The position numbers and the translations under genes were made by a program. From Picochlorum sp. SENEW3 (Eukaryota): DNA of 64,000 bases. Below the pieces are notes generated by a model. The model was not told the DNA's origin. It ran no database searches and saw only the letters and a list, made by a program, of their open reading frames with translations. Location of the stretch: contig CP120458.1 of the NCBI GenBank assembly GCA_034226945.1, positions 1 to 64,000 on the forward strand, given 5' to 3'. How positions within the stretch are numbered: position 1 is the first letter of the stretch; each line of letters begins with the position of its first letter. Positions 1 through 64,000 of the stretch are shown here, piece after piece.

Positions 1-3000
1 TTCGAGACATGTACGATACCTATGGAGGGGATGGATGGGGTCTATCACGCGATGGCGAGGCTGCAGCTCTGCACAAAGTGTTCAATTCGCACATGTCCCG
101 GGGTGGAGTGGCATCCAGGCGTTGTGAGGTCCTTCTCGACATCCTCGCCGCATTTCGAGACATGTACGATACCTATGGAGGGATGGATGGGGTCTATCAC
201 GCGATGGCGAGCCTGCAGCTCTGCACAAAGTGTTCAATTCGCACATGTCCCGAGGTGGAGTGGCATCCAGGCGTTGTGAGGTCCTTCTCGGCATCCTCGC
301 CGCATTTCGAGACATGTACGATACCTATGGAGGGATGGATGGGGTCTATCACGCGATGGCGAGGCTGCACCTCTGCACAAAGTGTTCAATTCGCACATGT
401 CCCGAGGTGGAGTGGCATCCAGGCGTTGTGAGGTCCTTCTCGACGTCCTCGCCGCATTTCGAGACATGTACGATACCTATGGAGGGATGGATGGGGTCTA
501 TCACGCGATGGCGAGGCTGCAGCTCTGCACAAAGTGTTCAATTCGCACATGTCCCGAGGTGGGGTGGCATCCAGGCGTTGTGAGGTCCTTCTCGACGTCC
601 TCGCCGCATTTCGAGACATGTACGATACCTATGGAGGGGATGGATGGGGTCTATCACGCGATGGCGAGGCTGCAGCTCTGCACAAAGTGTTCAATTCGCA
701 CATGTCCCGAGGTGGAGTGGCATCCAGGCGTTGTGAGGTCCTTCTCGACGTCCTCGCCGCATTTCGAGACATGTACGATACCTATGGAGGGATGGATGGG
801 GTCTATCACGCGATGGCGAGGCTGCAGCTCTGCACAAAGTGTTCAATTCGCACATGTCCCGAGGTGGAGTGGCATCCAGGCGTTGTGAGGTCCTTCTCGA
901 CATCCTCGCCGCATTTCGAGACATGTACGATACCTATGGAGGGGATGGATGGGGTCTATCACGCGATGGCGAGGCTGCACCTCTGCACAAAGTGTTCAAT
1001 TCGCACATGTCCCGAGGTGGAGTGGCATCCAGGCGTTGTGAGGTCCTTCTCGACGTCCTCGCCGCATTTCGAGACATGTACGATACCTATGGAGGGGATG
1101 GATGGGGTCTATCACGCGATGGCGAGGCTGCACCTCTGCACAAAGTGTTCAATTCGCACATGTCCCGAGGTGGAGTGGCATCCAGGCGTTGTGAGGTCCT
1201 TCTCGACGTCCTCGCCGCATTTCGAGACATGTACGATACCTATGGAGGGGATGGATGGGGTCTATCACGCGATGGCGAGGCTGCACCTCTGCACAAAGTG
1301 TTCAATTCGCACATGTCCCGAGGTGGGGTGGCATCCAGGCGTTGTGAGGTCCTTCTCGACGTCCTCGCCGCATTTCGAGACATGTACGATACCTATGGAG
1401 GGGATGGATGGGGTCTATCACGCGATGGCGAGGCTGCAGCTCTGCACAAAGTGTTCAATTCGCACATGTCCCGAGGTGGAGTGGCATCCAGGCGTTGTGA
1501 GGTCCTTCTCGACGTCCTCGCCGCATTTCGAGACATGTACGATACCTATGGAGGGGATGGATGGGGTCTATCACGCGATGGCGAGGCTGCAGCTCTGCAC
1601 AAAGTGTTCAATTCGCACATGTCCCGAGGTGGAGTGGCATCCAGGCGTTGTGAGGTCCTTCTCGACGTCCTCGCCGCATTTCGAGACATGTACGATACCT
1701 ATGGAGGGGATGGATGGGGTCTATCACGCGATGGCGAGGCTGCACCTCTGCACAAAGTGTTCAATTCGCACATGTCCCGAGGTGGAGTGGCATCCAGGCG
1801 TTGTGAGGTCCTTCTCGACGTCCTCGCCGCATTTCGAGACATGTACGATACCTATGGAGGGGATGGATGGGGTCTATCACGCGATGGCGAGGCTGCAGCT
1901 CTGCACAAAGTGTTCAATTCGCACATGTCCCGAGGTGGAGTGGCATCCAGGCGTTGTGAGGTCCTTCTCGACGTCCTCGCCGCATTTCGAGACATGTACG
2001 ATACCTATGGAGGGGATGGATGGGGTCTATCACGCGATGGCGAGGCTGCACCTCTGCACAAAGTGTTCAATTCGCACATGTCCCGAGGTGGAGTGGCATC
2101 CAGGCGTTGTGAGGTCCTTCTCGACGTCCTCGCCGCATTTCGAGACATGTACGATACCTATGGAGGGGATGGATGGGGTCTATCACGCGATGGCGAGGCT
2201 GCACCTCTGCACAAAGTGTTCAATTCGCACATGTCCCGAGGTGGAGTGGCATCCAGGCGTTGTGAGGTCCTTCTCGACGTCCTCGCCGCATTTCGAGACA
2301 TGTACGATACCTATGGAGGGATGGATGGGGTCTATCACGCGATGGCGAGGCTGCACCTCTGCACAAAGTGTTCAATTCGCACATGTCCCGAGGTGGAGTG
2401 GCATCCAGGCGTTGTGAGGTCCTTCTCGACGTCCTCGCCGCATTTCGAGACATGTACGATACCTATGGAGGGGATGGATGGGGTCTATCACGCGATGGCG
2501 AGGCTGCACCTCTGCACAAAGTGTTCAATTCGCACATGTCCCGAGGTGGAGTGGCATCCAGGCGTTGTGAGGTCCTTCTCGACGTCCTCGCCGCATTTCG
2601 AGACATGTACGATACCTATGGAGGGGATGGATGGGGTCTATCACGCGATGGCGAGGCTGCACCTCTGCACAAAGTGTTCAATTCGCACATGTCCCGAGGT
2701 GGAGTGGCATCCAGGCGTTGTGAGGTCCTTCTCGACGTCCTCGCCGCATTTCGAGACATGTACGATACCTATGGAGGGGATGGATGGGGTCTATCACGCG
2801 ATGGCGAGGCTGCACCTCTGCACAAAGTGTTCAATTCGCACATGTCCCGAGGTGGAGTGGCATCCAGGCGTTGTGAGGTCCTTCTCGACGTCCTCGCCGC
2901 ATTTCGAGACATGTACGATACCTATGGAGGGGATGGATGGGGTCTATCACGCGATGGCGAGGCTGCACCTCTGCACAAAGTGTTCAATTCGCACATGTCC

Positions 3001-6000
3001 CGAGGTGGAGTGGCATCCAGGCGTTGTGAGGTCCTTCTCGACGTCCTCGCCGCATTTCGAGACATGTACGATACCTATGGAGGGGATGGATGGGGTCTAT
3101 CACGCGATGGCGAGGCTGCAGCTCTGCACAAAGTGTTCAATTCGCACATGTCCCGAGGTGGAGTGGCATCCAGGCGTTGTGAGGTCCTTCTCGACGTCCT
3201 CGCCGCATTTCGAGACATGTACGATACCTATGGAGGGGATGGATGGGGTCTATCACGCGATGGCGAGGCTGCACCTCTGCACAAAGTGTTCAATTCGCAC
3301 ATGTCCCGAGGTGGGAGTGGCATCCAGGCGTTGTGAGGTCCTTCTCGACGTCCTCGCCGCATTTCGAGACATGTACGATACCTATGGAGGGGATGGATGG
3401 GGTCTATCACGCGATGGCGAGGCTGCACCTCTGCACAAAGTGTTCAATTCGCACATGTCCCGAGGTGGAGTGGCATCCAGGCGTTGTGAGGTCCTTCTCG
3501 ACGTCCTCGCCGCATTTCGAGACATGTACGATACCTATGGAGGGGATGGATGGGGTCTATCACGCGATGGCGAGGCTGCACCTCTGCACAAAGTGTTCAA
3601 TTCGCACATGTCCCGAGGTGGAGTGGCATCCAGGCGTTGTGAGGTCCTTCTCGACGTCCTCGCCGCATTTCGAGACATGTACGATACCTATGGAGGGGAT
3701 GGATGGGGTCTATCACGCGATGGCGAGGCTGCAGCTCTGCACAAAGTGTTCAATTCGCCACATGTCCCGAGGTGGAGTGGCATCCAGGCGTTGTGAGGTC
3801 CTTCTCGACGTCCTCGCCGCATTTCGAGACATGTACGATACCTATGGAGGGGATGGATGGGGTCTATCACGCGATGGCGAGGCTGCACCTCTGCACAAAG
3901 TGTTCAATTCGCACATGTCCCGAGGTGGGGTGGCATCCAGGCGTTGTGAGGTCCTTCTCGACGTCCTCGCCGCATTTCGAGACATGTACGATACCTATGG
4001 AGGGGATGGATGGGGTCTATCACGCGATGGCGAGGCTGCACCTCTGCACAAAGTGTTCAATTCGCACATGTCCCGAGGTGGAGTGGCATCCAGGCGTTGT
4101 GAGGTCCTTCTCGACGTCCTCGCCGCATTTCGAGACATGTACGATACCTATGGAGGGGATGGATGGGGTCTATCACGCGATGGCGAGGCTGCAGCTCTGC
4201 ACAAAGTGTTCAATTCGCACATGTCCCGAGGTGGAGTGGCATCCAGGCGTTGTGAGGTCCTTCTCGACGTCCTCGCCGCATTTCGAGACATGTACGATAC
4301 CTATGGAGGGGATGGATGGGGTCTATCACGCGATGGCGAGGCTGCACCTCTGCACAAAGTGTTCAATTCGCACATGTCCCGAGGTGGAGTGGCATCCAGG
4401 CGTTGTGAGGTCCTTCTCGACGTCCTCGCCGCATTTCGAGACATGTACGATACCTATGGAGGGGATGGATGGGGTCTATCACGCGATGGCGAGGCTGCAG
4501 CTCTGCACAAAGTGTTCAATTCGCACATGTCCCGAGGTGGAGTGGCATCCAGGCGTTGTGAGGTCCTTCTCGACGTCCTCGCCGCATTTCGAGACATGTA
4601 CGATACCTATGGAGGGGATGGATGGGGTCTATCACGCGATGGCGAGGCTGCACCTCTGCACAAAGTGTTCAATTCGCACATGTCCCGAGGTGGAGTGGCA
4701 TCCAGGCGTTGTGAGGTCCTTCTCGACGTCCTCGCCGCATTTCGAGACATGTACGATACCTATGGAGGGGATGGATGGGGTCTATCACGCGATGGCGAGG
4801 CTGCACCTCTGCACAAAGTGTTCAATTCGCACATGTCCCGAGGTGGAGTGGCATCCAGGCGTTGTGAGGTCCTTCTCGACGTCCTCGCCGCATTTCGAGA
4901 CATGTACGATACCTATGGAGGGGATGGATGGGGTCTATCACGCGATGGCGAGGCTGCACCTCTGCACAAAGTGTTCAATTCGCACATGTCCCGAGGTGGA
5001 GTGGCATCCAGGCGTTGTGAGGTCCTTCTCGACGTCCTCGCCGCATTTCGAGACATGTACGATACCTATGGAGGGGATGGATGGGGTCTATCACGCGATG
5101 GCGAGGCTGCAGCTCTGCACAAAGTGTTCAATTCGCACATGTCCCGAGGTGGAGTGGCATCCAGGCGTTGTGAGGTCCTTCTCGACGTCCTCGCCGCATT
5201 TCGAGACATGTACGATACCTATGGAGGGGATGGATGGGGTCTATCACGCGATGGCGAGGCTGCAGCTCTGCACAAAGTGTTCAATTCGCACATGTCCCGA
5301 GGTGGAGTGGCATCCAGGCGTTGTGAGGTCCTTCTCGACGTCCTCGCCGCATTTCGAGACATGTACGATACCTATGGAGGGGATGGATGGGGTCTATCAC
5401 GCGATGGCGAGGCTGCACCTCTGCACAAAGTGTTCAATTCGCACATGTCCCGAGGTGGAGTGGCATCCAGGCGTTGTGAGGTCCTTCTCGACGTCCTCGC
5501 CGCATTTCGAGACATGTACGATACCTATGGAGGGGATGGATGGGGTCTATCACGCGATGGCGAGGCTGCAGCTCTGCACAAAGTGTTCAATTCGCACATG
5601 TCCCGAGGTGGAGTGGCATCCAGGCGTTGTGAGGTCCTTCTCGACGTCCTCGCCGCATTTCGAGACATGTACGATACCTATGGAGGGGATGGATGGGGTC
5701 TATCACGCGATGGCGAGGCTGCACCTCTGCACAAAGTGTTCAATTCGCACATGTCCCGAGGTGGAGTGGCATCCAGGCGTTGTGAGGTCCTTCTCGACGT
5801 CCTCGCCGCATTTCGAGACATGTACGATACCTATGGAGGGGATGGATGGGGTCTATCACGCGATGGCGAGGCTGCAGCTCTGCACAAAGTGTTCAATTCG
5901 CACATGTCCCGAGGTGGAGTGGCATCCAGGCGTTGTGAGGTCCTTCTCGACGTCCTCGCCGCATTTCGAGACATGTACGATACCTATGGAGGGGATGGAT

Positions 6001-7501
6001 GGGGTCTATCACGCGATGGCGAGGCTGCACCTCTGCACAAAGTGTTCAATTCGCACATGTCCCGAGGTGGAGTGGCATCCAGGCGTTGTGAGGTCCTTCT
6101 CGACGTCCTCGCCGCATTTCGAGACATGTACGATACCTATGGAGGGGATGGATGGGGTCTATCACGCGATGGCGAGGCTGCAGCTCTGCACAAAGTGTTC
6201 AATTCGCACATGTCCCGAGGTGGAGTGGCATCCAGGCGTTGTGAGGTCCTTCTCGACGTCCTCGCCGCATTTCGAGACATGTACGATACCTATGGAGGGG
6301 ATGGATGGGGTCTATCACGCGATGGCGAGGCTGCACCTCTGCACAAAGTGTTCAATTCGCACATGTCCCGAGGTGGAGTGGCATCCAGGCGTTGTGAGGT
6401 CCTTCTCGACGTCCTCGCCGCATTTCGAGACATGTACGATACCTATGGAGGGGATGGATGGGGTCTATCACGCGATGGCGAGGCTGCACCTCTGCACAAA
6501 GTGTTCAATTCGCACATGTCCCGAGGTGGAGTGGCATCCAGGCGTTGTGAGGTCCTTCTCGACGTCCTCGCCGCATTTCGAGACATGTACGATACCTATG
6601 GAGGGGATGGATGGGGTCTATCACGCGATGGCGAGGCTGCACCTCTGCACAAAGTGTTCAATTCGCACATGTCCCGAGGTGGAGTGGCATCCAGGCGTTG
6701 TGAGGTCCTTCTCGACGTCCTCGCCGCATTTCGAGACATGTACGATACCTATGGAGGGGATGGATGGGGTCTATCACGCGATGGCGAGGCTGCACCTCTG
6801 CACAAAGTGTTCAATTCGCACATGTCCCGAGGTGGAGTGGCATCCAGGCGTTGTGAGGTCCTTCTCGACGTCCTCGCCGCATTTCGAGACATGTACGATA
6901 CCTATGGAGGGGATGGATGGGGTCTATCACGCGATGGCGAGGCTGCACCTCTGCACAAAGTGTTCAATTCGCACATGTCCCGAGGTGGAGTGGCATCCAG
7001 GCGTTGTGAGGTCCTTCTCGACGTCCTCGCCGCATTTCGAGACATGTACGATACCTATGGAGGGGATGGATGGGGTCTATCACGCGATGGCGAGGCTGCA
7101 CCTCTGCACAAAGTGTTCAATTCGCACATGTCCCGAGGTGGAGTGGCATCCAGGCGTTGTGAGGTCCTTCTCGACGTCCTCGCCGCATTTCGAGACATGT
7201 ACGATACCTATGGAGGGGATGGATGGGGTCTATCACGCGATGGCGAGGCTGCACCTCTGCACAAAGTGTTCAATTCGCACATGTCCCGAGGTGGAGTGGC
7301 ATCCAGGCGTTGTGAGGTCCTTCTCGACGTCCTCGCCGCATTTCGAGACATGTACGATACCTATGGAGGGGATGGATGGGGTCTATCACGCGATGGCGAG
7401 GCTGCACCTCTGCACAAAGTGTTCAATTCGCACATGTCCCGAGGTGGAGTGGCATCCAGGCGTTGTGAGGTCCTTCTCGACGTCCTCGCCGCATTTCGAG
7501 A
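1..7501. repeat. 153-bp tandem satellite (satellite A), ~49 copies, open at the left window edge
   Basis: The monomer ttcgagacatgtacgatacctatggagggg...cgtcctcgccgcat recurs every 152-154 bp. Variants are few (ctgcaCctc/ctgcaGctc, ggAgtgg/ggGgtgg, 1-nt indels). The array stops abruptly at ...gcatttcgaga|tcagtac. Confidence 0.99.
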
Positions 7502-8661
7502 TCAGTACTTCGTTCAGTTACGTATTGCTCCCTATACCCTATACCCTGTGCATACCGTCGTTCCTTGGCAGTGAGGGTAATGAGGGTATATAGCAACATA
7601 TTGCACCCACTTCCCACCACACAAACAAAAATAAACACGATTTCTAAATTAAATAATATACAAACTACCCAAAAATAAGAAAATATCAAAAAAATCAAAA
7701 ATAAAGCCAAGAAAAAACACCACCAACAAGACCAAAATACCCTAACCAAAAAAACACACCAACTAAAAAAACATCCAAAAACACCACCAAAAGAACGAGA
7801 ATATACAATACAATATCAAGAAGAAGAATAAGTAGTATAATAACCACCTACCCTACCCTATACAACGACAACGACAACAACAAAAGACACGGCACACCAC
7901 AAGCTCTGCTACTACTACTGCTCCTCCTACTCCTAGTACTACAACAACAACAAGAGAAGACAATAACAACAACAGCAACCAACACAAAAGAAGCAAAGCA
8001 AACCAAAATGGAAAGATAAAAATCCCCGCTAATAATCATAATGACACAACAACAATCTATACTATACTATGCTATGCATGAATGAAAAGAATCTCTGTCT
8101 TTTTTCACAACAACAACAGCAACAGAAGGACACAATATGAAGTAAGGAAGGAAGGAAGGAAGAAGAGGATTATTACCAATAAAATAATAATAATACACAG
8201 CCAGTACAAAACAAACAGGTCTGCTGCCACATGTCTGAAGAAGAGGGAGCATCTCGGACCAATAAGAAGAATGGCGATCTTCCCATCACCATCCCTGGAC
8301 TTGACTGACTTGACTGGGACCACCACCACAAAAATACCAACCAAACCAATCAAGAAAAGGGTGTTGTATGGTAAAAAAAAAGCACTCATCAAAGCAAGCG
8401 TCGCACACCACCTGAAACAACTCCTTGGACACCACACACAAGAAGCTCTGCTACTGCTACTACCACTATAACACGAGAGAACACACAAACAAAGAAGCTA
8501 AGCAAAATCAACACAAAAAAATCTGATAATAGTTAATAGAGAAATAGTAGTAATGATAATAACATGACACAACAATCGACACGAGCAACAATACCAACCA
8601 ATAATAACAAGACAGAACAGAACGAAACACACAAGTCCTATGCACACAAGAAGAACAACCT

Positions 8662-8990
8662 TGTAGCAGAGAGCTACATCCCTGTAGGAGGAGATCTCTC
8701 GTCAACATCTAGGGAGATGAGATCCCTAGGAGAGATCTGGTCATCATGGTCAATTTCATATACTGAGAAGATTTATTCTCATGTAACAACTTCTAATTCA
8801 AACTATCTTGTGAAGGAAGAGAGAACCCTCTGTACATTGGTTGGTATTCTATTCCATCCTCTTCTATCGAACCTCACTGCGTGTGAAGGTTGAACGCTCT
8901 GTGTTGGCAACGACACGAGAGTGTATTGGCAGTACGTTGTGTAACCTGCGAAGGAAGTCCAGGCCACGACTGGCAATGTACGCTGCCACA
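8662..8990 (+). repeat. 5' LTR (329 bp)
   Basis: tgtagcagag...cgctgccaca; no difference from the 3' LTR found by eye. Followed by a PBS-like aTGGTTTCAGCTC (primer tRNA not assigned). Confidence 0.97.
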
Positions 8991-9397
8991 ATGGTTTCAG
9001 CTCACAGATATATCATTCGTGTTCTAAGGAGTACAAAGTATTTGTGCGCAGCCGATATTGAGAGACTTGGAGGTCGTACCCCAAAGTCGTGACAGAATCT
9101 GAGGAGTCGTTTCAAAAGTCAACGACAGGTTCTGGGTGGTCGTTTCGAAGCACCACTGGAAATTAGGTCGACATCTTAGAAAGTATAGCAGTGTCGGTGA
9201 ATATTTAGTACTCATTGGAATAATCCAATATCCATTACCCTCCATCCATTGTACAGTTGGGTGATATTTGAGGCGTCGCTGCGGAATTGCAGGGCGATCA
9301 GTATCGTTTCTCTTCCTTCACAGGTAATTTGATTAGTTGTTCAACAAGTCAACCTTGATAAGCAGTATCTTAATCGTTCTTATATATCTACAGAGGA

Positions 9398-12300
9398 ATG
9401 TCGAGCAATACTGGCAACGAGAACCAGGAGGCTGGTAGTCCACCAGACATAGAAATTCGTTTGCGTGAGAATGATGCGTTTGATTCTGACGGTCTGGATG
9501 GTATGAGCCAAGGGACTACTGAGGGCGAAAGTTTGGTTGACAAAATAGCGAGACTTGAGGCGTCCATTAAGCAATTGACGACGGAGTCAGGAGATGGTCC
9601 TAGGCAACTGCTGGATGAAAACGCCCTTAGTGCTTCGCTGGGATACAAACTGCCCAAGCTGGAGGCTCCTGTCTTTTACGGTAGGAAGCATAATGATCTC
9701 AAAGAGGTTCTCAGGTGGACTTCCGAGGCAAAGATCTATATGAGGGATCGCTTTGCAGACGATGAGGCCAGATGGCTTCGGGAGGTCAAGCTGTTGTTTC
9801 GGGAGAACGCCCGTCTTTGGTATGACTATACTGTTCGACGCCAAGGATTGTTTGAATCGTGGGACAACCTCACCCAAGCCGTGTTTCGTAAATATGCTGG
9901 AGCCAAGACTGCGGATGCTTTGTTTGAGAGATTTGAGTCGCTCAAGATGAAGTCTGCGGATGATTTTGATAATCATGTGGAGTCATTCCATGAGCTCTTG
10001 GACCAGCTGGAGTTGATGGGAGAGAAAAGCACTGAGACACATATATTTAGAGTCTTTGTGAATTCGTTGACGCCAGGATTCAAGGCCAAGGCATTGGAAT
10101 ACAAGCAGGACTATCATGTCAAGGAAATGACGAATCCTGATGCGCCGGTCTGTGGTAGATTGGAAGGATTGATTGCTTACTTGTTTAGTTGGAGTTCTCA
10201 ACTGTCGTCGTCGGAGTCGTCGGAGTCACAGGTAGATCTTCACCATGTGACTGGAGAACAGAAGACGACGCAAGGAAAGACGAGGAGGAGAGCCTCGTCG
10301 CAGAACGACAGGTGCTGGGATTGTGGAGCACCGTGGGAGCCCTATCATTTTTGTCAGAAGAAGGCTGCAAAGTTGGGGCGCTGGTGTCCACATTGCTCCA
10401 CGGATCAACTGAAGTTGGGTCGAAGATGTGGATGTAAGAAGAGATCAGGTGCCAAATCCAAGTCGTTGCAGCATTGTGAGGTGGTGGTCCCACAACAGGA
10501 ACTCTCAACGAAAGCAATTGGAGATGGGTCTGGAACAAGGGAATGTGTGAAACAAGCACTTGAGTCCCCCTTGGATTCCGACAGCAAAGAGATTAAGGGT
10601 GCTGGGGAATCGCACAGTGACGCCGCCTTGACCGAAGCTGGTGGATTAGATTTGGGCTGTGTTTCCAAGGATCGAGATTTGTATCATCTCCAGGAGTCGA
10701 AGAAAGGTGATAAAGGGTTGATATTCTCTTTCGACGGCTACATTAAAGGGTATAGAGTGCGGATTTTAATGGACTCAGGTGCAGAGGAAAACTTCGTGGC
10801 TGAGAGTTTCCTCGATAGTACTAGAGGTTTGAGTGTGAAGGCCGGCCGACCACTAGTACTCAGGCTTCCAGACGGGTCATCTGGAAGGAAGATTGAGCAA
10901 GTCCTAAATTGTTCTCTGAGGATTGTGCAAAATGGAACGGAGGAGTGTGTGACACATGTGGCCCTCCGAGTGGCACCCTTGAACAGCAAGTATGATGTGT
11001 ATTTAGGCCAGCCATGGTTGAAGGCACGAGGAGCCAGTTTGTGCTATCAATCCATGTCTGTATTGTTGAGAAAGCCGACCCAAAGAGTTCTGCATGCCCA
11101 GGAAGATGAAATGCTGCTGACTGCTCCTGATATGGAGAGATGCCAATCTGCCTCGGATGTAGAAGAGACGTATATGATTCACGTGAGCACTCGGCGTGAA
11201 GAGCCACTAGGTCGTGCGACAGATGAAAAGGGTCTTCATGCTCTGGAAATGGGAGCAGAGCAGGAAGACCAGAAGGAGTTTCTACAGGAATTGAAACATT
11301 CGTATGGTGAGATTATGCTGGAGGGGCAATTGCCTCCAGATGCTTCGGAAGGTAGACCGTATGCTGTGGAGCATCACATTGACTTGGTCCCTGGAACAAA
11401 AGCCAAGGTGCAACCGTTGAGGAGGATGTCTCCTACGTTGCTGGGAGAGCTTCGTAAGCAGTTGCAACAGTTCCTGGACAAGAGGATTATTGAACCATCC
11501 ACGTCGCCTTTTGGTTCCAATGTGTTGTTCGTAAAGAAGAAGAATGGTGATCTGCGCATGTGTGTGGATTACAGGATGCTCAATCAGCAGACAGTCAAGG
11601 ACAGTTATCCCTTGCCAAACATTGATGAGTTGTTGGATCAACTGTCTGGAGCCAAGTACTTCACAGCACTGGATCTCAATTCGGGGTATCACCAGATTCC
11701 TGTAGCAAGGAAAGACAGACACAAAACAGCTTTCAGAACGAGGTATGGCTCATATCAGTTTCGAGTGATGCCATTTGGGTTGACCAATGCTCCGGCAACG
11801 TTTCAAGCCTGGATGAATGAGATGCTCCAGCCCCACATGGATGCCTTTGTGGTGGTGTTTCTGGATGATATTCTCATCTTTAGCAAGACCAAGGAGGAGC
11901 ATAAGGAGCATCTTCGGACTGTTTTGAAGTGTTTCAAAGAAAACAAAGTATATTTGAATATGAAGAAGTGCGAGTTCTTTCGACAGAGCACCAAGTTTTT
12001 AGGATTTGTGGTGACTCGTGAGGGCATCAAGCCTGACCAGAGACTCGTGCAGAAGATAGCTACGTTTCCAAGACCTGCCAACAAGAGGCAGATTAGATCC
12101 TTTTTTGGGAGCTGTGGGATTTTACAGAAGGTTCATTAAAGATTTTGCCAAGATTGCCCTGCCTTTGACAGCATTGACAAAGCAGGAGGTGCCTTTTGTA
12201 TGGACCCAGGAGGCTCAGCAAGCGTACGAAATTCTCAGGAACGCTTTGACGACGTATCCAGTCTTGAGATTGGTGGATATGTCCAAGCCATTTCATGTGT

Positions 12301-14129
12301 TCACAGATGCTTCGGAGTATGCCGTGGGAGGAGTTCTCACACAGCTGGTGGATGGCATGTATCATCCTCTTGGATATTATTCGAAGAAGCTGGAAGGAGC
12401 CGAGCTCAGATATTCTGTGTATGACAAGGAATTTCTTGCTATGAAACTCACAGTGTGGCGTTTCAGGTGTTACTTGCTGGGGCAGCCAAAGAATGTGGTT
12501 TTTACTGATCACAGGCCCTTGACTCATTTGCCCACTCAAAAGGATCTGAATGGTGTGCAAATTAGATGGCTGAACAAGCTGGCTGATTTTAATCTAGATA
12601 TTCAGTACATTGAGGGAAAGAAGAATTGTATTGCTGATTTGCTCAGCAGACCTCCAGAAGTGGTATTGAACTCTGTGGCCGTGGGCTTGCAGCTGGATAA
12701 AGCTCTGCTAAACAGATTGAGGCAGTTGTACAGGACAGACAAGTTTATTGGGTCGATTCGAAAGTGCTGGAAGCAACAAGTTCCAGTACCCTCCATTCTG
12801 AATCACATCAACATGGATGCTGTGACTGAGCACAATGGATTGCTGTATTATGGCCCATCACCTCAGCACCCAAAACGGTTGATCATTCCAGACAATGCTT
12901 CGTTCAAGACTGAGTTGTTGATGCTGCACCATGACAGCATGTTCAGTGGTCATCCTGGAAGGGACAAGATGTGCAAGGATCTGGCCAGGTACTACTTTTG
13001 GCCTCGAATGCAAGATGATGTGGCCAAGTATGTCAAGGAGTGTCCTGTCTGCCAGAGCGTCAAGAGCCTGAATCAACCTGCTGCTGGATTGTTACAGCCA
13101 TTGCCTGTTCCTGCCAAGCCTTGGGACCAGGTTACAATTGATTTCATCACAGATTTGCCATTGACTGCCAGAAAGAATTCTCAGATTGTGGTGATGGTGG
13201 ACAAGTTCACCAAATGTCTCACCGTTGCACCAGCACCTGCGTCGTTGGATGCCAAAGGTACTGCTTCCATCTTTTTGCAGTATGTGTATCGTTTGCATGG
13301 CATGCCGTCGAGCATTGTGTCAGACAGGGATCCAAAGTTTACGAGTCAGTTCTGGATCGAGCTCATGAGCCAGCTGGGTTGCCAGAAGTTGCAATCCACT
13401 GCCTATCATCCACAGACGGATGGGCAGACTGAAAGAGTGAATCGAGTGCTGGAAGATATGATTCGGTGCTACTGTGATGAGTACACGAATACGTGGGATG
13501 AGTTGTTATGGCCTCTGGAGTTTGCTTACAATGATTCGTATCAGCAATCGACCAAGTTCACTCCATTTTATTTGAATTATGGTCGTCATCCCAGAAAGCC
13601 CCATACCATTGCTTTAGGTCTGGAAGACACTGAGAAGACTACAGCGAGCTCTGAATATTTGGATGTGTTATTTCGTTGTCATCAGGCTGCAACCCACAAC
13701 ATGAGGGTGGCACAACAGAGACAAGCTCAGTATGCCAACAAATCCAGAAGAGTGGCTGTCTACAAGGAAGGAGAACGAGTTCTGCTGTCCACTCACAAAT
13801 TGAAATGGGAAGGAAAGCAATTCAAAAAGTTACAACCTCGATGGATTGGACCATTCACGGTTGTGAGGGTGATTCCCAACAATGCTGTTGAATTGAATTC
13901 CAAGCAACAAGGCTATGCTTTCCACCCAGTTGTCAATGTGGATAGACTGAAACATTATCATTCCAGAATGAATATTGATGCCATGAATCATCAATTGGAA
14001 AGAGAATGGGATGATTCTACAGCAGAAAATGTGGAGGATTTTCCTCAAAAGGACAAGATTCATACTTCCGACGACACCACTATGAATTCAGATGATGATG
14101 ATTTGATCATTCCTTTGGATGATGAATAG
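9398..14129 (+). CDS. Gag-Pol polyprotein, split by a 1-nt insertion near 12101-12106
   Basis: Gag Zn-knuckle CWDC..W...HFC; protease LMDSGA; RT MPFGL..AP and FLDD; RNase H TDAS; integrase GHPG...CPVC, DFI, SDRD, PQTDGQTER and GPF. ORFs 9398-12139 and 12105-14129 join if T6 is read as T5, as in the copy near 52510. Confidence 0.95.
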
Positions 14130-14225
14130 CCTGCTCTTAGCAGGGAGGAGACAAGGTATTTTATCTTGTATTGTTTCATCATGGAGGAATACTCTGTTCC
14201 AAATGAGGACATTTGGTTTGTTTTT

Positions 14226-14237
14226 AGCAGGGAGGAA
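14226..14237 (+). other. Polypurine tract
   Basis: AGCAGGGAGGAA directly upstream of the 3' LTR; the same tract precedes the LTR at 54647. Confidence 0.85.
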
Positions 14238-14238
14238 T

Positions 14239-14567
14239 TGTAGCAGAGAGCTACATCCCTGTAGGAGGAGATCTCTCGTCAACATCTAGGGAGATGAGAT
14301 CCCTAGGAGAGATCTGGTCATCATGGTCAATTTCATATACTGAGAAGATTTATTCTCATGTAACAACTTCTAATTCAAACTATCTTGTGAAGGAAGAGAG
14401 AACCCTCTGTACATTGGTTGGTATTCTATTCCATCCTCTTCTATCGAACCTCACTGCGTGTGAAGGTTGAACGCTCTGTGTTGGCAACGACACGAGAGTG
14501 TATTGGCAGTACGTTGTGTAACCTGCGAAGGAAGTCCAGGCCACGACTGGCAATGTACGCTGCCACA
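14239..14567 (+). repeat. 3' LTR (329 bp)
   Basis: Direct repeat of 8662-8990. Confidence 0.97.
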
Positions 14568-16245
14568 AACCTGGAGCTAGACTACACAGACAACATATGA
14601 GATAGAGAGAGATGTAATAAGATGTGTATGAAAAGAATAAAGAAGAGAGATGAAAAAAAGTATTGTCTTTATTTCACAACAACAGCAAGCACTAGAGTAA
14701 CGTTGCACTAATGCTGGAGCAATCATCTCAGTATCATCAGTATGCATGGCACATTGTCTTACTTACACTTCATGTGTTGCAATGGGCATAGTAGGATAGT
14801 AATATATAGATACAACAATTGCGACGCTTCTTTGGGGGAAGATGTCGTCGTGTTTCAAGACTGCTCCACAGCTCTCCCCTCTTCTTCCTCCTGGCTTCGC
14901 TGTGTGCTCCACACCCAGGCTTTTTTCCCCATCAGACGAGGTCTTGGATGGGGAGAGCTGTGAATAAACATCACGATGATATCCGCTCGGTCAAACCTCC
15001 CTTGTGATGGGAGATAAAAAAGGCACGCTGAGTGTGGCCGAGCGGTGAAAGCGGGTGGGCTCTCTGGGACCATGGTCATCCTTTTTTTTTGTCCTCATTT
15101 ACGGACGAACACCACGTCCGAGGAGGAGACCGGAGTTCATACATAAGTTGGTCCTACTTTTTTATTGTGTTTGTTTACGGACATTCACCAGAGACCCGAC
15201 TCTACGGGTCGCATGCTAACGGTCTGGGGCTTTGTCGGACCGAAGGGTTGAGAACGAGCTGAGAAGCATGAGAGGGTGCTCCTCCTCCTCCTCCTCCTCC
15301 TAGGAGTTGTCCTCACAACACAAAGGAGGAAAAGTAGTCGTGTGAGAACCAGCCCGAATAGGTTAGAGTATAAGGTGTCCCTTCATATGGTTGTTGTGCA
15401 TACGCAACATACTGCGGCTATCTCTCGACTGTTCCAGACCAAGTTGACACCGCCTTCCACAGAGCCATGACATCGCGTTGGCCCAGGCGGTGCCACGCAC
15501 TGCCGAAGAAACGGTGCCTCACAGTGGGGTTCATTAATATTGAATGGAATGGATAATTAAAACAGTATTCAGGAGTCCCTCCGTCGTCAACGCATCGGTT
15601 TCCACGCCAACCGGCGTTTGTCGATTCCGATCGCGTCGCGACAGTTGGGACCAGCACAGGCCTGGAGTCGTCCTCCACGGGCATGAAGGAGCATCATTCT
15701 TGCTTTAAAATTAGATATCAGTCGAAAGAGCCGACGACTGACCACCACGGAGCACAAGAGGGTTCCAACAACAACCGTTCCACGGGAATGTCATGACAAC
15801 ACTCGCAACGGTGCCAACAGGCCACGACCTCCTTCTCCCAGGTTTTCCAACCTCAAGTACCTTATATTGATATATCTTTCTCCCTCCATACATCAAAGTC
15901 ACACGCGTTGCTTTGCCCAGAGCTTGTTGCGAATTCTGTTGTGAACATTGGTGGTGAATGCGACGCGAACTACTACTACTCCGAATGACGGCAAGGGATT
16001 ATGGGAAATCTCTTGACACTGCTGTTTCTTCTCCTGAAGTGCATATGAAATGCCTTAAGTCGGCAGACCACGGGTAAAAGCTCTCAACCTTCGAGTCTGA
16101 GGCAACTGCTTGTGCTTTGACTCCTGGACCGTTACAAAAACATGCGATGGCCAAGGTGGGTCCTCGCCATGTAAATGCTCCATCTGGCTCCTTGCATATG
16201 TTTTTCGGATACATATAAGGCTTAGTAGCACCACAGACGCGACGA

Positions 16246-16471
16246 TATAGTGCTCACGTGCCCACACTCGTATCCCAAGCGTTGCAAAGTGACTCCCAGA
16301 CACACCCCTCGCTATGTGGTCGGTCGTCGCGAGTATGGCAAATCCGGGGGAGGACATTTGAGATATTAGATATACAAGCCTGCTGAATGTGACAGACCCA
16401 GAGGAAGATGTCTCATGCGGCCAGAAAAGTGACCCCAAGCCAAAAGTTTGAGGTTCTGAACACCCCTTTAC
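16246..16471 (+). other. Fragment of a KDZ-type gene embedded in unit X
   Basis: Aligns with 57543-57767; absent at the equivalent position in the X copies near 19100-19250 and 51200-51360. Confidence 0.8.
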
Positions 16472-16741
16472 TCAATTGGGACATGCGGTGACCAAGGTTT
16501 GTGGTCGCCACACAAATGCCCGATCTGGCAGTTCGCACGGTTTCTATGGGTATATGAAAGACTCGACAGCGCCACGGACCCGGCGAAACAGAGCTCAGCG
16601 GACCAGCAGCGCGTGATTTCTTATCCCAATTATCCCTTATCCCTTTTTAGCCAGTCCTGGTGACCGGTGAGAGGGATGCTTGGACCGGACGCATTAGTCG
16701 ACTAATTTCTCGAGGGGAGCCACCGGGCAGAACCCCAGTAG

Positions 16742-17074
16742 AAGAACAACCTGGAGCCACCCTACACAGACAACATGTGAGATTCTCTAGAGAAAGAGGT
16801 ATAATAATACCTGTGAAATGAATAAATAAGGAAAAGACATCATGAAACAAGAATGAAATGGAAACAAATCGTCGTCTTCACAACAACAACAAGAAGCAAG
16901 CTGAGGCAAGCACTGGAGTAACGTTGCACGAATGCTGGAGCAACTATCTCAGTATCATCAGTATGCATGGCACGTTGTCTTACTTAGACTACATGTGATG
17001 CAATGAGCATAGTAGGATAGTACTATATAAATACAATTGCGACGCTTCTTTGGGGAAGATCTCGACGTGTTTTA
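16742..17074 (+). repeat. Partial unit X arm
   Basis: Aligns with 14568-14855 and 40345-40660 (actggagtaacgttgcacgaatgctgg...). Confidence 0.85.
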
Positions 17075-17391
17075 TGTGGCAGCGTACATTGCCAGTCGTG
17101 GCCTGGATTTCCTTCGCAGGTTACACAACGTACTGCCAATACACTCTCGTGTCGTTGCCAACACAGAGCGTTCAACCTTCACACGCAGCGAGGTTCGATA
17201 GAAGAGGATGGAGTAGAATACCAACCAATGTACAGAGGGTTCTCTCTTCCTTCACAAGATAGTTTGAATTAGAAGTTGTTACATGAGAATACATCTTCTC
17301 AGTATATGAAATTGACCATGATGACCAGATCTCTCCTAGGGATCTCATCTCCCTAGATGTTGACGAGAGATCTCCTCCTACAGGGACATAG
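17075..17391 (-). mobile_element. Near-complete solo gypsy LTR (lacks the first 12 bp)
   Basis: Reverse complement of the LTR. It carries variants of the 54647 LTR (ctatgtccc, gatgtattc, tctactcc, cctcgctg, aggaaatcc). Confidence 0.95.
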
Positions 17392-17418
17392 AATACAATA
17401 AAAAAACCCGACCAAAAG

Positions 17419-17567
17419 GTTATTTGCCGGTTACTTGCCGGATACTTGACGGTTACTTGCCGGATACTTGCTGGATACTTGCCGGATACTTGCTGGATAC
17501 TTGCCGGTTACTTGCTGGTTACTTGCCGGTTACTTGCCGGTTACTTGCCGGTTACTTGCAGGTTACT
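17419..17567. repeat. 11-bp minisatellite (TTACTTGCCGG)n, ~13 copies
   Basis: Direct reading: ttacttgccgg / atacttgctgg variants. Confidence 0.95.
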
Positions 17568-17639
17568 TTGTCGTGGTCATACATTTTTATAGTCCTCATT
17601 TAAAGACGCCCAAGGTGCACATCACCTTCACCCCACTGA

Positions 17640-17885
17640 AAACCCATACCAGAGACAATGTCCACTCTTCTCGCTTTGCACATACATTGATATTATATAA
17701 ATACATCTACACAAAAACGCGCAGGACTGGACATTGTCTTTGACACCACCAAACACGCGCTGGAAGCTCGGTCATACTCACCACCGGTGTGGCCACTTCA
17801 ACCCGCCGAATGACCATGCCAGAGACAATGTCCACTCTTCTCGCTTTGCACATACAATGATATTATATAAATACATCTATACACG
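17640..17885. repeat. ~1.5 monomers of the 170-bp satellite C
   Basis: agagacaatgtccact at 17651 and 17821; same family as 37908-38880. Confidence 0.9.
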
Positions 17886-19970
17886 AATGCTGGAGCAACT
17901 ATCTCAGTATCATCAGTATGCATGGCACGTTGTCTTACTTAGACTACATGTGATGCAATGGGCATAGTAGGATATATAAAAATACAATTGCGACGATTCT
18001 TTGGGGAAGATCTCGTCGTGTTGAAAGACTGCTCCACAGCTCTGTCCTCCTCCACCTGTGTGTGCTCCACATATCCAGGCGCTCCCATCAGAAGGGGTCT
18101 TCCATCGGAGGAGTAGTAGGAGAGGAAGAACAACAACGAAAAAAGAAACTACCATCATATCCCCGGTCAAATTTCCCTTGTGATGGGAGATGAAAAAAAT
18201 CACGCTGAGTGTAGCCGAACGGGTGCCTTAGAGCCGGCTCTAATACCATGGTCGCGCTTTTTTATTGTCTTCATTTACGGAGGGACACGCCGGAAAAAGA
18301 AAGAAAAAAGGCCGGCGTCATCCCACTGTCCCTGCTGTATAAATGCACCATCTGGCACCTTGCATAGTTTTTCTTTGGACACATAGAACACTTGGTAGTA
18401 GCACCACAGATGTGACCCGAAACAGAAAACGCACTCAGCCATCTTTTTGCTGACTACGCATCATGTGGCCTCGGTGACCCCACACCCTTGCCACTCACTG
18501 GCAGTGCATAGCAGCATTGGTTGTTGGCATTGGATGATTGGACAAATATAACAATATTGAAGGCCATTTCAGTCGGTGCCGAGTCGAATGGATCTCACCG
18601 ACCGACGTTGGTCCATTCCGATCGCGTCGCGACGGTTGGGACGAAGACGCCCAGAATATTCCTCCATGGACATGAAGGAGCATCATTCTTGATTTAAAAT
18701 TATTTATCAGTCGAAAGAGCCGACGATTGACCACCACGGAGCACAAGAGGGGTCCAACAACAACCGTTCCACGGGAATGTCAGGACGACAACAATCACAA
18801 CGGTGCCAATAAGCCACGACCTCTTGTCCTAGTGGTTCCTACCCTCTATCTTATATTGATATATATGTATCCCTTCAACAATCAAACTCACAAAGTTTGC
18901 TTTGCCCAGAGGTTGTTGTGAATTCTGTTGGGACGCGAACTACTCCTGATGCTGGCGAGCGGGGAAGCTCTTTACACTGCTAGTTCCTTCTCATCAAGTC
19001 CATATGGATGCCTAAACTCGGCAGGCCACGGGCGAAAGCTCTCAACCTTCGAGTCTGAGGCAACTGCTTGTGCTTTGACTCCTGGCCCATTACAAAAACA
19101 TGCGGTGACTAAGGTTGGTCATCGCCACCCAAATGCCCGATCTGGCAGTTCGCACGGTTTCTGTGGATACATGAAAGACTCAACAGCGCCACGGACGCGG
19201 CGAAACAAGACTCAGCCGACCAGCAGCGCGTGATTCGTGACTCCATTGGGACATGCGGTGACCAAGGTTTGTGGTCGCCCCCCAAATGCCCGATCTGGCA
19301 GTTCGCACGGTTTCTGTGGATACATGAAAGACTCAACAGCGCCACGGACGCGGCGAAACAAGACTCAGTCGACCAGCAGCGCGTGATTCGTGACTCCATT
19401 GGGACATGCGGTGACCAAGGTTTGTGGTCGCCCCCCAAATGCCCGATCTGGCAGTTCGCACGGTTTCTGTGGATACATGAAAGACTCAACAGCGCCACGG
19501 ACCCGGCGAAACAGAGCTCAGTCGACCAGCAGCGCGTGATTCCTGACTCCATTGGGACATGCGGTGACCAAGGTTTGTGGTCGCCCCCCAAATGCCCGAT
19601 CTGGCAGTTCGCACGGTTTCTGTGGATACATGAAAGACTCAACAGCGCCACGGACGCGGCGAAACAAGACTCAGTCGACCAGCAGCGCGTGATTCGTGAC
19701 TCAATTGGGACATGCGGTGACCAAGGTTTGTGGTCGCCCCCCAAATGCCCGATCTGGCAGTTCGCACGGTTTCTTTGGATACATGAAAGACTCAACAGCG
19801 CCACGGACCCGGCGAAACAGAGCTCAGTCGACCAGCAGCGCGTGATTTCTAATCCCAATTATCCCTTATCCCTTTTTAGCCAGTCCTGGTGACCGGTCAG
19901 AGGGGTGCCTGGACCGGACCTATTAGTCGACTAATTTCTCGAGGGGAGCCACCGGGCAGAAACCCAGTAG
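17881..19970 (+). repeat. Unit X copy ending at ...CCCAGTAG
   Basis: Collinear with 47093-47318 plus 50353-51772 and with 36096-37246. Confidence 0.9.
19099..19848. repeat. 153-bp tandem repeat B (5 copies), subterminal in unit X
   Basis: acatgcggtgac recurs at about 19099, 19251, 19404, 19557 and 19710. Confidence 0.95.
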
Positions 19971-22807
19971 AGGATCTCGAGGACAGCGACGCTTCTGATG
20001 ATGAGGAGGCCGACCCAGACGAAATTGTTACACCTACTAATGAGCGCTTCCGGTGCACCCAGGGTTCGCATTTCAAAAGTTTTCTCATGGCAGTGTTGGG
20101 TGAGGAAGAAGGAAACAATATTGGTCAGGCAAGGGAAGACATGTGTGAGGAAGATGAGGCACCTTGCACTTTGCTTCAGCTAACCTCTGCACTGCTCGAG
20201 CTAGAAACAAAGCACGCTATATCAAAGGAGGCGATGCAGGACATCTTGAGCATAGTGCGAATGGGGAGGAGAAACTATGACAGGATGATCATCCCACCAT
20301 CAATTCATCTTCTGAGGAAGACCATGGGTGTTCCAGACCTCCAAACTGTCGAATACCATAAGTGTCCCTGCGGATACATCTACAAAAATGCTGTATTACC
20401 AAACGAAAGGAATAAGGACGAAGAATGTGGAGCGGGATGTGGTAGGACGAGGTTCAAGGCAGATAGCTGTGGGAGCCCAAAACCTTGGCAGCATTTTTAC
20501 TACTATGGCGTCGAGAATTGCATCAGGAGTCTCTTTTCTTCCCAGAAATTTCGAAATTCGAGGAACAAGAGCGTCGAGAGTGATCGCGCAGGAAATTCAG
20601 TCTACAAGTCTGCATGGTTCAGATGGCTGACAGAAAAGGAACCCAGTGCAGGAGACAACGTGACCAGTATTTGGTCCATCGGCATTGATGGATCTCAGCC
20701 ATTTGGAAGAATGGCCCATTCTTGCACTTTGATTGTATTGAAGTGTGAAGATATGGACTCGGAAGGCCGTTACCTAAGTTGTAACAGTAGGCTCCTTGGA
20801 ATCATTCCTGGTCCAAAGGAGCCCAAAGACCTGAATCCCTTCCTATGCTTTATTGGTGAGGAGTTTGAGCGACTTCGATCATCCACAATGTCATACGAGT
20901 ACCAGGAATGCGATGAATCTGGTGAAGCCATCACATATTCTGGAACTCATCGGCCTGTCCTGGGATTTATTTATGCAGATGCCAAGGCAAGAGAAAAGGT
21001 CCATTTGTGCTTCCCAGGGATTGCTATCAAAGGCTGTTATTTCTGCTGGCAGCATGCCTCACAAGTTCTGGAACAAGAAGAAGGGACGTCTCGCAAGCGA
21101 CGATTGTTCACAGGCTACGTGGACAATGATGCAGCAACGCATGTCGATGGCCTTAATGAACAAGTGTTCAAGGCCTCCAGGGTCTCCAGTGCCTCTAGAG
21201 ATGATCGCCCTGCCATCGAGAAATCCGTTATCCGACATGCCCACATGGAGCAAATATTGAATACCATGAAGAATGCTACAATACATGGTACACATAAGGG
21301 GACAACCCTGAAGGAATGGCAGAAACGGCTTCGCATTTACGATTATGCAAGTGTTTCATGTTGTCCCCACTTTACATGTCAAGCATGGCATACCCGCCCC
21401 GCTGTACCATTTCTTTCTTTTGGGACTTGCGAAGAATTTCATCAAGTACATATGGGATGGCCATGGTAAAAAGAAGACTAGTGATCCCGATAGCAGGAGT
21501 ATGAGAATCACCAGCAAGGAGACTGTTATGCGATTGGAGAAAGGAATCATTCTGAGCAACTCTTTCAACCGCCCGTACTCGTCGATAGAGTACTGCAATG
21601 GTTGGATCTGCGAGGAAGTCAAAGTTTTTATAGAAGTGCATTCGTGCGCTCTCTTCAATGAGGAGGTGACGGGCGTTCCAGTGCTCACACCAAAGGCCAT
21701 GGAAGCTTGGGGACATTTGAGGAAATTCACCATGCATCATATCAGCCATGGAGAGGGCTACAAACTCGAGCCATCGTCAGCCTTGGAACATCTCAAAGAA
21801 TTCTCCAGGATATGCCAGGAAGAGAAGGCATACGAATTGCTGACGCCCAACCTTCACACAGCCAACTGCCTCCTCCACCATCAGGAGAACTTCCTTGGCC
21901 CACTGGACCAGATGTCAGAACTCTGGGTGGAACGGGCCATGCGTCTTGTTTCTTCAACGAGTTGTATAAATGTTCCGGAATCAACTTTGGCAAAGCGATA
22001 TCTCATTAAAGCTGCTTTAGAGAGAGCAAAGCAGGAACTTGGGCCAGCTGACCAGAGTGCCATCCCTACATATGCCCCAAATCGACAACGACTTGTCTCA
22101 GGGATGATGTACGACCTGCAACCGCATGCAACGTATTATCTTCGCGGGAAAGGGTCGGAGCAAAATGTAACCGGTTGCATCCAGGCCCGAGATTCTGCCA
22201 AGGATAAACTGAAGGCGTCTGTAGAGGAAGAGAAGGTGAATCTCCTCACAGAGTTCCATGCAAAACACAAGAATGAAAGGCCGAGAGAGCCGCAAAAAGA
22301 TATCATATTGTACAGCCATTCATCGTGCAATATTTTGGTGGATGGCAAGGGCTTCAGTATCAATCGTTCTATGAGACACGGGACAAAAAGAGGCGGTCAC
22401 ACTTTGTCTTGCTGAAGGACAAGGATTCTGAGGCTCGCCATATTGGCCTAGTGTACGACTTTATCCGCATATTCAGTCCTCGAGCACCGGATGAAGTGGA
22501 AAGACACGCGGTTTGTGGGATATACAAGACTTCGAGGATGAATTGCCATGGATCCACGGTCTACACAGTTCAAGAGTTCAAAGGGGAGAGCCCATGGAAG
22601 GATGACAAACATGTGACAACAGTACCAATCACAGATCTCGTGTGTCAGGTTTCTTGTTTCGAAATGATCAAAAATGGTTGGAAGGGAGAATGGCCCCACC
22701 ACAAACTTGTAGAAGGCGGCAACAGAAAAGAAATGGACAAAATGCTTGCCTTCTTCCCGACGAAGGGGTCCACCTTCGCAACAGCGGAAGATACTGCTAT
22801 CGAATAA
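19971..22807 (+). pseudogene. CMC/EnSpm (CACTA TnpD/Transposase_21-like) transposase, 5'-truncated, two frameshifts
   Basis: YHKCPCG...C..GCG..RF Zn motif; IGIDGSQPF...HS; LLGIIPGPKEP..LNPFL; DAKAR.K...GCYFC; YHFFLLGLAK; TPNLH...H; WVER. Spread over ORFs 19889-21469, 21345-22415 and 22325-22807. Possible right terminus ...ATTTTCTGTG at 23130 (CACAG-type). Confidence 0.85.
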
Positions 22808-23877
22808 TGATAAACATATAATGTATTGAAATTCCGCGACAGACAGCGTTGAATCGTGGCTATCGTGCAGGAATCGGTGCCTTGTGGTGGCCTCCGGAAT
22901 TTCCTTAATAAGTACCACAGGTCGACGCGTCGACGTACGTCCAGGCTCCTCAAAATTTTCACACAACCCAATTTACTCAGAGGCCCATAACTTTTGGAAT
23001 ATCGCACCAAATCTCCCCATTTTTGTTTCAATAGACATATTTTCTTACCATCTTTCCGGTGAACGGAACGAAATAATAAAATACCCCTCAGGAAAATTTG
23101 GGATTTAAGGAGGCCAGCACATTTTCTGTGAGTGTATCAAACGGAAATTTACTCCTCTTCCACCCCACCCCCACCCCCCAAAAAGAAAAGGTTTCAGGCC
23201 GCTCTTAGTTGATTCCGTGGTTCCCGTCTAGGTGATTCTCAGAATCCAGTCGGTAGGCGCTCGAAAAATGAGAAAAGCTCGAAAAAATAAAATCGTCAAT
23301 AGTGCGTCCAAATGACTTCAAATCTCTAGTTCTGTAATAGTTCTACAATATAGATGTAATTTAGACACCGTTTGTGGAGTTCGAAGTCAAAAATCACCGT
23401 ATGGCTCTGTGTGGGGCATGCCCCCAAGGCTGGTCTGGTCAACATCACCGTCAGACCTCTGTCAACCGCGATCTATTCGAGCATGTATAGATAAAATGGC
23501 TCCTCATAGCCCCTTCTTCTCTTTTGGAGCCTTACAGAGTCTATGGGGTCAATTGCACAATTTGAATTTGGCCGACTGGGGAGTCATGGCTGGATCCAGT
23601 CCACGGCCATCAACGATGGTCCATGATCGAGTTTGGCCCCAAAAGCCCGTCAATCGACTCCTTTTGACGAGCTCTATCGCATGGTGGCCTCGAAAAGTGC
23701 GAATTCTTCACGAGTGATGAGATGGACGGCATTCTAATTTTTTGGGCACATCATCGCGAAATCCATTCGCTCGGGGACGGGAACCACGGAATCAATTAAG
23801 AGCGGCCTCACAAATATTGAATATTGCATTGGAATAATTATTTAAACAATCTTTTCGATATCGACAAGCGAAATCAA

Positions 23878-26800
23878 ATGTCATCGATTAGTGATTCGCA
23901 CAGAAGCAATATTATGTGGAGTGGGACACGAAACTGGGATTCAGAAGAAAGCCCACAGTTTGGCGAAGTTCTCAATTTCTTAGCTGGAAATGGATGCCCC
24001 ATTGATGCAACGAATTCTGATGGGAATACCGCTTTGATTCTTGCCTCAGGATGTGGCAATTATAACAATGAAAGCTCTCCTGCCATAGCCTCTGAACTGG
24101 CTGATATAATTGGTCTTAATACATTAAGTGATGCATCCCCCGATGAAAATGATGATAATCGTGATGTTTTGATTGCGTTGATGCGTGCATCTATAAGCGA
24201 AGATAATGATCTTGTCAATATCACATTGATTGGGGTACTAGATGGTGATCTAAATCTAAAGAATGATCAAGAAAAGACAGCCTTGATGCTTGCCTGTGAG
24301 AGAAGACGAGGACGTATTGTCCGTGCATTGATCAGAGCAGGCGTGGATTTGAATCTGCAGAATGATGAAGGAAAGACAGCCTTGATGCTTGCCTGTGAAA
24401 GCGAAAACATTTTCGTTGTCCGTGCATTGATCAGAGCAGATGCTGATGTGAATCTGCAGAATAATCAAGGAAATACGGCCTTGATGCTTGCCTCTGGAAG
24501 CCAAAATTTTTTAGTTCTCCGTGCATTGATTAGGGCTAATGCTGATGTGCATCTGCAGAATGATCAAGGAAAGACAGCCTTGATGCTTGCATCGGAGAGA
24601 GGACATGGGGATATTGTCTGTGCATTGATCAGAGCAGATGCTGATGTGAATCTGCAGAATGGCCGCAACTCAACTGCGCTGATGCTTGCTTCGGCCAGGG
24701 GAAATCTTGAGATTGTTGATGCACTGATTGGAGCTAATGCTGATTTGAATCTGCAGAATGATGAAGGAGAGACAGCCTTGATGCTTGCGTCGGAGAGAGG
24801 AGATGGGGATATTGTCCGTACATTGATCAGAGCAGATGCTGATGTGAATGTGCAGAATGATCAAGGAAAGACGGCCTTGATGCTTGCGTCGGAGAGAGGA
24901 CATGGGGGTATTGTCTGTGCATTGATCAGAGCAGATGCTGATGTGCATCTGCAGAATAATCAAGGAAATACGGCATTGATGCTTGCCTCTGAAAGCGGAA
25001 CCGCTTTTGCTGTCCGTGCATTGATCAGAGCAGATGCTGATGTGAATGTGCAGAATGATCAAGGAAAGACGGCCTTGATGCTTGCGTCGGAGAGAGGACA
25101 TGGGGGTATTGTCTGTGCATTGATCAGTGCAGATGCTGATGTGCATCTGCAGAATAATCAAGGAAATACGGCATTGATGCTTGCCTCTGAAAGCGGAACC
25201 GCTTTTGCTGTCCGTGCATTGATCAGAGCAGATGCTGATGTGCATCTGCAGAATGGCCGCAACTCAACTGCGCTGATGCTTGCTTCAGCCAGGGGAAATC
25301 TTGAGATTGTTGATGCACTGATTGGGGCTAATGCTGATTTGAATCTGCAGAATGATGAAGGAAATACGGCATTGATGCTTGCCTCTGAAAGCGGAACCGC
25401 TTTTGCTGTCCGTGCATTGATCAGAGCAGATGCTGATGTGCATCTGCAGAATGGCCGCAACTCAACTGCGCTGATGCTTGCTACAGCCAGGGGAAATCTC
25501 GAGATTGTTGATGCACTGATTGGGGCTAATGCTGATTTGAATCTGCAGAATGATGAAGGAAAGACAGCCTTGATGCTTGCGTCGGAGAGAGGAGATGGGG
25601 ATATTGTCCGTGCATTGATTAGGGCAGATGCTGATGTGAATCTGCAGAATGACCGCAACTCAACCGCGCTAATGCTTGCTTCAGTCAGGGGAAATCTCGA
25701 GATTGTTGATGCACTGATTATGGCTAATGCTGATGTGAATCTGCAGAATGGCCGCAACTCAACTGCGTTGATGCTTGCTTCAGCCAGGGGAAATCTTGAG
25801 ATTGTTAATGCACTGATTGGGGCTAATGCTGATTTGAATCTGCAGAATGAAGGAAAGACAGCCTTGATGCTTGCGTCGGAGAGAGGAGATGGGGATATTG
25901 TCCGTGCATTGATCAGAGCAGATGCTGATGTGCATCTGCAGAATAATCAAGGAAATACGGCATTGATGCTTGCCTCTCTCATGCCCAGAGTACATGGAGA
26001 TATTGTCCGTGCGTTGATTGGGACAGATGCGGATGTGAATCTGCAGAATGATCAAGGAAATACGGCATTGATGATTGCTTCAGCGAGAGAAAATCTGGAG
26101 ATTGTTGTTGCACTGATTGCGGCTAATGCTGATGTGAATCTGAGAAATGATCAAGGGAATACGGCATTGATGTTTGCCTCGGAGAGAGGACACGGAGATA
26201 TTGTCCGTGCATTGATCAGAGCAGATGCTAGTGTGAATCTAGCGAATGAACAAGGAGATATAGCCTTAGTCTTTGCATTTCAACATGCAAATCTAGCAGT
26301 CGCATATGCCTTGCTTGAGGCTGCTGCACATCTGAATGTGCTAAATATTGAACTATATACTGCTTTGATTGATGTGAATCTGAGAAATAATCGTGGGAAT
26401 ACAATCTTGATGCAAGCCTCGGAGAGAGGACATAAAGATATTGCTCATGCATTGATTAGGGCAGATGCTGATGTGAATCTGCAGAATGACCGCAACTCAA
26501 CTGCGCTGATGCTTGCTTCAGCCAGGGGAAATCTTGAGATTGTTGATGCACTGATTGGGGCTAATGCTGATTTGAATCTGCAGAATGATGAAGGAAATAC
26601 GGCATTGATGCTTGCCTCTGAAAGCGGAACCGCTTTTGCTGTCCGTGCATTGATCAGAGCAGATGCTGATGTGCATCTGCAGAATGGCCGCAACTCAACT
26701 GCGCTGATGCTTGCTTCAGCCAGGGGAAATCTTGAGATTGTTGATGCACTGATTGGAGCTAATGCTGATTTGAATCTGCAGAATGATGAAGGAGAGACAG

Positions 26801-28647
26801 CCTTGATGCTTGCGTCGGAGAGAGGACATGGGGATATTGTCCGTGCATTGATCAGAGCAGATGCTGATGTGCATCTGCAGAATGGCCGCAACTCAACTGC
26901 GCTGATGCTTGCTTCAGCCAGGGGAAATCTTGAGATTGTTGATGCACTGATTGGGGCTAATGCTGATTTGAATCTGCAGAATGATGAAGGAAATACGGCA
27001 TTGATGCTTGCCTCTGAAAGCGGAACCGCTTTTGCTGTCCGTGCATTGATCAGAGCAGATGCTGATGTGCATCTGCAGAATGGCCGCAACTCAACTGCGC
27101 TGATGCTTGCTTCAGCCAGGGGAAATCTTGAGATTGTTGATGCACTGATTGGGGCTAATGCTGATTTGAATGTGCAGAATGATCAAGGAAAGACGGGCTT
27201 GATGCTTGCGTCGGAGAGAGGACATGGGGATATTGTCCGTGCATTGATCAGAGCAGATGCTGATGTGCATCTGCAGAATGGCCGCAACTCAACTGCGCTG
27301 ATGCTTGCTTCAGCCAGGGGAAATCTCGAGATTGTTGATGCACTGATTGGGGCTAATGCTGATTTGAATCTGCAGAATGATGAAGGAAAGACAGCCTTGA
27401 TGCTTGGGTCGGAGAGAGGAGATGGGGATATTGTCCGTGCATTGATTATGGCTAATGCTGATGTGAATCTGCAGAATGACCGCAACTCAACCGCGCTAAT
27501 GCTTGCTTCAGTCAGGGGAAATCTTGAGATTGTTAATGCACTGATTGGGGCTAATGCTGATTTGAATCTGCAGAATGATGAAGGAAAGACAGCCTTGATG
27601 CTTGCGTCGGAGAGAGGAGATGGGGATATTGTCCGTGCATTGATCAGAGCAGATGCTGATGTTCATCTGCAGAATGATGAAGGAAAGACAGCCTTGATGC
27701 TTGCGTCGGAGAGAGGACATGGGGATATTGTCCGTGCATTGATCAGAGCAGATGCTGATGTGAATGTGCAGAATGATGAAGGAAAGACGGCCTTGATGCT
27801 TGCATCAGCCAGGGGAAATATTGATATTGTTACATCATTGATTCAGGCTGGTGCAAATGCCAATGCTACTGACAAAAAACTCTCTACAGGGCTCATGTAT
27901 GCCTGTCTGGATAAGAATATTGAACATGGGTACAGTACTATTACTGGAGATACTGAAGCAGGACCTCGTCGTATCCAGAGGGTCCAAATTTTGCTTGACA
28001 ATGGTGCGAAGGTAAACATCAAAAATAAAAAGGGGCAGACTGCCTTGATGATTGCTTCTGAAAAGGGAAATGTTGCAATCGTGACTGCACTGATTATGAG
28101 AGGGGCAAAGGTGAACTTGAAGAATGATGAGGGAAATACGGCATTGATGTTTGCTTCTAAAAGAGGGAGAGTATACACTATTAATATATTGTTAAACGCA
28201 GGAGCGGATGTGAATTTGAAGAATGATGAAGGAGCAACTGCATTGATGCTTGCTTCTCTTCATGGTAGTGCTCTCACTGTCAATGCTTTGCTTCGTGCAG
28301 GGGCTTGTGTTAATGCCAAGATTGAGGGGCGTGGAACACAATTTTCGACATGCACTGCCTTGATGCATGCTTGTAAAAGGGGTGATAGTCAAGTAATCAG
28401 AGAGTTAGTTGGAGCAGGTGCCCATGTGACGACAAAGAACAACCACAAAACTACTGTTTTGATGATAGCTTCTCAATATTCTAATGCAGATGCTGTCACT
28501 TGCTTGATTGAGGCAGATGCCTGTGCTTCAGATGACATTAATGTGAGGAATGATCGAGGTAATACTGCCCTAATGCTAGCTAATAAGAGGAGGAAAAAAG
28601 ATATAGTCGAGGTCTTGAAAAATAATGGGGCTTGGGTCTGCCACTAG
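23878..28647 (+). CDS. Large intronless ankyrin-repeat protein (~1590 aa, roughly 40 repeats)
   Basis: Uninterrupted ORF of 33-aa G.TALMLAS..G...IV.ALI.A.ADVN repeats; first ATG at 23878. No catalytic domain recognised. Confidence 0.95.
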   Translation: MSSISDSHRSNIMWSGTRNWDSEESPQFGEVLNFLAGNGCPIDATNSDGNTALILASGCGNYNNESSPAIASELADIIGLNTLSDASPDENDDNRDVLIALMRASISEDNDLVNITLIGVLDGDLNLKNDQEKTALMLACERRRGRIVRALIRAGVDLNLQNDEGKTALMLACESENIFVVRALIRADADVNLQNNQGNTALMLASGSQNFLVLRALIRANADVHLQNDQGKTALMLASERGHGDIVCALIRADADVNLQNGRNSTALMLASARGNLEIVDALIGANADLNLQNDEGETALMLASERGDGDIVRTLIRADADVNVQNDQGKTALMLASERGHGGIVCALIRADADVHLQNNQGNTALMLASESGTAFAVRALIRADADVNVQNDQGKTALMLASERGHGGIVCALISADADVHLQNNQGNTALMLASESGTAFAVRALIRADADVHLQNGRNSTALMLASARGNLEIVDALIGANADLNLQNDEGNTALMLASESGTAFAVRALIRADADVHLQNGRNSTALMLATARGNLEIVDALIGANADLNLQNDEGKTALMLASERGDGDIVRALIRADADVNLQNDRNSTALMLASVRGNLEIVDALIMANADVNLQNGRNSTALMLASARGNLEIVNALIGANADLNLQNEGKTALMLASERGDGDIVRALIRADADVHLQNNQGNTALMLASLMPRVHGDIVRALIGTDADVNLQNDQGNTALMIASARENLEIVVALIAANADVNLRNDQGNTALMFASERGHGDIVRALIRADASVNLANEQGDIALVFAFQHANLAVAYALLEAAAHLNVLNIELYTALIDVNLRNNRGNTILMQASERGHKDIAHALIRADADVNLQNDRNSTALMLASARGNLEIVDALIGANADLNLQNDEGNTALMLASESGTAFAVRALIRADADVHLQNGRNSTALMLASARGNLEIVDALIGANADLNLQNDEGETALMLASERGHGDIVRALIRADADVHLQNGRNSTALMLASARGNLEIVDALIGANADLNLQNDEGNTALMLASESGTAFAVRALIRADADVHLQNGRNSTALMLASARGNLEIVDALIGANADLNVQNDQGKTGLMLASERGHGDIVRALIRADADVHLQNGRNSTALMLASARGNLEIVDALIGANADLNLQNDEGKTALMLGSERGDGDIVRALIMANADVNLQNDRNSTALMLASVRGNLEIVNALIGANADLNLQNDEGKTALMLASERGDGDIVRALIRADADVHLQNDEGKTALMLASERGHGDIVRALIRADADVNVQNDEGKTALMLASARGNIDIVTSLIQAGANANATDKKLSTGLMYACLDKNIEHGYSTITGDTEAGPRRIQRVQILLDNGAKVNIKNKKGQTALMIASEKGNVAIVTALIMRGAKVNLKNDEGNTALMFASKRGRVYTINILLNAGADVNLKNDEGATALMLASLHGSALTVNALLRAGACVNAKIEGRGTQFSTCTALMHACKRGDSQVIRELVGAGAHVTTKNNHKTTVLMIASQYSNADAVTCLIEADACASDDINVRNDRGNTALMLANKRRKKDIVEVLKNNGAWVCH

Positions 28648-28956
28648 TATTTAGGGCAGGTCAACAATTCAAGGATTAACGAATTTTTGCTAGATCATAT
28701 GTGCTAATGAACTCATCTTGAAGTTTTGGCTCTGTACATTTGTCACGCCCTATACAATCGGTTGGAAGGATACGATGCCCTCACAATCGATTGATATTGA
28801 CTTGCAAGTCAATTGATATCAAGTTAACATGTGATGATCACAACTGCTGGTTGGATTTCTTTCTCAGCCCTTCGCCCATGAGATCCCTGCTGCAGCGGTC
28901 TACATTTGTGCTAGATTTCCCAGTCCGAGCATTTTCAAGACCTTCTCTCAATGCAC

Positions 28957-29430
28957 CTGTGTGAGCATGGTTTTGTGTATGCATCCTTCATCATCAAACA
29001 AGCAGAAGGGAGGAAAGAACCATTTGCATTCATGACACAATATCTCAGAAAAGCCCCGGAATACGTCATTTACGACAATGCATGCAACTTGCAGGACTAT
29101 TGCTTGAGCAGGGCACCATTGTTCTTCATGCACACCAAATTCTTCGTGGATGGCTTCCATTGGAGGAACCACAAAGCATGCAGTCTTGGATATATGATTA
29201 ATGGGTACGAAGACAAGTGGTTACAGGCGTTAAACACGCAAGTTGCAGAGCAGAACAACTCATCCTTGAAGAACCTGAAGGCCATGATGAGCAGAATGTC
29301 ACAGAAATCGTTCATGACGCTCCTGAAGTCATTCATGTGTCATTGGAGTTACCACAAGCTAAAACGAATGAATACCAAGCAGAAAAGAAAGCAGAGGAGG
29401 AACGGTTGGCCGTCCTCAGGTGCTATGTGA
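28957..29430 (+). pseudogene. KDZ-type transposase C-terminus (copy 1, 5'-truncated)
   Basis: CEHG.VYASFII..AEGR.EPF, YDNACNL, VDGFHW.NH..CS and NTQVAEQ.N motifs; closely similar to 34061-34523. Confidence 0.88.
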
Positions 29431-30684
29431 AGGTTCTGGCTGGCAGGACAAAGCATCAGTTCTGTCAACAGACCACTCTTGGCCTCCATCCCCTGACACG
29501 GCCTCGCCCTGGCCTTCAACAACCTCCTCACCACAGCAATAGCGTCGATAGAACTTGTCAAGCATCGACTGCAGGAGGAGGAGCCTTGCTGTGGTCTGCT
29601 GCTGCCTGCAGTTGTGCTGGGCAAACTTGGTAAGGACGTGCTCAACATCTGCATACGGAATGAAACAGAATTCCTGGTTCGGCTTATTCCTCATGATTAT
29701 TTTTTTTGATGTAAGTTCATCGACGGCCACATCTGTGAGTTTCGATACCAGTACTGCCTTTGGCAACACAAACTTGTTTGTCTTCTGTGTATGGTTCCCA
29801 AAAGTCTTCACAGCCGGGTCACCAAACGCTTTCCTCAGACACCGTTGCAGATCGTATTGCAGTACACAGAATCCATTCGAGATTCGACGTCCATATTTGT
29901 CCATCACTGCGTGTTCTCACACCTTGATGTTGAAGAGATGGATGGTTTGGTCCACTGTGGCCCTGTCCCCATCACGTTGCTGCAACATGAACTCTAACCC
30001 TTTCGTGCTGACAGCATTAGCTTGCTCTGTCCCCGCTACTGACGTCCCGTAGAAACTGCATATCTCAATGTGGTGGAGCAAGCTCCCCGATGCTTCGTCC
30101 ATGGCTGGCTCGTCCACTCCAACTGCAGGGGTGTGGTCAACCGCTTCTGCCTCCTCTGCAACAAAGGATCCAAGGATGCACTGTTGCAGGTACCGGGTCT
30201 TCTCTTGCCATGCATCGATTGCATGTTGCGATGTGATGACCAAGGGCGAAGCCAGCTCGACCACCTTTTGGGCATGGGCCCTGTTCCTGGACAACTCACC
30301 CTCTAGCTGTGCTACTTGAGCCTGCAGGGAGGCACACCTTGACCTCTCTTCTTCGTGCATTCCCTCCATCTTTCTGCTCTTCTCATACCACACCTTGACG
30401 TCACTATACAGGGCAGTGATGAGCTCCGGAAACCCTTCAGGAAGGCTATTTTTAGCCAAAATTTGGCCATTTTCCAGTCTTGGGTACTTCCTGGGAAGCT
30501 CCTCTTCCCGAGGTTTGAAAAATTTTCTCGGCGGTGCCGCCTTGTTTGCGCGACATGTATCATTATTATTATTCACTATATCTACATCGATTTCTTGGGT
30601 ATGATTCGAATACGCGCGATCGGTGCCGCCGATCTCACGCGCAGGCACATCGTCCGCACTCGCATTCGGGGCAAAAGTTGGCAT
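29416..30684 (-). pseudogene. KDZ partner gene copy 1 (one in-frame TGA at 29917-29919)
   Basis: ORFs 29917-30684 and 29416-29907 are in the same frame; homologous to 34583-35800 (YPRLENG/YPLLEKG, DKYGRRISNG/DKHKRRISPG, KAVLVSKL/KAVLISKL, PNQEF/PNQEY). Confidence 0.88.
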
Positions 30685-31275
30685 GAAATCCCTTGTTTTT
30701 CGCCTCTTTGTGGCTCAAAATCCCTGCAACTTTGATACTTTATATATGAAAAGCGGCAGTATTGCGCGAATTGCACACAAAAGCGCAATATGCTTGAGAA
30801 ACAAGGACAATCGCACGTGCGTTTGAGCACTATTCAAACTGTCCTGGCATTGTCAGCCAAACGATTTAACATGTATTCAAACATACACTGTTGCAATATC
30901 ATGTACAACAAATATATATACACTACATACTATCACTTCCTTTTTTCTATGTTTTTATTCCACAGGCCGGCCGTGATAACCGTAGGGACGGCCCCCTTTG
31001 AAGGGGACCAAATCCGGCCAAGTCAAAAAAATTGAATGCACCCCAAACCTTCGCTCCGGCAATTCCAATTCATATATTATGTTTAAATAAGTCATTTTGG
31101 CGGCAGTCATGGGTCGGTCAACCCGTGGCCGAGTCAACCTTGGCACATTTCCCGAGATGGTTGAGTTTGAGAGGGGCCGAAAACGTAGCCAGAGGTGGGT
31201 ATGGTGGTTCTCCCCCGTGTTGAATGGAATTAAATTCAAATTTCAGCGGCATTCTGTCGGAGTACAGCCCGAATC

Positions 31276-34200
31276 ATGCGCTGTAGAGGCGGAACTCGAT
31301 GTTGTGTTTCAACCTGGGCTGACTTTTGCACCATGTTTTTGGCTCTGTGCAGCGAATTGGAGGCTATTCAGAGCGACATGCTCGCCATATGTGATCATAT
31401 AGGCGATTTGGTGGGTAGTTTTGGAGCCACATCGGCGTTCATGGCGTGGATTGGGCCTGACTTGTCCCTGCATATGGTGAGGACTGGCAACATTCATGCC
31501 TCTGAAAACAGTGACTTCTGGCCCATGTTGACTGAATCGTTCAGGTCTGAATGCAACAAGGTATCTGGTATGAGCACCTGCGTGCTGAATGCGAGGTTGG
31601 TTCGCCTTCTATTGTTCCAGGGGTGCAGTCCTAATGCTGCTGTGGTCAAGGCCGGATGGAACAGCAAGAAGACGTGTATACAGAAGAGGATGGAGCGAGT
31701 GAGGGGACTAACAGAGTCTCCTGTATACATCTCAGTGTCTGGAAAGTATGGCTTCACGTGGAAGCATCCCCAAGGCTCCACAGAGCTCGACAGGCTGGAT
31801 GACTTTTTCCACCACCACTCCATGGGGATGAAGTTCAGGGCCATGAGCGGCTTGCCAGGACCCGTTTCCCCGCAGATCAAGCGACGCAAAGCCCCTGAGA
31901 ATCGAAGAGCCCCTAACTATTCGAGGAAACGATTGAAGACGTGGGATGGGGAGCCTTTGTTGAGGCCAGGATCTCTGGAGTGGTATGAAGACCAGTTGAG
32001 GAATCCTCTGGTTGTTCCTGTGCAGCCCTTGTGCAGGCACGAGCGTGCACCCGGCTGTCATTCACTATCTTGGGCATGTGTGGACTCCAGAGCATACGGT
32101 AGGCTTGGGGAGACCTTGCATCACGGGCTGCTAGTCAAGGTTACTTGCCCAGACAGCAGGGGGGTGGACCTGGAATGCACCTGTGACACTTTTACAGCTG
32201 GCACGCGAGAGAACGGTGACTGTGTGCATGTACAATATATTTCCAAGGACCTAGAGACCTTCAAAAAGTGTAGGTTTGGGAGAGCGTGCGATGTGTTTCA
32301 AATCCAGTTGAAGAACAAAGAATGTGTGGGGTACTACCATGACAATGCCTTTGTCAAGCTAGACACAGTAGGCTGGCGATGCAGCCTGTGTCGAGACTGT
32401 CGCAGATGTAGACATGTGCGTACGATGAACGGAGTGGACCAAGAGAGCGCTGTCGCGCTCTTGGAGAACCAGGGCATGGCAGAGCCTGACCTTGTTCCAT
32501 CCCCACCTCCAGGCACATTGGACTGGTACCTGGAAACTCAGCCTGAGGAGGAGCAGATTACCACGCCGCTGCGTGAAGATATTAGGGAGTCTATACAAAG
32601 GATTCATCACGCCGGACTCGCGGCGTGGACGCATCCCAAGCCAGGTGGCAGGCATTTTCCTGCCCTCACAGGTGAGGCCACCAAAGCCCAGGAACCTCTG
32701 CCATTGCCAGCAGGAGTACGATGAGGTCACGGGCCTCCAACTCGACTATCAATCTGTTCGAGTATTTTTGAATCCTTCAAGATATGACTGCATCCACGAA
32801 AGGCCCGTGTATCGATGGGTGTGCCCAAATAGGAAGCCTGAATGCACTGTTCCCTACACTGGGGTGCATGATGGTCTCTGGAGAGTGTCTTCCACGATGG
32901 TGGTGGAGCTGCAGATGATGTATGATGCCTATAACTCTGCCCTGCTGTTGGGTGCGCAGTCGTTGGAGAGTCAGTGCGATGAGCGCAGGAAGTACCATGG
33001 GAGTTTTGTGTTTGACAGTGAGGGGTGCCCCAGACTGGATGAATCTGTTCAGCCATTCATGGATGCCACCATGTTTCGAAACGCTGCGATACAATTCGGG
33101 AAGAGAACATCCTGGAAGATGGTATGGAGGACTGGACACGAAGAGCGGGCCCTTGATAACCCCATGATGTGCCCATGCTGCATGGACTCCCCCAGGGTGC
33201 TGATCATGGATGGGACGTCCATGAGCATCCGGTCCAAGGGATGCTTCGCTCAAAGCATCACCAAATCAGATGATACTGGAAAAGAGGTCCCCAAAAGGTG
33301 GGGAAAGAGACAGAGGGCGTTCGTGAATGTGGTGGCAGGAGTGAGGACAAAGCAACACAGGGCAGAGCCGGTGAGATTGCTGGATCAGTTCCAAAAGTGG
33401 ATCCGAAGCCTCGGAGAGCCTTCAACAGAGTCCCCAATGTTTACCAAGAGATCTAGACTACTTGAATTGGGTAGGGCATGGAGCTTGGACTCATTCCTGA
33501 AGTGGGCACACACCAATGCAAGAGCATGGTCCGCTCAACCGAAACGGTTGGCCCTGGCAGACTTCGTGCGCTGCCTCGCGAGCGAATCCCCGGTGGTGTC
33601 GTATATCTCAATGAAGACTGTATCCCATATAAAAGAATGGGCAGAGGATGGCTCGCGGATCTCGAGTGGGGTGATGCAGGACATGATGAAACACTCCCCA
33701 TACCTGTGCAAATTGCTACAGACAGTGAGCCACTCACAGGGGCACGTCCGAGTTCCCCCCGAGTGGAAACCCCTGCTGACGGAATTGTTTACGAGAATAG
33801 AGCATGTCACTACATTTTCTAGCGGGTATAGCCTGGAGAGGGAGCTTGGGAGTGGTGTGGAGGAGGACCAGGAGAACCAGGTGCCTGTACTGGATGGGTC
33901 ATACCTGCAAACGGGCATACTGACTGGCCTTCCTCGCCTTCGGCGAAAACCACAGTACTCGGCCGACAAAAGTAGAGAGGATGAGAAGAAAGAGGGGTCG
34001 GATAAGTGCGATCATGCGTTCTACAAGCCAGGTGACAGAACAGGAGGGGTGTTCACCATCCTGTGTGAGCATGGGTTTGTATATGCCTCGTTCATCATCA
34101 AAGAAGCAGAGGGGAGGAACGAACCGTTTACATTCATGACATGTTATCTTGAAAAAGGCTCCAGAGTACGTGATCTACGACAATGCATGCAATTTGCAGG

Positions 34201-34523
34201 ACTATTGCTTGAGCAGAGCTCCCCTGTTCTTCATGCACACCAAATTCTTCGTGGATGCGTTCCATTGGGTCAACCATAAGGCGTGCAGCCTTGGATATAG
34301 CATCAAATCGCACGAAGACTCGTGGCTCAAGCTCATCAACACCCAAGTAGCTGAGCAGAACAATGCAGCCCTGAAGAACCTCAAGTCCATGATGTCCAGG
34401 ATGTCTCAGAAGTCGTTCATGACGCTCCTCAAGTCGTTCATGTGCTATTGGAACTTTCGAAAACTAGAAAAGCTGAATGCAGAGGAGGAGAGGAGGCGGA
34501 GACGGAACGGGCTCCATTCCTGA
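31276..34523 (+). CDS. KDZ (Kyakuja-Dileera-Zisupton)-type transposase with SWIM-like and Cys clusters; two frameshifts; true start uncertain
   Basis: CTC..F...DCVH and CSLC...RCRH fingers; CPCC.DSP.VLIMDGT; CDH.F.K.G.RTGG; CEHG; EGR; YDNAC; VDAFHW.NH; EQ.N. Spread over ORFs 31276-32724, 32492-34279 and 34149-34523. Confidence 0.85.
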
Positions 34524-34582
34524 GGGCAAGGATGCTGCCCAGTGCATGAGCTCATGGGGGGTTGCCATGCTGGCCTGCTCTC

Positions 34583-35800
34583 TCATGCCCCCGAGGAGCA
34601 AGAGCCCGCTTTCTCGACAACATAATGCCCACGAGGATATTCAATCTGGTTTGCTTGCCCCGCTCTCGTGAGATCGCGGAAGAGGTGCAGGAGACGGTCC
34701 AGCCTCTCCCTGGTACTCTTCCCTGCACAGTGCTTCTCTCGAAATGCCTCCACCACCATGCTCGCATCAACCAAGGGCACAAAGCTGTATTCCTGATTTG
34801 GACGGCCTTCGTCAGATACAATGCCTTTGCTTCGAAGTGTTTGTATGACCTCTGGGAGCAGTTTGGAGATCAGGACGGCTTTGCTCACAGAAAATTTGCA
34901 CTGGGATGTCTTTGTGAAATTCCCAAAGTTAGAGATCTTCTTATTGACCGTGCTCTGTAATAATTCACTCAATTCATGCTGCAAAACGTAATACCCAGGA
35001 GAAATCCGCCGCTTGTGCTTATCCAAGAGATGTTGCCCCCCTGTCTGTACACAGTATACATGGATCACATGCTCAAACACTCTCTGTTCGCCATCTAGTG
35101 CTCTTTCGAAGCCGCTCGGCGTTCCTTCGATCCAAAGGCTGTCGTACATTGATTCCGAATCCCCTTCGATGGCTTGGGATGGAAGGGGCTCCCTTGCTGG
35201 AGGGTTGAGGGCAGGGTCTGCCCCTTCGCTTGCAGCCTCCAACTCCCCATGCCCACCATACTCTCTCAGTATGTTCATGTACCCTGCTATCTGCGATTGC
35301 GCATCTTGGCACTTACTCACCATGTTGGTAAAGTCTCTCAAGAATGGAGCAGAGTCTTGAACAACCGTGTCGACTAGCTCCCTCATGTTGCTCAACTTGC
35401 CTTGCAACTCGCTCACTGTCCCCTCCAGCTCACCCACCTTGGTGCCCAAAACTGCACATTCATCCCGTGCATTGGAGGCTTCCCGACGCCAGTGGGTGTA
35501 ATCTACGTAGAGAGACATGATAAGACCATGCACCTGGTCATCGACCTTTACTCTGGAGCTCAATTCCCCCTTTTCCAGCAATGGGTACCTTTGGGCAGGC
35601 TCCTCGAAGCGCTTTTTGAAAAGTTTGCCAACCGGTCCGCGCGGTTTGTTCGCCGCTTTGGATTTTTCTAATAAATTTGCATTGTTTTCGGCGATGTCAC
35701 TGTCATATCCGCTGCAATTCGCTGAAGAAATCTCGCCCTCCGGAAGGAGCCCATTTGAAACATCCAAGTCGTTTGCGGCTCGCTTGGTACGTCGAGGCAT
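34583..35800 (-). CDS. KDZ partner protein copy 2 (405 aa; coiled coil plus conserved C-terminal domain, function unknown)
   Basis: Intact ATG-started ORF; heptad-like segment LGTKVGELEGTVSELQGKLSNM; two paralogs in the window. Confidence 0.88.
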   Translation of the reverse strand: MPRRTKRAANDLDVSNGLLPEGEISSANCSGYDSDIAENNANLLEKSKAANKPRGPVGKLFKKRFEEPAQRYPLLEKGELSSRVKVDDQVHGLIMSLYVDYTHWRREASNARDECAVLGTKVGELEGTVSELQGKLSNMRELVDTVVQDSAPFLRDFTNMVSKCQDAQSQIAGYMNILREYGGHGELEAASEGADPALNPPAREPLPSQAIEGDSESMYDSLWIEGTPSGFERALDGEQRVFEHVIHVYCVQTGGQHLLDKHKRRISPGYYVLQHELSELLQSTVNKKISNFGNFTKTSQCKFSVSKAVLISKLLPEVIQTLRSKGIVSDEGRPNQEYSFVPLVDASMVVEAFREKHCAGKSTRERLDRLLHLFRDLTRAGQANQIEYPRGHYVVEKAGSCSSGA

Positions 35801-36095
35801 GTTGCGTCCTTAGTATTCTTTTATTGTATTTATAAATTACAACGGGATCCACCACGTCCAATTAGATCCACTACAGACCGAACCAAGTCGCATTCACTCA
35901 CAGGACATGCCCCGAGGCGACTTTACTCTTGCTATGCAATGAAGTCGATTTTACCGCCGCTCAAATTTAAGATTTTCGAATTTTACGTATGCTCGGTGCA
36001 ATAGCAAGAGCATATGATACACACAGACATATATATAAGCCCCCTAACTTTTCTTATTTTTATACAAGCAGGGTTCTCTTTTATTACATCATCTC

Positions 36096-37246
36096 CATCA
36101 CGACGACATCCTCGTCAAACCTCCCTTGTGATGCGAGATAAAAAAAGGCACGCTGAGAAAGGCCGAGCGGTGAGAGCTGGCCCATGGTCATCCTTTTTTA
36201 TTGTCCTCATTTACGGACGGACACGCCTGAGATTCCTCAGGCTGAGAAAAAGGTCGCCTTCATCAATGTCCCTGCTATATAAATGGACCATTTGGCACCT
36301 TCCATAGTTTCTTTGGATACATACATAGAACACTTGGTAGCGGCACCGCCGATGTGACCCTAAACAGAAAACGCACTCAGCCTGGCTGCTCGTCACGAGT
36401 GTGCCCGAGCGGTCTCATGGTCGTCCTTTTTTATTGTCCTCATTGACGGATCCGTCCGGACGAACACGCCTGAAAAAGAAAAAAGGCCGACGTTATCCCA
36501 CTGTCCCTGCTGTATACTGTATAAATGCACCATTTGGCACCTTCCATAGTTTCTTTGGATACATTCAACACTTGGTGGTAACACTGCAGATGTGACCCTA
36601 AACAGAAAACAACGCACTCAGCCACCTTCTTGCACACAAGGAATCATGTGGCCTCGGTGATCCCACACCCTTGCCACTCACCGGCAGTGCATAGCAGTAT
36701 TGGTTGTTGGTATTGGATGATTGGACAAATATAACATTATTAATGGCCATTTCAGTCGGTGCCGAGTCGAATGGATCTCACGAACCGACGTTGGTCCATT
36801 CCGATCGCGTCGCGACGGTTGGGACGAAGACGCCCAGAATATTCCTCCATGGACATGAAGGAGCATCATTCTTGATTTAAATTAGATATCAGTCGAAAGA
36901 GCCGATGACTGACCACCCCGGAGCACAAGAGGGTTACAACAACAGCCGTTCCACGGGAATGTCATGACAACACTCGCAACGGTGCCAACAGGCCACGAAC
37001 TCTTGTCCTAGTGGCTCCCACCCTCTATCTTATGTTAATATATAGTTCTCCCTCCAGCAATCAAAGTCACACGCGTTGCTTTGTTCAGAGGTTGTTGCGA
37101 ATTCTGTTGTGAACGTTGGTGAATGCGACGCGAACTCGCCTACTGCTGCTGGCAAGGGATGATGGGAAAGCTCTTTGCACCGCTAGTTCTTCTCATGAAG
37201 TCCATACGAGATGCCTAAAGTCGGCAAACCACGGGTAAAAGCTCTC
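36096..37246 (+). repeat. Partial unit X body with an internal ~230-bp duplication
   Basis: Aligns with 18150-19045. It breaks at ...aaaagctctca and joins inverted satellite A. Confidence 0.88.
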
Positions 37247-37257
37247 AGCCTTCCTGT

Positions 37258-37690
37258 CTGGGACATGTCCGAATTGGACACTTTGTGCAGAGCTGCAGGC
37301 TCATCATCCCATCAAAGACCCCATCCATCCCCTCCATAGGTATCGTATATGTCTCGAAATGCGGCGAGGATGCCAAGAAGGACCTCACAGGCACTGGATG
37401 ACACTCCGCCTTGGGACATGTGCGAATTGCACACTTTGTGCAAAGCTGCAGGCTCGCCATCGCGTGATAGACCCCATCCATCCCCTCCACAGGTATCGTA
37501 TATGTCTCGAAATGCGGTGAGGAGGACGAGAAGGACCTCATAGGACCTCACAGGCGCTGCAGGACACTCGACTCTTGGACGTGTGCGAATGGAAAAAACT
37601 TTGTGCAGAGCTGCAGCCTCGTCATCGCCCGCTGGACCCCGTCCGCTCCCTCCACAGGGACCGTATATATCTCGAAATGCGGCGAGGATG
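37258..37690 (-). repeat. ~3 diverged, inverted monomers of satellite A
   Basis: Reverse complement matches the array monomer, e.g. ccccatccatcccctccataggtatcgta. Confidence 0.93.
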
Positions 37691-37907
37691 GCGGGGAGGC
37701 GAAACCCCCCCCGGCCAGGTGGCGTTGGGGGGCCCCGACCACCGAAAATACCCTAAGGAGCTCTCGAGGGCCCATTGCCCTAATCGTCTGCCGCGTCCTC
37801 TGAAGTGGATCGAGAGGCCCGGTCGAAAGCCCGGTCGGACCGGAGGGGCGTGACCGCCTCGGCCAGGCCCCCGCGGCCCGCGTGCGAGATGCGACGGACC
37901 CACTCGG

Positions 37908-38880
37908 ATACATCTACACAAAAACGCGCAGGACTGGACATTGTCTTTGACACCCCCAAACACGCGCTACAAGCTCGGTCATACTTACCACCAGGGTGAC
38001 CACTTCACGCCGAATGACCATGCCAGAGACAATGTCCACTCTTCTCGCTTTGCACATACATTATTATACTATAAATACGTCTACACAAAAACGCGCAGGA
38101 CTGGACATTGTCTTTGACACCGCCAAACACGCACCACAAGCTTGGTCATAGTGACAACCAGCTTTAGCACTTCACCCCGCCAAATGACCATGCCAGAGAC
38201 AATGTCCACTCTTCTCGCTTTGCACATACATTGATATGATATAAATACATCTACACAAAAACGCGCAGGACTGGACATTGTCTTTGACACCACCAAATAC
38301 GCCCCACAAGCTTGGTCATACTCACCACCAGTGTGACCACTTCACCCCGCCAAATAACCATGCCAGAGACAATGTCCACTCTTCTCGCTTTGCACATACA
38401 TTGATATCATATAAATACATCTACACAAAAGAGCGCAGGACTGGACATTGTCTTTGACACCCCCAAACACGCGCTACAAGGTCGCTGACACTCACCACCA
38501 AGGTGACCACTTCACCCCGCCGAATGACCATGCCAGAGACAATGTCCACTCCTCTCGCTTTGCACATATATTACTATCATATAAATACATCTACACAAAA
38601 GAGCGCAGGACTGGACATTGTCTTTGACACCCCCAAACACGCCCCACAAGCTCGGTCATACCCTACACCAGGGTGACCACTTCAACACGTCGAATGACCA
38701 TGCCAGAGACAATGTCCACTCTTCTCGCTTTGCACATACATTGATATCATATAAATACGTCTACACAAAAGCGCGCAGGACTGGACATTGTCTTTGACAC
38801 CGCCAAACACCCGCCACAAGCTCACTGACACTCACCACCAGGGTGACCCCCTTCAGCCCCCTGAAAACCAACCTCAGAGA
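37908..38880. repeat. 170-bp tandem satellite C (~5.5 copies)
   Basis: gagacaatgtcc at 38026, 38196, 38366, 38536 and 38706. Confidence 0.96.
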
Positions 38881-40991
38881 CATTTGTTTTTTCTCTACCC
38901 TCTCTCAGATACTACTTATATATGAGTATATATCTGGGCAAACGTGCGGGACTGGACACGTTTTCGTCTGGTAGGTAGAGCACTGCAAAGGATTGGACTA
39001 CTGACAGTCACCTTGTCCCAAGTGGGGGCGCCTTTTTCTCCTTGTGGCGCGCCCAATTTTGTGCCAGTTTTGGACCCCTCTGAAATGGACCCAAAACAAA
39101 ATATTTTTCAGTTCTGACTCGTGTTTGATGCTATTGAAAGGTAAATAAAACATAATATGTGGAGAGACGGAGCACATCGTCAAAAAATCTATACCCTACC
39201 GTGCTTGACACATGGATTTGGGCCATATAAGGAGGGTAATGAGGGCATATTACACCATATTCACCCCACTTCCCACCACACAAACAAAAAATAAACACGA
39301 TTTCTAAATAAAATAATAATAAACTACCCAAAAATAAGAAAATATCACAAAAATCAAAAATAAAGCCAAGAAAAAACACACCCAACAAGACCAAAATACC
39401 CTAACAAAAAAACACACCAACCAAAAAAACACCAAAACAACAAAAATATACAACACAATATCAAGAAGAATTATTATTATTATTATTATAAACACCTACT
39501 ATACTATATATACAACGACAACGACAACGACAACAACAACAAAAGACACGGCACACCACAAGCTCTGCTACTACTGCTGCTCCTCCTCCTACTACTACTA
39601 CTACTACACGAGACAACAACAACAGCAACCAACACAAAAGAAGCAAAGCAAAGCAAAATCAAAAGATAAAAATCTCATTATGGTATGATGATAATGACAC
39701 AACAACAATCTATGCTATGCTATGCTATGCATGAATGAAAAGAATCTCTGTCCTTTTTCACAACAGCAACAACAGCAACACAAGGACACAATATCAAGTG
39801 AGTAAAGTAAGTAAGAAGAATACCAATAAAAAAACAATAATAATAACCATCATACAAAAAAAAAACGTCGCACACCCAGGACAAAACGAACAGGTCTGGT
39901 GGGACTGTCTGAAGAAGAAGAGGGAGCATCTCGGACCAACAAGAAGAATGGCGATTTTCCCATCACCATTCCTGGACTTGGCTGACTTCACTGGGAACCA
40001 CCACAAAAATACCAACCAAACCAATCAAGAAAAGGGTGTTGTATGGTAAAAAAAACACTCATCAAAGCAAACGTCGCACACCACCTGAAACAAGAACTCC
40101 TCCTGGGACACCACACACGACAAGCTCTACTACTACTGTTACTTCTACTGCTACTGCTACGAGTGCTGCTACAACACGAGACAACAGAACAACAAAGCAA
40201 AGCAAAGCAATCAAAAGAAGATACTATCTCACACCAGTTACTACTAGTTAGAGAAATAGTAATAATGATAATAACATGCACAACAATCGATATGAGCAAG
40301 CAGCCAATAATAACAGGACGAAACACAAATACACACACACAAGAAGAAGATAAGAACCTGGAGATAGACTCACAGACAAGATATGAGATAGAGAGAGGTA
40401 CAATAAGAAGTATGTCAAAAGACATGAGACAAGAAAGAATGAAAAGAGTATTGTCTTTGTTTCACAACAACAACAACAAGAAGCAAGCTGAGGCAAGCAC
40501 TGGAGTGACGTTGCACGAATGCTGGAACAAGTATTTCAATATCATCATCATGCATGGCACATTGTCTTACTTAGACTACATGTGTTGCAATGAGCATAGG
40601 ATAGTATATATACAATTGGGACGATTCTTTGAATGGGAATGGGGAAGACCTTGTGGTGTTGAAAGACTGCTCCACAGCTCTATCCTCTCCATTAGCCCCG
40701 CCCCCTAAGAACCCCCGATCGAGGGGCAATCTTGACTCATCTCATTCGCACTGAATACACAAGTATTGTGCCCACAATTTTGCATACAAACTCAATTTAG
40801 ACTTTAAAGTCATTTTGGCAATCTTCATGCTGCAACACTCACCACGGTGACCTACACCTTGAACGAGAGTTTGAGCATGTCCTATACATGTGCGTTTTGC
40901 TCTCTCATACATTGTTGCAATCTCTACCCATTATGCTATATCGCTATAAACATATATATTCATCTATCTTATCCGCATCTGAGCAATTTCT

Positions 40992-43900
40992 GTGCAGGAA
41001 ATGGCCCTTCCTGTGCACGAGCTGTTCAAAGACAGGGACGTCTGGGAGTTCTGGAGAGAGACTGGGGTGTTTTCAGAAGCCATTCCTCGCATCTGCGACC
41101 ACATAGAGACTTTAATTCTACGCTATGGGGCATTGTATGGCCTGGTGGTGTGGCTGGGGACTGATGGGAAGCTGTATATAGTTGCCAGCGCAAACCTGGG
41201 GCTTGGTTTTACATACATACCCTTGAGGCTTTTGACTCGAAGTCTGAGACCCTACGTAGATGAAATCCCCGGACATAGACGCCATTGGATTCGTGTTGAT
41301 AATTTGAAGAATATATATGGACGAGGGAGCCAGGATAAGGCGGGAAATAGCAAAGGATATCACAACAAGAAGGCTGCTTTCTCCCTGCTGCAGAAGAGGC
41401 TAGCAGAGTCGCAGGACTTGCCTGTGCTGGCTTTAGTATATGCAAACGATAAATATTTGACGCTTTGTCACCCGCAGAAAGACACCGCGATGGAGATGTT
41501 GATGGAGAAGGTGATAAGATACTACCAATCCTTGTCAGATGATGGTTGTATGTCACAAATCAGACCCAATATCTCGTTTCTGCCGCCCTCTGTGCATGTG
41601 GACAGCAGTCGGAGACCTAGGAGAACATCAAATGTATTGTCGCGTCCGAGCAGGAGGAAGAGGACGTCCAAAACAGGGGAGAACCAGTCTCCAGTGGATG
41701 AATGGGAGGCCATGGAGTTTGTGCATGAACCTGGCTCGCTGCCGTGGTATTGTCACGCGATCAAGGATCCCAACGGCACCGGAGTAGCTGCTTTGATCAA
41801 AACAGACAGCTATTATAAATGGGCGTTCGCGGATGCTCGATGCCATGGGCCTGGGGGCAGTATGAGGGTCCACCACAACTTGCTGGTTGAGGTGGAATCT
41901 GAGCTTGATCCCATGGGCCATTTGCGGTGCTCTTGTGCCGTATTTCGCAATTGTCTGGAGCCCAAAGAATGTGTTCACACGTTGTATACCCGTGTGAACT
42001 CGGAACGCCTGCGCAGTATGGCGTTTTCAAAGGAAGGCGAGGTGGTGACCATCATGAAAAATAACTCCTCCACAGCTGGCTACTACGTGGACGGCTGCTT
42101 CGTCAGGATGCAAGGCGATAGGGGTCTTCGATGCGATTCAGATAAAGCATTTGGATGTCGTCACGTCGCTCGGGTGCGGGAGGCATTGCACTTGGACGTG
42201 GATCCCGAAGAGGAGGAGAGTGAGTCCACACCTGACCCTTCCTGCTCTTCCTCTGATGACGAGGCAGACGTGCTGCCTACGAACGCATGGATATCGGATA
42301 CATCAAAAACATTCAAGATAGAGTATCCTTATAGCGATGCGCTTAAGCGGGCGGTGATGGAACGGCTGCTTTTCAAGAGACAAGGAAGGCACTCCACTTG
42401 GGCCCCTTTAGCCACCCATGCCCGCCTCGACCACGTGCGACTGCGGCCTTCCTTATACAAGGAGAGGATTTAAAGAGACAGATCCTGTGACGGTGTATAT
42501 GAGACCGCCGCACTGCGCCAGGTCGCTTCCCTGCATGGTGTTGAAGTGCCAAAGGGGTGCACCAGAATGCACCCTGCACTATACAGGCTTGGAGGACGGC
42601 CTGTGGCGTGCCTCCAAGACAGTGGCGGTAGAACTGGACCTTTTAGTACGATGTGCAAGAGATTTTGTCGGATTTAGAGGACATTCGCTGACTGCACAGC
42701 GCGACAGCATCAGTGAAATGTATGACATGGTTTCTGACACCATTCCCACTGAGAGTTTCCTAGTGGCCAATGCGTTCCGCAAAGCAGTGTATGGCGTTGC
42801 CAGTTGTCTTCATTTTGATACAAGTGATATATCTAGAAGTATGCGAGAAGAATGTGGCGCTGCAATGCCGCCAAATGCCATGATGTGCCCCATCTGCCAG
42901 GATAGCCCAGATGTGATCATCATGGATGGCACCTCCATGTCTATCAGCGCTTCTCTTTGCAGCGCCGAGTCCTTTACGGCGCGCAAAGGCAATCAAATAA
43001 TCAGAAGACCGCATTTGATGGTCGAGCGGTGCTTTTTCAATGTCAGCAAAGGGTCGAATGAGGTACCAGAAAGACGTGCAGGGCAGAGACGAGAAGTCAT
43101 CAAGCTTGTGCAGGACTTTGAGTCTTGGATCGAGTCGAAGGACACTCCACAGGGATTTGTGGGCATCCATAGACTACGTAGTCTCGCTGATACGTGGAAT
43201 TTGGGCGACTTTGTGGCGTGGGTGCACGAATCGTGCAGAGAGGGGCGGCTGTCTGTGGTGGATAGGAAAGCAGTCAAAGCCTTGCTGCGGGAGTTGCGGA
43301 GCGATAGCCCAACCACGTCATACCTCTCCTACGAGTCTTCTATAGACCTTGATGGCTGCCTGGAGGCGGGGAGGGTGGTGGGACAGGCCGTCATGGACAA
43401 AGTGGGCCCCATCCTCAAGAATTTGCTAAGGATTGTGCAAGCGCCGGCCCAAGAGGGAGCTGTGATCCCCACTGGGTGGGTTTCTTTTCTACGTGAGATC
43501 GTAGAAAGAAGCAGATGGATTTCCGAGATCAGCTGTGGCGAGCGCGAGCTGGGAGATGACATCCCACACCCATGTGAGGCCTCTGCAGTGAATGGGGATT
43601 TCCTCAGGAATGGCGTCTGTTGCGGCCTCCCTCGGCTGCGTTTCCGTCCCCCATACGCATGCGATGGACAGAAAGAAGATTCAAAAGTGAGAAGGACAAA
43701 GCGTCCTGTAAGCATGCGTTCCACAAGCCAGGGAAGAGGACAGGTGGAGTGTTTACGTGCATGTGCCAGCACGGTGTTGCATATGCTTCATTCATCATCA
43801 AAAATGCCGAGGGCCGCGATGAACCTTTCACATTTCTCTTCTGCTATCTCAAGAAAGCTCCGAGGGTCGTGGTATACGATTTCGCGTGCGCATTGATGGA

Positions 43901-44249
43901 TTACTGCCTCAACAGGGCACCAGACTTTTTCAAATTTACTTTGTTTGTTGTGGATGCTTTTCATTGGGTGAATCACGTCGCCTGTGCCAGGAGTTTTTCC
44001 ATTAAATTATAAAGTGAGATGAAGGACATTGCCAGCATGACGCAGAACACGGAGGCGTGCGAGCAAATCAATGCTGCCATGAAGAGGTTCAAACCCGTTC
44101 TTTCCAGGATGGGCCAGCGGCCATTCATCGCCCTGCTACGCCTATTTCTGACACAGTGGAACATCTCAAAGTACCATAAACTCATTCGATACAGCATGGC
44201 GCGCCCAAGGCCGGAGCAGGTGCAGGTACATGCGCCAGATCAGCAGTGA
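40992..44249 (+). pseudogene. KDZ-type transposase copy 3 (two frameshifts, one in-frame TAA at 44010-44012)
   Basis: CSC..F...ECVH; CPICQDSPDVIIMDGT; CKH.F.KPG.RTGG; CQHG; EGR.EPF; YDFAC; VDAFHWVNH; EACEQ.N. Confidence 0.87.
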
Positions 44250-45585
44250 GGGACTGCCGAGTGGCCTGCTGTTTCAGCAGGGTTTTCCGCCGTCCACAGC
44301 GTACCATGGCGCGTTTCGATGCGTCAAATACGTCCCGATTCACTATTTGAGTTGTAACGATGCCAAATCGGTGCAGAACGCGGGGTTGAAAATCGGCTCG
44401 ATGCCGCCATGACCCTCTGAAAGCCTGCTTTTTTGACCGCAGGAATGGCACCCAGCCTTGTCGACCTCCGCCCCGAGCCGCTCTCGCGTCCATATTGGCA
44501 TCTTAAATACTCCAATATGCTTGATTATGAGCCGATGGAGCGTTCGATCGAGTGTAGACCGCCCTGGCTCGCCTTCTTGTGGAGACATGACACGGTTCGG
44601 ACGGCGACGAACCGCACAGCATCATGTGCTCAAGCATCCGATGGTATCTTTTTACACATTTAATTGATGGTTTTAGGCGATATCCGCGACTGTTGAGATC
44701 CCCTGCGCGCAATCGCGCATGGCAAGGAATTCAAATTTCGAGCAGGTCGTTGCGCGGAGCACGGCCGATACGGAGCTCGCGACATAATCTGCGTCGCAAA
44801 TAATGGTCAGTGATATATTTGGATAAAGTATTGAATCCACCCTGCTAGCATATGATAGAGGCCTGGGTGGCGACCCGACTTTTCGATCTGGCATTTGAAT
44901 TCCCTGTCTGCAGCAAGCTCGGGTAAACTCCGGTGTAGGGCATATGGCGAGTCCCCAGGATATAGGGTATATGCATGGTGCGATTTTATGTAGGTCATGT
45001 CGATGTTCAGAGCCTAGGCGGATGAAAACCCGCGCCAGAGGAGCCGGTCTGTCATCATATTTGATTGGCATGAGGAAAAATACCCTATCTGGCACAGGAG
45101 ATTGACGTTGGTCTCCCATCAAACGCGTTTTTCCTGTTCAATGGGAGACGAACGTCAATTTCAGAGCAACCCCGTGGAAGAGAGGGATGGCCAGGCAGGC
45201 TCTCCCTCTCCCATCACAGGACTTCAATGAAGGCTGCCAACTTTCAGGACCAGGATGGCCGCCTTATGGACGCAAATACAAAGTGATTACGGTAGTATAA
45301 TATATATTGATGCGTATAAAAGCCAAATGAATGCTGCGGAGAGGGCAGTGCTGCCGTCCCCGTAAGAAAGTGTGTCATGTGCATGCAAACATCATGCTGC
45401 ATGTGTGGCACAAGGCCCAATTCATGCTCATACAGCGGTTCCAATTAAAATAAGACTTGCACTCCATTCCAATATATTACCACACACATATGATATATAT
45501 TTTCCAGCCTTGTGGCGAGAATGGTCACAACGCATGTGCAAAGCCAACAATGTTGCACTGCTGCAAGTGATCCAAACTATGCAAC

Positions 45586-46806
45586 TTACTGTCCATCCTC
45601 ACCTTGCACAAGCTGCTCAGGCGGCATGTCGATATTCAACGCTTCTTCCTCTTGATAGGTATTAATAGTTTGTAGATGAGACAATAGTGTATCCAGCGCC
45701 TGTTCATGAGATGTCACAACAGCTGCATCTTTGCCTTTCTTCCTGAGTTGCCCCTTCAGGGTGCTAATGATGTCATCAAGGTTTGATACCGACACGAAAG
45801 ACACACCTTTCGATGCATTTTGGCATGCATATCTTTTGTGATCGAGCAACCACTCCTCCTCGCCCTGGCTGGCATCACTCAATGCCCATGTTGCATGCTC
45901 CACATCGCTCCTGTGCAGGTTGAAGTCTAGGCTTGGCCTCCTCACCAGCGAGTTGGTGTCCCGCTTCTTGTTCCAGCTCGGGAGAAGGCGATTAAGAATC
46001 TCAATCAGTTCCTTCTTCAGGTAGTACATCCCGCTTTGTATGGGATTGCCCTTTTGGTCTTGTGTTCCATCTGGAACTGTCACAGAGATCAGGGTGGCAC
46101 AAGCATCTCCACTGCCCCCAATGAACCTCTTCGCAACGCCCAGTTCTATTGAATTATTGATTTCCTCCATTTCTAGCAAGCACTCCTCACCGGCAGCGGG
46201 CGTTGCAGGCGTCACCTGCTGGTGGGGTGCTGGGGATACCCCATCACTGTCATCCCTCATGAATGGCAGAGCAGCCAATGTACCAGCAGCCTCGCTGAAA
46301 TCGACACTGAACTTGCCAAATATTGTAGAAACCATCTGTATATCTTCCATGATCACCTCCAAATTATCCAAGTAGTTCTGCACCACCCCTTTGCCCTCCT
46401 CAACCTGCTGCATCTTGTTTGCAGCCTCCTCTTGGGCCTGCTCCAAAGAGGCCACTCTGGCATCTGCTCGCGCCAGCTTGTCAAACGTAGACTTGTAGTC
46501 GAACAGCAGCTGCCCAAGGAGCTTGTTGCTGAGCTCTGGGCACATCTCCTTGGCATCCAGAGCGCCATTGTGGAGCATCTCATACTGCTGTTCAGGGTTT
46601 TCGGTGCCGGCTTTATAGATGTGGCACCAATCGCGCGTCGTCCACCTTTTCACACCAGAATTTGGTTGATTTATAGATGCTGTATCGCGCGCGTTTTGCT
46701 CCAAGACAGCATCGAATGCGCTGCAAAGTCGCTTCGAAGCTCGACCAACCTCTGGGTCCATTGGCGCATGTCCACGCGACATACCTCTCACAGCGCTAAA
46801 ATCCAA
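45586..46806 (-). CDS. KDZ partner protein copy 3 (~400 aa, divergent)
   Basis: YEMLHNG.L, a coiled coil (ARVASLEQAQEE), DQKGNPIQSGMYYLKKEL and SFVSV align with the other two partners; same convergent position. Confidence 0.8.
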   Translation of the reverse strand: MDFSAVRGMSRGHAPMDPEVGRASKRLCSAFDAVLEQNARDTASINQPNSGVKRWTTRDWCHIYKAGTENPEQQYEMLHNGALDAKEMCPELSNKLLGQLLFDYKSTFDKLARADARVASLEQAQEEAANKMQQVEEGKGVVQNYLDNLEVIMEDIQMVSTIFGKFSVDFSEAAGTLAALPFMRDDSDGVSPAPHQQVTPATPAAGEECLLEMEEINNSIELGVAKRFIGGSGDACATLISVTVPDGTQDQKGNPIQSGMYYLKKELIEILNRLLPSWNKKRDTNSLVRRPSLDFNLHRSDVEHATWALSDASQGEEEWLLDHKRYACQNASKGVSFVSVSNLDDIISTLKGQLRKKGKDAAVVTSHEQALDTLLSHLQTINTYQEEEALNIDMPPEQLVQGEDGQ

Positions 46807-47318
46807 GAAAATCTCTCCAAATTCCCCAACAAACTTTATTAATACTTATAAACGACAACGCGCGATACAAGAAACCACAAAATCGCAGCAAGCTCGCGAC
46901 CCGTTCGAATGGCGTCTCTGAACACCACACACAATTTGATTCAAATTTAATTGCACAGTAGATTAAGCTGCTTCAGTTCATTGCTATGCTGAAATTTCAA
47001 TCAATCAAAATGTGTGTCGGCCACACAAGATTGATGACTTGGACACTATATCCCCTTTGTGTTTTTACACTATTTAGAACATGGGGAATCTCATCCTCTC
47101 CACCTGTGTGTGTGCTCCACATATCCAGGCACTCCCATCAGAAGGAGTCTTCGATAGGAAAGAAACACCAAAAGTGAAACTACCTAACCATTCATCGGTC
47201 AAACGTCTCTTGTGATGGGAGATGAAAAAAGCACGCTGAGTGTGGCCGAGCGGTTTAAAGCGTGTGGGCTGGCCCATGGTCGTTTTTTATTGTCTTCATT
47301 GACGGACACACACTCCCG

Positions 47319-50300
47319 GGACCCGATTCGTTAGGGCGGGAGGGACGTTACGCATTTTTCTCTCTCTACAGTCCATTATATTATATTTCCTCAAACAAAT
47401 ATACAGTGTATTATTAAACCTTATTTCAATGCGCAGATTTTGGTATTACTTTGAGGCACAATGATGCACTGTACGCGAAGAACGAGGCTATCGAGTGGAA
47501 ATGGCTTTGTTTGCCCGGTCGCCTCTACCCGTTGATGGGCGTAGATGTCCAAAACGCATAATGTGAAAACAACAACGATTACCAGCAAAACCATTGTTCA
47601 TCATGCTCTCGGGTTGCCATGGCCAAGAAAACTTTGTAGTTGAGATAATGTTTTACCATGGCCACGTTGGATCCCACTGATCTAGAAGTTCACCTCGCTC
47701 TTGGGTTTGAAAACTTGTGCGAATTCCTTCGGAACAAAATGCGACGGCATGGACTCAACAAGAGCACGTGGGTAGCTGAAAAATTCAAAATTGTTGAAAG
47801 TACTTGGAGAAGTGCTACGTTTTAGATCACTGCGTGGTTAATACGGACGTGTTACCAGGTCTTCTGCTCATGTGTTTCGAACACCCAGTCTTCGACACTC
47901 AGGCAAGAATAGCCACAGAGATGACCATGAATGAAATATTACAGCCAAATAATCGATTATTGACACAAATATCTTGGATAACGCGCTGGAACGCGTGTAG
48001 ATGAACCAATGGAACTCCTGCAGAAGCTTCTGGCCTTAAGGCCAAGGCCAACCTTTGGAATGAAACTGTACTCTGAGACAGCAAAAGACCGTGATGGTGG
48101 CCAAAACAATTGATAGCCCTGAAGTAAATTCATATATTTTATTTAATATGATGAAAATTATCTTGCTCCGTTAGATGCAGTACGTACTGTATACAGTTGA
48201 GGATCAAGTGATCATCATCAGTCACTTGCTCTGACAAGAATCTCCATTGTGCATAGTCCTGCGGGTGATCTGATGCTGCGAGTGGCTGATACCTTGCTGG
48301 ATGATATTGAACGATGGTTCAGTGCGAAAGAGGGTGAGCTGACGAGGGCTGGGACATGTTGCAAAACGTCAGAGTCTCCAGCTGAAGAAGGTGGTGTGAC
48401 ACTTCATTTGAATGACTGAAGTTGACACAAATTGAAAGAGGAGACGAGAAAAACAATTCTGTTGCATTTTGTAATCACTTGATAAGCATTTACCAGCAAA
48501 TGGATCCAAATTGCGTTCCTAACGAGGCTTTCAATGGGTGTTGGTTTGCCGGTTGGATGCCCACCAATCAGTGGGCACTCGCGATGTGCAGTTTATATTA
48601 AAAATTCGCCTCCATCGAATCTTGTGCTATATATTGCTAGCTTATGGGGTTCTTGCTCGATGAAATCTCACGCTAAGATTCATCTCATTTGGCACCCACA
48701 TAGCATGAGACAGATTTTGAACTCAACAGGGTTCCAGAGTTCCATGGCAAAGATATTCGGTACAAAATGCACAATCCTAGAAGTATCTGCACAGTTACAT
48801 GTACAGATGTGCTCGTCGAAAAGTCCTTGGTGATCTGAGGCCAACTCGGAACATCCAAATTTGAATGCGGAATGACACATCATCAATACAGGCGTAAGGT
48901 CATGCCTGAAAGCTCCTCACTTCCATGCCCCAGAAATATTATAAAAGATATTGAGCAGAACGCGTTTCTTATGACGATAATCATATATATTGGGCATTCA
49001 CCAGTTAGAGCTTGGCGGTGAGAGCACCCAGGAATAAAATTTAGAGCCAAGAATCCATGAAATACACAATGCTGTTCATCTGGATCACCTCAAATTGTAT
49101 AAGAATATAAGAAAGGTCTCAAAAGTGTTTTTTCTAAAAATAATCTGCACCAAGCCTGCGGAAAACTCGAAAAATCTAGAGTCCCTCCTCAACCGACTTC
49201 TGGTCAAACAATATAATGAGAATTGCGTGCCTTTAGTCGTGGCATCGCCCCCATTTGATACCTCCACTGATATATTATCATTCATCATGTGCCTGTCATT
49301 CAGCAGAGGGCTATATATCTGAATAGAAGTTGATGCATTTGCTCATGGGTTCCTCACAGTCCATGCAATGAATTCTTCGAGGAAAAGGCTCGCACACTGG
49401 CCAATATCAACTCTATCCTAATTTCAATACCAAAACGTGTAATTAACAACACAATTTATGCTTGTCGGGAGCAGCGTTGGCACGGTTGCACCAGTTTCCA
49501 GCTCTCGGTCACATTGAAGTTCAGACACTCGCTTCAATTCGTGCATTTAGATCATATACACAAGCCACGAGCATTTTGGCGGATTAATACGTTCATGTAG
49601 ACCATATCACGCGTGAATTCCCATACGCTGAGCCAAGGAAAGCAGTCGACGGGAATCAAGTTGTCCAACACAGGAATTTCTCCAGATTCGGCTTGCAGTG
49701 CAGATAACTGCGTCCCTCCCCATATAATAGTATTATCATTGTATTTTTTGTGGTGTAGATGGCAAATCATGGACAATCGTGGTCACGAGGGACTCACTAC
49801 CAATGTCAGAAACGGTTGGAGCATCTGCGCGGTCTCATCCACGACTGACACTCCATTCTGCACACCAGAAATCGTGTATTAGTATATTTAAAGCATAATT
49901 AATGGTCCAACCATGCCAACGCACCGATATACTCGTTCATCGTGCGAGTAACCACCCGATGTTCGTTGGTGACTTTCTGCGGAATCGCGCAGGCGTTCTA
50001 CCAGCCCTACATCTTCTTATAATTATTATTATACGTGATTAATTACACGCGAGAATTGTTAAGGAAAATAAATTAGTGTGGACGACGTGGTGACGATTCT
50101 GCGCATGTAACCAACCGTCGGAATCTCCTTTTCCCTTCTACACCTATCAAAAGCATGTCTGGACCGTGGATTCAGAATCGCCCTGGAAACATTCGCTTCG
50201 TTCTCCGCGTACAATGCATCATTTTGCCTTCAACTAATGTCAAAATCTATATATTGATCTGAGGTTTAATAATATATTTGTTTGAGGAAATATAATGGAC

Positions 50301-50352
50301 TTTAGAGGGAGAAAAGTGCGTAACGTCCCTCCCAGCCTAACGAAGCTATTCC
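47319..50352 (-). mobile_element. Degenerate Mutator-like element (MULE)
   Basis: 9-bp TSD ACACTCCCG (47310-47318 and 50353-50361); GG...CC ends; ~90-bp imperfect TIRs (ttcgttagg..gggagggacgttacgca...). Minus-strand remnants DATTKGTQFSLY and a SWIM-like CTCNCAD among many stops. Confidence 0.9.
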
Positions 50353-51772
50353 ACACTCCCGAGAGAGAGAGGAAGAAGCCCGACCTCATCCCATTGTCCC
50401 TGCTGTATAAATGGACCATTTGGCACCTTCCATAGTTTCTTTGGATACATAGAAGACTTGGTAGTAGCACCGCAGATGTGACCCTAAACAGAAAACAATG
50501 CACTCAGCCACCTTCTTGCACACAACGCATCATGTGGCCTCGGTGATCCCACACCCTTGCCACTCACCGGCAGTGCATAGTAGTATTGGTTGTTGGTATT
50601 GGATGATTGGACAAATATAACAATATTAAGGGCCATTTACATCAGCGCCGCGTCGAATGGACCTCACGAACCGAATGGTCCACTCCGATCGCGTCGCGAC
50701 GGTTGGGACGAAGACGCCCAGAATCGTTCCTTTGTGGGCATAGGGGAGCGTCATTGTTGGTTTAAAAATATATATAAGCCAAAAGAGCGAATGGACGACC
50801 ACCGTGGAGCACAACAGGGGTCCAACAACAACCGTTCCACGGGAATGTCATGACAACACTCGCAACGGTGCCAACAGGCCACGACCTCCTTTTCTCAGGT
50901 TTCCCACCCTCTAGTATCTTATATTTATATATCTTCCAAGAAACTCCTGCGCTCCCTCCAATCAAACTCACACGGGTTGCTTTGCCCAGAGCTTGTTGCG
51001 AATTCTGTTGTGAACTTTGGGGGGTGAATGCGACGCGAACTCGCCTACTGCTGCTGGCAAGGGATGATGGGAAATCTCTTTACACTGCTAGTTCCTTCTC
51101 ATCAAGTCCATATGAATGCCTAAACTCGGCAGGCCACGGGTGAAAGCTCTCAAACTTCGAGTCTGAGGCAACTGCTTGTGCTTTGACTCCTGGCCCATTA
51201 CAAAAACATGCGGTGACCAAGGTTGGTGGTCGCCACCCAAATGCCCGATCTGACACCTCGCACGGTTTCTGTGGATACATGAAAGACTCAACAGTGCCAC
51301 GGACCCGGCGAAACAGAGCTCAGCCGACCAGCAGCGCGTGATTCGTGACTCAATTGGGACATGCGGTGACCAAGGTTGGTCATCGCCGCCCAAATGCCCG
51401 ATCTGGCAGTTCGCACGGTTTCTGTGGGCACATTAAAGACTCAACAGCGCCACGGACCCGGCGAAACAGAGCTCAGCCGACCAGCAGCGCGTGATTCGTG
51501 ACTCAATTGGGACATGCGGTGATCAAGGTTGGTCATCGCCGCCCAAATGCCCGATCTGGCAGTTCGCACGGTTTCTGTGGGCACATTAAAGACTCAACAG
51601 CGCCACGGACCCGGCGAAACAGAGCTCAGTCGACCAGCAGCGCGTGATTTCTAATCCCAATTATCCCTTATCCCTTTTTAGCCAGTCCTGGTGTCCGGTC
51701 AGAGGCGTGCCTGGACCGGACGCAACAGTCGACTAATTTTTCAAGGGGAGCCACCGGGCAGAAACCCAGTAG

Positions 51773-54537
51773 CTGTGGAGCATCACATTAACTTGGTCCC
51801 TGGAACAAAAGCCAAGGTGCAACCGTTGAGGAGGATGTCTCCTACGTTGCTGGGAGAGCTTCGTAAGCAGTTGCAACAGTTCCTGGACAAGAGGATTATT
51901 GAACCATCCACGTCGCCTTTTGGTTCCAATGTGTTGTTCGTAAAGAAGAAGAATGGTGATCTGCGCATGTGTGTGGATTACAGGATGCTCAATCAGCAGA
52001 CAGTCAAGGACAGTTATCCCTTGCCAAACATTGATGAGTTGTTGGATCAACTGTCTGGAGCCAAGTACTTCACAGCACTGGATCTCAATTCGGGGTATCA
52101 CCAAATTCCTGTAGCAAAGAAAGACAGACACAAAACAGCTTTCAGAACGAGATATGGCTCATATCAGTTTCGAGTGATGCCATTTGGATTGACCAACGCT
52201 CCGGCAACGTTTCAAGCCTGGATGAATAAGCTGCTCAAGCCACATATGGATGCCTTTGTGGTGGTGTTTCTGGATGATATTCTCATCTTTAGCAAGACCA
52301 AGGAGGAGCATAAGGAGCATCTTCGGACTGTTTTGAAGTGTCTAAAGAAAAACAAAGTATATTTGAATATGAAGAAGTGCGAGTTCTTTCGACAGAACAT
52401 CAAGTTTCTAGGATTTGTGGTGACATCTGAGGGCATCAAGCCTGACCAGAGACTCGTGCAAAAGATAGCTACGTTTCCAAGACCTGCCAACAAGAGGCAG
52501 ATTAGATCCTTTTTGGGAGCTGTGGGATTTTACAGAAGGTTCATTAAAGATTTTGCCAAGATTGCCCTGCCTTTGACAGCATTGACAAAGCAGGAGGTGC
52601 CTTTTGTATGGACCCAGGAGGCTCAGCAAGCGTACGAAATTCTCAGGAACGCTTTGACGACGTATCCAGTCTTGAGATTGGTGGATATGTCCAAGCCATT
52701 TCATGTGTTCACAGATGCTTCGGAGTATGCCGTGGGAGGAGTTCTCACACAGCTGGTGGATGGCATGTATCATCCTCTTGGATATTATTCGAAGAAGCTG
52801 GAAGGAGCCGAGCTCAGATATTCTGTGTATGACAAGGAATTTCTTGCTATGAAACTCACAGTGTGGCGTTTCAGGTGTTACTTGCTGGGGCAGCCAAAGA
52901 ATGTGGTTTTTACTGATCACAGGCCCTTGACTCATTTGCCCACTCAAAAGGATCTGAATGGTGTGCAAATTAGATGGCTGAACAAGCTGGCTGATTTTAA
53001 TCTAGATATTCAGTACATTGAGGGAAAGAAGAATTGTATTGCTGATTTGCTCAGCAGACCTCCAGAAGTGGTATTGAACTCTGTGGCCGTGGGCTTGCAG
53101 CTGGATAAAGCTCTGCTAAACAGATTGAGGCAGTTGTACAGGACAGACAAGTTTATTGGGTCGATTCGAAAGTGCTGGAAGCAACAAGTTCCAGTACCCT
53201 CCATTCTGAATCACATCAACATGGATGCTGTGACTGAGCACAATGGATTGCTGTATTATGGCCCATCACCTCAGCACCCAAAACGGTTGATCATTCCAGA
53301 CAATGCTTCGTTCAAGACTGAGTTGTTGATGCTGCACCATGACAGCATGTTCAGTGGTCATCCTGGAAGGGACAAGATGTGCAAGGATCTGGCCAGGTAC
53401 TACTTTTGGCCTCGAATGCAAGATGATGTGGCCAAGTATGTCAAGGAGTGTCCTGTCTGCCAGAGCGTCAAGAGCCTGAATCAACCTGCTGCTGGATTGT
53501 TACAGCCATTGCCTGTTCCTGCCAAGCCTTGGGACCAGGTTACAATTGATTTCATCACAGATTTGCCATTGACTGCCAGAAAGAATTCTCAGATTGTAGT
53601 GATGGTGGACAAGTTCACCAAATGTCTCACCGTTGCACCAGCACCTGCGTCGTTGGATGCCAAAGGTACTGCTTCCATCTTTTTGCAGTATGTGTATCGT
53701 TTGCATGGCATGCCGTCGAGCATTGTGTCAGACAGAGATCCAAAGTTTACGAGTCAGTTCTGGATGGAACTCATGAGCCAGCTGGGTTGCCAGAAGTTGC
53801 AATCCACTGCCTATCATCCACAGACGGATGGGCAGACTGAAAGAGTGAATCGAGTGCTGGAAGATATGATTCGGTGCTACTGTGATGAATACACGAATAC
53901 GTGGGATGAATTGTTATGGCCGCTGGAGTTTGCTTACAATGATTCGTATCAGCAATCCACCAAGTTTACTCCATTTTATTTGAATTATGGTCGTCATCCC
54001 AGGAAGCCCCATACCATTGCTTTAGGTCTGGAAGACACTGAGAAGACTACAGCGAGCTCTGAATATTTGGATGTGTTATTTCGTTGTCATCAGGCTGCAA
54101 CCCACAACATGAGGGTGGCACAACAGAGACAAGCCCAGTATGCCAACAAATCCAGAAGAGTGGCTGTCTACAAGGAAGGAGATCGAGTGCTGCTGTCCAC
54201 TCATAAATTGAAATGGGAAGGAAAGCAATTCAAAAAGCTACAACCTCGCTGGATTGGACCATTCACAGTTGTGAGGGTGATTCCCAACAATGCTGTTGAA
54301 TTGAATTCCAAACAACAAGGCTATGCTTTCCACCCAGTCGTCAATGTGGATCGAGTGAAGCATTATCATTCTAGAATGAATATTGATGCAATGAATCATC
54401 AATTGGAAAGAGAATGGGATGATTCTACAGCAGAAAACACACAGGAATTTCCTCAAAAGGACAAGGTTCATACTTCCGACGACACCACTATGAATTCAGA
54501 TGATGATGATTTGATCATTCCTTTGGATGATGAATAG
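51773..54537 (+). CDS. Pol (RT-RNase H-integrase), uninterrupted but lacking gag and protease
   Basis: ORF 51691-54537; its first ~27 codons come from the unit X end. Confidence 0.9.
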
Positions 54538-54975
54538 CCTGCTCTTAGCAGGGAGGAGACAAGATATTTTATCTTGCATTGTTTCATCATGGAGGAATAC
54601 TCTGTTCCAAATGAGGACATTTGGTTTGTTTTTAGCAGGGAGGAATTGTAGCAGAGAGCTATGTCCCTGTGGGAGGAGATCTCTTGTCAACATCTAGGGA
54701 GATGAGATCCCTAGGAGAGATCTGGTCATCATGGTCAATTTCATATACTGAGAAGATGTATTCTCATGTAACAACTTCTAATTCAAACTATCTTGTGAAG
54801 GAAGAGAGAACCCTCTGTACATTGGTTGGTATTCTACTCCATCCTCTTCTATCGAACCTCGCTGCGTGTGAAGGTTGAACGCTCTGTGTTGGCAACGACA
54901 CGAGAGTGTATTGGCAGTACGTTGTGTAACCTGTGAAGGAAATCCAGGCCACGACTGGCAATGTACGCTGCCACA
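51773..54975 (+). mobile_element. 5'-truncated second copy of the Ty3/gypsy element
   Basis: Highly similar to 11364-14567; PPT and 3' LTR at 54647-54975. Confidence 0.96.
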
Positions 54976-57030
54976 CAGCCTGCCTATAAAGTCCTGGATA
55001 ATGTACAGAGGCTGGGGTCATGTGAGACATATCCCCGGGGTTTTTAAGTCGTGATCATCTTGAAGAACGCGGTAGACTGGGATTTCAAAATTATAGTGAC
55101 AAAGTGGACGCATTCGATGGCCTGGGTAGGATTGATCAGACATTGGGTGCCTGGGTGCGTCATTCCCCCAGAATGGGGTTACACAGTTGAATTTCGAGTG
55201 GTCGACTTACTAAAGTAAACCCCGGGGGCGTTGATGTAATATCATACATATAAACATCGACAGAATATGAGACAGTGAGGCTAGCAGCATCCTCCAAAGC
55301 TGCAGGACTGAGGAAGTATTATTATGGTTTTGTGGGCGAGCGCAGCGAGCCTTATTATGCATGTATCGCATATAGATACATTCTGCCAGCCAGCACTAGG
55401 CATCGGTCTATAACAGATCCGTCCTTTTTTCTTTATGCTGCTCCTTAATTCCATCTTTGCTCCTTCATTCTACCCATGGGTGAATGCCAGAGGCGATGAT
55501 GCTTTTGCCCGAGTGCAGCGAGGCCTATAGTTCTATATCTATTTGATCGCGATACCTTCAGGTTAGCGATAGTTATGCCGAGCGCAGCGATGCCATTTTA
55601 GTTTTTCCATGCATGGGAGCAGGCCATGTTTGTGTTCTTTCATGGCAGCCGTGTCCATGGCATTGTTGGAGTTTGTCAAATAATCTGCGCAAAACCAGTG
55701 CTGAGGGTTAGTACCCGTTGTGTGCACGGGTCGTTCCACCGGAATGCGATGAGACAGTGGAATTTCGAAGGGTCAACTTACTTAATCAAGCATCGATCTC
55801 CGACGGGATAGGAGGCAGTGAAGTTGACAGCATCCTCCAAAGGTGCATGGCTGAGGAAGTATTATTCTGTTTTTTTGTGGGCGAGCGCAGCGAGCATTAT
55901 ATATATATATTGCATATACACATTCTGCTACCAACCATTAGGCACTTCCTTACTTCATGCTGCTCCTTCCATTTATCCATGGCTGATGGCAGAAACTACA
56001 ATTCTTTTGGCCGAGCACAGCGAGCTATATTGGCCTATATTCTCCACATATTTGATCGCAATGCCTTCAGGCGAGCGATAGTGATGGCGGGCGCAGCGAT
56101 GCCATTCATTTTTTGTTTCACTCATACTGCAGCAATGTTTGTGTCCTTCCATGCCAGTGGTTCGAGAGCAAAGCAATGTCAGCTGTTTTCCTCGAAGACA
56201 GTGTCTGCATGGTCATGCAGTATCACCAAACCCACCTCGGACGCGCTGGGAGGATGGTGCCCGGTCATGCCAGGAACTTTGAACGAGATTCCTTACCAGT
56301 TTGCAACTGTGTGCTTCCGGAGGCCCTCCACAGGCACTCAACAGCAACATCCAGGTGGCCGATGGGTGAGGAAGGATCCCGCCCGTGCCGAACGCAGTGA
56401 GGCCCCGGTTTAAGGGATCCTGACGAGGCCGGAGGACACAACCTCTTCCTTAAACTGACAGGGAAGACATCGTCACCAGCTTTGTCTGCCACACTCTGGA
56501 ACACGTCCCTCCTTTATTTGTTTCTCCATTCCATGTACTGCAGTCTTAGTCCTTTACAGCAAACGCGGTCTTTATCCGGTTTGGCGAGCGACGCGAGCCC
56601 TGTATCCTGTTTGCTTCATTTTGACGTGTGTTGGAGAGCGTTAGGCCTGCGAACTGGCTGGCGAAGAGGGAGATGCCAGGTTTTTCCAGCTGCCCAAATG
56701 CCAGGGAGCCTGGCATGTCTCTCTCTGGTTATGTGACACTGGTTACATTGAGTTGGCCGAGCGGAGCGAGGCCTATTTGTTATTGCGAGGCCGCCAGGCC
56801 TGCGATTGGGCTGGAGAGCGAAGCGATACCAGCCTTCTTTTATGATCTTCGGCGGCACACTGTCATCATGTCTATGTATAAACGTTAACGTTCCATCTAA
56901 CCGACACAGCCGCGCAGCGACAGAGGGAGCCCTTCGGGCGACCGACCTGACAGGCGAGCGAAGCGATGCCTGCAAAAGACCCATGGCCTTGGGCCATGTA
57001 GTTTGGCATCTGCCAAACGGGTCAAACTAG
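54976..57030 (+). mobile_element. Putative non-autonomous Helitron-like element (3' end defined, 5' end not)
   Basis: Hairpin GTTTGGCA-TC-TGCCAAAC (57001-57018), then CTAG (57027-57030) followed by T. About 12 GAGCG(C/A/G)AGCGA-type motifs and a ~540-bp-period duplication upstream. Confidence 0.6.
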
Positions 57031-57324
57031 TATTATTTATAATGATGTAATTGAAGGTTTTGGAGGCCGTAATGGTTGTGTCCACTCGACATGGGGGTGT
57101 GCGGGGACCTTGTCAGAAAGATGCCCTGTTCAAAAGACGTCTGAGACAGTGCGAGAGGTGCGTTTCGGGGCGTTTTCGCCCGTTGGTATCGAACTTAAAA
57201 CTCTTATGGAGTATTTTTAGCTGCTATATGGTCAGTGAGATGGCGGCATCAGGCGGAACGAGTGCCCCAATTCTCAAACCTGGTGCTTTGACCCAGTTTT
57301 ACCTAGCCTTTCTACCCATTCTGC

Positions 57325-57770
57325 AGTGAGGCTGAGGCCATCCATGGGCACATGATGAAAATATCAGACCATATGCGTGATATGGCTTGCGACTATGGGG
57401 CAACCTGCGCTTTGGTGGCGTGGTTGGGGCCTCAGAGGAGCATCTATGTCTCCAGAACAGGCAACATTGGCTACTCAGCTGCCCCCGAAATCTGGGCATC
57501 TGTGCAGCAAACCTTCATGAATTTGCTTCACAAGTCCAAAGGTATAGTACTCACGTGCCCACAATCATATCCCAAGAGTTGCAAAGTGACTCCCAGACAC
57601 ACCCCTCGCTATCTGGTCGGTCGTCGCGAGAATGGCAAATCTGGGAGATGGCATTTGAGATATTATATACACAAGCCTGCTGAAAGTGAGAGACCCGGCG
57701 GAAGACGTCTCACGCGACCAGAAAAGTGACCCCAAGCCAAAAGTTGAGGTTCTGAACAACCCTTTACCAT
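57325..57770 (+). pseudogene. N-terminal fragment of a fourth KDZ-type transposase
   Basis: ISDHMRDMACDYGATCALVAWLGPQRSIYVSRTGNI aligns with ICDHIGDLVGSFGATSAFMAWIGPDLSLHMVRTGNI (copy 2) and ICDHIETLILRYGALYGLVVWLG (copy 3). Confidence 0.8.
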
Positions 57771-57920
57771 TTGGGCCGAAAAAGGTGCCCATCGATTCCT
57801 TAATCATTGGTGTCTTACAGCCATTTCTATTTTTTTCGATCCATCTCGTCTGAAGTCCGACCCGTATACGAGAACCAAGGAATCAAGTAAAAGCGGCCTA
57901 ATTCAGAATTAAGATTGATT

Positions 57921-59255
57921 TCATGATAGTTCCCTCATGTTGACAGCCAGAGTCTCTCTCTGGACATGGTTTAATGCCTTCTTTAGAAGCTCATTGAATT
58001 TGTCTTTGATTGAATCCCACTCCTTTGAACAGACATTAAATGCGCAGTACAAATGGTTTTTTCTTATCTCCTCCCATCCTCCTTGATCCCCATACAATGC
58101 TACGAAAGTAATCCCTCGCCTCTGATTGTGCTCCACACCTGTAGAACAGAAAGCATTCAAATATGCATCCATTTTCACGGCAAAAGTCCTCTTATTAGTA
58201 TCCCAAACATGATTATAGAGTTTTGCATCAAAGATGGATATGTAGCTTCCTTGAACAATTGCATTTGTTGTATTTTTGTAAATGAGAATATCTGGGATCA
58301 AGCCATATTCTTCGTGGACCAGAGTGTGACTGATCGGCCGGTTCTCAACGCCATAGGAATGTAGGTGTAGACCATTAATTATCCTATGTTTGAGATACGT
58401 TTCAAATAGGTGGGGGCCCCACACGATGAATTCTGTCTCAGACAAAAATTTTCCAGCGCCCAACCAGTGACTTTTGGGTTTGATAAATGCTTTGATCTTT
58501 CCTAGCAGTTCTTTCTCGCGATCATTAGAGCAAAGTTTTGCTTTATCAATCAAACCGACTATTGATGCTTTGTTTAAATCTGTAATGCATGATATACCGA
58601 CTTTTTGCATTGCGTTCAAAATCTTCATGATACCCTCACTGATGGGGCTGAGTTTCCTTTTCACATCTTCATTGTCGTAATACTGCTCCTTTTCAACATC
58701 TTTAGCAGACTTTTCCACGAACTTCACGAATGCGTATATTGCAACCCAAAATTCGGTGCGATAGGTATAAAGCATTCTCATCTGAAGGTAGCTTTCACCA
58801 TAAATACAGTAAGGAGTGACTGGAACACCAACTGGATGTTTTGCTGCTGTGATGGCTGCCTCGCATTGTTCAGGAGGCGTATTGCAAAGAAGATTTTCAA
58901 CAGACTCGTAAATGAGATCCCAATCTTCTTTTCTGCACACTGATATATCAAACTCAATCTCGAATTTGAGTCGCAGACCTGTCACCCATTCACCAACAAC
59001 ACTCGGCTTTATCTTATCGGAATACACACTGCCGGACAAAGGTTGCAATTCTCTTTTTACATTGTACAACTGCCCCAACCATTTATGCTTCTTTTCCAAA
59101 CTTTTACTGTTTTGAATATCTGCTTCCTCGCCATCTTCAGCGCCTTCAGCATTGCCGTTTGGAGCGTTTCGATATGTTGGCTTACGATAGCGCTCTGCGT
59201 GTATTTGGAATCTGTGCTTTTGAAACACATCCATTCTTCGCCTCAGTTCACCCAC
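57921..59255 (-). CDS. PD-(D/E)xK nuclease-like protein resembling McrC/LlaJI restriction subunits (first ATG at 59234)
   Basis: Intact 444-codon ORF with LFETYL...LIPDILI...IFDAKLY...KMDAY. Confidence 0.65.
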   Translation of the reverse strand: MGELRRRMDVFQKHRFQIHAERYRKPTYRNAPNGNAEGAEDGEEADIQNSKSLEKKHKWLGQLYNVKRELQPLSGSVYSDKIKPSVVGEWVTGLRLKFEIEFDISVCRKEDWDLIYESVENLLCNTPPEQCEAAITAAKHPVGVPVTPYCIYGESYLQMRMLYTYRTEFWVAIYAFVKFVEKSAKDVEKEQYYDNEDVKRKLSPISEGIMKILNAMQKVGISCITDLNKASIVGLIDKAKLCSNDREKELLGKIKAFIKPKSHWLGAGKFLSETEFIVWGPHLFETYLKHRIINGLHLHSYGVENRPISHTLVHEEYGLIPDILIYKNTTNAIVQGSYISIFDAKLYNHVWDTNKRTFAVKMDAYLNAFCSTGVEHNQRRGITFVALYGDQGGWEEIRKNHLYCAFNVCSKEWDSIKDKFNELLKKALNHVQRETLAVNMRELS

Positions 59256-59297
59256 AGAAATTCTCGAAATAAGATTTGCTAAGATTTTATCTTACGA

Positions 59298-59410
59298 CTA
59301 GTTCGACCCATTTGGCAAATGCCACCAAAGTACCACTTGCTGCGGCATTCCCGCTTATAAGCGGGAATCTACGCAAATGCCAACTCCATGGGTCTTTTGC
59401 AGGCATCGCC
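59298..59410 (-). mobile_element. Second Helitron-like 3' terminus, same family as 56963-57030
   Basis: The minus strand reads gcgatgcctgcaaaagacccatgg ... tggcatttgccaaatgggtcgaaCTAG|T. Confidence 0.55.
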
Positions 59411-59847
59411 CGTAGATGACAGACCATCCGGGCCTCCCAGATAGATCTCGCAGGCCCGGATTTGGACCCTCCAAAATCGGCCATTTTGAGCCCCCAAATG
59501 AGGGCCCTCCCAGCTGCAGCCGCCAAAGCCAAAATCGGCCCAAATGAGGCCCTCCCGGATAGGGAGTTCAAATTTCGAATCGCGGGTAAAATCTCCGTAC
59601 GCTGCAAAGCATTGCGACAGATAAATATTATCGGTGATTGCTATCATAAAATCGTTTTTAAGATTCGCCATGACTGAACATCTATAAGAGACGGGGATCG
59701 AGCGCCCCAGTTCATGGTCAGAGATCTCTATCTTGGGTCTAGACCCAAGATAGGCAACTCAGGGATCTTTGTATCGTTCCCTGGAATGTTCGTGACTCTA
59801 ACAACACTATATTTGAAGTTCTCGGACCAGATCTGCACTCTGAGCTC

Positions 59848-62800
59848 ATGAGTTGCAGAGTGGAAGTGGCAGATATTTTCACCATTTCTATGAAGCCATA
59901 TTACAGACGGTTGCGGCAGGCGCACAAGCACCACAAGCCGATTTCAGCATTCACAAACGACAATTTGCACGTTTATCTGAGGTGGTTCTTGAAGGACAAG
60001 GCGGGGATCGCTGTGCCCAATGGAAACGACTTTGTCTCACTGAGTGAACTACCAGAGTATGTCTTGTGCTCTCATGGATTTGTACCACATGAGAGGTATC
60101 CATACATTGTTGCGCGCCCATCAGCAATAATTTTTCCAAAGGCTGGTATATCAAATGAGGACCGAGTCATCCCGATGGATATTTACGAGCTGAGCGACGG
60201 AGTAGGGCCAGAGGCGCTTCCAAAGCACTGCAAGGATCTCATGATGTTGAGACTGCATCTTATGCAGGTCTCGGAGCTCTTGCAGGTAGACTCGGGCGCT
60301 CCGCCCTGGGGGTTGGTCATGTTTATATCCAAAGACAAGCTCGAGAATGCCGTGGTTTTCGAAGTGACATTAGGTGGCTCGGAGAGAGAAATGCATGAAT
60401 ACCTAGAGGTTCTGTCGGAGCACTACTTGGGTGAAGTACTGGACAAAGTCTCCAAGCCATATTTGGGTGCGCGAGAGCATGGTTTGGATATTGATGCTTG
60501 TGATGAACATCAATTGTGCAACCTGTGCTCTCCGGGCTGCCCAAACGCAACGAAGCTGCGAGATCCATACCAGAATGTTTCAGGATATGGTCCAGGAGTG
60601 AGTCTTGTGTATCTGAAAAATTGTGAGTGGGGGAGGATTGAGCATGTTCGCTATGGCGTTGGGATACAAAAAGAAAATGGAAAATTGGTGGTTCGGTATC
60701 CCTTGGAAGATGGGTGTAAGGTCAGAGACGCCTACGACAGAGCACTTGATTTTGAGAATTTGGTGGACCCATCAGGGCAGCTTGAGCCATTGCCTGCTAA
60801 TAGTACTTTTGTCGATAAAGGGGGAAATATAACACACCTGCCCTCTCACAGTTATATTGTGAAACAATATGCCGTGAGGTGGAAAGAGAATGGTGTATAC
60901 AGAAGGAAGAATGTATATTACACAGATGCAGAACTGAATAATGCATCGTACCTACCACAGTATTCGAGGGCAGTGTATCCTTCTGAGGTGGATCAAGAAG
61001 TCCTCACAATAGGTTTCAATAAAGACGAAAAACAGAATAAAGCAGGGATACAAAATGGCGTGTGGGGCAAGGTGGTAGCAGTGCAGCAGAAAGAGGGAAA
61101 AGTTGTCAAGGTAAAGGTGCTCCTCGAGAATGAGGGACGCCATGCTCACTTTACAGGAAAAACTCTCCAAACTGGCTGGTTGAAAGTCGAAAAATTCCTC
61201 GTTCTCGACGAGGAAAAGTACATGATGCAACATGAGTGCATCCCTGAACAGAGTCAAGACGATTTGTACATATTCGACTTTGCACATGATGTCCCAGAGG
61301 ATCAGTTGCAAAAGGACCTGGCAACTCGACTCGCAGAAATAAAGGCATTATTTGAGATTGCAGAATGCTGCCCCCTCAACCACCGCACAGAGAATCTGAG
61401 GCCTGATCAAATACATGTCGGCCTTGCCAAACAATTTTACAAGGAGCAGAAAGGCATTGTGGCAAGCACCACTGGGACTTCATTGGACCAGTTCAAGACA
61501 GACCTGCTGGAGGAAAGGTTGCACTATTAGAAGTTGCAAAAACCTTGCATTATTTTGAATTTGGAATGCCATCGGGGCAAGCAACGCAGGGTCCTGACCA
61601 CAAAGAGGATTTCAAAAAAAGTCGATTGCGGCTACAAAGTCCGTATTACGTATTACCAAAGCGATCCTGGGCGCATCTATGCTGTGAAATCATGTGGCCA
61701 CACAAATCACGATCCCAGAGTTTTCAGTCTTGGAGAAGCTGTTCCCGATAATCTCCATGCAGCATTGGAAACCTTGTTTAAAGAGAGAGATCACTCACCA
61801 AAGCAGGCATTCATGCATCTTAGCCGATGGGGCAGGGCGCACTTCTCTTTGAACGATGAGGAAATGAGTTGGCTTACTTTGTCAGCTTGTAAGAAGGCAA
61901 GAAGACAATTTCTGAGCAGCGAAAATGCAGCATTGCTTCGAAATGACCGAGAGTCCTGCAGGAAACTGATGGACAACAATGCAGACACGTTCCTGTACCT
62001 AGTGGATGAACCTGGGAACTGGCAGATGGCCTTCATGACTAAAGAACAACGAGAGGTGCTTCGGGTATGCAGCAAAATGATTTTTATTGACGCATGCCAC
62101 TCTCTGAACAAAAAAGGAGACATCACGCTGACCATGATGGTGAGAGATCCATATGGCAATGGATTCCCAGTGGCCTATTGTGTGTGCTCTGGAGGAGAAA
62201 CGGCTGCCAAGTGGAGGGAATTCTTGAAGGCTGTCATTGAGGCTTGTGATCTTGACCCAGACACTATCACATTTATGTTGGACAAGTCTACGGCGTGCAT
62301 TGCAGCATTGAAATCCCTGAAATATCGATATGTTCTCTGCATCTTCCATGTCATGCAAGCTTGGGGCCAACACCTCAGGAGTGCTGACAGCCCTGTGAGA
62401 GAAGACAGTTGTCGCAACGCAGTGCTCAAGTATGTTCGAAAGCTAAGTCTGATGACACTCGATCAGGCATTTGACCGCGAAGAGGCCTCATTCAGGGAGT
62501 TTCTCCAGCGCATTGATAGCAGTGGCAAACTCCTTGCTTACTACAATTAGGAATGGTCACACATTGACGATACCTGGAGCAGACATGGCAGGCGAGATCT
62601 TCGCGACATGAAATCTGATACAAACAACCTTCTCGAGAGGTTTTTCAGGAGCGTGAAGCGCGACTATTTACGTGGAATGAGGGCCAAGAGAAGGGACCTG
62701 CTGATTCAAACGCTGATAAACAAAGCCACTGACTACCACATCGAAGTTCTGAAATCGAAGCTCGCAAATCGGGATGTTTCCCAAAGAGAACTGCTACAGA

Positions 62801-63993
62801 GACAATACGATGAGGCTGTTGCTTACTTTCGAACACACAGTCGTCCAGTTGTCCTCCCAGAAACGCCAGGTTCACTTGTCTCTACTTCCTTTGGCGATGA
62901 CCGAGTTCTGAGAATGCTGTGCAAAGATGGCTTGGTGCATTACTCTTGCCTGGGAGACTTAAGCTGCACATGCGACGCGAATGACGACGATATTTGCACG
63001 CACATCCAGGCACTGATGCATGGAGACAATGGAGAATGCCATCTGAACCTGGATCACATCATGGGTGCTGCAGACATTGTCCGAAGAGGACTTCAGCACG
63101 AGAATCCTGCGCCAGTCCAGAAAATGAGAGAAGATAGAACGAGCGACGAGCCCGTGGATGTCTACGAGTGCTGGCCAATCAGCTTTTATCTCACTGGAGA
63201 ATTTCCAGCAAAAGATTCAAACAAGAGACGCCTCCCATATTTTGTCAATGCCAGTGACAATATTTGCACATGCCATTGCTACAACCTGCTGTCTATATGT
63301 CCGCATCTCATAGGGCTTGGTTGTTCAAGCGAAGATGATTTGAGGGAAATCCTGAACCAGATGCAAGGCTCCCTCTCCATCAAGAAAAATAACGAGGTCA
63401 ATGAGGAATCGATCACGGCCCTGCAGGCGCAGTTGGAATTGGCACCTCACACACAAGATGACATTGCCTTGCCTAGAAGGGACGACGCATCGCGCACTAG
63501 TCAAAGGAGACACGCCAGTGGCCTCCTTTCTGACGCCATCAAAAGTATGAAAAGAGATTTTGATGCCATGGATGATCACGTGCAAATGCAATGGTTGAAC
63601 GACTTCATGTTACCTGCCGTGAATCAAATAAAAGTCTTCAAGGAGAAGCACGCTGCGAGCTCAAACAATAATTCCAGCCACGTCTCAGGATCGCGGGCGT
63701 TTGATTGCCGGGAAAATCGGTTTGTGACTCAGGTCAGGTTCTCTCGCCAGAGCTCCTCTGCTCCCAACTCGGATAACGCACTCTTCTCTGATGGTCTTGA
63801 ATATCTAGCTCAGTTTACAAGAAACACCGAAGAGGAAGAGTCGGTGGACATCGATGCCACTCCATGCCCACCACCTGCACCACCTGCTGGCCAGATTCCT
63901 CCCAATCCAGGAACTCTACCTCGGGGGACACATGTTGAGGCTACCCTCCGTAGTATCAGGGAAAATTTGCGTGACAACACCAATCGTCAATGA
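59848..63993 (+). pseudogene. MULE transposase with a long N-terminal extension and two SWIM fingers; two in-frame TAGs (61528-61530, 62548-62550)
   Basis: Three same-frame ORFs. C...C..(I)...GHTNH Zn-ribbon; IDACH.LN; GNGFPVAY; MLDK; LCIFHVMQAW; TNNLLERFF; CTC..CTH and CTC..CPH. Confidence 0.9.
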
Positions 63994-64000
63994 TGTGAAA

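Follow-up and report, generated by a model that had tools for sequence, protein, structure and literature searches.

Deletion and duplication of adjacent DNA are well known in maize Ac/Ds and in bacterial insertion sequences; to our knowledge, such end-anchored rearrangement has rarely been caught in natural sequence. In IS91/ISCR elements and in Helitrons whose end is bypassed, a precise end is paired with a variable one, and adjacent DNA can travel along; an HUH enzyme and, at the precise end, a conserved target tetranucleotide or A/T site belong to these systems. Canonical Helitrons start with TC at the 5' end and insert between A and T with no TSD, and Zepp of trebouxiophyte algae forms nested clusters of 5'-truncated LINE-like copies in one orientation, with a constant 3' end and 5' ends that vary.

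In maize Ac/Ds, deletions and tandem duplications anchored at transposon ends are on record, according to the excerpts used here of PMC3744419. The canonical Helitron 3' end is described in part of PMC4067079 as CTRR with a palindrome of 16–20 nt about 11 bp upstream. HINE/DINE-1 elements, according to portions of PMC4067079 and PMC7492417, consist of a left module, a central variable tandem repeat of about 150 bp and a right module whose palindrome lies up to 35 bp from the 3' end, and lack TSDs.

Unit X and its setting

The window, by which we mean the whole stretch of 64,000 nucleotides analysed here (Picochlorum sp. SENEW3, contig CP120458.1), contains a discrete, non-coding repeat, called unit X. 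Free of nested elements, it measures approximately 3.3 kb and consists, from left to right, of segments L, a, b and c, then 1 to 5 tandem units of 153 bp, then a tail of 123 bp. The left part of copy X1 (7573–8661, plus strand; L and the first bases of segment a) is interrupted by a gypsy element, and its right part (14568–16741, plus strand), which is collinear with X2, carries segments a to c, an additional piece, e, of 235 bp (16246–16480), a single 153-bp unit (16470–16618) and the tail (16619–16741). Copy X2 (17882–19970, plus strand), left-truncated relative to the long form, comprises a'' (17882–18054), b, c, 4.9 repeat units (19098–19847) and the tail (19848–19970). Copy X3 is divided into three plus-strand portions: L and a up to a nested insertion (39232–40690), segment b (47094–47306; 74–76% match to 18045–18281), and segment c with 2.9 repeat units (51206–51649) and the tail (51650–51772) at 50353–51772. 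The fragment X4 (36096–37260, plus strand) has only b and c and stops against an inverted 153-bp satellite block.

Every copy and fragment in the window has the same orientation, and divergence among copies is 5.5–9% in the repeat and tail and 14–20% in segment c. L, which runs on into a in two copies, matches at 80% between X1 (7573–8633) and X3 (39232–40339), and its left boundary coincides in these copies within about 40 nt; it adjoins satellite in X1, where the array extends past the window edge, and unique spacer in X3.

Several other elements share this island. Inserted within X1 is gypsy A, an LTR retrotransposon of full length (8662–14567, plus strand), which has TG..CA LTRs that are 100% identical (8661–8991 and 14238–14568), a 5-bp TSD (AACCT) and Pfam matches to gag, RT, RNase H and integrase. 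An inverted gypsy LTR fragment (17075–17391, minus strand) that is missing about 13 bp from the start of the LTR is accompanied by 1.6 units of a 170-bp tandem repeat (17610–17883, plus strand), which meets X2 through a 3-nt microhomology, CAC. The KDZ-like transposon Z2, nested in X3 (40691–47092, plus strand), is flanked by the 9-bp TSD ATCCTCTCC at 40682–40690 and 47093–47101; its Pfam KDZ match (E = 5e-5) lies under the curated cut-off, and the KDZ lead came from the Atlas with an ORF at 32429–34279 of the related element Z1, to which the Z2 ORFs are 26–31% identical. Between b and c of X3 lies W (47327–50344, no strand assigned), a 3-kb non-coding element with inverted ends of about 160 bp (47327–47488 against 50195–50344) and a flanking 10-bp direct repeat.

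The right end and its partners

The preliminary description had reported one base-precise end at 16741, 19970 and 51772, and this was confirmed. The 17-mer GGGCAGAAMCCCAGTAG has three matches, all on the plus strand (16725–16741, 19954–19970 and 51756–51772), against a mean of 0.02 in shuffled sequences, where three matches were reached in 0 of 100 shuffles. In a three-way alignment, similarity breaks off at one common column. The last 60 nt of X are identical at 54–57 of 60 positions between pairs of copies, and the first 60 nt beyond the end at 12–20 of 60, which is the chance level. As to the bases at the junction, the final 8 bases of X are invariant, but the following base is not: A follows GTAG in five of six readable contexts, the exception being C at 51773. 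Since the junction at 51772 is without the A found elsewhere, the end falls short of perfect invariance; the true end may be GTAGA, the copy at 51772 being 1 nt short. Other joints in the window are non-recurrent, as exemplified by the 170-bp repeat, whose stopping phase is not the same in the two places where it occurs.

The same edge was found outside the window. A profile search with the 30-aa tail peptide gave eight proteins at E ≤ 0.001, among which P0004–P0006 are collinear with repeat and tail, and a word search contributed P0012; the repeat-plus-tail peptide is present in predicted ORFs of four public metagenome contigs. In tblastn with these four proteins, similarity to X breaks off at 16743, 19972 or 51771, and the continuation differs from X and from one contig to another, these four contexts being known solely as short predicted peptides without DNA and the joints in the window numbering three. 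A contig from a sequencing run (run X1; the runs are numbered apart from the copies) carries the tail up to position 19972 and then 95 nt of different sequence. On the reading preferred below, the right terminus ...CCCAGTAG, which A usually follows, would be a genuine end of the element; it is conserved among the copies and in related genomes.

Beyond this end lie three mutually unrelated partners: the interior of another X, a transposase-like ORF and a gypsy element. The first (16742–17072, plus strand; segment a') is an X copy entered approximately 1.08 kb inside the long form, with homology of 16906–17072 to 14685–14855 (90%) and of 16927–17071 to 17882–18022 (95%). The second is a transposase-like ORF in three frames (19971–22807, plus strand), which residues 6–946 of P0001 span at 19967–22804 in tblastn. 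The preliminary description had placed this junction inside a CMC transposase and the third inside gypsy pol; the first of these positions does not hold, for the ORF (approximately 950 aa) is near-whole, missing only its first 6–20 codons and the 5' non-coding end, and the junction falls at residue 6–7 of one relative (946 aa) and near residue 20 of another (956 aa). The CMC label is backed only by PF02992 on the Atlas (language-model) neighbours of this ORF, while Pfam gave no match in the ORF or in any of three full-length relatives. The third partner, gypsy B (51773–54975, plus strand; Pfam domains from RT to integrase), is 5'-truncated: it starts between protease and RT, reaches the exact end of its own 3' LTR and is 97.9% identical to gypsy A (51769–54982 against 11359–14573). 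All three joints are near-blunt, with overlaps of 2, 0 and 1 nt and no filler; the X end at 51772 shares 1 nt (G) with the gypsy homology.

That each partner lacks its upstream half agrees with our searches, in which the missing left halves were found neither in the window nor beside the left boundary of X. No second copy of gypsy 8662–11358 is present in the window, including the 51 kb upstream of gypsy B, and the stretch that immediately precedes the intact version of the junction-2 partner has no match there. This intact partner was seen in two other sequencing runs, X1 and X3, where a 751-nt contig matches 19971–20176 and carries 545 nt of non-X sequence upstream; it may represent a paralogue and not the orthologous locus, and the two flanks of copy X2 are not contiguous in it. 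Among the matches listed for the likely source runs, no contig bridges 19970/19971. The downstream sides of the right partners have no common sequence, and the original right neighbour of X has consequently never been seen.

Comparison with element classes

Leaving aside a possible HINE-like layout and the left truncation of X2, X shows none of the tested hallmarks of TIR, LTR, poly-A, Helitron or Helentron/HINE elements, in agreement with the initial view of a non-autonomous, unclassified element whose end is not CTRR, CA or poly-A. With respect to canonical Helitrons, X ends in GTAG and not CTRR, its sole palindrome of any note is 14 bp long, with 35 nt between it and the end in two of three copies (degenerate in X3), and the plus-strand bases after the end are A, A and C, which does not fit an A/T target. 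Read on the minus strand, X begins with TC in five of six contexts, but in at least three of five readable ones the base before it is something other than A. Several short palindromes occur within the tail, which folds no better than shuffled sequences (z = +0.98). No Rep/helicase domain was found in 115 window ORFs of at least 100 aa and an ankyrin ORF; a lone Rep_1 match has a sub-threshold score inflated by repeats. The HINE insertion site, TT or T-rich, does not fit right flanks starting with AAGAAC, AGGATC and CTGTGG, and comparison of the tail with the bodies of X1, X2 and X3 for the subterminal inverted repeats of 11–15 bp that HINEs carry close to both ends (at least 9 exact bases, or 11 with one mismatch, in a conserved place) gave no match, one inverted match confined to X1 being an AT-rich 11-mer.

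No inverted partner end or TSD had been noticed before, and none was found within the window, where X was compared with TIR transposons of the CMC/CACTA, KDZ, MULE and hAT groups. The terminal 16-mer searched in inverted form with up to 5 mismatches, as well as the 10-mer and 8-mer, gave no TIR at a boundary; BLAST of the tail against the opposite strand gave no match; and no direct repeat was found between the left boundary of L and the right flanks. In the same window, gypsy A, Z2 and W carry duplications of 5, 9 and 10 bp. The end fits a CACTA terminus only with two additional bases that are absent from every copy. An LTR or solo LTR was rejected on the basis of a GAGGG... start, a ...GTAG end and a sequence past the end, where a PBS or PPT would lie, that differs from copy to copy. 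Of the marks of a non-LTR element or SINE, no poly-A or tail repeat was found, there being 1–2 A past the end; X2 is truncated on its left and joined through the 3-nt microhomology, but its flanks are not contiguous in the intact partner. Searches of X for tRNA and Rfam families gave neither, and no enzyme tied to X was found in the window.

Explanations and known systems

The explanation that we tentatively put first, as possible rather than probable, is that X is transposon-like and that its right end has repeatedly been cut exactly and joined to nearby breaks, with two deletions and one duplication. Its observed basis is a fixed end, varied partners, absent left halves and the occurrence of one partner elsewhere in unbroken form. 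The three ends in the window would be rearrangement joints and not simple insertion junctions: DNA would break exactly at the X terminus, and the intact X end would fuse to a second nearby break. This second break would have fallen twice in a younger downstream transposon (at codon 6–20 of the transposase-like ORF and in pol of gypsy B), deleting the intervening DNA, and once in the interior of a different X, where the joint would be of the duplication type. Abortive or one-ended transposition would be the most likely cause, in which a transposase acting in trans cuts and protects one terminus and no competent second terminus is engaged; this would be a cut-and-paste transposase without a visible substrate pair, since a second terminus, TIR and TSD were not found. 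We infer here the direction (deletion and not insertion), the enzymatic cleavage and the identity of the enzyme. One-ended movement or adjacent deletion, which as initially suggested might drive turnover of the region, is plausible and is the reading that we prefer, because one event per junction suffices and because two partners are young transposable elements beside far more diverged X copies, with the caveat that this divergence need not date the arrival of X if the source copies were already diverged. Local events fit, because all X copies share one orientation. The near-blunt joints, the non-recurrence of other joints and the Ac/Ds precedent also favour this reading; against it count the small number of joints, outside contexts known as short peptides, the possible paralogy of the intact partner, the lack of a bridging contig among the matches listed, the missing A at 51772 and the unseen original right neighbour of X, and neither an enzyme tied to X nor an empty site was seen.

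The main rival, which appears unlikely to us, is ordinary insertion of a transposable element with a defined right end, followed by loss of the left halves and of the left junctions of X through decay. A constant end against diverse flanks is the pattern of any such family, all partners are transposable elements as nesting in a compact genome would lead us to expect, and the island has been heavily rearranged (the LTR fragment, the microhomology joint, the cut in X4, and the insertions of gypsy A, Z2 and W); a missing half could also sit past the off-window satellite array of X1. However, at least two events per junction are required, the second event at X3 must stop at the left boundary of L as that at X1 does (about 40 nt), the 5' half of gypsy is absent from the 51 kb upstream, and there is a single orientation throughout with neither TSD nor TIR found.

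It is improbable, in our judgment, that X is not mobile at all but a locally amplified segment, whose right edge is fragile or nuclease-sensitive or is the edge of a lost neighbour. The clustering of three to four copies of one orientation in a single 64-kb window, the short palindromes of the tail and a seemingly low copy number (a summed word depth of the tail only about 1.3–6 times that of the flank in three of four runs, which is not a copy number) are in keeping with local amplification, but relatives with the same end and different continuations lie on at least four other contigs, the tail lacks a structure signal, and the X side is intact in all three copies, where unprotected breaks would have eroded X too. 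Quite doubtful also is a new kind of eukaryotic mobile element with asymmetric ends, marked by no TIR, TSD, poly-A or Helitron signature, on which a nuclease or recombinase specific to a single terminus would cut after ...CCCAGTAG(A) and fuse it to other DNA; such an element would, acting from one end, spread or rearrange the DNA around it and seed satellite-like arrays of the 153-bp unit.

Co-mobilisation, in which X reads through its own end by rolling-circle replication or retro 3' transduction and carries a piece of a donor element, is very unlikely. Missing halves left at the donor would need no deletions, the TC start on the minus strand is suggestive, and the central tandem repeat with a palindromic right module recalls HINEs as portrayed in the excerpts of PMC4067079 and PMC7492417. 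Against these points, GTAG is not CTRR, the flanks match neither an A/T nor a T/T target, the short palindrome is distant from the end, degenerate in X3 and without folding signal, the window holds no subTIR partner, Rep/helicase domain or poly-A, and gypsy B is no transcript copy, since its LTR end is complete. That the junctions are assembly mis-joins at a repeat or read artefacts is barely credible: the lack of a 19970/19971-bridging contig among the matches listed for the likely source runs would suit it, but a mis-join within a repeat does not produce a fresh boundary where homology stops, the three copies, being 91–95% alike, differ enough for assembly, independent assemblies have the same edge, and the run X1 contig passes from the tail into other sequence.

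If the preferred reading of end-anchored rearrangement is true, a small genome is home to an element by which deletions and duplications arise in its transposon island, an element outside every superfamily would be involved, and a dispersed repeat with an internal 153-bp array would be linked to satellite formation; if X is an ordinary decayed transposon, the work comes down to annotating an unclassified repeat, which is routine.

Among known systems, X differs from IS91/ISCR and Helitron end bypass in having no such target site at its precise end and no HUH enzyme in sight. It lacks the poly-A, the contiguous target halves and, apart from gypsy, the RT partner of Zepp, and resembles Zepp in a region piled up in one orientation, the 3' end being constant while the 5' ends vary. 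Compared with HINE/DINE-1, X has no subTIRs, TT or T-rich flanks or RepHel in the window, and its left module measures kilobases and not 50–100 bp; as far as the excerpts of those reports go, X is similar in being non-coding and in showing no TSD, and it may share the layout, with a repeat of 1, 4.9 and 2.9 units between modules and, in two of three copies, a palindrome 35 nt from the end, where HINEs have theirs at 8–35 bp. Unlike Ac/Ds, which has two termini and 8-bp TSDs at breakpoints, X shows no TIR, second terminus or TSD, and the window does not contain reciprocal junctions, with which the products of alternative transposition share the TSD of the family. It is nevertheless like Ac/Ds alternative transposition, to the extent covered by the portion of the maize report used here, in that one terminus is base-exact while the adjoining DNA would be deleted, duplicated or replaced, and the breakpoints of the X junctions lie at the terminus of X, as in alternative transposition.

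The right end of X and the anatomy of its copies

X is a non-coding repeat of about 3.3 kb. The preliminary description held that it has one base-precise end shared by three junctions, and three observations together establish that this end is real. The terminal 17-mer GGGCAGAAMCCCAGTAG occurs three times in the window, always on the + strand and ending at 16741, 19970 and 51772 (junctions 1, 2 and 3), against 0.02 matches expected by shuffling. When the three copies are aligned, identity remains high through the final G and the sequences beyond are unrelated. In pairwise comparison, 54–57 of the final 60 bases of X are identical, and only 12–20 of the 60 nt past the end agree. The base following the terminal GTAG is A in five of the six readable contexts, namely junctions 1 and 2 and the database proteins P0004, P0005 and P0012, where a D or E residue past the end specifies it; it is C at junction 3.

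Comparison of the window with itself revealed a longer X, with more modules, than had been implied. The fullest form, X-long, is composed of L (about 1.08 kb), a, b, c, a 153-bp tandem repeat and a unique 123-bp tail, in this order. X1-long (7573–8661 plus 14568–16741, + strand) is split by the retrotransposon gypsy A, and X3-long (39232–51772, + strand) is split by the nested elements Z2 and W. X2 (17882–19970, + strand) lacks L and part of a, and its left side is joined to a 170-bp repeat via 3-nt microhomology (CAC); X4 (36096–37260, + strand) retains b and c only, and inverted 153-bp satellite begins where it stops. Every copy and fragment of X in the window has one orientation. The internal 153-bp repeat comprises 1 unit in X1, 4.9 in X2 and 2.9 in X3; identity between copies is 91–94.5% for repeat plus tail, 80–86% for c and about 80% for L. 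The left boundary of L lies at about the same place in two copies (7540–7573 and 39190–39232) but is fuzzy, with satellite to its left in one copy and unique spacer in the other.

Several smaller repeats accompany these copies. The 170-bp tandem repeat (17610–17883 and 37908–38848) lies left of both X2 and X3-long, and an 11-bp microsatellite of 13.7 units is found at 17418–17568. A 235-bp piece of X1 just before its repeat unit (16246–16480) recurs alone, 90% identical, at 57543–57775, and may be a small separate repeat.

Right partners, missing left halves and other elements

At junction 1, the X tail adjoins the interior of X-long, about 1.08 kb into the unit, with an overlap of 2 nt (AG), and the point of entry is continuous L–a sequence in two other X copies. 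At junction 3, the tail adjoins gypsy B (51773–54975), with an overlap of 1 nt, at the point matching gypsy A 11359–11362, and from there gypsy B is complete up to the last base of its 3' LTR. The breakpoint maps between protease and reverse transcriptase (RT).

At junction 2, the tail adjoins a transposase-like ORF (19971–22807), as previously described. Because its relatives are 905–956 aa long and the window, read in three frames, covers residues 6–946 of the closest relative, the junction lies at codon 6–20 of the gene and not in its interior as had been claimed; the partner lacks a few codons and the non-coding 5' end of the element. Pfam finds nothing in this ORF or in its full-length relatives (3/3), while its neighbours in the protein atlas carry PF02992 Transposase_21 (score 0.96). 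The CMC-type assignment is a supported lead and not a demonstrated membership, because the domain is carried only by the atlas neighbours and Pfam is silent. Together with P0001–P0003, the ORF forms a transposase-like family of about 950 aa; its nearest atlas clusters carry Transposase_21, and one relative is labelled eukprot jgi/Picre1.

The partner ORFs at junctions 2 (19880–21469) and 3 (51682–54537) stay open for 30 codons on their upstream side, inside the X tail, which both read in the same frame and with no ATG; in the relatives P0004 and P0012 the tail frame is open across b, repeat and tail. A spliced-leader or exon fusion as the source of the joints was dropped, the tail having no ATG and GTAG being common to all copies. 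The view of the partners as retro-copies was likewise dropped, there being no poly-A and gypsy B retaining its entire LTR end. For the CCC-spaced part of the tail, an origin from telomere-like sequence was considered and set aside.

The preliminary description had found no left halves, target-site duplication (TSD) or opposite terminal inverted repeat, and this holds in the window. The gypsy region 8662–11358 has no second copy there, the 23 nt that an uninterrupted copy has just before the junction-2 position gave 0 matches at ≤3 mismatches, and the sequences left of L are not the missing halves of the partners. As for an inverted partner end, for which a search had been proposed, no inverted copy of the terminal 8–16 nt of X exists anywhere in the window, nor was a direct repeat found there that links the two sides of X; elements nested in the same window have clean duplications (5 bp for gypsy A, 9 bp for Z2 and 10 bp for W). 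Sensitive BLAST of the sequences after the right partners (54976–57500 and 22808–23830) against the window found nothing shared, and the idea of TE fragments captured ahead of a common original flank thereby gained no support.

Gypsy A (8662–14567) is full-length, with 329-bp LTRs that are 100% identical and the TSD AACCT; its gag-pol frames are long and open (921 and 689 aa), and it looks very recently inserted. Z1 (28915–36095) and Z2 (40691–47092) each have two ORFs of about 500 aa plus a minus-strand ORF and are distantly related (26–31% amino acid identity). Sub-threshold Pfam matches to KDZ and atlas neighbours with CxC5/KDZ suggest that both are Kyakuja-Dileera-Zisupton transposons. W (47327–50344) is a non-coding element of 3 kb with inverted ends of about 160 bp starting TTCGTTAGG, and its 10-bp direct repeat CACACTCCCG lies 7–8 nt outside each end.

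A MITE-like element of about 610 bp (23198–23810) has 32-bp terminal inverted repeats with 1 mismatch, and a similar terminal sequence recurs near 57870–57900. The ORF at 61531–62550 encodes MULE transposase and ZSWIM-type RNase H-like domains; the long ORFs on either side of it match no family. The ORF at 23821–28647 (1608 aa) consists almost wholly of ankyrin repeats, with at least 30 Ank_2 stretches, over DNA with a periodicity of 99/198 bp. The 153-bp satellite at 1–7501 (49 units, 99% identity) continues past the window start and has no similarity to the internal repeat of X, though both have a period of 153 bp; the inverted satellite block at 37257–37688, which adjoins the truncated X4, has 2.7 units that are about 81–90% alike.

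The X end in other assemblies

Exact-pattern scans with the tail and the 153-bp repeat gave 0 loci in metagenome_contigs, genome_contigs and viral_contigs. Part of the window was present in public runs, in 18 rows that come from 8 studies: four runs sharing one organism label had 0.53–0.75 of the sampled words, and 14 runs (lake, marine, gut and sediment metagenomes plus two other organism labels) had 0.34–0.46. Contigs of four runs were compared with positions 19700–23700. Among the matches listed, a 751-nt contig from two metagenome runs matches 19971–20176 and has 545 nt of non-X sequence upstream, indicating that the junction-2 partner exists uninterrupted elsewhere at about 97% identity; one contig follows the X tail as far as 19972 and then has 95 nt of different sequence. 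No contig among those listed for the runs labelled X15 and X16 spans 19970/19971, which is not counted as evidence. Summed word depth, which is not a copy number, declines from the repeat through the tail to the flank; in run X16 it was 2241, 528 and about 90–120, respectively.

To approximate a survey of junctions across the genome, we built a profile of the 30-aa peptide encoded by the tail, in the frame whose last codon stops 1 nt short of the X end; among 1.84 billion representative proteins it matched eight at E≤0.001. Six of them were compared, leaving out P0008 and P0010: P0004–P0006 are collinear with the X repeat and tail, and the other three (P0007, P0009 and P0011) are unrelated repetitive proteins. 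A word search from P0005 found four proteins among 10 candidates and added P0012, from which a "longer" protein search had 0 matches among 456 candidates; P0013 is another member of the P0006 cluster.

The tail-bearing proteins all come from ENA metagenome contigs of 1.3–36 kb. Their similarity to the X copies of the window ends at 16743, 19972 or 51771, and past ...GEPPGR(N/T)PV every one continues differently; in P0006, E replaces the final V and the junction position is ambiguous. Because protein similarity stops at the X end and the continuations differ, the same end is seen in 6–7 contexts over independent assemblies; the sample consists of the three window junctions, resolved to the base, and four outside contexts judged from predicted peptides. 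The fixed end, confirmed in the window, is extended beyond it through P0004–P0006 and P0012. Segment c is absent in the relatives P0004 and P0012, since b directly joins one repeat unit there. The P0012 flank resembles the A-rich start of L (E=0.018–0.042 without composition correction), so that an X tail may adjoin an X head in a relative; a match of the P0006 flank to gypsy (E=0.11–0.2) was treated as chance.

Readings of the junctions and likeness to known elements

X is an unclassified, non-coding, TE-like repeat that demonstrably has one fixed end. The preliminary interpretation, an unclassified element that moves one-endedly or causes adjacent deletions, is supported as regards its unclassified nature, and end-anchored rearrangement is unproven; we lean to it tentatively as the most economical reading of the junctions. 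Each junction would go back to a single event, in which DNA broke exactly at the terminus of X and this end, still intact, was joined to another break. If the other break lay downstream, the outcome would be a deletion reaching into the following TE, as at junctions 2 and 3; if it lay in another X, the joint would be of the duplication type, as at junction 1. None of the junctions shows erosion on the X side, which suggests a protected, enzyme-made end, perhaps arising through abortive or alternative transposition. This reading fits joints that are near-blunt, X copies that all share one orientation and the non-recurrence of joints elsewhere in the window. It also fits the youth of two partners relative to the X copies, which differ by 5.5–20%, a weak clock: gypsy B shares 97.9% identity with gypsy A, whose two LTRs are identical, and the transposase ORF is nearly whole. 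The mechanism is what we infer from the sequence: neither cleavage at the X end nor an enzyme, a second terminus or a reciprocal product was observed.

Ordinary insertion with later decay of the left sides would suit a TE island that is demonstrably scrambled and an X1 left flank that continues beyond the window. We consider it somewhat unlikely, because insertion models need a second event at each junction to remove the partner's left half, which for X3 must stop at L's own boundary, whereas an end-anchored break needs one event. A non-mobile segment with a fragile edge is improbable, weakened as it is by the dispersed relatives with the same end. Rolling-circle or retro read-through that co-mobilises downstream DNA would neatly explain the missing halves, but all the tested hallmarks fail and we regard it as very improbable. 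An artefact is barely conceivable.

No ORF in X has a family match, and X could be assigned to none of the classes tested. In a scan of the ankyrin ORF and the 115 window ORFs that reach 100 aa, the enzymes found were the RT, RNase H and integrase of gypsy, the MULE domain at 61531–62550 and sub-threshold KDZ in Z1 (E=2.7e-5) and Z2 (E=5e-5), in agreement with the atlas lead; neither Rep/helicase nor tyrosine recombinase was found among them. Pfam rows for the ORF 19113–19889 (TadE, LRR19-TM, SURF1 and Rep_1, E=9.9e-5) were rejected because the scores are summed across tandem repeats and no single stretch passes. ARAGORN found no tRNA, and Rfam gave no gathering-level match in the whole window; a lncRNA row (E=0.14) in the 170-bp repeat, from an Rfam search of 14500–20100 at E≤1, was disregarded. 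The X tail folded as single-stranded DNA is no more stable than its shuffles (z=+0.98). A CACTA terminus short of its last two bases was dropped, because no copy has those bases.

In agreement with the earlier statement on the end, X has no CTRR end, no TG..CA ends and no poly-A. Helitrons are described as ending in CTRR, with a palindrome that lies about 11 bp before this end, and as having A|T for a target (PMC4067079); X differs in all three. X also differs from HINEs in having no subTIRs and no T-rich targets; its central tandem repeat and, loosely, a palindrome that two of three copies have 35 nt before the end may recall their layout. A documented parallel to the end-anchored reading is Ac, whose termini can anchor tandem duplications as well as deletions (PMC3744419).

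Follow-up and report, generated by a model that had tools for sequence, protein, structure and literature searches.

Two asymmetric-ended KDZ elements with convergent gene pairs in a Picochlorum contig, one nested within a third KDZ element

Organization of the Two Elements

The window analyzed here is the whole 64,000-nucleotide stretch of contig CP120458.1 from Picochlorum sp. SENEW3, and it carries two two-gene KDZ transposons, c2 (30960–36078, plus strand, 5119 bp; left tip CCACAGGCCGG, right tip CAGGGTTCTC) and c3 (40689–47092, plus strand, 6404 bp; left tip CCATTAGCCCC, right tip CATGGGGAATCTC). The c2 transposase gene (31333–34523, plus strand) is 98% identical to the intact 1064-aa protein P0007 and is broken by frameshifts near 32672 and 34152, so that tblastn recovered it in three pieces (31333–32673, 32672–34159, and 34149–34520). 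In 4/4 public runs, the copies have an additional TC after 32672 and one base fewer at 34152. The c3 transposase gene (41001–44247, plus strand) is degenerate: its reading frame shifts near 42400 and again near 43700, and a stop codon lies in frame at 44010–44012. Each transposase gene is faced by an intact accessory open reading frame on the minus strand, at 34583–35800 in c2 (about 405 aa, with a predicted coiled coil and C-terminal alpha/beta domain) and at 45586–46782 in c3. The first-pass annotation had treated c2 and c3 as copies of one family; however, their transposases are only 26–31% identical, and the DNA common to both is limited to 101 nt at 77% identity. They thus represent different families.

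Insertion Boundaries and Empty Sites

At its left junction (30953–30966), c2 reads TTTTATT/CCACAGG, and at its right junction (36071–36085) it reads GGGTTCTC/TTTTATT, which places the target-site duplication TTTTATT at 30953–30959 and 36079–36085. The corresponding junctions of c3 are ATCCTCT/CCATTAG (40682–40695) and GGGGAATCTC/ATCCTCT (47083–47099), with ATCCTCT at 40682–40688 and 47093–47099. The exact repeat at c3 runs 3 nt into the element, and the direct repeat flanking it is in fact 10 bp, ATCCTCTCCA; thus, c3 alone permits any duplication of 7 to 10 bp, and the exact length of 7 bp is fixed by c2 only. The perfect 7-bp duplications initially reported for both elements therefore stand for c2, where the length is exact against the empty site of the host family, but not in that form for c3. 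The accompanying remark that an 8-bp reading with a CA start fits c3 perfectly and c2 with one mismatch is accurate.

Data other than the duplications confirmed the boundaries of both elements. Among contigs of the public runs, X9 record 28 starts at 30960 and X1 record 4 at 30961, and X1 record 8 and X9 record 32 both end at 36078. X9 record 27 and one X19 contig go past 30959 into ACATCAGGGG. In this read-through of the host family, seen in contigs of two runs (X9 and X19) and at locus L001, a single TTTTATT is followed by ACATCA, the L001 sequence at the corresponding empty site being GTTTTTATTACATCAGGGGCCTC; in the window, ACATCA stands directly after the second TTTTATT. For c3, the left flank (40514–40687) matches 17882–18049 and the right flank (47094–47306) matches 18045–18281 on the plus strand; because both flanks match the same paralog, the paralog (17882–18281) is colinear across the insertion site, with the insertion point at about 18045–18049, as the first-pass annotation had proposed for a paralog near 18040. 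A second unbroken paralog of the c3 target lies at 14835–15106 (plus strand) and also matches the right flank of c2 from 36096; both repeats, near 18045 and near 14882, cross the c3 insertion point without interruption. The reconstructed empty sites read ...GTTTTTATTACATCA... and ...CTCTATCCTCTCCACCTG...; the empty sites observed for c2 and c3 alike are paralogous or family-level, none being allelic. A scan of the window for identical 7-mer flanks at these fixed spacings gave 6 of 51174 and 8 of 49889 positions, a chance rate of about 1e-4 per position. The suspicion that the AT-rich match at c2 was fortuitous is contradicted by this rate, by the contig break points, and by the host read-through.

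We also looked for duplications around metagenome copies of related elements. None of the four testable copies (L001, L004m, L005, and L004u) has a flanking repeat of at least 4 nt within 3 nt of its ends, and exchanging the flanks of L004 and L005 restored no duplication; L002, the fifth copy, was left out with only 2 flanking nt. We tentatively attribute the missing duplications to short-read assembly across multicopy repeats.

Nesting of c2 in a Third KDZ Element

The DNA into which c2 inserted is itself a KDZ element. Element c1 (28957–30959, plus strand), a 5'-truncated member of the L001/P0008 family, contains a transposase C-terminus (28957–29427) with 95% protein identity to P0008 residues 895–1051, together with a disrupted minus-strand gene 2 (29491–30714; homology E 2e-34). 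It is 95% identical in DNA to L001 positions 3163–5166, and other c1-type copies in public-run contigs continue upstream of 28956. Behind c2, a remnant of the c1 right end is found at 36086–36095 (plus strand; ACATCATCTC, degenerate with respect to ACATCAGGGGCCTC of L001), and homology to the host repeat picks up again at 36096. Thus, c2 is a nested KDZ-in-KDZ insertion within the right end of c1. The left end of c2 is homologous to the left ends of L001 and L002. A lone 5' fragment of a c1/L001-type element lies at 57031–57545 (plus strand), 96% identical to L001 162–675 and encoding transposase residues 1–65.

KDZ Transposases and the Conserved Gene Pair

Membership in the KDZ superfamily was judged by Pfam PF18758 at its curated cut-off of 26.6 bits. 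The window's own broken transposase pieces fell below it (24.4 and 23.5 bits), whereas intact relatives exceeded it (P0007, 35.2; P0008, 36.4; P0011, 37.2; L004m, 37.2; L004u, 27.8), which bears out the original assignment to KDZ. The domain was present in 6/8 homologues, and all six members of alignment A3 scored above the cut-off. Candidates for the catalytic acidic residues of an RNase-H-like transposase are D628, D951, D976, and E1009, none of which varies across A3. A CxCx12CxH motif, which we take to be the motif defining SWIM, is likewise unchanged there (6/6 sequences). A Pfam search of the transposases at E up to 10 gave no SWIM, CxC4, or CxC1 match; among members of atlas neighbours, a CxC4 label occurs in 17–31%, and SWIM-type labels are also present. 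A sequence search for a solved structure related to the transposase found none.

The convergent pair of transposase and gene 2 was present in 7/7 elements (c1, c2, c3, L001, L002, L004m/L005, and L004u). Both genes of c2 and of c3 lie inside the duplications and the pair is kept in the related elements examined, in agreement with the earlier proposal that the two-gene cassette moved as a unit. Relatives of gene 2 are rare, with 7 matches in 1.84 billion representative proteins, and it had no match in Pfam. The modelled C-terminal gene 2 domain (pLDDT 81, pTM 0.79) reached Z of at least 5 with only 4 of 48161 chains, all of them weak matches (Z 5.2–6.1), namely Dachshund, Ski-like, Mbp1, and the baculovirus Orf22 N-terminal domain (1l8r_B: Z 6.1, rmsd 3.3, 95/99 residues; 3eq5_A: Z 5.6, 94/102; 1bm8_A: Z 5.2, 90/99). 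Foldseek returned nothing at E of 0.001 or below for this domain, its best probability being 0.80 at E 0.086. As a lead from the structural model, the gene 2 product might thus combine a coiled coil with a Dachshund/APSES-like domain, and it might bind DNA.

Conserved Tips and the Subterminal Inverted Repeat

Comparison of the tips in alignments A4 and A5, with L002 added, showed that the left end begins with CCA in five of six families, the sixth (L004m) beginning with CA, and that the right end terminates in CTC in all six; the asymmetric tips first seen in the window hold across these families. The sequences of L004 and L005 agree at every base for 6860 bp (100% identity) and diverge outside that stretch. 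The tips themselves are non-complementary. A short imperfect subterminal inverted repeat with a one-base offset was observed in 4/6 related families: it is 11–13 nt long in L001, L004m, and L004u (p 0.001 or less) and matches at 11/14 positions, by eye, in L002. The best inverted-repeat diagonal lay at offset −1 in 5/5 elements tested, with p values of 0.001, 0.001, 0.0005, 0.42, and 0.35 (Fisher combined, 1e-6), against 0.31–1.0 for a reverse-not-complement control. The two nonsignificant values are those of c2 (0.42) and c3 (0.35), and the inverted-repeat score of their terminal 200 nt was no better than that of shuffles. As regards the tips, and on the statistics for c2 and c3, the original description of the elements as lacking terminal inverted repeats is correct, but relatives carry a subterminal inverted repeat of 11–14 nt.

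Origin of the Elements and Alternative Explanations

With the boundaries, duplications, empty sites, gene pair, and tip conservation demonstrated above, we propose, with a probability of roughly 0.85, that c2 and c3 are decayed elements belonging to two separate families within one lineage of KDZ-superfamily DNA transposons. Each element carries a plus-strand gene for a transposase of about 1050 aa and, convergent with it on the minus strand, a conserved accessory gene whose product is about 400 aa; the asymmetric tips have the form 5'-CCA(C/T)... at the left end and ...GGG(G)N1-3CTC-3' at the right end. The imperfect subterminal inverted repeat just inside the tips of most relatives is a putative binding site for the transposase or the accessory protein. 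Integration would proceed through a staggered cut, probably by DDE-type cut-and-paste chemistry, and repair would leave 7 bp of target duplicated. The insertion of c3 was into a dispersed host repeat, and that of c2 was at TTTTATT, 14–17 nt short of the c1 right tip and within the subterminal repeat of c1 itself.

That the flanking repeats are mere coincidences beside diverged paralogous gene pairs, never mobile as these units, is very improbable. TTTTATT is AT-rich, the boundaries were open to the reader's choice, no end-defining DNA common to c2 and c3 exists within the window, and duplications are absent from the four testable metagenome copies; nevertheless, contig break points, host-family read-through, and two unbroken paralogs set the boundaries independently, chance matches arise at only about 1e-4 per position, and the tips are kept across six families. 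Another alternative, which we regard as unlikely, places the true start at CA rather than CCA, with 8-bp duplications as in Zisupton and the C at 30960 being either a mutated or a preferred target base. The 10-bp repeat of c3 accommodates 8 bp perfectly, an X1 contig matches from 30961 only and not at 30960, and the base before CACAGG is A in L004 and C in L005, ahead of the identical 6860 bp; moreover, the −1 offset of the left and right subterminal repeats (5/5 elements) would vanish with a CA start, and the CxC4 and SWIM-type labels on atlas neighbours correspond to the Zisupton architecture given in PMC11588098. The c2 target, however, is known from L001, X9, and X19 to have A after TTTTATT, but C stands at the filled left junction; C precedes CA in 5/7 left junctions (c2, c3, L001, L005, and X9), above the expectation from flank composition, and Pfam detected neither CxC4 nor SWIM.

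A further alternative to simple random cut-and-paste, also unlikely in our view, is that the elements move by way of joined ends (as a circle or tandem dimer) or home to resident KDZ ends. One X9 contig joins a c2-type right end to a left end via T+AGTAG ("goes back 5120"), but this joint is seen in a single contig at depth 6 and could just as well reflect a tandem pair, and no contig closing on itself was found. A right-end-like GGGG..CTC motif directly abuts the left end of L001 (0 nt) and precedes that of L004u by 2 nt; it was noted post hoc, and because these motifs are unlike those elements' own right ends, they do not represent self-circles. The closeness of c2 to the right tip of c1 (14–17 nt), and the head-to-head arrangement of two elements 45 nt apart in L004, would agree with this alternative, whereas c3 is located in an unrelated repeat. 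More speculatively, and at odds we consider low, c2 and c3 could belong to an undescribed two-component KDZ lineage in which a SWIM-motif transposase acts with an obligatory coiled-coil partner bearing a Dachshund/APSES-like DNA-binding domain, with 7-bp duplications, non-complementary tips, subterminal repeats displaced by one base, and integration preferentially at or beside resident KDZ ends or through a joined-ends passage. If true, preferential KDZ-end integration or a joined-ends form would account for the head-to-tail junctions in public data.

Comparison with Known Systems

Two-protein DNA transposons such as PIF/Harbinger (Myb-like partner) and CACTA/En-Spm (TnpA) are similar in their workings, the transposase being assisted by a second protein that binds DNA at subterminal sites; they are not known to be related to the present lineage in sequence or fold, and DNA binding by the partner here is a conjecture. 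Few superfamilies of eukaryotic DNA transposons are as poorly characterised as KDZ. In passages of PMC12730594, well-defined ends are said to have existed for Zisupton only, until that paper reported complete elements of Kyakuja and Dileera in 2025. The window contributes two base-exact insertions with empty sites and one nested KDZ-in-KDZ insertion, together with asymmetric tips conserved in six families and a conserved partner gene that has hardly any relatives. It also provides substrates for transposition assays (ends, target length, candidate binding site, and partner protein) and an annotation rule for elements that repeat finders dependent on terminal inverted repeats would miss; the understanding of how KDZ elements work is unchanged.

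The Dileera-clade elements KDZ1, KDZ2, and KDZ3 of Cryptococcus neoformans, as described in PMC12810828, are 9–11 kb long, with terminal inverted repeats of 139–241 bp, duplications of 8 bp (4–8), and a CxC1 domain. They resemble c2 and c3 in their KDZ transposase, extra open reading frames of unknown function, and target duplications, but no such long terminal inverted repeats were found in c2 and c3, and Pfam gave no CxC1 match. Fish Zisupton (Bohne et al. 2012, as cited in PMC12730594 and PMC9297572) is reported to have terminal inverted repeats, 8-bp duplications, and, in animals, multi-exon genes; it shares with the present elements a KDZ transposase of at least 1000 aa, and all six A3 sequences keep the CxCx12CxH motif. 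The 8-bp duplication of Zisupton is compatible with c3 but not with c2, where the eighth base is C on the left and A on the right, with A in the empty site. Compared by description, KDZx1 of Cryptococcus deneoformans (PMC11588098) is close to c3 in size (6,397 versus 6,404 bp), has two open reading frames (one unknown protein and the transposase), had no terminal inverted repeats detected, and was shown to be mobile; it differs in its 8-bp duplications, against 7 bp in c2, and in Pfam CxC4 and SWIM domains, neither of which Pfam found here. KDZ elements with 7-bp duplications and without terminal repeats have already been published: Kyakuja-1_LB and Kyakuja-2_LB of Laccaria bicolor have 7-bp duplications, no terminal inverted repeats, and a second gene beside the transposase (PMC12730594). 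Their termini are 5'-CA..TG-3' and their second gene encodes a TET/JBP dioxygenase (same source), whereas here the right end is CTC in 6/6 families and the second gene encodes a coiled-coil protein with, in our model, a Dachshund/APSES-like domain. By described features rather than tree placement, c2 and c3 are thus like Kyakuja in the 7-bp duplication, exact in c2 and compatible in c3, and in the gene beside the transposase.

Boundaries and Insertion Sites of the KDZ Elements

The transposon finding in this region is genuine, and the earlier interpretation, in which a two-gene cassette moved as a unit, stands with corrections. The junctions lay where the first-pass annotation had placed them: for the KDZ element c2, TTTTATT/CCACAGG at 30953-30966 and GGGTTCTC/TTTTATT at 36071-36085, and for the KDZ element c3, ATCCTCT/CCATTAG at 40682-40695 and GGGGAATCTC/ATCCTCT at 47083-47099. 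From these junctions, c2 spans 30960-36078 (5119 bp) and c3 spans 40689-47092 (6404 bp). At the same fixed spacings, flanking 7-mers match by chance at 6 of the 51174 window positions for c2 and at 8 of the 49889 for c3. The two elements, which had been taken as copies of one family, are not: they share 101 nt of DNA with 77% identity and no more, and protein identity is 31% over 451 aa, 26% over 368 aa, and 25% over 131 aa. Because c2 and c3 belong to different families, their ends could not be defined by copy-to-copy alignment inside the window, and outside evidence was needed. Copies were compared via public sequencing runs and contig collections rather than a whole-genome set of copies; among the public-run rows listed, 20 of 24 contained at least half of the sampled words (10 studies), and Logan contigs from four runs were aligned to 28400-36400.

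The left flank of c2 proved to belong to a third KDZ element, c1, of which it is the 3' portion, rather than to a host repeat. It encodes the C-terminus of a transposase (28957-29427; the last 157 residues of a protein like the intact relative P0008, 95% identity) and, on the minus strand, a homologue of the accessory gene 2 (29491-30588; 28% identity, E 2e-34). The c1 family has an intact member in the metagenome locus L001, which is 95% identical to 28956-30959 and has an empty site (...CTATGTTTTTATTACATCAGGGGCCTC) with a single TTTTATT, compared with the filled site ...GTTTTTATT-c2-TTTTATTACATCA... in the window. To the right of c2, homology to the host repeat restarts at 36096. Contigs of the public runs X1 and X9 placed the left end at 30961 (X1 record 4) and 30960 (X9 record 28), and the right end at 36078 in both (X1 record 8 and X9 record 32), while X9 record 27 and one contig of run X19 ran past 30959 straight into ACATCAGGGG.... 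The empty sites in L001, X9, and X19 are family-level, not allelic. In the target, TTTTATT is preceded by T and followed by A, and the two c2 junctions have unlike bases next to the duplication; thus, the duplication is exactly 7 bp, and c2 is a 5119-bp insertion located 14 nt (L001 numbering) from the right tip of c1. The c1 right tip, ACATCATCTC, was considered as a third TCTC end and dropped; it is unlike that of L001, GGGGCCTC, and may carry a deletion. The truncation point of c1 lies about 300 bp past the end of an uninterrupted 1608-aa ORF (23821-28647) that consists almost entirely of ankyrin repeats.

For c3, BLAST within the window matched the left flank (40514-40687) to 17882-18049 (83%) and the right flank (47094-47306) to 18045-18281 (76%). 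The paralog is thus colinear over the insertion point, which bears out the empty site reported near 18040; a second paralog, at 14835-15106, is likewise uninterrupted there. The empty-site paralog reads CTCTGTCCTCCTCCACCTGTG, compared with the reconstructed target CTCTATCCTCTCCACCTGTG. The claim of perfect 7-bp duplications holds for c2 and needs amending for c3. Here the exact direct repeat is 10 bp, ATCCTCTCCA, and the first three bases of c3, CCA, are the same as the three target bases after the duplication, so that by c3 alone the duplication may be anything from 7 to 10 bp long. Upstream of the c3 target, at 37908-38882, lies a tandem repeat with units of about 170 bp (88-92% alike) that also occurs in the paralog at 17610-17883; the duplicated segment is thus a larger one. 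On the right, colinearity is broken by about 3 kb at 47307-50352 (paralog 18281 to 18285), which is possibly another insertion and has no ORF longer than 115 aa.

Conserved Ends and Duplication Length

A metagenome scan gave five loci with relatives, one of which, L004, carries two elements, L004m and the inverted L004u; L005 and L004m were 100% identical along a stretch of 6860 bp and had unlike flanks at either end. No relative was found in the viral_contigs scan. The genome_contigs scan gave one fragment, L006, which begins 24 nt inward of the left end and includes no junction. It carries a eukaryotic KDZ transposase of the L002 family, and its genome bin bears the label uncultured Mycobacterium; contamination of the bin is the likeliest explanation. 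Both ends were fixed by independent copies for c2 (CCACAGGCCGG left, CAGGGTTCTC right), c3 (CCATTAGCCCC and ATGGGGAATCTC), and L004m (CACAGGCCC and ATGGGGTACTC). In L001 (CCACAGGCCGG and CAGGGGCCTC) the right end was fixed to within one base by comparison with X9, and the other ends, including those of L002 (CCACAAGCCGG and CCGGCTACTC) and L004u (CCACCCGCCCC and AGGGGCATCTC), were set by homology of the terminal motifs.

The first-pass annotation had described the ends as lacking terminal inverted repeats (TIRs). This is correct for the tips, which are not complementary, and for c2 and c3 alone, but not for the lineage, in which a short subterminal inverted repeat is present. When the first 26 nt were compared with the reverse complement of the last 26 nt (best ungapped segment, 2000 shuffles), the best segment fell on one diagonal, at offset -1, in all five elements, with p values of 0.001 for L001 and L004m, 0.0005 for L004u, 0.42 for c2, and 0.35 for c3. 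The Fisher combined p value for the five was 1e-6, and reverse-not-complement controls gave 0.31-1.0. In L002, 11 of 14 positions matched between the left and right repeats by eye. The subterminal motif co-varies between the two ends in each family (GTNATAA types vs CTA types), and direct similarity of left and right ends was no more than shuffle level.

We also considered whether the elements begin with CA and the duplications are 8 bp. The base before CACAGG is A in L004 and C in L005, X1 has a mismatch at 30960, and the offset of the subterminal repeat is -1, all of which support that reading; however, the known target of c2 and the C found before CA in five of seven left junctions favour 7 bp, and we regard the 8-bp alternative as unlikely. 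Flanking repeats of at least 4 nt within 3 nt of the ends were found in none of L001, L004m, L005, and L004u, exchange of flanks between L004 and L005 still gave no duplication match, and the flank of L002 was only 2 nt. Chimeric flanks, in short-read contigs ending near multi-copy repeats, are a plausible explanation for these copies without duplications. Of the two window elements, only c2 fixes the length at exactly 7 bp.

Joined and clustered ends were also observed. In X9 record 28 (depth 6), a c2-type right end is followed by T and AGTAG and then by a c2-type left end, a step back of 5120; this corresponds to 36049-36079 joined to 30960 onward. Such a head-to-tail join points to a tandem pair or a circle. 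A check for circular contigs found none whose start and end overlap. At L001 41-52, a right-end-like motif, GGGGAATCCCTC, lies 0 nt before the CCACAGG left end, and at L004 5587-5597 (minus strand) another, GGGGATCTC, lies 2 nt before the CCACCC of L004u; both are unlike the right ends of the elements that they precede. The two L004 elements (436-5584, minus; 5632-12491, plus) are of different families and arranged head to head, their left ends 45 nt apart, and a left-end-like CCACAGCC is found about 45 nt past the right end of L004u.

Gene Content and Predicted Products

A transposase gene convergent with gene 2 was present in every element examined, in the window and in the metagenome. The c2 transposase and the intact 1064-aa P0007 share 98% identity, but the c2 coding sequence is spread over three frames; copies in all four public runs have two additional bases after 32672 and one base fewer at 34152, which indicates that the window copy is frameshifted. 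In the c3 transposase gene, the frame changes twice and a stop codon lies in frame at 44010-44012. The gene 2 ORF is intact in both.

The window transposase pieces scored 24.4 and 23.5 bits against Pfam KDZ, just under the cut-off of 26.6, while intact relatives passed it (27.8-37.2 bits), and the KDZ match was found in all six members of the transposase alignment A3. No CxC or SWIM Pfam domain was found in these six at E values up to 10; a CxCx12CxH motif, which we take to be the SWIM definition, is invariant across them. Atlas neighbours labelled KDZ, CxC4, and "SWIM-type" serve as a lead only. A sequence search of solved structures gave no match for the transposase.

Gene 2 had seven relatives at E 0.001 among 1.84 billion representatives; an Atlas search returned nothing at 0.9, and a sequence search of solved structures returned coiled coils only. 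The whole-protein model (pLDDT 66) has a disordered N-terminus, a helix at 90-185, and an alpha/beta domain at 225-385; Foldseek gave no match at E <=0.001, and VIA mostly coiled coils. Modelled alone (pLDDT 81, pTM 0.79), the C-terminal domain reached Z of at least 5 with just four of 48161 chains: Dachshund (Z 6.1, rmsd 3.3, 95 of 99 residues aligned), the N-terminal domain of baculovirus Orf22 (Z 5.7), Ski-like (Z 5.6, 94 of 102), and the Mbp1 DNA-binding domain (Z 5.2, 90 of 99). These fold-match scores are middling, and Foldseek again gave none at E <=0.001 (Ski-like probability 0.80). From the models, the gene 2 product may be a dimeric DNA-binding partner.

Other Repeats in the Window

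A 153-bp tandem satellite occupies 1-7600 (about 48 units, mostly 99% alike), and about three diverged units (85%) lie inverted between c2 and c3 (37260-37690, minus strand). A Ty3/gypsy element at 8674-14567 has 317-nt LTRs (8674-8990 and 14251-14567) and gag-RT (9374-12139) and RNase H-integrase (12060-14129) ORFs; a second pol ORF (51682-54537) is accompanied by an LTR at 54659-54975, and 17075-17391 is a solo LTR in inverted orientation. An ORF with Pfam matches to MULE transposase and ZSWIM RNase-H-like domains (61531-62550) is adjoined by long ORFs without a family (59743-61530 and 62551-63993).

Comparison with Published KDZ Elements

Published accounts describe varied KDZ termini. Kyakuja-1/2_LB have 7-bp duplications and CA..TG termini without TIRs, and Zisupton and one Dileera family have 8-bp duplications (PMC12730594). 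KDZx1, a mobile element of 6,397 bp with two ORFs, has 8-bp duplications, and in it TIRs were looked for without success (PMC11588098). KDZ1-3 carry TIRs of 139-241 bp (PMC12810828), and nematode Zisupton-like elements have TIRs, with duplications not found (PMC9297572). Given the Kyakuja features, KDZ elements without TIRs and with 7-bp duplications were already known; compared with this literature, the novelty lies in the lineage itself, with its tips and partner gene, and in the nested insertion.
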